A stretch of DNA of 63,779 nt, the filler included, from Kipferlia bialata (taxonomy: Eukaryota), in assembly GCA_003568945.1 (NCBI GenBank). It is 5 parts of 5 records of this genome, joined end to end, with 100 filler letters (N's around TTAATTAATTAA, not from the genome) between each part and the next. Parts side by side here need not be neighbours in the genome. Positions count along the whole stretch, not along the records: positions 1 to 12,716 come from BDIP01001045.1; positions 12,817 to 25,517 come from BDIP01001046.1; positions 25,618 to 38,274 come from BDIP01001049.1; positions 38,375 to 51,027 come from BDIP01001050.1; positions 51,128 to 63,779 come from BDIP01001051.1. One strand, written 5' to 3'. Each line of letters begins with the position of its first letter. The first letter of the stretch is position 1. Made by a program: the position numbers and the translations under genes. The notes under the pieces are model-generated. The model worked only from the letters and a program-made list of their open reading frames with translations. It did not search any database and was not told the origin of the DNA. Below are positions 1 through 63,779 of the stretch, one piece after another.

Positions 1-50
1 CCCTGTAACATGTTTGTTCTCTCGTGCCTCGCCTTGCCCCCCCCCCCCCC

Positions 51-60
51 CTCACCCCAG
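51..60 (+). promoter_or_regulatory. Representative fused branch-point/3' splice site CT(C/G/A)AC-CCC-CAG used by most introns in the window
   Basis: CTCACCCCAG, CTGACCCCAG, CTAACCCCAG, TTACCCCAG precede dozens of exons on the coding strand of both + and - genes. Confidence 0.85.
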
Positions 61-3000
61 GGTTCAGTTCCACCTGCAGTCCCAGCAGACACTCAGGTAG
101 GAGTCATGTGATGTATGGATATGAGTACCATGACTGTGTTTCACTAAGTAGTAGTGATCAGTCAACCAATTATATAGCTGTCTCTCAGTGTGTCTCCCTA
201 CTCTCCTCCCTCTTGTTGTCTGACCCCAGAGAGATGTCCATCCACCGCAAGAAGAAGACATCCCTGCCCCTCCTCAAGGAGACAAAGGTGTGTTACTTAC
301 TCCACAACCCCCCCCACTCCTTCCCTCCTCTCTCCCTCTCCCTCCATGCCCCCCCCCCTCTCCCCCTCTCTTATGCAGGCCAGGGCCGATGACCTGTTCC
401 ATGCCTCAGTCCCAGACAAGGCTGCAGGTATTGCAGGATATGCATACTTATATATACGTCATAGTATACCCCTCCCCAGATTTCTGTGCATGTATGTATC
501 TGTGGGTTCCCCCCCCCCCCCCCACCCCCAGCTGTGTATGAGGATGCGGCTGGTGTGGCTGCCAAGCTGTACGGCACAGACACATACCACGTGGCCCACC
601 TCCTAGCCTCTGCATCCCTCGCACATGTCTGTGCACACCACTTCAGTGCATCCAGGTGGGTTTACATGTATGTATGTATGTAAGGTGTATATATAGGTTT
701 AGTATGTTGATCTCTTTAGACTTTGATTTTTGGACATCTATTCAATTTCTGACTTGGCCTTGTGTCTCTCTGTTCACCCCCAGACGTCTATCCGGCCAGG
801 CCCTGCGTCTGTACTCACAGACCAAGGGGAAGGTATAGTGGATATGTGTAGATGTATATACCCAGCCCAATACCCACGATGACACGGGCAGTGACATATG
901 TACACGTATATATCTATATGTGGTGTGTTTATACCCTTACCACCCAGGACACCAGGATGCACAGGGCCAAGCTGCTGCACACACGGGGACTGGCACAGGC
1001 AGCGCAGGTATGTGTGCTATAAACACATATATATACTTTTTGATACCTGGCTCTATATACCTTATGTATACGCAACCCTACCCTCACCCCAGGGCATGTT
1101 CTCCGAGGCCGATGTGGATCTGGGCCAGGCCCTCTCCCTATTCCTCCAGGTTTACCCCCCAGAGCACCCATCCGCAGGTAGGATACATTAGTATATGGTC
1201 GTATATTGTATACATGGGAATGCGGAATTGTATGTCTGGGTATCAGTACCAGAGAGTGTGTCATGTTCTTCTCTTGTTTCCCCACCCCCAGTTGTGTGTC
1301 TGGCCAACCGAGGCGTGGTGACACTGGCCAAGTGGGGGGAGACACAGGTGGGTGTGTAGCTGGTTAGAGAGTCCCAACCCACAGTGACATAAGACATAAC
1401 CTCTTCCTTACCCCCTGCCTCACCCCCAGGCTGCAGCCAAGAAGAGGTCCCCTGGCACCAAGAGGCCTGTCAAGAGCATGGTCAGCACAGAGCTCAACAA
1501 GGCCTGCAAGATACTCCGGGTGGGTGGATGCATATAGTATATGTACTTGCGTGTTGCATTGTTCATGCTGTCATTTCTCCTCTATTTCACTTCTCTCTCT
1601 CCTTTAAACCTCAGAGCTCAACAAGGCCTGCAAGATACTCAGGGTGGGTGGATGCCTATGTCATAGTGAGTATATAGTATATACTATTCTCTCTCCCTTT
1701 TAACCCTCAGGAGGTGCTGCACCGAGTCACCAGCCAGTACCCCACCAGAAGACACTCCCACATCAGAGCACTGGCATCGGTGGCACTGGGGCTGGCTCAG
1801 GTATGTACTGTAGTGTGTAGTATGGGGTCTATACTATATTTGTATTGTATACCGCATTTCATCGCCCCCAGCTGCTGTCCGGTGACTATGTCCTCAATTA
1901 TCTACTCTAGTGCTGTATCAGAAGGTATTGACCACTAGCTGCTGTCCGGTGACTATGTCCCCTGTCTGTCCACTGTCAGGGAGGAGCTGGGCAAGGGAAG
2001 GTCCATACCGGCATCCCCACACGCATCAGGTACACTATTCCCCACCTCCTTATTTCCATATGTACAATAATACTATTGTGTCTCTGTACCTCACCCCAGG
2101 TGGTCCTGTAGCACGTGCCGGTGTACACGAGGTGGCAGACTGGGTCACAACGAGGTACATATCTGCATACATGTGTATATTTATACATTTACTATACCAT
2201 ATACATATACATGTATGTGTATAGTATATGCATGAGGTGGCAGACTGGGTTACAACCAGGTATATATGATCATATATATATATATATATATACTTGCATT
2301 TATACACATATATATGAATGTGTATAGTATGTGCACGAGGTGGCAGACTGGGTCACAACCAGGTACATACATATACATGATCATGTATGTATGAATACTA
2401 ACCCCAGTCTCCTGCACATTGAGGTCCAGGCCATGAGGGGTCTCAACAACCACGGGAGTGCGGTGCCTAAGGTGGGTAGGGGAGAGTAGTGATGTGGTAT
2501 ACACTTAGTCTCTCTCTCTCTCTCTCTCCCCCTCCCCCTCACCCCCCCAGGCCCAGTCCCTGGTCAACAGACTCCATGCCTCCCCTGCAAGCCACTCCTT
2601 CTACGCAAACCATGCTAGGGTGGGTAGCACTTTCTTATCGACGTGTACTGATACCTTCCATTCCATGAGTACACACTTGTCCAATATTCCCATACATATG
2701 TATGAATCTAAACCCCCCCACCCCAGGCCATGCACTGCTCCTCGCTGCTGTACCTTGGTGAGTCTTTGTCTGCATGCAGGAAGGAGAGAGAGGGTGCAGA
2801 TGCACTGAGGAGGGGCATCGAGGAGGGACAGGCCATGCTGGGGGAGAGCAGGGACACACCCCTCTCATCCACACCCTGTAGGAGACCACTCCTGCTACTG
2901 ACAGAGGCGGCATCCACACTGCCACTGTTCCCAGGTGGGACTAGAGTATAGTATACCATACATTGAGTGTGTCAGCTGCATGTGGAGTATATTTATGTGT

Positions 3001-4825
3001 ATTCCCTCTCACCCTTAGGAGTTGCTGACCCCCTCGTCCATGCACTGTGTTGCTACAACATTAAGGGTGCAGTGAACAGAGGCAGGGCACAGCTCACAAG
3101 GTGCACATGTGTGTGTATATGAGGATACATCTATTATACTCTTATTCCCGTCTCATCTCCTAGGCTGCAGCGTGTTGGTGCTGCCTGTGATGCTGTGAGT
3201 GAGTCACTACTCATCCAGCGCACCATGCCCCTGCACTCTGTGGGAGGGGGTGTCGCCATCAAGGGAGAGAGAGAGAGAGAGAGAGTGGCAGGCACACTCA
3301 ACCATGCCGACCTGGACAGGGTGCCTAGTGTGGAGTACGGGTCTCCCTCTCGGTCCCAGGTGTATAGGGAGGAGGAGGAGAGAGAGAGGGTGGTGCTGAA
3401 TGAGGAGGGTGCCCTTGACCTGGCTGCCAGTGGTGCTCTGTCCTCCTTTGTGTCACCGGTGTCTAGACCACAGGCACCATCACCTGCAGGTGGGTGTGTA
3501 TGGGTACATGGGGAGAGAGAGAGAAGTGGATGAGCCTATATACTGATGCATATACACTATGCCCCCCCCCCCCCTCACCCAGGCACCACCACTCTTGTCC
3601 CCCGTCACAGGGCACCCGACTACCTACCCACCAGCCACACAGCAAGGCCGTTCCTGGTATGTGTAGTAGGGATATATATAGTAGCACCAGTATAGTACAT
3701 ATGATGTCTCTCCCTGTATACTTACCCCTCCAGGTCCGTGCCCCCCTCTCTGCCTCCACTAGATACGGGGGTATCAAGTATGCTGGGGCATCCACAGTCC
3801 CTGCCATGCTGGTCACGGCAGGTGGGGAAACATATGTGCATATCCCATATATGCACATACACACTATACGTATTCTATATGTATGTGAGACGGCATCTAA
3901 CCCCCCCCCCCCCCTTTCTCTGACCCCAGGTGCCTCTGCCCCTGATTCCAGTCTCGACAGGATCACTAGGGGCACTAGGGCATCAGATGCATCTACTCCT
4001 AGGTATGTGTTGCACCCTCCCTCTCACTCTCGGTGTCTCTCTCTATATGTATATATACGCACCTATAGCATAATGTGTCTCACCCCTAGGTCCAGGGGTG
4101 TGCGTGCCTCCGCTGTGTTCCTGTCCCCCTCCAGCCCTGCAATGCTGGGAGGTGGAGAGAGGGAGAGGGAGAGGGAGAGAGAGAGAGCCCGTGCCATGGA
4201 GGGTAGAGAGACTGATAGGCCCAGGGTCAATGGGGCAGCTGTTGTGCACTCACCATTCAGCTCCAACAGCCTGAGGGTCCTGATGAGAAGGAACACTGGC
4301 GTTAACAAGGAGGTGGGGGGTGTATGTATATATACACTATTCATTTTGTGTTACTCTCGTCCTTAGACTGACCCACAGGTTGTTGCTGGTACCCACCTGG
4401 CCCAGAGCAGTGTCACCTCTAGACTGGGTGCCTCTAGGGGAGGGGGTATGGGGGAGAGCCTGGTATCCTCTGCCCTTGCTGGGTCTATGCACACGGCTAG
4501 GGGTGTGAGGGAGCAGATGGAGCGGACGCAGAGACTGTCGGATAGTGTCAGGTTCACAGTAGGGGAGAGGTATGGAAGGAGTGGTGTCTGGCAGGGAGAG
4601 ACTGAGACACGCGGGGAGGAGGGAGAGAGAGGGGTGGGCGGAGACACTCTGTCCCTGACCGACCTCAGTGGTAGACAGAGAGAGAGAGACAGTGATGAGA
4701 GGGAGGAGAGGGAGATGAAGAGAGAGAGAGACCTAGCCGAGGAGGAGGCCCTGATGCGTGAGACTAGGGCTGTACTAGAGGGACTGAGACAGACACTGGT
4801 GGACACAGAGGGAGATGTAGTATAG
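61..4825 (+). CDS. Multi-exon TPR-like repeat protein with low-complexity/coiled C-terminus; 5' truncated by window edge
   Basis: GT-AG exons spliced by hand give AVYEDAAGVAAKLYGTDTYHVAHLLASAS, RAKLLHTRGLAQAAQ-GMFSEADVDLGQALSLFLQVYPPEHPSAVVCLANRG, resembling kinesin-light-chain-type TPRs; last exon ends ...TEGDVV TAG at 4823-4825. Confidence 0.65.
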
Positions 4826-5109
4826 GATGGGTAGTCAGTGTAGAAGGATTGGTCCATGTGGAGTATCAATGTATGTGGTATGTGTTGTACAATAGAATAT
4901 ATAAATGGTGTTTATGCGCTACCTCTCCAGTATATATATTACCAGAACAACTACGTAAACCTAGTGCCAACAATATCTTGATGAACAACGATTCATATCT
5001 ATTCATTTCACATTCAACAGACTCCACATACACCACAGCAGTGCATGTAAGCAGCACATATCTCTTAGGGGCCCCCTAACCCCTAAACCCCTGGCTCCTA
5101 TACCTACAT

Positions 5110-6073
5110 CTACAGGTCCACCTGTGACACCACTGTGACCCTAGCACTGGTAGGCACTCTCTTGGCATGGGGGGGAGGGGGCACACCCAGGGCGCTGAGG
5201 GGGGGCCTGGGTGGGACGTGGGGGGAGGCCTCTGTGGGTGCCAGTGAGGTGGGTGGATGCACAGAGTACATGCTGACACCGGCATGGGGCTCGTAGGTGC
5301 TCTGGGGGTAAGGTAAGAAGAGACAGATAGGTGAAGGGGATCTTGGTATAGCAGTTCTATGGTCCCCCACCTGTGTGGCCACCTGTGTCGCCATCTTGAG
5401 GTAGTCTGCCGCAGTCCCCGTCTGCACCTGGGTAGGGCGTCTGGGAGGTTCAGCGTCTGGGCGTCTAGTGGGCCTGGTCCTCTTCTTGGGGCGTCTTGTG
5501 GTGGCTCTGGTGCCGGGTGCCCTGTACTCCGAGTCCTCTCTCTCTCTCCACATGGCCGGGGTGGAGGGGCGCAGTCTGGAGGGCCTGGGGTCAGATTCAA
5601 TGGATACTCTAGTACAAGGCATCAGAGTGAGTGTAAGTAGAGATGTATATATGTATGCTGTGTGAACCTGGGTCTAGTGGGCACTCTGTGTGTCTTTGCG
5701 GCACTGGACCTCATCCTAGCACGTGTGTGGGTATTGTACCCCTCAGCCTTGACAGACGGGTGGACATAGGGGGCAAAGGATCCACTGGGGTGTGCCTAGA
5801 GGTCAGAGGCGCAGCGAAGACAAACAATTACTCAATTTCCGATACATACACACCTTCTCACTGTCACTGGGACTGTCCTGGGATGGGTGGCCACTCTCTA
5901 CTCCCTCTAGAGGTCTAGGCATGGCACCCTCACCCAGGGACACAGGTGCATACCCCTGCCTACCCCTCCCCCTGGGAGTGTGTGTGGAGGGTGCAGTGTA
6001 TTCTGCCCTACTGGTGTAGTTGGGGTGGGGCATGGTGGTAGAGACCATGGAGGTGTCGCCGCGGGAGGAAGGG
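5110..6073 (-). CDS. 3' exons of a hypothetical low-complexity (P/R/T-rich) protein, 5' end lost in gap
   Basis: Four minus-strand exons bounded by CTCACCCCCAG/CTGACCTCTAG/CTGACCCCAG/TTACCCCCAG acceptors and GT donors; ends ...VVSQVDL stop at 5110; convergent with the TPR gene. Confidence 0.6.
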
Positions 6074-6139
6074 CTGGGGGTGAGGGGGGGGGGAGAGAGA
6101 GAGAGAGAGAGAGAAGTACTCTGTGATGAATAGATATAG

Positions 6140-6684
6140 NNNNNNNNNNNNNNNNNNNNNNNNNNNNNNNNNNNNNNNNNNNNNNNNNNNNNNNNNNNNN
6201 NNNNNNNNNNNNNNNNNNNNNNNNNNNNNNNNNNNNNNNNNNNNNNNNNNNNNNNNNNNNNNNNNNNNNNNNNNNNNNNNNNNNNNNNNNNNNNNNNNNN
6301 NNNNNNNNNNNNNNNNNNNNNNNNNNNNNNNNNNNNNNNNNNNNNNNNNNNNNNNNNNNNNNNNNNNNNNNNNNNNNNNNNNNNNNNNNNNNNNNNNNNN
6401 NNNNNNNNNNNNNNNNNNNNNNNNNNNNNNNNNNNNNNNNNNNNNNNNNNNNNNNNNNNNNNNNNNNNNNNNNNNNNNNNNNNNNNNNNNNNNNNNNNNN
6501 NNNNNNNNNNNNNNNNNNNNNNNNNNNNNNNNNNNNNNNNNNNNNNNNNNNNNNNNNNNNNNNNNNNNNNNNNNNNNNNNNNNNNNNNNNNNNNNNNNNN
6601 NNNNNNNNNNNNNNNNNNNNNNNNNNNNNNNNNNNNNNNNNNNNNNNNNNNNNNNNNNNNNNNNNNNNNNNNNNNNNNNNNNNN
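6140..6684. other. Intra-scaffold assembly gap (others at 14270-14273, 19617-19704, 42877-43295)
   Basis: N runs without linker sequence. Confidence 0.98.
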
Positions 6685-6873
6685 GGAGTAAGAGTGGGGA
6701 AAAACCCCCCCCCCCCCCCTCCCTCCTGACCTTGTCACTCTCTGGGTAACTGTCTCTCTCTCTCTTCTTACTCAGGTCACATGTCTCTCTCCAATGGTGA
6801 CACCCTCTTTTCCATCTCCCCTCTTTATACACAATACTATATCTCATCTAAAGCTGCTCCTCCAAGTGCCACT

Positions 6874-6908
<35 letters not shown>

Positions 6909-6978
6909 TCTTTTAACCTAGGCTACTCTCCCAAGTGCCACTTCATCTCTCTCTCTCTCTCTCTCTCTTCTAACCTAG

Positions 6979-7385
6979 GCTACTCCCCCAAGTGCCACTT
7001 TATCTCTCTCTCGAATGGCGACGCAAGAGATGCACAGTTAGCCACAGACTATCTGATGGACCAGCCCATAGTGGGGATTGATTTGTACGTAAAGGATAAA
7101 TATATATATATGTACATATATATATATATGACATATACACAAGCACTACCTAATGGACCTGCCACTTGTTGGTATTGATTTGTACGTATTCCTCAATCAC
7201 ACCCACCGTCACAATCAAATATTCACTACCCATATATACTCGTGCCACTTGATGATTCACTGCTTATTATGACATATAGATTGATGGTTCATCGGTTATA
7301 CTTTTGAAACATATGTTCAGCTCCCTCTCACTGTAGCGAGTAGCGCCCTGTGTGCAGAAATATACTTTGTGGCGCTACCTCATTC

Positions 7386-7439
<54 letters not shown>

Positions 7440-10400
7440 ACTTCACATGTGTATTGATGTCCCCCTCACTGCAGCGAGTGGCGCCCTGTGTTCAGAAAGG
7501 GAGGCTTCCACCCCATATCAATCATCCAGGTAAGAGATTCCATCTCTCTCTCTCTCTCTCTCTCTTGTCTCTATCCTACCCCAGATGTCCCCTCTGGACC
7601 AAGTAATTTAGTATTTACATTAGTATATATGTCTATTCATAGCTTATGTCCTTAGTATCATATGATATATCCCATTCTTCCCCTTCCCCTACTCTCTTAC
7701 CCCAGATGTCCACTCTGGACCACGTCTTTGTCTTCCATGTCACCATAGGTATGTATGCATATATGTATGTATGTATGTATATAGTTGTTCCGTCTCACCA
7801 TAGGCACAGGGGAGAGAGTGGCCAGGGAGAGCCCAGTCTTCACGAGACTCCTGACTGATACAGAGGGTACGGCCAAGAGTGAATATGCGTAGTTACTGCT
7901 CACATACTGATGGTATATCAATGTAGGCATCATCCGTCAATCATGTCTCTATCCTTTTTGCTCTTGCCGTATCCTAACTGTCTAGGCCCCAGACCTATGC
8001 TCCTGATCAAGGACCCACACGGGGACAGGTGAGTGGGATGTGTGTCTATGTAGTTACCCTACATTGTATATTTATTTGCGTGGCGAGACGGTATACTATT
8101 GTAGATGTTTCTAAATCAAGGACCCACACGGGGACAGGTGAGATGTCCATATTGCTGGGATTGCTGGGATGTGCATGTTCTTCCTTATGCTGAGATATCT
8201 GTATAGTGAGTTATATGTGTATGTCCTTCCTTTACCCCCAGACCCATGTTCCTCAAGTCCTTTGGAATTGAGTTACCCTCTGTCACATGCATACACGGGG
8301 TGCTCAACGGAGTCAGGTGTGTTATTGTATATTGACATACGTGTAGCATTTGTGTTCTAATACTCACCTCAGTATGGGCACCCTCAATTGGTGTTTATAC
8401 TGCATATTCCTATAGTGCATATATATGCTATATGCTATATAGTAGACATGGTATATTAAGTCATTGTATACTCACCCAGCATGGGCACCCTCAATGTGGG
8501 TGCCATATGCAAGACACTGGGGTTAGGTGGGAGTCAACTAGAGTATTGTACACTACATCCACCCGGGACATGTGTTCAACCCTAGTTCCGTCACATACAC
8601 ATAGTACCTTACCATATGTACCATTTTTGATATACTGACCCCCAGCCTCCAACACCCCCAAGAACAAGAGGATAGCCTGCAGTGACTGGAGCCAGTGGCC
8701 ATTGACAAGGAAGCAGCAGGCATGGCACACACACACATGTATACATATATACATATATATATATATACATCAATACACCAAGAAGCAGCAGGTTGTGAAC
8801 CATGTCTATAATGTAGTCCCTCTCTCGCTTTGTATATATATCTTACTCTAGTTATATGCTGCCTTCGATCCCTACTTCAACATCCTGTGCTGTGTCATTC
8901 TGGCCCGTGTCATAAGGGAGAGGGGGGAGAGAGAAGATACTATTAGGGACAGGGGGGAGGCAGAGGGTACTCCCAATGCAACGTCAACCTCTCTATGCAG
9001 ACAGGAGGAGTCAGGTGCACTTGCCTCTCTCAATGCCCAGACACATGGAGCATTCTCGTACCAAGGTGAGACTGTCTGGAAGTAGAAATAGTTTCATTAC
9101 TCTTTCCGGTTAAAGTGAGAGTCTCTCTCTCAGTACTTTGGATAGTAGCAGACACCGCATTAATGCGCCTTCTTCTCACATGAAGCTGTAGTTAATTGGA
9201 TGTATAGTCTAGTTACTTTGATGTATGTCACTCTCCTGTGTACATTCCACTCACACTCAGCTGTTGTAGACACCGTGAGAGACAGGCTGTCTGCCTCAGA
9301 CTATGAGGTCACAGATGCCCTGGGGCAGGTCATACCTAAGGTAGACACAAATATACACACATATATATACGTTATAGTACTATATATCTTCTTAATTACA
9401 TCTGGGAATACTCAGAGGGTGTGTGCGTATATTTGACACCTGCACCTATTTGATGCATATATATAGTGTTCTAAAAGTGTCTGTACTTCCCCTAGTGACA
9501 CCTGCCTCTCCTGTGCCACTCTATATATTGTCTCTCCCTTTCTATATGAATACCCCCTCGTGTTAACTCCAGCCCCTCCTGTCCGAGTACCAGTATGGCA
9601 GGGTCAAGTGCGGGTACTGTGAGGCAGGGACAGTGGGGGGTGTAGACACCCTAGGTGGGGTACAGGGTCATCACTGGCAGTATAACACTACATGTATACC
9701 CAAAAACTCTATTTGTCTCTTACCCCAGTGCACATGGAGCTCTATCACCCCAAGGAGGCGGAGAGAGAGAGGGAGGCAAGACAGGGAGGGACATGCCTCA
9801 TACAGGTACAGAGTGTAGTTAGAGCTGTCTTGTGGTATGTGCATGTATGCCTCTCACCCCAGATGTCCGCTGCCTGTCTGCTGCACCTGCCCATGAGCAC
9901 AGAGGATATAGACAGGTATGTGTATGTATGTGTCTGTATATTTGTTGCAAACTCTTGGATATACTCAGTGTAAACCACAGTGGATATAGCTAGGTATGTA
10001 TATTTATGTGTATGTATAAGAATACATACCAAACAGTGTATTAGCCTTGTTACCATTCACCCTAGGATCACTGAGGAGAAGCTGCCCGTTGTTATACCCG
10101 CCTCCAACGCCACCCTACTCAGACTGGTTCCAGAGGGTATTAGACTGCGGGTGCAAGGTACATATACTAACTATATATATATTAATATGCTATATATGCC
10201 ACCTATGTTATATATGTTGAGACTGGTGCCAGAGGGGATCAGGGAGAGGGTGGAAGGTACACAGTGATGTGCTATACATACACAGTACCTTATGTTTAGA
10301 GTATATAATGTTCTGAATGTATATAAGTAACATTTTACCCCCAGGCTGTGAGCGTCTATCCACCCTAATGTGTGTAATGCCTATGGATGCATTTACAATA

Positions 10401-11295
10401 TTAGTAGTTGTATTTAACCCCAGGCTGTGAGCGTCTGTCCACCCTGTGCCGGTCTGTCCTGGTCAAGCACTGGCGGTGTCAGGGGGTCTTTGACGTCATA
10501 GACCTGTGCCTCCAGTCAGGGTTTGCAGAGGAAGGTACAGAACAGATCCTATAACAGATTAGTACTCTCCGGTCCAATGTGTATATATGTCCCTTCAGAG
10601 TATCTCCTCACCCCCAGCCTGGACTGCCTCCATCACCTGGGACCTCACAGGCTCAGGATATGGCCCAGGTGAGTGTAGCTATTGCTATTTTTTGTTGGTG
10701 TCCGTCTGATGATTGCCTTGCCTTTGGGTACTTCTCACGTATGTGCCAGTCGATGCTTGTACTATGAATATATATATATATATGTATATAGAAATCTGCA
10801 GATTGAAATCAATGCCCCACCCCCAGATGAGCGCCCTGCCTCATTATACGTATATTTGACTATATATATATTGACTATATATATATTGACTATATATTAA
10901 TTTGTCTTACACCCAGATGAGCGGTCTGCCTTTGAGTCCGACCTGGCAGAGGGGGCAGTCTCAGTGGTGGACCCATTCCTTCAGTCAGGTAGTAGCAGTC
11001 AAAAGAATAATTCAATATAGTATGTTATGTTTGAGTATGTCCCTTTCTCACCCCCTAGCCCAGTGCCCAGTCGAGCACTTCCCAGGGTATCTCTTTGCCA
11101 AGAGGGCAGAGGAGCTGGCTCAGGTACATATGCTGTCATATAGCATGTATACAATGCAATTCAACAATAGGGTAATTGACTTTGGGCGATTAGTCATTTC
11201 TTATCTTCTCCCCTCTGCTATATTCACACCAGACCATGAAGGAGAGGCGTCCCATTAGGACTCTCAAGGTGGTGAGACACAGAAACAGGAAATAG
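6979..11295 (+). CDS. DEDDy 3'-5' exonuclease (WRN-exo/EXD2/Mut-7-like) with downstream C2H2 zinc finger; start probably in gap
   Basis: Spliced: IVGIDFEWRPVFRKGGFHPISIIQMSTLDHVFVFHV (ExoI DxE), KDPHGDRPMFLKSFGI (ExoII), KNKRIACSDWSQWPLTRKQQLYAAFDP (ExoIII YxxxD); CGYC-x12-HMELYH; probable stop TAG 11293-11295. Confidence 0.85.
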
Positions 11296-11452
11296 AATGA
11301 GTAGACAATCGAGTTCGATTGTGTGGGAAACTAGCGGCTGAGAATGAATTGATTGTGGCGCAAAAACTCTACACCCCTTATTGGTGTCTATTTATGGTGA
11401 CGAGATCTGGCTTCTTGGGCATGTGCCCTGCGACAGAATTATATACAATAAA

Positions 11453-11697
11453 ATGGGATTTGCTGATAGCCTGCCATCTGCCCTTGCTGCCTCTGCTCTG
11501 AAGGTGTTTAGGAAGGTTCGGGCACCAGTATTGTATAGATATTATTTTGACACCGATGGATCACGATTGACCATTCATGACTGACGGTAACCACCTGTTC
11601 AGATACTGATACCAGAAGCCCCTGAAGCTTGGCTGTTCCCAGTCTGTGCTCTATGCCTTCAGGGACGACATCGACTCAGGGGCTCTGGATCTGGGAG
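11453..11697 (+). CDS. First two exons of an unidentified gene (MGFADSLPSALAASALKVFRK-KPLKLGCSQSVLYAFRDDIDSGALDLG), cut at a poly-C tract
   Basis: ATG 11453, donor after 11515, acceptor CTGATACCAG before 11616, donor after 11697; no MAD2 similarity. Confidence 0.4.
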
Positions 11698-11899
11698 GTT
11701 GGTGCTTTCACTACAGTATACAGCTGTATAATTCGATTCACTCTACATAGCGTAATGTCCTTATGTGTGACATGTATGATGCATCCCAATGCCATCCCCC
11801 CTCCCCCCCCCCCCCCCCCCCCCTCTTACCGATATGTTCGTTGTTACCAGGCCGATGCCTTCTCTCTCTCCCTTCCCCTCTCTCTCTGCTTACTCTCAG

Positions 11900-12366
11900 T
11901 ATCCTGTACCTACGTGGTGTGTACCAGCCTGATGCCTTTGAGAGGGTGCCTAAGTACGGAGTGCCCATGCAGATTGCCAAGGACCCCGGTCTGATGAAGT
12001 ACCTAGGTAGATACATATTGATGTCTATATAATTGCTTGTGTGTGTGTTTACTCGGAAAATACAACCAATCTCCCCCACCCACTCATTGGAGATATATAT
12101 ATTTGAATCCCTCCCCCCCCCCCCCCAGCTGCTTTGTCAACTCATACCTTGTCTCTGTCTGTCTTTCCCTCTCTCTCTCTCTCTCTCTCTCTTTGTATTA
12201 TCTTACCCCAGGCACTGTCCTCCAGAATGTGAGTGAGTGAGTATAGTATGTCTCTATCTCTAGGTATATATATATCTTTGTCTCACCATAGGCACTGTCC
12301 TGCAGAATGTGATTCTCTCTCTCTCTCTCTCTCTCTCTAACCTTAGGCACTGTCCTCCAGAATGTG

Positions 12367-12414
<48 letters not shown>

Positions 12415-12508
12415 CTTAGGCACTGTCCTCCAGAATGTGAGTGAGTGGCTCATGGCTGGCACAGTGCAGAAGCTGGCCATTGTCATGACATCAGAGGCCA
12501 CAGCTGAG
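11900..12508 (+). CDS. MAD2: Spindle checkpoint HORMA protein MAD2, two internal exons (11900-12006, 12420-12508)
   Basis: SILYLRGVYQPDAFERVPKYGVPMQIAKDPGLMKYLGTVLQNVSEWLMAGTVQKLAIVMTSEATAE matches the MAD2 consensus SILYQRGIYP..F..V.KYG...L..YL......WL....VQKL. Confidence 0.9.
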
Positions 12509-12663
12509 GTATATATATACATTGTATATAGTATAATCATATAGTATACTATATATGTAATGTCTGTGTATGTTGGCACAGTGCAGAAGCTGGCCATAGT
12601 CATGACCAGTGAAGCAACAGCTGAGGTACATATTATATATATAGTTTTGTATAGTGCAACGTC

Positions 12664-12710
<47 letters not shown>

Positions 12711-12716
12711 ACCCCC

Positions 12717-12816
12717 NNNNNNNNNNNNNNNNNNNNNNNNNNNNNNNNNNNNNNNNNNNNTTAATTAATTAANNNNNNNNNNNNNNNNNNNNNNNNNNNN
12801 NNNNNNNNNNNNNNNN
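12717..12816. other. Artificial scaffold linker N44-TTAATTAATTAA-N44
   Basis: Exactly 100 nt with a central six-frame stop spacer; identical at four positions. Confidence 0.97.
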
Positions 12817-12899
12817 TGTCGCCACGTTTTCAGTTCCTCTCGGTATCATCCCATCCCCCCCCCCCCCTCTCTCAATGTAATAGTGTATGTGCATACTTC

Positions 12900-15800
12900 C
12901 TGACCCTAGTAAGAGTCAGGATGACCAGCACTATACATTCTCTCTCTCTATCTATGTACTAGTGTATATATATATACTTCCTCACCCCAGCAAGAGTCAG
13001 GATTACCAGCACCTATTGAAGAGGATACTACTCCTATATATATATATATATATATATATTTGTGTCCTCACACCCAGCAAGAGTCAGGATGACCAGCACA
13101 TGTTAAAACAGTTTACTATATCATATATACTGTATCATATTCTCTCTCTCTCTCTACTAGTATATCTATTATTCCTGACCCCAGCAAGAGTCAGGATGAC
13201 CAGCACCTGTTGAAGAGGATAGCCCCAGCCAACCTATTAGTACTACCTCAGGTACTGTCATGCTGAATATACCATATACATGTCTTATATACCGAGTTGT
13301 ATCGTGTATACAGATATCCAGACCCAGCAGTCCTCTTTGCCCATTGTAGTATACTTAGTGGATACTATGTACATTAGTGTTATACATTTGTATGTATGTG
13401 TTTGTACTGACTGTCCAGGCCCAGCAGTCCTCTCTGCCCTTTGGCTGTGAGAACTTCACACACCCTCTAGGTAATGGTGGACAATTACATACATGTATCA
13501 CTATTAGCGTGGTAATGTACATATGGGTAGTTTATATAGTGTACCCACAGAATTCTATCCTATATGCATGTAATACACTCTATATTTGCGTACGACTCTA
13601 TTACTCTATTGCCATTAGTTATCATGAACGATTGTATGTACTAATCTATATTACTCTATATTACTCAATATTACTTCATTGTTTATTAATACAAATTGTA
13701 TATATAGTATCAATTCCAACCCCCAGGCATCAACGTGACCAAGCACTGCCCCCTGTGTGTGGTTAATGCCACCAACAAGCTGCCAATCAGATCATTCCAG
13801 CTCACTCTGGAGGTATATTGCCTGTATTGCACTGTATAATGTGTAATGTAGTAGAAGAGTCCCTGACACCCAGGACTCCACCAAGCTCTTTGCCTATATG
13901 GCCATTGTCAATCTTTCTCTCTCTCTATCGCTCTGTGGTGTAATATTGTACCTAACCCTCAGGACTCCACTAAGCTCTTTGCATATGCTGCCATTGTCAA
14001 TGTGGCTGTAGATATGTATATATATATTCCATATACCTATGTTATACTATGTTATACAGAGAAGTGGGAGGAGTCTAAATCCTCAGGACTCTACTAAATT
14101 GTTTGCCTATGCGGCCATTGTCAATGTGGCTGTGGCAATATATACATGTATCACTGTATTCAATGATCTAGTGCATATATGTATGTGTGTGTGTGTATAA
14201 TAGTATTCCTTATAACCAGGACTCTACTAAGCTCTTTGCCTATGCGGCCATTGTGAATGTGGCTGTGCCNNNNGGACTCTACTAAGCTCTTTGCCTATGC
14301 GGCCATTGTGAATGTGGCTGTGCCCACATGCAATGAACAGACAGGGACAGAGAGACTGAGGGAGCCAGGTACATAGTGGATACATATGTATATTAGATCA
14401 TTAATACATATATACATATATGTAATTGTTTATGTGTATATATATGGCTTTGCCCACATGCAATGAACAGACAGGGACAGAGAGACTGAGAGAGCCAGGT
14501 ATATATGTGATATATATAGTGAATGTTAGAGTGTATATATATGTATTATATATGGCTGTGCCCACATGCAACGAACAGACAGGGACAGAGAGGCTGAGGG
14601 AGCCAGGTATAGTATGTATATGTATTAGTATATGACATAGTGTAGGTATATACTTGTGGTAACAAGGTTATGGCTCAGTCCATAGATGAAACGAACAGAC
14701 TGGGAGAGAGAGGCTGAGAGAACCAGGTTGGTATGATTATATATACGGGGAGTTCTTTATGATGGACGTTGTAAATTTGGTCTTATCAGTTTCCCTTGGA
14801 GTGGAGTGGAGTGATTAATATGTCCTCTGACCCCAGGCAGCATGTCGGACACCTTGAGCACTGGCCTGGACTCACTAGGTATGTTTAAGTATAGTATATA
14901 CATAGATATGTAATATATATATATGCATATATATATATATATCTCCGCACTGGACTGGACTCACTAGGTGTGTTTATGTACAGTATATTAGTTTGCTATA
15001 GTATATATATATATATATATATATATATTCACTCACATTATTATCTCAGCACCGGACTGGACTCATTAGGTACAATGGGCACTGTATAGTATTGTGTACA
15101 TTGATTGTATGATGGATTCCAATGTATATATGTTGTCACATATTTACTCAAATTATGCTTTGAAGCCGAGTCGCAGTGCCACTGCTATGATACCATTCAT
15201 ATATGTATATGGCATAAATACATTGCAGATCTACTATTTATACACTCATACCACTGTTTATACGCTAACTCTCAGGCATCGAGGCCGAGTCCCAGTGCCA
15301 CTGTTATGATGGCATGCAGGGAGAGGGGGAGAGAGAGACTGGGAAGGAGGATGACCTCTACTGTGCACCCTTTGCCCTGGTGTTATACAGTAGGTATACA
15401 TATATTGACATATATATAGTAATAGAGATACCATTGTATATGTAGTTATGTGTATGTATATATGAAATGTGTACTGGTGTTATACAGTAGGTATGTATGG
15501 ATATGTACATATACACCATATAGATATATAGATATACAGTAGGTATACATATATACATGTTTAGAACTCTATCCATATATATATATATGTATATATATAG
15601 AGATACCATTATGTATGCAGATATGTATATATATACATATGAACTCTGGACCCTTTGCACTGGTGTTATACAGTAGGTATGTGTGGAAATATAGTTATAC
15701 ACCATATAGATATATAGATATACAGTTGGTATACATTGACACATACTAATATACTTTTACTTGTACATCGTATCTGTCTTACTCCAGACACCAGTTCCAC

Positions 15801-16322
15801 GATACAACCATATGTATATATACAGTGGGTATATACATTGGGTATATGCAGTTGGTATATACGTTTATGCGCATACGTGTAGTACCAATCTCACCCTAGG
15901 CACCAGTTCCACGAGACATTCAAGTACATACGACCCAATTAGATATACCCATATATACTTTCGTCATTGTGCTCTTTTCTGACTAATATCAATATAACCC
16001 CCTAGGCACCAGTTGCACGACACATTCATAAATAATAGTATATATATAATTGTACCCGTGTGCTATCTACCAACATTGTACCTTTGTATCAACCTTAACC
16101 TAGGCACCAGTTCCACGAGACCTTCAAGTCCATCCTGGACACAACTGTCAAGCACGTCGAGAATGAGCCATTGTATGCATTTGACAGGTAACGGCAGTAA
16201 CATATATTATATATATATAGAAACACATATTCATATAGTTTCTATCTATGTCTCTACATGCTCATTGTATGCATTTGACAGGTAGGATATCAATATGTTT
16301 GATATGTTTCACGCCCTGCACG

Positions 16323-16354
<32 letters not shown>

Positions 16355-16420
16355 ATATATATGTATATACCCTCATTTCAGACTGGTTGAGTTTGCCCAT
16401 GATCTGTTTGACGCCCTGCA

Positions 16421-16451
<31 letters not shown>

Positions 16452-17252
16452 TGTGTCTATATATATATATATATACCCTTATTCTCAGACTGGTTGAGTT
16501 TGCCCATGATCTGTTTGATGCCCTGCACTCTGTGGATGTACCAGAGCCAGGGTGTACTAGAGTAGTGAGGTATATACACTATATATACATATATATATAT
16601 AATGTATATATATATGATACTGTATATGTATATATACATATATGCCCTGCACTCTGTGGATGTGCCCGAACCGGGATGCACTAGAGTAGTGAGGTATGTA
16701 CTATATATATGTACATCATTGTATATATATATACATATATATATTTATACATTTATACATATGCCCTGCACTCTGTGGATGTACCCGAACGTCATCATAT
16801 ACTATATGGTACATTTGTATCGTTCATATTCTTTTAATATATACTATTGTTTTACCTCTAACCCCAGCTACTTCAACCGGTATGCCCACGATGAGAACAA
16901 GCTGATCCCAACTCTAGGTACCATGCACTTTGCCTGACAGTTGTGTATCCATGTATATTCACACATGTACTTGTATATACAGGTATACATCTCATGGGTA
17001 TGTCCACGATGAGAACAAGCTGATCCCAACCCTAGGTATGGACGTATATACATCTAGTATACCTACTGTATATGTGTAGTATATGTACCTAACCCCCAGG
17101 CGAGAGCGGTGTCCTCAAGGCTGGTACCCCTGGGGAGAAGGAGGATACCCTGGACAGTGGACCCGAGGGTATGTATATATATATATGTCTATAGAGAGAG
17201 AGAGAGGGAGAGACGGAGGACACACTGGACAGTGGACCTGAGGGTATGTATA

Positions 17253-17297
<45 letters not shown>

Positions 17298-19415
17298 AGG
17301 ATGATACCCTGAACAGTGGATCCGAGGGTATGAATATATATATATATATGTATGAATACATATGTATATATAGAGAGAGAGAGATAGAGAGAGGGAGAGA
17401 AGGAGAATACACTGGACAGTGGGGCTGAGGGTATGTGCATAAGTATATAGAGATAGAGAGAGGGGAGAGAGAGAGAGGATACACTGAACAGTGGACCAGA
17501 GGGTATGTGCATTATTGTGTATATTTACTATCTCGTATATTGAGAGAGAGATAGAGAAAACGTATATGTATATATATATAAATATACTTATGGTACATCT
17601 AATCCTCAGGCCGCACCATGTCCTTCCACTTCCAGAGACCCCCCTCCAATGAGCCCCCCCTCTCGGACATCGACTATGCTCAAGTGAGTAAGTGTATATA
17701 TGTAATATATAGTGAATCATGTGTACTATGTATATAGATATATGTATATATATATATATGGAGAGAGAGAGAGAGAGACCCCCCTCCAATGAACCACCCC
17801 TGTCAGACATCGACTATGCCCAGGTACAGTTATTACCAAATATATATACATAATATATAATGTATTTGTATATATGAGAGAGAGGAAGGAGGGAGAGGAG
17901 GCTCTTTCCAGTACCTGTCAGACATCGACTATGCCCAGGTGAGTTTATATGTAATTGTATTATATATATAGAGAGAGGATATTCATGTATATAGAGAGAT
18001 AAGAAGGGGGGAGAGGAGGCTCTCTTCCAGAGACCCCCCTCCAATGAGCCACCCCTCTCAGACATCGACTGAGACCAAGTATATATATTTTTTAGACGCG
18101 TATATATATATGTATATATATATGTTTGTGTATGTATATCTTTACCCCAGGCCCTGTTTGGCTGTCTGCCCCCTGAGGTTGTGGTGACACTCTTCAGTGC
18201 ACTCCTGAGGTAACATATATGTGTAGTGTTTACATTTAGTGAGTGCTCTGTTGAGGCAATGATTGTTCATTGACATCCTTCTCTCTATTAATGGATCATT
18301 TCATACATTTACTAATGACCAGATGTTTAGGAGTTCAGTTATGATTTCATTTCTAATGATCAGGGAGCAGCAGATTGTCTTCATGGCCAGAGAGCACGAC
18401 ATGGCCAATATATATATGTATTGATATATACTCATATATATATATACTACATACTATTACATAACTAACCCTTAGAGAGCAACAGATTGTCTTCATGGCC
18501 AGAGAGCACGACATGGCCAACCTCTGTGACTGTTTCATGGCTCTGCTCTCTCTGCTGCACCCTTTCACATGGCCATATGTGTCAATCCCCTTGCTGCCTC
18601 TGCCAATGGCACAAGTATTACAGGTATCTACAGATTGAGATATATATTGATAGATACACTACCAGTGTATGTATCCATTCCCCTGCTGCCCCTACCAATG
18701 GCACAAGTGCTGCAGGTACCGTCTCTCTTTCTCTCTCTCTCTCTTTGAAACTCAACCCAAACGCACCTTAGCGGTCGGTATCTTCTATCGCCAAATAGGT
18801 ATGTTTGTGTACCACTCCTAGTCCTTACCTTCTTGTGCCCCCTTACCTCCTAGCCCATGCCCTTTGTGGTCGGTATCACCAATCGTACATATTCATGTAT
18901 ATATATGACAATGTATGGCATTATGTATTGGGTATTAGGCATTACGTATTAGGTATTAGGTACTATTATATATGTATTATCTATGTATATACCCTCTTAC
19001 TCTCCAGGCCCCCATGCCCTTTGTGGTCGGTATCACCAAGGACGTCAACTACCTGGGTATGTGATTAGTCTGCTACACACTCATATGTATTGTCGTGACT
19101 ACATATGGCTACTCGACTATTTTGTTCTGTATTTACCAACCTCTAACACCCAGTCTCCTGGCTGGCCAAGAAGGACCACATCCTTAAGCTCCACACACAT
19201 ATATATAAGTGTAGCATATATACTTTCTACCTTAATATATATATCTAATCACTAGTCTCCTGGTTGGCCAAGAAGGGCCACATTCTGAAGCTCCACATAT
19301 ATATATATATTCGTGTAACATTTATACTTTCTACCTATATGTATCTGACACTAGTCTCCAGGCTAGCCAAGAAGGACCACATTCTGAAGGTTGACCTGGA
19401 GGCATATCTCAGCCC

Positions 19416-19451
<36 letters not shown>

Positions 19452-21245
19452 GTTTAGCATATACACTTTCTGCCTTTATATATGCATCTAACTCAAGTAT
19501 CATGGCTGGCCAAGAAGGACCACATTCTGAAGGTTGACCTGGAGGCAGCTGCCCTGCACAAGAGCAACCCCAGGGACAGCACCAACCCACCCATATTGAC
19601 AGGTACATTACGTATANNNNNNNNNNNNNNNNNNNNNNNNNNNNNNNNNNNNNNNNNNNNNNNNNNNNNNNNNNNNNNNNNNNNNNNNNNNNNNNNNNNN
19701 NNNNATATATATATATATATATGCATTATTGTAAGTAGGAGCAACCCCAGGGACAGCACTAATCCACCCATTCTGACAGGTACAGTGTATGTGTATATAT
19801 ATATTGTTGTATATATGTATATATTGTATATATATTATTGTTGTATGAGCAACCCCAGGGACAGCACTAATCCACCAATTCTTACAGGTACAGTTTCTGT
19901 TTCTTTCTATAGTGGTTTCATGTGTATATGTCAATTATAATACCTTTACCCTCTAGGCCCCGGTGTGAGTGTGGATGTCGTAGCTGGGTTCCCATATTAT
20001 ATATGTACTGTATATATATATGGTATACTAGTACATGTCTAATGCATCTAATACCTAGGCCCCGGTGTGGGTGTGGATGTTGTGGCTGGGTTCCGGCCCT
20101 TGCACCTGAGACTCAACCTGGCCACGCTCAGTGAGGTATGGATATATACATAGGATATACATACAAATACACTAATACTCTCTATGTATATGGCGAAATT
20201 AGTATATGAAAGTACAAACATTAGAAGACTCAATGTCTCTCACCCCCAAGGTCACCTCTGAGTTTGGTGACCCAGACCTAAATATTAACATGACATCGTC
20301 AGTGTTACATAGTATATATACCTTAGAGAATATATCCTAATATTTAATAGTCCTGTATATACCTAACCCCAGGTCACCTCTGAGTTTGGAGACCCCGACC
20401 TGCCCCCACTCCCACCCACACACGTCACCAGGTGTGTATATATATATATATATGTACTCTATATGTATAAGGCTATGTATATTCTAAGGGGTATTTAGGA
20501 AATATATGTAGTGTGATAATACTCTGATACTGACCTGCCCCCACTCCCACCCACACACGTCACTAGGTATGATTCGATAATGATACATTCATTTATATAC
20601 GCATATATATGTAGGGTATTCAGTATATAACGTAGGATACTGACCTTCCACCCCTCCCACACACGTCACAAGGTATGGGTGTATATGCATATATTTCATT
20701 GTAATATGTTCATCGCCTCCACATGCTTCTTACCCTCAGACTTATGGCCACCATGGGCAGATACCAGCGTAATACAATAATCTTCCTAACCTAGTAACAT
20801 ATCCTATGCTATTTGTATGTTATTCTGTATATATACATTATTCTGTATATATACCTTATTCTAGGTTAATGGCCACCATGGGCAGATACCAGCGCAACAG
20901 CTACTATGACGACTATACCACTATTTCATCTTGTTTGAATACTGTTTGAGTCTTTTAACTCTCCTTACATCAGGTTGATGGCCACTATGGGCAGATATCA
21001 GCGCAACAGCTACTATGATGACTATGCTGCAGTGCCAGAGTCATTCCTCAGTGCTGAGAGCATCGACAACTTATACAGGCTAGCAGATAGGTATACATTA
21101 GTTCTTACATCCAGTTTCTCTCAAATAGCCTCGAATATACACTCATTTGCAGACTAGACCGCCAAGTCTCCCAACATACCCCGTCTGCCATGACTAGTAC
21201 ACAGACCCAGGTGGCCATACCCACACTGACGGATAAGAGGTATGG

Positions 21246-21313
<68 letters not shown>

Positions 21314-21365
21314 TATTTGTGTAGACCCAGGTGGCCATACCCACACTGACGGACAAGAGGTATGG

Positions 21366-21405
<40 letters not shown>

Positions 21406-22568
21406 GGAGAGAGAGAGAGGGAGAGAGAGAGAGAGGAGGTATGTACACAGAACCAGGTGGCCATACCCACACTCACGGACAAGAGGTATGGATATATATA
21501 TATGTATATATATATATATAGAAGGAGAGAGAGAGTGTGTGTGTGTTTGTACAGACACAGGTGGCCATTCCCACACTCACGGACAAGAGGTATGGATATG
21601 TGTATGGGTATATATATTAATGAGTACAACTGACCCCTAGAGTCCCTCTAGGCCACACCCTCAAGGGCAACACTGTGCTAAGGGATCAGTTCCTGGCATA
21701 TGGGAGACCATGCTCAAAGGTACATTATTTACACGATACATTACTACACAATGTAGATGATAATGTGTGTGACAAGTCTACTAACTGTGCCAGGCTAGGC
21801 AAGTACTTACGCGATGGCGAGATGAGTCTATTGTATATATATATATTATGAATACACATACACGTTCACTAGTGACAAGTCAACTGACTGTGACAGGCTA
21901 GGCGCACAGACAGTGGTGACAAGGTGGCAGATGACACCATCACAGACACAGAGTACCACGCCACACTGGGTACTAGGTAAGATGTGTTATGTATTGTGAG
22001 TAATGTACTAATTTCATGCCAATATTTACCAGGTGCCATCACCTAACCCACCAGGCTAGGCTCATGTCTGCCAGTGCATATATGGGTACTCAACTTGAAC
22101 CCTATATTTATCCATGTATATGACTTCTAACCCCCAGACTTGGCTTCATGTCTGTCATTGTATCCTTGCTCCTAGGGTTTGACAAGGCACTCAAGACAGG
22201 GATCACCAGTAGGTATCACCGCGTAATACATATTCCACATCGCGTAGGTGAAGCTTCCTAGCATTGGGGACTTACCATACACTGTGTAGTATTCTGTATC
22301 GCGTCACTAACCCCAGCATGCGTCTGGACGATGTCATTGACATCCCGCTCTATCTGAGCCAGACTGGGAATGACCTCCTGCCATTCAGGTATTGTACTGT
22401 ATATATTTCTAGATATGTAGATTGTGGTCTCTCTCTTCATCTTTACGTTTGTCATCTAATGATAGGCGGAAGCTAGTAGAGACCCAGCAGTTCCAGCTGT
22501 TCATCCAGACCTTTGGCATATCGGTCGAGAGAGAGAGGGCCGAGAAGAGGTACAGGGATATATATACG

Positions 22569-22604
<36 letters not shown>

Positions 22605-23263
22605 ACGGAGAAGAGGTATATACTATATTGAAAGAATGTATCCATTTTTCAAGTTGTTACATCAGAATGAAGATTAGGTAGAGAAGGTGTGTGCTATGCG
22701 TTGAATACAATGGTGGATATTGAATAGAGAGAGTCTCTGCTCTTCAACCCTGTATGTATATACCGCCCTCACCCCTAGGGCGAGAGAGGCCTCAGGAGAG
22801 AAGGGTACAGACTCTGTAGGTACACTAGGTGTGTGTGTCGTATTCAATCCATATCAATTGTATGCATGGTGTGTGTTTAGTACATATAATGAATATGTAA
22901 TTTTAGAGAGAGGGCGAGAGAAGGCAACAGACTCTGTAGGGACACTAGGTGTGTGTGTCTATTGTCTATAAGTATATTTTATGTCACTTCAGTCTTGTTG
23001 GGTATGCATGTGTGTGAATGCACCCGGTCTCACCCTAGGCGGTATGTCCCTGAGGGAGAGAGAGGGCGGCAGCATGGATAGAGTATATTTATCACATATG
23101 CATAGCATTGAGGTCTACACTCCAGTATGGATGAGAGGGAGAGAGAGAGAGGGAGTAATAGGGAGAGGGTGCGGGAGAGGCAGATTGAGGTCCCACACAC
23201 ATTCATAGCCATGATGACCCAGCAGGCTATATACAAAATGTGAGTATGATATATATACATATA

Positions 23264-23312
<49 letters not shown>

Positions 23313-24361
23313 TTACAATAAATACATTCATAGCCATGATGACCCAGCAGGCTATTTACAAGATGTAAGTAAAGACTATTCTGTATATATATATATATAC
23401 ATATATATATTGGTATCCTGCAATATACATTCATAGCCATGATGACCCAGCAGGCCATATACAAGATGTATGTAATGGCTATTATAAAGATATATATTGG
23501 TATCATATATATATATATATATATTCTTTCAATATATACATTCATCGCCATGATGACCCAGCAGGCTATTTACAAGATGTGAGTGCAAGTGCGTGTCTCT
23601 CTCTATATTTATATACATTCTCACCCCCAGGGCCACTCAGACTGTGCTGTCCAATCTCTCTCTCTCGTCCTCTAAATATCCATCTATATGTATATATTCC
23701 TCTCTCTATCTATATATGCCCTCATTTCAGGGCCACCCAGACTGTGCTGTCCAAGCTCAGCCTCAGGGCAGGGCTCTTCAAGGTACTATATGTGGATATT
23801 ATATATATATGTATATATATACCTATGTACATACATATATATTGGCAGTGGTAGGTGAGTACATAGATATATCACTCTGCTGTCCAAGCTCTGTCTCAGG
23901 ACAGGGATATACAACGTAGGCATCACTCTCAGTATTCGTATCATGATATCAGTCTCATAGTCTCTCTCTCCCTCTCTTCCGCATTATTGTCCGAGGTCGG
24001 GGGGGGGGGGGTAGAGAGAGAGAGTTCCGTATTCACATTTCAGTACATTAGCGTCTAGACCCTATATGTTAACCCCAGGTTGGCAGGAGGCTGCACAACT
24101 GAATGAAGTAATTATTAGTATGAATTCCCCCGTCTCTCATTCTTCTCCATCCCTCATTGTCTTCTCTCATTTACCCCAGGTTGGCAGGAGGCTGACTTAC
24201 AATTACGTCAATCACCATTATCTGTCTGTTATGTATATATATATATATCCCTTATTAACTCTAGGTTGGCAGGCGACTGCACAACATGAAGGACAGGCTG
24301 TTCCAGCTGAATGACAGGGAGATATCATACTACAAGGTATCAGTAGTATATATATGGTATA

Positions 24362-24392
<31 letters not shown>

Positions 24393-25330
24393 GAAGGACA
24401 GGCTGTTCCAGCTGAATGACAGGGAGATATCATATTACAAGGTACATATGAAGCATTTGACCAGTACACTGTCAGTTAGATGCGGATAGGGATTATTAAA
24501 ACTATATATACTCACCCACAGGGCTATGGACAGAAGCTGGAGAAGCGTGGCTCCATTGTACTGGTGGACGATGACACCCACATCGACGTCTCAATAGGTG
24601 CAAATTGTGTTTGTGATTAATTCAATGACTCTTCCTCTGACTGAACAGAGAGTTTAACATTTCTATGCACTCTCACCCCAGTGCTTCCCATCGCTGCCGG
24701 TCTCTACAACGTGTATGGAAACAGGGTATGTGGTAACCAGAATATCGATATAAGTAGTGAATATATATACAACTATTCTGATGCTTAGGTCCCTGACGAG
24801 GAGACCCTTCGCAAGAGAGAGAGACAGAGAGAGAAGGACATTAGGAAGGGCATAACTGTAGACAGGTATCATATATATATGTATATATGTATATATATAG
24901 AAATAAATATGTATAGAGAGAGACAGAGAGAGAGACACACACACACAGAGGGAGAAGGACATCAGGAAGGGTATCACTGTAGACAGGTATGCCCTTCTCT
25001 GCCACAGTGTGGATACCTCTGTGTGACCAAGAGACATTGTGGCCTTGACCAGTTGATACCTCCATGCGAAATTGAGATTGGTTGTAGTTATTCTCAGTGA
25101 CTCTCCTTATTACCCACTCTTATTTGCAGGCACAAGGTCTATGTCTCCAAGGCCAGACTCACACCCTATATATATATATATATATATGTGTATATATACT
25201 ATGTACTATAATACATACTATATACATGTGCATGCCCTTCTTACCCCAGGCACAAGGTCTATGTCTCCAAGGCCAGACTCACACCCTATGCCACGACAGG
25301 AGATATCGAGAGGGCTTTCGACTCTAGGTA
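12900..25330 (+). repeat. Intronic stacks of partial exon copies interleaved with (TA)n/(CT)n/(GA)n microsatellites (DENN gene)
   Basis: e.g. head copies at 13874, 13963, 14087; tail copies near 14445, 14552, 14670; head copies 19154, 19256, 19355; tail copies 17213-17502, 21322-21589, 23322-23578. Confidence 0.95.
13185..25327 (+). CDS. DENN-domain (Rab GEF) protein with C-terminal PH domain; truncated at both ends
   Basis: cDENN: ALFGCLPPEVVVTLFSALLREQQIVF...ALLSLLHPFTWPYVSIPLLP...VLQAPMPFVVGI...VDLE; dDENN: LVETQQFQLFIQ; PH: RAGLFKVGRRLHNMKDRLFQLNDREISYYKGYGQKLEKRGSIVL; about 30 exons. Confidence 0.9.
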
Positions 25331-25468
25331 TATGAATGTATATATATATATATATATATATATTTATGTCCTTGATATTTGTTATTATATCTATATATAT
25401 ATATATATATATTCACCCCCTATGCCACTACAGGGGACATCGAGAGGGCATGTGACTCAATGTAAAGA

Positions 25469-25511
<43 letters not shown>

Positions 25512-25517
25512 TTTCTC

Positions 25518-25617
25518 NNNNNNNNNNNNNNNNNNNNNNNNNNNNNNNNNNNNNNNNNNNNTTAATTAATTAANNNNNNNNNNNNNNNNNNNNNNNNNNN
25601 NNNNNNNNNNNNNNNNN
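25518..25617. other. Artificial scaffold linker
   Basis: N44-TTAATTAATTAA-N44. Confidence 0.97.
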
Positions 25618-25695
25618 TTGTGGTGCTATCTCGAGGGGGGGGGGGGGGGGGGGGCGGAAGAGAGAGAGAGAGAGAGGGAGAGAGGGCGATAATAC

Positions 25696-26086
25696 CTGCA
25701 TCTCTGGGCCACCTTAAACAGGTTCCACTCATCCATGCCAGGGGGGCGCCTTCTCTTACCTGCCGCTAGTCATTAGAACACGAGAGATACACACAGACAA
25801 AAGCATACACATACTAGTACCTCGCTCTAAGCTGCGACGTATGGGTGACTCTTCGGGAGTGTCTCTCTCTGCCCAACTACCGTTACCGCCTACGGGTGCT
25901 GTACCACGCTTCGTCTAGGAAGAGAGTGTAGAACCCTGTGTAGGAAGGTATCCTTGAGTGATGCTATGGACCCGACACTCCACTCTCTCTCAGGCTATAA
26001 CAGAGACTACCATAGACATAGTGGCATCTCTAGGCGGTTGAGGCCGCTCTACCGTACTGAAACCGGCATTATGGACACAAGATACC
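25696..26086 (-). CDS. 5' exons of a minus-strand gene, possibly an HMG-box-like start (KRRRPPGMDEWNLFK)
   Basis: Phase-compatible exons VHNAGFSTVERPQPPRDATMSM / TKRGTAPVGG...RRSLER / AAGKRRRPPGMDEWNLFKVAQRC; runs off scaffold at poly-G; divergent from ATG 26275; start codon not resolved. Confidence 0.45.
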
Positions 26087-26274
26087 CTAGTTAGAGAGAG
26101 TTGTTGACCGAGTCGATTCAACTGTCGAAAGCTGCATTAAACCCTTTTGTATTAGTAACCGCAAAAAGATTCGGCCACCTCTTCTTGACAAGTGGTATAG
26201 CCCCAGTGTGTTGATAGTTGTTCACCTCAGACTGGTGTGGGTGTCAGGAGAGAGTGCATAGTGTTGTGTAGTAG

Positions 26275-26727
26275 ATGGATGAGTGTATCCCTGCCTGCAG
26301 TGGGGGAGATGGGTGCAATAGTGCGGCAGTAGTACCCGATGTGAGTGTGCCTGATAGTGATGCCCCCACTGTACCAGAGGCAGAGTGTAGAGAGGGAGAG
26401 TGCAGAGATGGGCTGAGGTTGGCCACCCCTCTGTCAGAGAGTGAGGAGAGACACTTTAAGGTGAGGCATATACCATATCATCATTCTAGATACTATACTG
26501 CATGCTATACATATACAATACCAGCACAGATACTTAGTTATGTATATATGTGTGTATGTGCGGCGGTATATTTGTGTATGTGCTTCGTCCTAATCCCCCC
26601 TCTTTCTAGGAGGATGTCACACCTTCCCTATTCCCATGTCATATATATCTGACCTCAGACAGTGACCGTCTGGACTAGGTTCTCAAGGAGAGAGGAGTTT
26701 CCACCAGCAGACCTTGCAATTCAAAAT
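26275..26727 (+). CDS. First exons of a hypothetical protein (MDECIPACSGG...EERHFK / TVTVWTRFSRREEFPPADLAIQN)
   Basis: ATG 26275, donor GTGAGG after 26460, donor GTAAGT after 26727; followed by a poly-C/poly-G junction, so linkage to the next gene is uncertain. Confidence 0.5.
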
Positions 26728-26849
26728 GTAAGTATTAACCGTATTGTGTGTCTTGATATCCCCCCCCCCCCCCCCCCAAGGGGGGGGGGGGGGGGGGGGG
26801 GTACTCATGAGATAGGATACTGATACACAGATAGTGACACACTCACCAG

Positions 26850-41081: not shown

Positions 41082-44000
41082 TGTTGCTATTCTTACACGT
41101 CATATTCCTCTCACTTACTCTCTCTCTCTCCCTCTCTTCAATTCTTACTCTAGTGCTGGAACCTTCTCTTCTCCCTTGCTGCACGTACCCACCCTCTCTC
41201 TCTCTCTCTCCCCCCTCTCTCTAGGCTCTAATACTAGCTATGGGACCTTCTCTTCTCCCTTGCTGCCCGTACCCACCCACTGCTGAGGGGGGCACAGCAC
41301 AGGGGAATGGAGGTATTGACATATATGTATATACATATGTGTATATAGGGAGAGAGATAGAGAGAGAGAGAGAGTACCCATCCCCTGCTGAGGGGGGCAC
41401 AGCACAAGGGCATGGAGGTATTCATGTAAATGTGTGAATGCATATATATATGTACGTGTGAGTTTCTTCTCCCTGACATTCCTAGGTCTTGGACTGTGAT
41501 TAATCTTCTCTACTTTTCACAGATTTAGATTCTCTCTCTCTCTCTCTACACCCTTATTGTCAGGTCTTTGACGACGGTCCCTCCCTGCCCATCCTGTCCC
41601 AGAATGAATCTCTCTCTCTCTCTCTCTCTACACCCTTAATGTGCAGGTCTTTGACGATGGTCCCTCTCTGCCCATCCTGTCCCAGAATGAATCTCTCTCT
41701 CTCTCTCTCTCTCTCTCTACACCCTAATAGCAGGTCTTTGACGATGGTCCCTCTCTGCCCATCCTGTCCCAGAATGAGAGTGCATCAGTCACACTGACAA
41801 GGGCAGAGATTGGATGCATACTAGGTATACATATACTACATATACTCATATACATAGAGATAGGGTGCATTATAGGTGCTATATTGTCTATAGTGTATAT
41901 AGTATATAGTGTTCATACTATATATGTCCCAGAATGACAGTGCCTCACTGACACTGACCAGGGCAGAGATAGGATGCATCTTAGGTACTGTTACTATTTG
42001 AACTGGTATAACTAATGCATATCTATTGGAGTATACTCTGTGTGTATGTCAGAATGAGTGTGCCTCAGTGACACTGACAAGGGCAGAGATTGGATGCATT
42101 CTAGGTATATATACACTATTATAATTGTATATATATGTATATATATGTATTTATACAGTGCCTCACTGACACTGACCAGGGTAGAGATTGGATGCATTAT
42201 AGGTATATACACAGTATATATTGTAAACTGTGTGTTTGTTGTAGAACAACTATGCCTCACTGACATACTATGTATATATACTACCATAATAGTATTCATA
42301 TATATATACATGAATATGTCCGAGTATTTGTAGTACTGTATATATAGTGAGGTGTGTGTGTGTGTGTATATATATATAGAGAGAGAGAGAGACAGAGACT
42401 GACACTGACCAGGGCAGAGATTGGGTGTATAATAGGTGTCTAGTGCGAATCTATTGGAGTATATACACTCTCTGTGTATATCAGAATGAGAGTGCCTCAG
42501 TCACACTGTCACGTACAGAGATTGGCGTGTATACTGGGTTTGTACTATTGCGTTTACGTGGTTAGAATCTCTTTTGTCGTTGCATTAATACTATTGTATA
42601 CTCTCTATTCTATACTCCACCTTAGTATCAACCTTGTGGATATGGAGCATCCCCCCTCTCTCTCTCTCCCTCTACACCCTTATTATCAGCCAATGCGTGT
42701 CTGCTTAACCTTGTGGCTGTCGAGCATTCTCTCTTTCTCTCTCTCTCTCTCTACACCCTTATTATCAGCCAATGCGTGTCTCCTTAACCTTGTGGATGTC
42801 GAGCATGAGCAGAGCATCGGATCACTGGCACTGGGGGACATATTCACATCATCCCATAGGTATATACACACACGTANNNNNNNNNNNNNNNNNNNNNNNN
42901 NNNNNNNNNNNNNNNNNNNNNNNNNNNNNNNNNNNNNNNNNNNNNNNNNNNNNNNNNNNNNNNNNNNNNNNNNNNNNNNNNNNNNNNNNNNNNNNNNNNN
43001 NNNNNNNNNNNNNNNNNNNNNNNNNNNNNNNNNNNNNNNNNNNNNNNNNNNNNNNNNNNNNNNNNNNNNNNNNNNNNNNNNNNNNNNNNNNNNNNNNNNN
43101 NNNNNNNNNNNNNNNNNNNNNNNNNNNNNNNNNNNNNNNNNNNNNNNNNNNNNNNNNNNNNNNNNNNNNNNNNNNNNNNNNNNNNNNNNNNNNNNNNNNN
43201 NNNNNNNNNNNNNNNNNNNNNNNNNNNNNNNNNNNNNNNNNNNNNNNNNNNNNNNNNNNNNNNNNNNNNNNNNNNNNNNNNNNNNNNNNNNNNNNNTATT
43301 GACGTCAGGGTGGCTGTGGAGCGCGTTGTCTGCCTGCTCCTCTACTTTGTTACTCTCCTTCTAGACCCTTCATTCTCTCTCTCTACACCCCTATTGACGT
43401 CAGAGTTGCTGTGGAGCGTGTTGTCTGCCTGCTCCTCTACTTTGTCTACTGGGCTGACCCCGACCACTCCATGCTAGGTAATCTCTCTCTCTCTCTCTCC
43501 GTCTACACCCTTTCATTGAGATATATGTCTACTGGGCACACCCCGACCACTCCATGCTAGGTAGGGTTTCTCTCTCTCTCTCTTCCATCTACCCCCATTT
43601 TGTAGTCAAGTGACCATGGCATGTGTGCCACACACACACACCCTCTCTCTCTCTACACCCTTAATACACGCAGATAATTGCCTGTGTGATACACACTCTC
43701 TTTCTCTCTCTCTCTTCTTCTACACCCTTTACACCAGGTGACAATGGCACTTGTGACACTGTGACATTTGAGAGAGTGGCACAGGGCATGGAGGAGGTAC
43801 GATCTATCTATCTCTCTCCCTATATATATATACTATAAGAAGAGGGAGATGTATATATAGAGTGGAAGAGAGAGAGAGACTGTGACCTTTGAGAGAGTGG
43901 CACAGGGGATGGACGAGGTACTGTGTTATCCATATATAATATACTATATGTATACATTAATGTACTTAGGAGGTAGAGAGAGAGAGATACACCGTGACCT

Positions 44001-47000
44001 TTGACGGGGGTAATATTCATTTGTAGATACAATAGTGAATATATATTTGCGTACTATAGCATAGAGATATATATATATATATACACTGTGACAAATGAGA
44101 GTTATTGTAGTATTATACTGTTGTTGTAGTGTTATAAGAGTTATAGTAGCAGTATAGTGTAGTTGTAGTGATATAGTGTAATATTATATGTATTAATAAG
44201 TGTGTGAGAGAGTCATTCCTGTCGACTCCTTCTATTCACCCTCCAGATGCCCAAGTGTTTTATCTACACCCTCTATTCATGTCTTCACCCTCTATTCACC
44301 CTCCAGATGCCCAAGTGGGAGGAGAGCACCAGGCCCATTGACACAGCAGGGGTCAGGTGCACTATTATGACAGCTATATAGTGTAATTTATAGTAGTGTA
44401 TATGTATATAGTATTGTATGTAATATGTATACCTATATATTTGATGGGAGGATAGCACCAGGCCCATCGACACAGCAGGGATCAGGTATTCATGTATTGA
44501 TACAAACACACATACACATATCTATATATATAGGTATTTATATATATGTATAAAGAGAGAGCACCAGGCCCATCGACACAGCAGGGATCAGGTATCAAGA
44601 TATATATACTCATATATATATATGTATACAGATATATATATATACATACGTCATATGTGTACAGAGAGAGAGAGAGAGCACCCGGCCCATCGACACAGCA
44701 GGGGTCAGGTATACTGATAGATAGATATACATAGATATATGTGTATACAGAGAGAGAGAGAGAGAGAGAGAGCACCAGGCCCATCGACACAGCAGGGGTC
44801 AGGTACATTCATTCACACAAACAATATATATTCTTACTATAAATATAGGTATGTATATGTATAGAGAGAGACAGCACCAGGCCCGTTGACACAACCGGTG
44901 TTAGGTATCAAGATATATATTGGAAGACATAGAAACTCATATCTATATATGAGGTGTATACTTCTACATATTTTCTTACTACATCCTTATATATATACAG
45001 CCCATCGACACAGCAGGGGTCAGGTATAGTGATTGATGTATATATTTATATATATATTTGTATATATATGTGTATACAGAGAGAGAGAGAGAGGGCACTA
45101 GGCCCATCGACACAGCAGGGGTCAGGTATACAATTCCGACAGTGATACATTGTAATATATATGTATGTATGTATTTACATACTGGTATAGTATTGTAATT
45201 CTCTATAGTATTTGCTAATAATAAGGGTCCACTCTGGTGTCATGGAAGAGAGCAACTGCATAGGCTTTGCAGACTTTGCCAACAGGTAGGGAGTCTCTCT
45301 CTCTTTCTCTCTGTCTCTCTGTCTCTCTCTCTTCCCTTCTCCACTCGGATACCACTTGCCTTCATGATACCACTTCTTGTGCCTCTCATATTATTGTGTA
45401 TGTGTTGATACACTATACACACAACCGCAGTACATACTGTGTCTGTCTCTTGTATTAATACCAGAGATATCCACATTCACTGTCTACACCCTTTGTATCC
45501 TATCCATCTCTCCTTCTATACCCATAATCCCTCTCCTCTGCCCTTTATCTCAGGGACATCCACATCCACTGTGTCATAGGATCAGCAACACAGGAGGAGG
45601 TGAGTCATATATGTACAAATGAGACCATTGACATTTGTGTGTATCTCCCTATATACTAACTCATATGTATATATATATATGGTGTGTGTGTCATTGGATC
45701 AGTAACACATGAGGAGGTATGTAGTATGTGATATAGTCATCTACTAGGCCTAGTAGGTTCTAACAGGTTCTCTTCCTGTTGTCTCAGGGCATTCGTCGGT
45801 CTCTCATACTCTCTCTCTCTCTCTCTCTATATTTATATAAATATATTTCTACTCCTTATTCCAGGTTCTCTTCTCTTGCTGTCCCGAGGCCTTTGTCGGT
45901 CTGTTGCTCTACCCCAGACTCCTAGACGGCACAGATGGGAGCAAGAGTGAAGTAGGTTAGTATGTATATGTATTAATATATACAACATGTACACCCATTA
46001 GTCTTTAGGGGGAGTCTGTATACCCAAGACTCCTTGATGGCACAGATGGAAGTAGCAGTGAAGTGGGTGAGTAAGTATATATATATATATAGTATATATA
46101 CAAATATATATATGGGGTGTATGTATATACCCCAGACTTCTAGATGGCACAGATGGGAGCAAGAGTGAAGTAGGTTAGTATACATAGTATATGTATATAT
46201 AGAATATATATAGTATATTTATATATACATATATATTATATATATCTATATTGTATATATCATATATATACATATATATTTATATATACATATCTATATG
46301 GGGTGTATGTATATACCCCAGACTCCTCGATGGCACAGATGGAAGTAGCAGTGAAGTCGGTACGCCATTGCTACTGCTAAACAATCAATATGTGTCTTTC
46401 TTGTATTGATACTCACATACTCTCTTTCTCTCTCTCTCTCTCTCTCTACACCCATTAATCACAGGTGTTATTCGCAATGCCAGGAGGGTGTGCTCCTACA
46501 CAGGATACGACAGGACATTCACGTGAGTGACAGTTTCTCCCACTCTCTCTCAATCATATACTATATGTATATAGTGTAGTTCATATTATTTATATATATA
46601 TATGTATATGTACTACTCCTACACAGGATACGACAGGACATTCACGTGAGTCACTTTATGTATGCACATATTCTATATATATACATTCATAGTATGGTCA
46701 TATATGAATATCATCGTATCCTAGACGGGATACGACAGGACATTCACGTGAGTCTCTCTCTCTCTCTCTCTCTACATACTATATGACCCATATTCCAGTG
46801 CTGGTTCAATATCTATCAACCCTTGTCTCCTATGACACTTCTTTCTTTTTCTCTCTCTCTAGACCCTTATACCAGCGCCGGACCCCCTCTCTCCACCCTT
46901 GTGTCCCATGACATCCTGGTCTATGACGCATGCTACAGTGGACAGTTCTACAGAAGGAACCTCGATAGGTAAAGGATCAATTGATTGATTGATTGTCATC

Positions 47001-49342
47001 AATACATTGATTAACAGTAATCAATCTACTTGTGTATGACGCATGCTACAGTGGACAGTTCTACAAGAAGAACCTAGACAGGTATAATCAATTTATCCAT
47101 TTTCATCAATTCATTGATTGATAGTAATCAGAAGGACCCTAGACAGGTAGAAATCATGTTCGAGAGAGTATCATCAATATATTGATTGATTGTCATCAAT
47201 ATATTGATTAACACCCAGGGACCTCTACAAGGCCTACCTGGGATTCAGAGCAGTGCCAGACATATCCACTGGAAAGGTATAGTCACACATGTATACACAG
47301 TGTATATATGTAATATATATGCAATATGTATGTATATTTTATAGTATACCTCGGGTTCAGAACAGTGCCAGACACATCAACCGGAAAGGTATCTCTCTCT
47401 CACTCTCTCACTCTGTCCTAACTTCTCTGATGACTGGCCCACACTATTGGTCTCTATGCCTAACCGGCTCTCTCCACTTCTCCCTTACTTCTCTCCCTCT
47501 CTGCCTACACCCCTAATTCCCAGTGGGGCTGCGGTGTCTTCAACCTTGTTTCTCTCCCTCCTCACACTAACTTGTCCCCTACACCCCTATTTCTCTCCCT
47601 CTACACCCCTATTTCTCTCCCCCTACACCCCTATTTCTCTCCCCCTACACCCCTAACTCTCAGTGGGGCTGTGGTGTCTTCAACGGGGTGCCACTCTACA
47701 AGTTCTTGACACAGGTAGGAGTTAATGTAGCAATATGTGTGCACACCCTATTACATGCACTTCACATATGGATTTAGTATGCGTACGATGTATACTATTG
47801 TACTCATACCCCAACCCCAACTCCTGGCCTGTGGTGAGAGTGCCAGGATACCTCCCGTTCTCTCCCTCCCTCTCTCTCTCTATCTATATGTATATATATA
47901 TCTATGCTTACCATGCACTGACCCCAGCTCATGGCCTGTGGTGAGACCGGTACCAGGATGGACTACTCGGCATTCAAGGTACATACTTGATAAATATATA
48001 TATATATATATAGACACTGAGGGATACTACATAGTAACGTAGATACTATATGAACTCATATGTGTTCATATCTGGTGAGTGGTGCCAGGATGGACTACTC
48101 GGCATTCAAGGTACATATAATGTATATATATATGAACTATGTGTTGAGTGTTACATATGTCACTCTAGTGTGTACGCGACCCTACTTACACACTATAATA
48201 TAGAAAGATAGAAATGTAAATGTATGTACTGTATATGGAACATACAATTCCTATGAATATATGTGTGTATAGTATAAGGAACATGCAATTCCTATTCAGC
48301 TATTCAATGGATGAGTACCAGTGCATCATGGTGTCTGATCAGTATTCACACATTAATTGTGTTAACATCATAGGACCATTGAACCATGTACATGGATTAC
48401 TCTCTCCCCCTATCTCCATATATGTGCATGCATGTATATTTTATTATGTATCAGGACGAAGACCACTGCAAGATGTGCAAGGACTACGTATATACATATC
48501 ATGCGTACTCATATCTATTTTGTTCTTATATGTATATCTAACAATAGGACGAGGACCACTGCACCATGTGCATTGATGCCCTAGAGTGCATCGAGGGGTG
48601 GAACGAGGGGCAGGGCATGACGGTATGTATATATATGCATATAGATATAGATTTACTGTGTAGCTTTATACATACATGTATAGATGTATATATATGGGCC
48701 CTAGAGTGCCTCGAGGGGTGGGACGAGGGACAGGGCATGACGGTACGTACACTATACCTATACCTATATATTTCATGTGATATGTATGCTGTACATAATG
48801 TGTTTAAGTACCTCGAGGGGTGGAACGAGGGACAGGGCATGACGGTACGCATATATATAGTATACATATACATTATACGCTATTGTACTGTATACATATC
48901 CTCCCACACCAGGTTCGCTCCCTCTACACCTTACATTATCCTAAGATAAACAGTAGTGCACCAGCATATTGGTTTCTGATTGTACAGGTTGGCTCCCTCT
49001 ACACCCTCATTCTGGATGTGGTACAGGACCACAAGGAGTGGACAAGGGCATCGCAGTTCAAGGAGGTTATATATATATGTATATATATATACATTTATAT
49101 ATATATATGTGTATATATTGTGTGTATGTGTAACCGAGGACTGGGCAAGGGTACTATACACACACCTGTAATATATATATGGATGTGGTTATGCTCTGGC
49201 ATCTCTTGTATACTCATGTTGTTAAGACTCTTGTCTATCTATAGAGGACTCACTCCACTGCAGTTGTCTCCCCCTACATCCCTAATTCTCTCTCTACACC
49301 CTTTTATCGCAGGCCATGATGCAGAGACTCAGGGGTGAGTGA
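39413..49342 (+). CDS. PARG: Poly(ADP-ribose) glycohydrolase (macrodomain PARG), apparently complete
   Basis: LPILSQNESASVTLTRAEIGCILANACL; GFADFANRDIHIHCVIGSATQEEVLFSCCPE; ARRVCSYTGYDRTF; RDLYKAYLGF; ISTGKWGCGVFNG..YKFLTQLMA; stop TGA 49340-49342. Confidence 0.92.
39730..48960 (+). repeat. Intronic stacks of partial exon copies (PARG gene)
   Basis: Up to seven tail+donor copies per intron (41855-42537; 44446-45125); head copies e.g. 41564, 41647. Confidence 0.95.
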
Positions 49343-50111
49343 TAAGGTGCTATTCTTGACAATGGCATAGATTCTTATGGGAGGAGAGTGATACGGTCAG
49401 ATCGAGGTTGTATGTCATTAGGCTAGTGTGGACACCTATTGCGAGAGAAAGAGGGAGATAGATTATTGAGAGAGTCCAGCACTTAGTGTCACTCCGGTTC
49501 CAATGGATTATTACCTATTCAGTAAGATTAGTAATATTTGGACTATTATTTCGGCGCACAGTATCCACTATGGATTCCATAGCATATATTATAGGCAGGG
49601 TCTATAGTAGGGCACACTTGGAACAGTGGGTGGTCTCTTACAACTACTGTTCAAATTGGAAGAGAAGAGAAGATTCTTCTCAGAAGAAGAAGAGACATGT
49701 CTTAGCCACAAAATACAGTTTGTCTCTTTCGCGGAGATCTGGCGTGATTATGAAGAATCTTCATTGACGACACACTATGATCGAATTGCGAGTGCATGTC
49801 AGTTACTGACTCAGTGAGTTACTGAGGCGTCATCGTGAACTGAGAAATTGGTGCTATAATCGCGGAAGATTGTGATCAAACAGATTCCTCTATTCGTTCA
49901 CACCATCTATGGAATGTCATTCACTGGATGCTCATTAACCTGTCCGCAGACGCCACATATAGCTTACTTGTATACAGCACGGCACTTGTACACACGGTTT
50001 TTGCCTCAACTCTTCTCTCACCCCTTTTCTCATCACTTCCCTATCATCGCGCAGTTTACACGTCCCTTCACTCAGCATACACACATACTCACCCAGAGAG
50101 AGAGAGAGAGT

Positions 50112-50816
50112 ATGCCTGTTACCGCAGACGAGGACAGTTCCATGTGGATATGCAAGGAGCCTCCCACGTTTATGGGTGGAGTGAAGGAGAGAGGAGAGAA
50201 GGGGACAGATAGAGAGGATCTGGAGAGACAGAGAGAGAGGGAGACTCTTCAGAAGGAGTATGATGCCATTGACCCTGCCCTGAAGGTGGGTGTGTGTAGT
50301 ATATATATGGTACATGAGTGTACATACTCAGTATATGTGCCAGTACATGTATGACAAGAGTGGGTTGTAGACACAAGAGATGGTATACACCAAGAGTGAT
50401 TCCCTTGGTCTCTCTCTCTCAATCCCTTCTGCTCTTAGGGTGTGTATACATAGTATATGACTAAACACGTACAGTATGTGGGGTGTGTTGTACTCATTGA
50501 GTGACTGTTTGTTGAGAGTATCCTCTTTCTCTCTCTCCTCTAGTCACCTTCCTCCTCACTTCCAATACCTCCCTCTTCCCACTGTATTTGTAGATGCTTT
50601 ACTCTCTTGCCCTCCGCCGTCTTTTGCTACTTTGTTACCTCTTTCGCCCCCCCCCCCCCATCTTCTGTGCGCCTTGTCATGTCTCTCTCTCTCACCATAG
50701 GCCGCCTTTGCTACTCTCTCAGCCTACAGAGACATGAACAACGCCGATAGGGAGAGAGAGAAGATGAGAGAGTTCAGAGAGTTCGACCCTGCCTGTATTG
50801 AGACACACAGAGAGAG
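50112..50816 (+). CDS. First two exons of a hypothetical charged/coiled-coil protein
   Basis: MPVTADEDSSMWICKEPPTFMGG...DPALK (50112-50285) spliced to AAFATLSAYRDMNNADREREK... (50701-50816); truncated by scaffold end. Confidence 0.55.
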
Positions 50817-50970
50817 GTGGGTATACTATACTATAACATACCTTGTCTGACTTGTGAATGTACAATACTATTATCTCAGAGTTAGAGAGAGGGTGGTCCC
50901 CCCCCCCACCACCATTCAGTGATACCAGTATCTACTAAGGTCTGACTTAGAACCAGGCTCTCTCTATCAT

Positions 50971-51022
<52 letters not shown>

Positions 51023-51027
51023 TATAT

Positions 51028-51127
51028 NNNNNNNNNNNNNNNNNNNNNNNNNNNNNNNNNNNNNNNNNNNNTTAATTAATTAANNNNNNNNNNNNNNNNN
51101 NNNNNNNNNNNNNNNNNNNNNNNNNNN
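51028..51127. other. Artificial scaffold linker
   Basis: N44-TTAATTAATTAA-N44. Confidence 0.97.
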
Positions 51128-51181
<54 letters not shown>

Positions 51182-51547
51182 TGTAAGAGGTAATTGTTAG
51201 ATATATATCTTGAGATGGTGGGGTTGTATTAAGAGGTGGTGATACTGTGTGTAGTGCTGGGGTGGTACCAGGAGTGGATGGACACGTATATACTATACAG
51301 ACTAATTCTACAAGACCCTGGACTAGATGTGTCTCCCTCTCTCCTCTCCCTCCTTGTATACACGTATTCATTGACTCAGGCTCAATGGCCGGACTGAATC
51401 TCTCTCTCTCCACCCTCCCTCAATCCATCTTTATACCAATTCAATGTACTGACACAGGATCCAACCCCAGACCTGGATATATACATACAGTGTAGATGCT
51501 ACTTAGTATATATCCTGACTATGTATGTTTACTGTATACTAATACAG

Positions 51548-52859
51548 GCCCCAACCCCTGAGCAGATCTGTGATACCTGTCAGTTCGAGGCTGAGATGGT
51601 GCAGGTATCTCTATATATACTATACATGAAAATATATATATTGTAAGAATGTACATATGTAAACATATAAAAAGTAAAGAATGACCATCTGTGACACCTG
51701 CCAGTTCGAGTGCAGGTATATAGAAATACATGTATATTAACTATATCTACAGTATGTATCTCTATATATGGGACTGACACCTGTCAGTTCGAGGCTCAGA
51801 TTGTGCAGGTGAATTGAGAGTATACATATAGAGAGTAGCATATTAACCCCCCCCTCTCTCTCTCTCTCATGTCCAAAGCCCCTTATTCCAGACATATCAT
51901 CTCTGACACCGATCGTGATGTATATATATCCCCTAAGCCCTCGTTATTATATATATATATATATATCCTTAGCCCTTACTCCAGATCATCATTGAGGCTG
52001 AACATGATATCTTTCTCTCTCTCTCTCTCCCTCTAGCCCCTTACTCCGGATCATCATTGAGGCTGAGCCCGTTATATTATATAGTAATATATATATACTA
52101 TAGTATATGTATATGTCTATATATCCCCTCACTCATTTACTATAATACATGTATATGTGTATCAAGCCCCTCACTCCAGATCATCATTGAGGCTGAGCCC
52201 GTTATATTATATAGTAATATGTATATACTATAATATATGTCTATATTTATATATCCCTCACTCATTTACTATAACACATGTATATGTGTATCAAGCCCCT
52301 CACTCCAGATCATCATTGAGGCCGAGCCTGATATCTCTCTCTCTTTCTCCCTCTAGCCCCTTACTGTATGTATATTTATATATATCTAACCCCTCACTCC
52401 AGATCATCATTGAGGCCGAGCCTGATATATATATATATATATCCTAAGCCATCGTCATTATATATAAATTTATCTAGCCCCTCACTCCAGATCATCATTG
52501 AGGCCGAGCCCGACATGTCTGCAGATGACGTCAGGGCACTGCTCGAGGACGAGTGCTACAAGACTATGGATAACGTATGTACATGTATATATATAGTGCT
52601 ACTTGGCCAGGTATATAATATATATATTATTCCACGAGACAATGGAGGGATTCAAGTGGACAGACATATATACTCTAGATACAAGGTTGACATCTCTCCA
52701 ATATACATGTGTCAACTGTGATACTTGCCTCACCGAGTCCTACACCCTTTCCTACACCCTAACTCTCTCTTCTGCTGCACCCTTATTCCCAGGACCTGGG
52801 TATCCAGTACTGCATCAACCTCTACGACCAGATGGTGGATCTGGTGGAGCAGGGTATGG

Positions 52860-52899
<40 letters not shown>

Positions 52900-53593
52900 C
52901 CTCACGTTCTATCAATGACATCCCACTGCTCTCTCACCCCCAGGCTACACCACCGACATTGTCTGTGAGCTCATGGGAAAGTAAGTGGAACATGCAGTTT
53001 AGTGAATGTATATACATAGTGGGTGATGGATCATGTATCCTATGATACTGACAGTGTCTGTGAGCTCATGGGAAAGTAAGTGCATCATACATTAATATAT
53101 ATGTGTGTGTATCTATATATATGTATATTGATAATGGGAGGTGACTCACCGATACTATTAGACTGATACCGACATTGTCTGTGAGCTCAAGGGAAAGTAA
53201 GTGCATACTCAAACATATTATTTAGTGAATGCATATACACAGTGGGTGATGGATCATGTATACTATGATACAGACAGTGTCTGTGAGCTAAGCGGAGATT
53301 AAGAACATACATACACTCATATATGAGAGTGGTTCTCATGTAGTGAGGTATGTGTGGGTGTCATGTATATGCATCGGTATGAAACTGTATTGTTCTGGTG
53401 TCAGTGCATTGTATAGTTACGTGATCACAACCTCTACAATCGCATTGTGCCCATTTCCATTTCTGTAACTCCATTGACACCACGTGTGCTGGGAGCCATT
53501 TTTAGTCATATATTTACATGAACAGATTGACATTACTAGTACGATTGATACATAACGGGGTGTATGTGTGTTACTAACGCCAGGTGTGCTTAG
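51548..53593 (+). CDS. Saposin-B-like domain protein (SAPLIP), 5' truncated
   Basis: Spliced APTPEQICDTCQFEAEMVQIIIEAEPDMSADDVRALLEDECYKTMDNDLGIQYCINLYDQMVDLVEQGYTTDIVCELMGKCA* has the six-Cys saposin spacing; last exon is only 10 coding nt (53584-53593). Confidence 0.85.
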
Positions 53594-53899
53594 AGTCCAA
53601 AGTTAGCTTAGCCGGACTGTGTAATATTCTGGTTTCAACCACTATCCTAGCCTCTAGGTGATGGTTGGTGTGTGCGAGGAGGGTCCCTTGAAACAATAGA
53701 TCCCATTGTGTGGAGTGATTCAAATGAGATTATGGCCGAAATACAAGTAGTAGAATAACTAACATTTGGATTGGAGTCTCTCACTTTGGCCAATAGATGG
53801 CGGCAGCTGCAAATACTCTCCCGCACACTGTATTCCCACACATTGTCTCTACCCCTAGTCTAAATGTCTCAGATACACACTATACACGTTGGTGGCACC

Positions 53900-56800
53900 A
53901 TGTGTGGACTAGCCTCTACCATTGCTATCATCATTGTTGCATCTGTCCTTGTGTCTGGCTGTACCTGCGCTGTCACTGTCAATGCAGCCATCAGACTACC
54001 CCCTGGCCATCCAGATGGGGGTATATACCTGGCCACTGGTCTAAAAGAGCCATCCACTGCCTCCTTGGATGTGCAGGTGTATGATACAGAGCCAGGTGGG
54101 TCACACACTCTGGGTGGTGTTTATGCAGTATCACAAAGAGTTTTGAGGGTATTTATATTTCAACATCTCAGATATGCCATTTCTCTTGATTGGAGAGAAC
54201 TTAGTTCAGATGGTGTCATTCCATAACATACCATAGTTGTATTCATTCTCAGGCTCTGCCGTAGACGTAGTCCTGGACTTAGTAGTGCCATGCACCACCA
54301 CGGTGAGTGATCTTCAACAATATGTAGTAACACACTTCTACGGCTTTCTTGGACTGGAGAGTGTCACTGGTTACGTGGGGGTGTGATGTGCTACTATTGT
54401 TCAGAGCATATTAAATACTGATTCCAGGTCATCAACCTCCTGTACCCCCGTCTCTTCCCCTTCCCAGACCCTGAGGCCAGTGGTGTAGAGAGAGATACTA
54501 ACAGTCACGACAGTGACCGTACCTTGCCCCCTGACTTCACATACCCCAACAGAGACGGAGGCGTCACATATAGGTAAGAGCCATTCACGTTCTCCCAGAA
54601 GAAGCCTCTATACTCAACTATCTTGTAACAAAGATAGAGTCCTGCCTAATCTCCAGATACCTCCTTGGCTCCCTCGACTACCCCTTTGAACTAGTGGCCA
54701 TATTCGAGGTGGACACAGTCGGGGAGGAGGTATGGTGACCCGTGTATTAACAATGACAATCTTCACTGCACATTTGAATGGGAGGTGGTATTGGTCACGG
54801 AGGAGGTGAGAGACCAGGTTACTACATATTCACTGGGTAGTCAGCTGTATAAAGATATGTAATGATTCCTTATGATAACAACCAGATCTACCCGTTCCTG
54901 CCAGGCACTGGGGTGTACAACCAACAGACAGAGGTACTGCAGTCCGGTATTGAAGTGATGCTGTTCGATCCGGAGATAGTAAGACACTAATACCGGCTAC
55001 GTATTGTTACAATACTATACGGTATAGTAATCTGGTAGAACATGAGCCTCATGATCTCTATAGATACTGTGGCATAGATACCCATGTCTCACTCACTCCA
55101 GGCCTCCCCAGGTGGTGTATACACACCACTCCCCTATGACCCCATAGCAGTGGTCTTTGAGTGTCCAGACATAGAGACAGAGGCACTCGGCATGTTCTAT
55201 GAGGTACTGTGCTGTCTACAAATACTATACATTCTATATACTAATATCGAAACATTGTATAATACTATATGCTATATAATACAGAGAACCTCTATACTAT
55301 TGAAAGATCCGATAGAGGTTGACAATGTGGATACTCGGTAACACTTCTCGTATTGCGTATGTAGTTCAAGTATTACACTTGACACTCAGGCTGCCAATGG
55401 TGACTCCTGGATAGACAACTCTGGCTGGCTGCAGGGGGAGGTCTGTGATCCGGAGCAGGTATGTGTTGATATAGTGTACTATATATGACATAGGGTCACT
55501 ATTTCGTATTATGCCATTGTTACCCAGAGCATGTATGATTGTTCCACACACTCAATGTGTGACTTATGGTGTGATTTTCGTGTATACTTTGTCACCCCTA
55601 GGATTGGGCCGGTGTGACGTGTGTGGATGGTCACGTCAAGGAGATACAGATCATAGGTACATGTATTGATACACTAAAAGAGCTATCAAAGTCGTCCCGA
55701 GACAACAGTATCTCTCACCATAGGGTTTGTGACCGGGTACCTTCACCCTGCCCTGCAGTGCCTCTCTTTCCTTAAGACACTGGAGGTGAGATGCATCATG
55801 CTACAAAGGACATAAAGAATGTAATAACAAAAATGGTACTGTACTAAAGTATGATGTGAACTGGACTCTATTCTCATCACAGGCCAGAGGCGGTCTCAGA
55901 GGCACAATCCCTACCCTCAGCCCCACCATGCAGTACCTGGATCTCATAAGTACGATGTATTGCTATGGAGTGTTAGACTACCTTACCACTATGATTACAA
56001 GCACTAATCAAGCAGGACCTCATAAGTACGATGTACTGCTATTAAGAATCATGACAATAGTATATAGATACGTAAGTACGGAAATAGACCCGTCTGTAGC
56101 TACACTGTGTGCGTGTACATGTTAGACGATATCTTTACCTTTGCTACATGTAACTGAATCTGTTTACTCATACCAGGCAATCCTCTTGGCCGGCCACGAT
56201 GTGACGACCTGTCTCCGGTCATAGGGGTGGAACCTCTGTGCGAGCTAGTCAATCTGCAGGTATGCAATCTTCAAGGGTGAGAGTGAATTTCCACTATCTA
56301 TTTCTCTTGTCATCTTTCTGACTCTTAGTACGCTCTCTTTGGTCAGAACCAGCTAGCAGGCCCCCTCCCGCAGTGTCTGTCCGACTTGACCTTCCTTAAG
56401 ACCCTGGGTCTCAACCGCAACAACCTGTCTGGGTCCCTCCCGGACATGTCAGCAAGTGAGGTGGGTATATAGTGTAGGATGCGACGTGTTGGCCCTAGAT
56501 ATATGGAGTGTTCTTCCCTGATATGTACCGAGATCCATGTAGCCACTGATATGTTTCAGTGGTATGCTTACAGGTTCATCTCTACGTGATTATAATATCA
56601 TTATTGCAACTCTGATACCAACCCCAGTCACTTCGGGAGCTTGGTCTGTTTGGCAACCCGGTGGAGTGTGACCAGGTATAGTTGGTAGTAGATAAATTCA
56701 ATCCTATATATACAGAGTTACATGTAGAGCAGGTATAGTTGTATCCTCTTGGAACCAATGACGAGTACCATCACTAGCGAGGCTATATATGGTACTACAT

Positions 56801-58157
56801 AGTTCTCAAACTTGTCTGCTAACTCTTAGACGTTCCCTGACCTGGACTTGTACCTCTGTGGCTGTACCTTTGAGCAGGCATCTAGGTTAGTGACCCCTCT
56901 GTACATATTTCAATGCTCTGGTATATACCAGTCACACTGGTAGTATTGGTTCTATGACTTGACATCATTGCGTAACGCAATCCCTTTACTTCTGACACTT
57001 CTGCTTGCACTCACGCAGGGACTTCTGCAGCAGACAAGAGCCTCAGGAGGACATGACGTCCCAGTACTTCAAGTGAGTATTATGCTATATACCACACAAA
57101 TACTGGATGTGAGACCAAGAATGATTATTGCCAAACATCTTAAGTATTCAGGCCTCTACCTCTAAGTAACAGGCTCTAACGCCAGCTGGCTGTCCTCCAC
57201 TCCATCTGATAGTGACCCCCTTGCAGATGGGTCTGATGAGTATCTGGTGCTACCTGGTGGGAATGGATGGTATGTAATAGCCCTCATACAATATTATACA
57301 CTATGTTGACAATACATACTGCGGACTCAATTGTGAAAGTAGCTTTCACGACACATGACCCACACCTCAGTCTACTTGCTGGCCCTCAGGGATCAGGTCC
57401 AACGTCACACTCCTACAGGATACCCTATGGGACGGCAGTGCATGTACCTGTCAGAGCCCTGTCCTTTGCTGAACCCTTGAGTGAGGGTGTGACTCTGGAC
57501 GAAGCAAAGACTCAGACAGAGGAGGCGCTGATGGAGGTACAATTACTATATATGACATGTCAGAATCCTATTCCTTGACCTGTGTGAAGCCATATATATA
57601 TACACTGCTATACATATATACACATTACATATTTATATATATAAATGTATAGTATATTCAATAAGAATATATGATATAGAGAAATGTATACATAATCAGG
57701 AGTGAGCTACACTCCGTCTCACGTCAGACCTTTGAGCGACGTGTTGTGATAGATGGCATGACACGGGGGACACTCTTCCCTGGATTCCTCCACTTTGCAA
57801 AGGCATACACCCTCAATGCACTGGCTGATAACTCCCTGGGACATCCAGAGGGGGAGTGGGTGGTGAGTGTTATTACTCCTCACAGTGCAATGATATGTAT
57901 TCAGCAATCTATCCTCAGTGCGATGATGTTGTGGTGTGTTCTTACTGGAGAGATGAATACCTACGATAGTTGACAGGCCATTCTAACTCGAGGCAGGAGG
58001 TGGAGGCTGGTACGTGGCTGTCCCCGGTATGGCCAGGGGTCCCCACCAAATGGTCAGCACTGCCGAGTGGTATGTGTGTGAGACAGACAGTGAGACAGGG
58101 GTGGAGACATGCACGACTGAGTCATCGGAGGTGACATATGACATCGTGGTGCAGTAG
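53900..58157 (+). CDS. Secreted leucine-rich-repeat protein: signal peptide, unknown N-domain, LRRNT cap, plant/bacterial-type LRRs, C-terminal beta-rich domain
   Basis: MCGLASTIAIIIVASVLVSGCTCA; EALGMFYEAANGDSWIDNSGWLQGEVC...WAGVTCVDGHV; NQLAGPLPQCLSDLTFLKTLGLNRNNLSGSLP; ends EVTYDIVVQ TAG 58155-58157. Confidence 0.85.
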
Positions 58158-58453
58158 TGGCACATGGATAAAACACAAAAAAATAGATAACTGGAAAGAG
58201 TTCTTTCTAGGCTTGACGAGAACTTCAACACACAAGTTTGCATCCATGTATTACCGAGATAGAAAGCCTCAATCTATATACGAGTCTCATGTTGCGAAGC
58301 CCTCACATTCAAGATGGCGTCAATCATTACAGCTATGGGCCCAAAGTGTGCGTGAAGGACGATGTACTCCTCTACTAGACAGTAGCAGTTAGTAACAGGA
58401 CACACAACACAAGAAGAACCCACTGACCTCTATATAAGCCACGTTGCAGGGAC

Positions 58454-60567
58454 ATGTCAGTTGAACAGCCACCTGAGACCAGTATCATCCCTGACTCTCT
58501 CTTTGGGCGTCCCTTCACATGTCTCGGGGACCTCTTGCTGGAGGTGGAGAGAGAGACAGGGAGACAGTGGGAGGTGGCAGGTGAGGATACTTTGACACTA
58601 TATCGACTTCTCTCTCCCTCTCTCTCGTCACCTTAACCTCAGCCAATGAGCAGACTATACGGTGCCTAGGTGAGAGGTGTGGGTGCCAGCTCCTGTTGAC
58701 TCAGCCTACTGACGGGGTATACTCCCTTGTCAAGAGGGAGCTTGTCCCTGATGTTCCTGTCAGGATTCCTGACAGGGGACACTATTACACTCTAAGGCAC
58801 CACGATCACGACGTGCTTCAGGTAATCTCTAACACATCACCGTCTCTTTTGTTTGTGCAGTATGGGTGTGTGGTTAACAGCAGTAGAGTTTCCCTCATAT
58901 TCGCAACATATACACTATACTATACGGTAGAGGTCTGTATTGCAGGTTGTATACCCACCTGTCCACTCTCTAAACGCTATCATTCTCGGCGAGATTCTTT
59001 CGCCTCTCACCTCAGCCCTACTTGCATGTGCGAAGCCTTGGTATGTGTTACATTGACCAAGACACTGGTCGGGACCTACGTCGGTACAGTAGACCTGTGG
59101 CGTGGCTATCCGCTAGGGAGTGCCTGATTCCACTATTGTGCAGGCCCGAGATCCTCTGGGGACACAGCACTGGGTCAACTCACCATGTGCCAGTGGTACT
59201 CTATAAGGCAACAATGCCCACATTAGAGGTGCTTGAGGCTCGATCTTGTCCTAGGTAAGGGATTACTATACTTCGTGCCGCTAGAATGGTAACTACTCCT
59301 CCTTTCTACTACTGTTATTGTTTACCAGAGATCAATAGACTGTATCGTGTTTGCTTGGATTTGTCCAAGGTACAGGACACGTACAATCTACACTACTAAA
59401 CACGTGATGAGCCAAACACGCACATATCTCTAGAAACTGATATTCCATGTATAGGTATTTCCACCAGAGAATGAGTTCAGAGTTGATATGTGTATCGCAC
59501 TTACAACAGGTTCCTCAGTATAGAACGTTTCCCAGTGCCCACTGAGGAGAGAAGGAAGAGAGAGATATACCGCCGTGCCTACTCAGCTCAGCTCTTCAAC
59601 ACAGTGGGGACCCAGGTAACCACACATGTACCTAAACATATACACTGTACTGTTGATGTGGGTGTATATAGTAACTGACTAGCAGTTAGAACTCTGGGAA
59701 TTGTAGACGCTATCGTATTCGTATTCTCTTGGCGTAAAGTGCCAACCGACAATCTGTGACAGATACACACTACATATTGGAGTAACATGTATTGATGATA
59801 ATCAGGTTTTCATGTTTCTTCCTGGAGGCGGATACTATGCCCTTCACCTTGATACATACCAGTGGGAAGTGCTGGAATACCCGAGTAAGGATATGTGGCA
59901 GTTCTGTGATTGTCAAGAGGAGGAGAGTCTTACCTCTTTCGTGCTGGAAGATTGCATATACTATTGGGGGCAAGACGACTCCGTAAGAGATACAACCTAC
60001 GCATGCACCAGGTATGACACCGATAGGCGTGTCTGGGAGAGAGTTGAAGTGCCTCACTCTGTTGTTCCAAATACTGCACCAAAGTCCACTAGGGACTCAT
60101 GGAAGTGGAGGGTAAAGAGCTCTGTGGTACTAAGAGACACGGCTCACATATTCCTGGAAGGTAACACCAGTGCTGGTAGGTGCCACATAACCTATTCTAC
60201 AAGAGAAGGGTTCCAGTATGAACAAATTGTTGGTTCAACTGGTTTTGGGTACCTTTTCACCCGTGAGGTGGACGTTGCAGGAGACTTTGTAACTGCTGTC
60301 TGTGGCCAGAACCTCCTAGCCTATGACTGTGTGTCAGGCATATCCAGCAGGTGGTGGATGAGCCTACATGCTATAGAGGGGCCATCTCTACCCATGCCAT
60401 GTGGCACATCACTCTGGAGGGTCAGGAAGTATGACTATCCCTCCACCCAGACAGATGCCCTAGTGGTGACAGAGGTGGACAGGCAGTTGGTGTATCCACA
60501 CCCTGAGATGTGGTGGGCACACACACACGCACCGTACGCCTCGCAGGTGTTAGGGTCGGATTGGTGA
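58454..60567 (+). CDS. Divergent kelch-like beta-propeller protein (internal exon phases not fully resolved)
   Basis: Terminal exon has blade-like motifs LHLDTYQWE, SFVLEDCIYYWG, RYDTDRRVWE, SVVLRDTAHIF, LAYDCVSG, ending LVYPHPEMWWA. Confidence 0.6.
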
Positions 60568-61112
60568 TGGGGCGCCACATGATGTGTATATATGGTGGTG
60601 GGTTGGCTGATGTTATATGACCAATCCATCAGGGGCTCTGTCTTGTGGCAAAGTACTTTACGTCTACCATCAGTAGCAAGATACTGAGTATCCACTCATC
60701 TCAATCACGTATATTATATATAACACTAATATTATTGATGCTGCATTGGGGAGTAGATTCAATCGAGTTGTCATTGAGTCACACCAGTGTGGTTGGATGT
60801 CTAACACTCTCTGTTACAATACGCTTCTTGGTATGGTAACAACTACACGCTGTCTCCATTAGGACGTCGAGTACTGATCATACATATAGAACTCATATTA
60901 CCACAAAACCAAAGAATTACTGTTCAATCAAGGCAACCCCATCTAGCAACTAGCAGTGTGGAACAATGTATCCAGAGTCATCATGCATCCATGGAATCTG
61001 GGGATTCTTCTTCAGGTTGTTAAAGGTGTCTTTCCTCAGGAAAACCCTGTATATAGGCACCACTCGAAAGTTACAGTGAGTCGATAGAAACCCTCTTACT
61101 ATGATACCCTGC

Positions 61113-61253
61113 TGTTGAGAGTCTCAACTTGAGGCCTTCACCTCACACTACCATTCACCATACACTGTCTCTCTACCCACTCGTCTGCTAGAGCATGCCC
61201 AAGCCTCTCTCTGCCAATGATCTGCTAGACAGAGACGACTCTGTTCTGAGTCT
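61113..61253 (+). repeat. Direct repeat copy 1 (about 80 nt upstream + first codons of paralog A); copy 2 at 63639-63779
   Basis: TGTTGAGAGTCTCAACTTGAGGCCTTCACCTCACACTACCATTCACC...CTGCTAGAGCATG.CCAAGC.. aligns without gaps, with few mismatches. Confidence 0.95.
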
Positions 61254-62448
61254 GGAGTCGCTGAGCGGAGTCCCGCAACGGTTTTACCCCATCCCACTGT
61301 GCCACAACACCTGCCTAAATGTGTGTGATCTCACCTTCCACCACATCACTAGACATGATGGGGTAGCGCAGCTAGTCCCTACCGACCCTGGTGTGTACTC
61401 TCCATGTCCCTATAATGTTGGGTTCCCTGGTGGTGGGTGTAGAATGGGGGATAGGGTCTTCATATACACGACACTTCGACACCCCTTGAGAGAGAATGGT
61501 ACCAACACTACAGTTCCTGCCAAGTTGCTGATCTACAGTGTTGACTCAGGTACTGAATAACTCTCTTCTGTGTAGCCACTTTGAAACAGTATATTGTAAT
61601 AGTCGCACCTTACATCAGACTCATGGGAAGAAAAGACATCTGGCGTCCCCAGTCAATCCAGTGTAGTCACGGTAAAAGCTGTATACACTGTATACAGTAA
61701 CAATAATTGTAACATTCTTGACCGCTACGTTAGAGTCATCCCACTCACGACAGGAACTGGTTCCCTTTGCTGACACACTCTTCTTGCTCAGTCACGTAGA
61801 CTCTGGCTGCGATGTGGCTGTGGTGTATCCTGACACACTACCATCAGTGAGACAGCGCTGGGAGCTCAGACTACCAGACACACCAGTGCCACAGGAAGAT
61901 GCGTCAAGGTTCTGTATGCCGTTCGCTACTCCTGGTGCTCTCCATATTCTTCTGAGCAGACTCTCTGGCGGCATTCACCAGAACCAGCACTTTGTGTATC
62001 ACAGTACAAGGGATTGGGAGGAGATAGAGGGCACACTACTTCCGACAGGTTGCCACTACCACAACGGGTTAACCAGTGACCACATGCGTGTCGAGATTGG
62101 ACTATTCCCAAACACTTGTCGACTTGTGGTCTTCAACGCAATTGGCCAGTACTGGAAAGAGTTAGGAGAGACGTCTTTCATTTGGAGAGTGTATTGTCAG
62201 ATTGCGCCCACAATGTATCTTGTGAAGGTGGTAGATAGGGCCACAAAGAGGTTAGTCGGTGCTGGATGCACTTTGTGCACACGCTATACTAAGAATAGGA
62301 TTTCAACACAGAGTCTTTGGGTATATTGGATACTATACACTCTCACTAATATCCACCTTACACCAGGAAGAAGTGGTACATCCTGCACGTAGACCACTCC
62401 TACATACACAGGCAGGGAGGGGTGCTAACAGCAGAGGACTTTGAGTGA
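61195..62448 (+). CDS. Divergent kelch-like beta-propeller protein, paralog A
   Basis: GGCRMGDRVFIY, LLIYSVDS/DSWE, LVPFADTLFLL, VVFNAIGQYWKE; spliced end RKKWYILHVDHSYIHRQGGVLTAEDFE TGA 62446-62448. Confidence 0.65.
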
Positions 62449-62814
62449 GGGGAGTGTGTGTGAAATGGGAATCTAAGAAGGGTTGCAGGAACAAAAGGAG
62501 AAAACGATGTATTATACTCCATATTCACACAAGCACTATGTGTCAACAAGACTGTTTCAATAGAGTGTCAACAGATATACATACACAGTCATACAGTATA
62601 GTATGTGACCCTGTTCGTGATCGTTCCATGAGTACACTGGTAGATGCACCCAATGGTGAATCCATCCCGTACTTACAATATAAGTCTTACATTTTGCATG
62701 CTGGGAATAAAGGACATGATTGACTTTGAATCGCATTGCATCATATTGTAACCCCTACGACATAATTAGTACACCTACAGCCACAATCATGACCCTATGC
62801 TCACTCCTTCCCCC

Positions 62815-63130
62815 TCATTCTGTCTTCTTCCCTACTATATTCCCAACAGATTGGGCCAATGTTGTCTCATACCACTCGCTGTCCCAGCCCAGCAGTGTTC
62901 CCCACCCTCCACCAACATCATTGTATACCAGGACACTGTTGACACTCAGGACACAGGCAGTCACAACTGGCCTTGAGTGTACCAGATCCTGAGTGTCAGT
63001 CTCTTCAACCTTAATACAGTCTGTTAAGTCTCTTCCCACACTGTGTAAGTAGGCCCAGTCCCCACTAACTGTGGCATATGCAAAGACACATTCCATCCCA
63101 CAGAGGAGCAGAATCAGACGGTCGGTGGAC
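62815..63130 (-). pseudogene. Possible remnant of a kelch-like family gene
   Basis: LLCGMECVFAYATVSGDW and VLVYNDVGGGW resemble VCGQNLLAYDCVSG of the 59812 ORF; upstream frames contain stops. Confidence 0.3.
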
Positions 63131-63720
63131 TGGTATTGGGGATTTCACGATGAAGTGGTGTTCAATTATATACTCTATTGTGTACGAACGAAAAGCAGTA
63201 AGCAGTACCTAATACACCGCCGTAGAGCAAGGGCTATGTTTCAGTATCGTGTGGGTTATATAAGTGAACTACTGCCAATGTACTCTGCCATACTACTCCG
63301 TACTTACCTGTATACTCTCGATTTTATAGTACATATACAGCATCGGACTCTTCAATGTGCCACCCTCTCGATGTTATGTGTGCAATGTTTGCGATGGGTC
63401 TGGTTCAACGCATAGACTGTTCCAGGGACAAATGTCATGTTCCATATTATATGGAACTTCTATTAATTCTTTCTACAACGAAGTACGGCTACGGTTTCTT
63501 CTCGGGACTCGTGTCTCTTCCGTTGGACAGTGAAGGTCTCTTCAGGAACCTCTACCAGTAGACAGGCATCAATGTATTACTGATACGTATTACAAGTGAA
63601 ACACTCAATGAGTGTTACACTCATTATGATTTCCTGCTTGTTGAGAGTCTCAACTTGAGGCCTTCACCTCACACTACCATTCACCCAGCACTATCTCTCT
63701 ACCCACTCATCTGCTAGAGC

Positions 63721-63779
63721 ATGTCCAAGCCCCTCTCTGTCAATGATCTGCTAGACAGAGACGACTCTGTTATCAGTCT
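63721..63779 (+). CDS. Start of kelch-like paralog B (MSKPLSVNDLLDRDDSVIS), truncated
   Basis: Near-identical to the start of the gene at 61195 (MPKPLSANDLLDRDDSVLS). Confidence 0.8.
   Translation, partial: MSKPLSVNDLLDRDDSVIS

Follow-up and report, generated by a model that had tools for sequence, protein, structure and literature searches.

Repeats across exon-intron boundaries have previously been curiosities of a few genes. In CBS, for instance, the decoy splice sites produced by the 844ins68 duplication stay silent; direct repeats lie beside the removed sequence in ciliate IES and pointer excision, and splice signals are stacked in recursive splicing. A close counterpart to the repeats described here exists in amphioxus, where 'mirage' minisatellites are known in Adh3, the globins BflGb6 and BflGb9, TnC and PGBD5 (PMC3087553, PMC3902484). 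Like ours, they are tandem duplications across 5' and 3' exon-intron boundaries, many with AG or GT, which leave splicing undisturbed; their host is highly polymorphic, and unequal exchange has been proposed as their origin. They have been reported from a handful of genes, have units that are 81-100% identical and evolve in concert within clusters. The word 'synonymous' is absent from PMC3087553.

Similar repeats are known from single loci: CBS 844ins68 is named as a 68-bp duplication (PMC2630376), and human F7 IVS7 carries a 37-bp VNTR across a splice junction (PMC1557585). As in Kipferlia, the junction repeat makes silent decoys there and the most upstream donor is used, but the units are near-identical and are not known to form an archive of silent-site variants. 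The population setting required by our best explanation is found in the hypervariable fungus Schizophyllum commune, where within-population silent diversity reaches 0.20 (PMC4576712) and crossovers are located in exons, where similarity is high (PMC4209137). The abstracts of these papers mention no half-exon stacks, and diversity was measured in this fungus, whereas it can only be inferred in Kipferlia.

Kipferlia bialata is a free-living relative of Giardia. Here, we analyse a window of 63,779 nucleotides of its DNA, joined end to end from parts of five scaffolds; protein matching agrees with this species. A preliminary description had presented the stacks of partial exon copies in its introns as a candidate undescribed system, but the arrangement itself is on record as mirage repeats in amphioxus (PMC3087553). 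The Kipferlia stacks nevertheless differ from mirage: they affect 44% of the introns examined in a protist, their intron parts are mostly unalignable and their divergence is strongly silent. Any two copies are as divergent as a copy and its exon, so that the high-identity concerted units typical of mirage are not seen. In the main texts covered, the literature holds no account of such stacks in Kipferlia, nor of a genome-wide, silent-biased form, and the string 'duplicat' has 0 occurrences in that of the Kipferlia genome paper (PMC5874029).

Partial exon copies in the window

We aligned 159 curated exons of 11 plus-strand genes locally against their 160 introns, called copies at a score of at least 26 and took the same search against distant introns as background. 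Gene models outside the DENN gene come from our own gene finder and curation. The search found 155 partial exon copies, where chance alone would give about 3. They occupy 70 of the 160 introns and occur in 7 of the 11 genes. All five scaffolds have copies (19, 61, 14, 51 and 10), and per exon side there are 57 stacks of one copy, 14 of two, 13 of three, one of four, two of five and one of seven. The stacks are real and pervasive, and the one to seven copies described before are borne out, as is their presence on every scaffold, but their distribution is uneven across genes: 122 of the 155 copies belong to the DENN, PARG-like and saposin-like genes, while an LRR gene and three small genes yielded none above the score threshold. 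The features are, by position in the window, strand and content:

1612..1643, plus: tail copy of exon 1430-1519 with a strong acceptor at 1615 (14.2 bits) and a donor; predicted 29-nt pseudo-exon
1872..2362, plus: first gene, with a single head copy belonging to exon 1939 and a pair of tail copies from exon 2100-2154
6781..12625, plus: 15 copies flanking exons in a gene that we take, from a motif, to be 3'-5' exonuclease-like
12911..25458, plus: DENN-domain gene (P0001); 24 of its 32 modelled exons have copies, 61 in all
14218..14273, plus: artefact, an identical 52-nt duplicate flanking a 4-N gap at 14270; excluded from the copy count
19153..19992, plus: example DENN stack of three heads, intact exon 19498-19602 and two tails, then one head of the next exon
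23039..23125, plus: head copy and intron; the window is missing the acceptor and true exon head that should come next
29741..36199, plus: 14 copies scattered over two genes, presumably a long one with helical repeats and one that is ABC-transporter-like
38853..39043, minus: first exon at about 38980-39043; downstream of it, at about 38853-38900, lies a decayed tail copy (score 34, GT kept)
39800..49289, plus: presumably PARG-like gene (named from a motif); 17 of its 21 modelled exons have copies, 51 in all
44445..45125, plus: largest stack, in which exon 44307-44356 has seven tail copies, at least five of them beginning at a (GA)n junction
51687..53296, plus: presumably saposin-like gene, 10 copies, with five heads before exon 52491-52574 and three tails after exon 52944-52980

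The reported layout holds: 65 heads lie upstream of their exon and 80 tails downstream, and the remaining 10 copies are internal fragments. These 145 heads and tails span the exon-intron boundary as direct tandem units with exon sequence and splice signal, and GT is retained in 79 of 80 tails and AG in 52 of 65 heads. The minus-strand example reported at 38848-39043 is likewise a real, if decayed, tail copy. Copies adjoin their own exon only; seven inverted and six non-adjacent matches are weak or low-complexity. One of the internal fragments is a weak match on the wrong side.

Each unit combines roughly 35-40 nt of exon with the splice site of that exon and some 70 nt of intron. Since the copies fill the introns, which make up 38% of the window, and lengthen them by about 107 nt each, they count as a main influence on how genes are built here. 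Part of the divergence and breakpoint analysis used 141 of the 155 copies, leaving out the internal fragments and 4 misregistered heads. The earlier statement that each copy lacks one splice site applies to 126 of these, whereas in 15 the breakpoint bears a second site that reaches real strength.

Splicing of the DENN gene

Splicing was followed in the DENN gene, from contigs, which drop rare forms. One contig set, whose library label does not say RNA, was taken to be RNA on the grounds that exons are connected by GT-AG joints in its contigs; only parts with RNA coverage served as evidence. Two RNA contigs, which give a single version with no other letters, use the innermost splice sites only and skip 29 copies in 15 introns; by DNA contigs and RNA joints, the intact exons are the innermost AG-GT units. 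In the example stack the mRNA joins 19602 to 20059, and a copy with both AG and GT (22907-22948) is skipped as well. Regular splicing of this gene is undisturbed by the copies. Decoys match real sites in strength (donors 6.2 versus 5.8 bits, acceptors 10.6 versus 9.8), and the spliceosome picks the first donor and the last acceptor past them; the copies should therefore be close to neutral.

The copies contain 11 stops (null mean 14.6) and 16 indels, 15 of them frameshifting, which together with their removal from the DENN mRNA leaves the suggestion that they are still coding unsupported. A role as mutually exclusive or alternative exons was rejected on the same stops and frameshifts, on the 126 copies without a second real-strength site and on the skipping of 22907-22948. 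As acceptors, tail ends have a median of -9.1 bits, like real exon ends, compared with 11.8 for real acceptors, and 4 of 77 reach real strength; judged by sequence alone, these poor scores argue against recursive splicing.

Silent divergence and the origin of the copies

Mismatch rates between copy and exon are 0.066, 0.050 and 0.214 at the three codon positions (chi-square p 2e-52). The amino acid is kept in 283 of 454 changed codons, and pN/pS is 0.159 (bootstrap 0.12-0.21, 65 exons), which upholds the description of the divergence as mostly synonymous. The synonymous share of 0.62-0.64 compares with 0.26 for random sites, 0.31 for trinucleotide-matched ones and 0.33-0.42 for an identical duplicate decaying beside a constrained exon. 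Silent divergence between copies (pS 0.298) equals that between copy and exon (pS 0.295), and pairs with a common breakpoint still differ (pS 0.279). Silent changes are GC/AT-balanced (130:120), whereas replacement changes are AT-biased (84:45; p 0.016). Where exon parts have 0-1 differences, the intron flanks are often unrelated, and only 28 of 145 copies have flanks clearly closer than those of other exons (z>2). Of 48 informative site pairs, 21 are incompatible with a tree, possibly through homoplasy.

The silent bias likely arises because the copies are pieces of other, very different alleles. On balance, we favor the view that the stacks are non-coding half-exon duplicates that include the splice site, likely formed by microhomology-guided template switches between intronic dinucleotide repeats and the adjacent exon, and that recombination among highly diverged alleles likely supplied their silent divergence, each copy then stemming from a different functional allele; among the mechanisms proposed before, an archive of diverged alleles at intronic microsatellites fits best. 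Introns with copies are richer in microsatellites (0.156 versus 0.000, p 1e-8), and the flank repeat extends into the copy by 2.08 nt (null 0.57); over 13 gene segments, microsatellite density and copy number showed no correlation (rho 0.22, p 0.47). Junction microsatellites may have expanded after copy formation.

Tandem duplication across an acceptor would leave a partial copy upstream and duplication across a donor one downstream, while selection would purge whole-exon, exon-internal and deletion products, so that half-exons would ratchet up. As this geometry and selection suffice, the polarity is no evidence of dedicated machinery. With introns no longer alignable and the exon as the sole homology, unequal exchange or one-sided repair between homologues may add a new half-exon that derives from a different allele; alternatively, where an old copy already exists, the exon next to it may later be swapped for that of another allele. 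Some units are near-identical including the intron (e.g. 41531-41777, 92%), so same-allele slippage also occurs. Thereafter, copies would decay through stops, frameshifts and AG loss, with outer copies being older. This is partly borne out: pN/pS is 0.54 in heads without AG at the expected place (n=13, 4 of them misregistered) and 0.13 in heads with AG, and outermost copies are more diverged than innermost ones (p 0.02-0.03, 31 stacks). In rough arithmetic, this would amount to about 0.02 of decay per copy on top of a donor divergence of about 0.27 silent and 0.02 replacement. Contrary to prediction, pN does not decrease as the splice site is approached, and nothing thus indicates that copies are refreshed from that side.

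Neither Ku-type end joining nor Rad51A is present in fornicates, which possess two Dmc1 paralogues (PMC8516963), and Dmc1 is described in the literature as tolerating mismatches. The silent divergence implied by the allele reading (dS about 0.33) lies above the 0.20 of Schizophyllum, and this reading therefore needs record diversity or a mixing of cryptic lineages. More tentatively, Kipferlia introns could be a genome-wide fossil record of alleles, in which Dmc1-only, Ku-less repair of haplotypes about 30% apart at silent sites ratcheted in half-exons, with cryptic sex and record diversity readable from one homozygous genome and a reduced spliceosome choosing exons by position.

Alternatively, copies might be born identical and return to the working exon, by collapse or gene conversion, often enough for selection to act against replacement changes while silent ones build up. 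Such rotation or conversion would account for the low pN/pS, for breakpoints common to 35 of 98 copy pairs (13% by chance), for the reticulate site patterns and for the single GT loss among 80 tails, where decay predicts 3-7; this last argument is weakened because tails without their end may hide among 5 downstream internal matches. However, it should homogenise silent sites and give many identical young copies, and of 105 longer copies only 4 match the exon in full, with 2.6 expected under one shared divergence and 23 under steady birth of identical copies. Nor were stops and frameshifts purged, and the process requires a very large population, which implies high diversity too. We regard it as unlikely to be the main cause, while the expansion and collapse proposed earlier may contribute.

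Ordinary mirage-type duplication in one lineage, with neutral decay and a silent excess only from later substitutions in the exon itself, fully fits geometry and polarity as well as the older outer copies, and differences private to the exon are indeed silent in 26 of 30 cases, compared with 43% of copy-private ones. It is nonetheless improbable, as simulated decay of identical duplicates gives pN/pS of 0.53-0.60, never below 0.40, and a peak of identical copies that is not observed, while innermost copies alone already have pS 0.283 and pN 0.043.

A dedicated system that draws on the copies as alternative coding pieces, be it through programmed excision of the DNA between repeats, through cassette conversion or through copy-choice at the RNA level, appears very improbable. 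Intact splice signals, conservative changes and an amino-acid-preserving divergence, as in the tail at 12574-12625 of the 3'-5' exonuclease-like gene, as we take it to be, with nine silent differences including TCA/AGT for Ser, are what it would predict. Yet DNA contigs carry the copies at a depth of 399-431, the same as in copy-poor stretches, and no excised form of the DENN locus, such as ciliate excision would give, is seen among the DNA joints listed in contigs, which drop rare forms. Furthermore, the uniform GT-AG joints of the RNA contigs, the common stops and frameshifts and the lack of any shared motif or inverted repeat seen at breakpoints leave the excision and copy-choice proposals unsupported.

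Paralogous genes as donors would also yield silent-biased differences, but a single exon could require as many as seven donors that all diverge from one another, copies lie only beside their own exon, and a search with the DENN exon matched a single protein, P0001, with no shorter relatives and none in the metagenomes searched; this is a highly improbable source.

Finally, an assembly artefact from mixed haplotypes or strains can practically be dismissed: errors do occur at such repeats (14270, 23122) and the DNA contigs may be a re-assembly of the reads behind the window rather than an independent sample, but, among the 8 contig pieces listed, at least 22 of 61 copy breakpoints are bridged by at least 31 letters on each side, with 0-1 other letters and even depth. 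The DNA contigs thus speak against misassembled arrays. It counts against the allele reading that no second allele or strain was seen: the DNA contigs, 12.6 kb from one sample, contain a single other letter, and the protein and metagenome searches gave one match and none. Two contig sets of another sample with the same species label contributed 1 and 0 contigs, which carries no information on strain divergence. The false duplicate at 14218..14273 contains the true acceptor of exon 14222/14275, and 14170-14269 fits two places in the DNA contig mapping. Near 23122, a DNA back-joint from 23122 to 23036 (depth 554) and an RNA joint from 23078 to 23123 suggest that the window lost one acceptor and head by assembly collapse; the missing acceptor would score 9.5 bits.

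Implications for diversity and splicing

While the arrangement itself is known from mirage, its density, the star-like silent divergence implying record-level diversity and the position-based splice choice are new. If the allele reading is true, a single genome could reveal how a free-living fornicate has diversified at silent sites, recombined and had sex in the past, and stacks are expected to differ between isolates. The spliceosome is reduced, with 87 of 174 proteins searched (PMC6679479), and together with hundreds of natural decoy sites of real strength it offers a test bed for exon definition. Units with two sites are candidates, by their predicted sites, for exon or intron gain in progress; the clearest copy with both splice sites is 1615-1643.

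Partial exon copies in the introns

Partial exon copies are pervasive in these introns, as the preliminary description had claimed: exon-only queries against flanking introns (score at least 26) found 155 copies, whereas the same search against distant introns gives about 3 by chance. The copies comprise 65 heads (exon start with acceptor AG) upstream, 80 tails (exon end with donor GT) downstream and 10 internal ones, with a median length of 34 nt and a median identity of 90%. They lie in 70 of 160 introns, beside 68 of 159 exons and in 7 of 11 genes. Introns gain about 107 nt per copy (r 0.90); therefore, each unit comprises half an exon and the splice site beside it, along with most of an intron. 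The minus-strand example is a real copy, but a decayed one.

The window comprises five scaffolds separated by spacers. The gene models are open reading frames in 11 genes on the plus strand (159 exons, 160 introns), predicted by a self-trained gene finder and then curated by hand. A minus-strand gene at 5.1-6.1 kb and genes beyond 59 kb lie outside these models, and self-alignment found no near repeats there. Two genes recur in the following:

12911..25458, plus strand, DENN gene
39800..49289, plus strand, PARG-like gene

A DENN exon matched one protein, 'hypothetical protein KIPB_004749 [Kipferlia bialata]' (P0001), whose exact spliced alignment then defined the DENN exons; Pfam confirmed a DENN domain. 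One further gene has a weak LRR match; the other names, such as PARG-like, are presumptive and taken from motifs.

The polarised layout is evident in the counts, but dedicated machinery is not needed for it: the polarity of the copies is the geometry of duplication. After a duplication across an acceptor, only the downstream copy would continue into the remaining exon; if a donor is spanned instead, the upstream copy alone would come after the exon start. Whole-exon duplicates, duplicates inside an exon and the reciprocal deletions would be lost to selection.

The region 53800-63779 has introns nearly devoid of microsatellites and copies, with a single short tail at 56015, a sharp change from the opening 2.2 kb of that scaffold. 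The similar sequences at 61190-61260 and 63640-63779 are the starts of tandem paralogues, separated by about 2.5 kb, and were not taken as half-exon copies. At 39524-39610, two repeats resembling an acceptor plus head match no modelled exon and possibly mark an unmodelled or lost one.

Assembly and splicing

The stacks, sets of half-exon copies inside the intron adjoining an intact exon, are not an assembly product. Contigs assembled separately from the reads of DNA run X1, which may itself be the source of the window, cover pieces of 500-1096 nt at a depth of 399-431 with 0-1 other letters. Of the 61 breakpoints in the covered stretch, at least 22 are bridged within the eight pieces listed. 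A single other letter in 12.6 kb argues that a second allele is absent. Two assembly errors emerged: a false 52-nt duplicate at a gap (14270), and an acceptor with exon head apparently lost at 23122, judging from a back-joint in the DNA contigs and an unusual joint in the RNA; because of this second error, stacks are under-counted, if anything. The annotation has been misled by stacks and assembly errors, as at 23039-23168, where the deposited P0001 continues straight across the collapse and misses exon 23126-23239, which is spliced in the RNA contig.

Contigs of run X2, treated as RNA, show no other letters and connect the DENN exons through GT-AG junctions. They skip 29 copies (in ten introns established from joints or neighbouring record positions, and in another five from record length), evidence from one gene and from contigs, which drop rare forms; in this gene, the proposal that copies are part of the message is thus not supported. 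The first donor and last acceptor are used, and in the exact spliced match of P0001 almost all DENN stacks are spliced at the innermost AG and GT. Even 22907-22948, carrying both AG and GT, is skipped. Decoys score 6.2 vs 5.8 bits for real donors (copy at least equal in 43 of 79) and 10.6 vs 9.8 bits for real acceptors (23 of 51). Such a choice by position among equally strong decoys suggests exon definition.

A copy at 1615-1643 (within 1430-1711) has both a strong acceptor and a strong donor. Included alone, it would shift the frame; with the alternative donor 1523, it would give an in-frame peptide repeat, making it a candidate exon gain by its sequence. At 8646-8720 lies a likely GC-AG intron, whose tail copy (8777-8791) has a GT donor.

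Silent divergence between copies and exons

Differences between copies and exons occur at a rate of 0.214 at third codon positions and of 0.066 and 0.050 at the other two. This bias towards silent change is what most needs explaining. Synonymous changes make up 0.62-0.64 of the differences; placed at random sites, the same changes would give 0.26, or 0.31 when trinucleotide context is matched. Replacement relative to silent differences per site (pN/pS) stand at 0.159 (0.12-0.21), or 0.15 for innermost copies alone, whereas simulations of a duplicate born identical, which decays next to an exon under constraint, yield 0.53-0.60, and none of the 160 fell below 0.40. Preservation of older exon versions along a single lineage would give an effect too small by a factor of about three. 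The reported synonymous excess over neutral decay of tandem duplicates is hence upheld.

Copies are equidistant, with pS of 0.298 between copies, 0.295 between copy and exon and 0.279 for same-breakpoint pairs. Just 4 of 105 are identical to the exon, where exponential ages predict 23; a class of fresh identical duplicates was not found among them. Silent changes are GC/AT-balanced and replacement changes AT-leaning (p 0.016): the former are patterned as between two working sequences, the latter as in decay. Decay is also seen in 11 stops and in frameshifts in 15 of 16 indels, and outer copies are more diverged than inner ones. From pN (0.047 copy-exon, 0.070 copy-copy), rough arithmetic puts decay at 0.023 per copy, and the divergence between donors at about 0.024 for replacement and 0.27 for silent changes.

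The path from copy to exon likely ran mostly through selected coding sequence along different lineages, i.e. alleles, because of the silent bias, the equidistant copies, the missing fresh class and the balanced silent changes. Against this count the copy-private changes, of which just 43% (59 of 137) are silent, some units near-identical including their introns, and the lack of a second allele in the X1 contigs. The main rival, indirect selection via rotation or conversion, appears unlikely to us and also requires a very large population.

Silent divergence peaks in the 10 nt adjoining the splice site (87/201 vs 63/214 in the next 10 nt; p 0.004), while pN over all copies is flat with distance. 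Reduced exchange between alleles next to introns that do not align may explain the peak, as may local mutagenesis.

Origin of the copies and known boundary duplications

A dinucleotide period marks the junction flanks of 62 of 141 copies, against 25% of 8-mers taken at random from introns; it continues 2.08 nt inside the copy (null 0.57, null maximum 1.00). Copy-bearing introns are rich in microsatellites, copy-free ones are not, and breakpoints are shared within stacks in 35 of 98 pairs vs 13%. With alleles as the source, copies would arise where an intronic repeat shares microhomology with a repeat-like exon spot, by template switch or unequal exchange, the partners being homologues alignable only in exons. 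An existing copy would then allow homologous unequal exchange, expanding or collapsing the stack. Either the other allele would give rise to the copy, or a later swap would replace the exon.

Two Dmc1 paralogues are reported for fornicates, from which Rad51A and Ku-type end joining are reported to be missing (PMC8516963); Dmc1 is described as tolerating mismatches. Exon-biased crossing-over is reported for a fungus with a silent diversity of 0.20 (PMC4209137, PMC4576712). Such reports make the proposed route plausible.

In the 'mirages' described from amphioxus, exon boundaries, both 5' and 3', are duplicated in tandem without harm to splicing; the units are 81-100% identical and undergo concerted evolution (PMC3087553, PMC3902484). 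Mirages have five defining features, copy-number variation among them; the stacks work alike and share three, but not the homogeneous units. Our literature search, of incomplete coverage, returned no report for Kipferlia and none of a genome-wide silent-biased form. The stacks are a variant of known boundary duplications, new in their scale and silent-biased divergence; both this scale and the implications of the divergence are surprising. The preliminary observation is confirmed, while its interpretation is only partly supported.

In the PARG-like gene, a TACACCC element recurs before AG, and acceptor-region motifs are gene-specific and common to different introns (39400-49340, 51380-53600), which suggests, from sequence, exchange among introns or a local signal.
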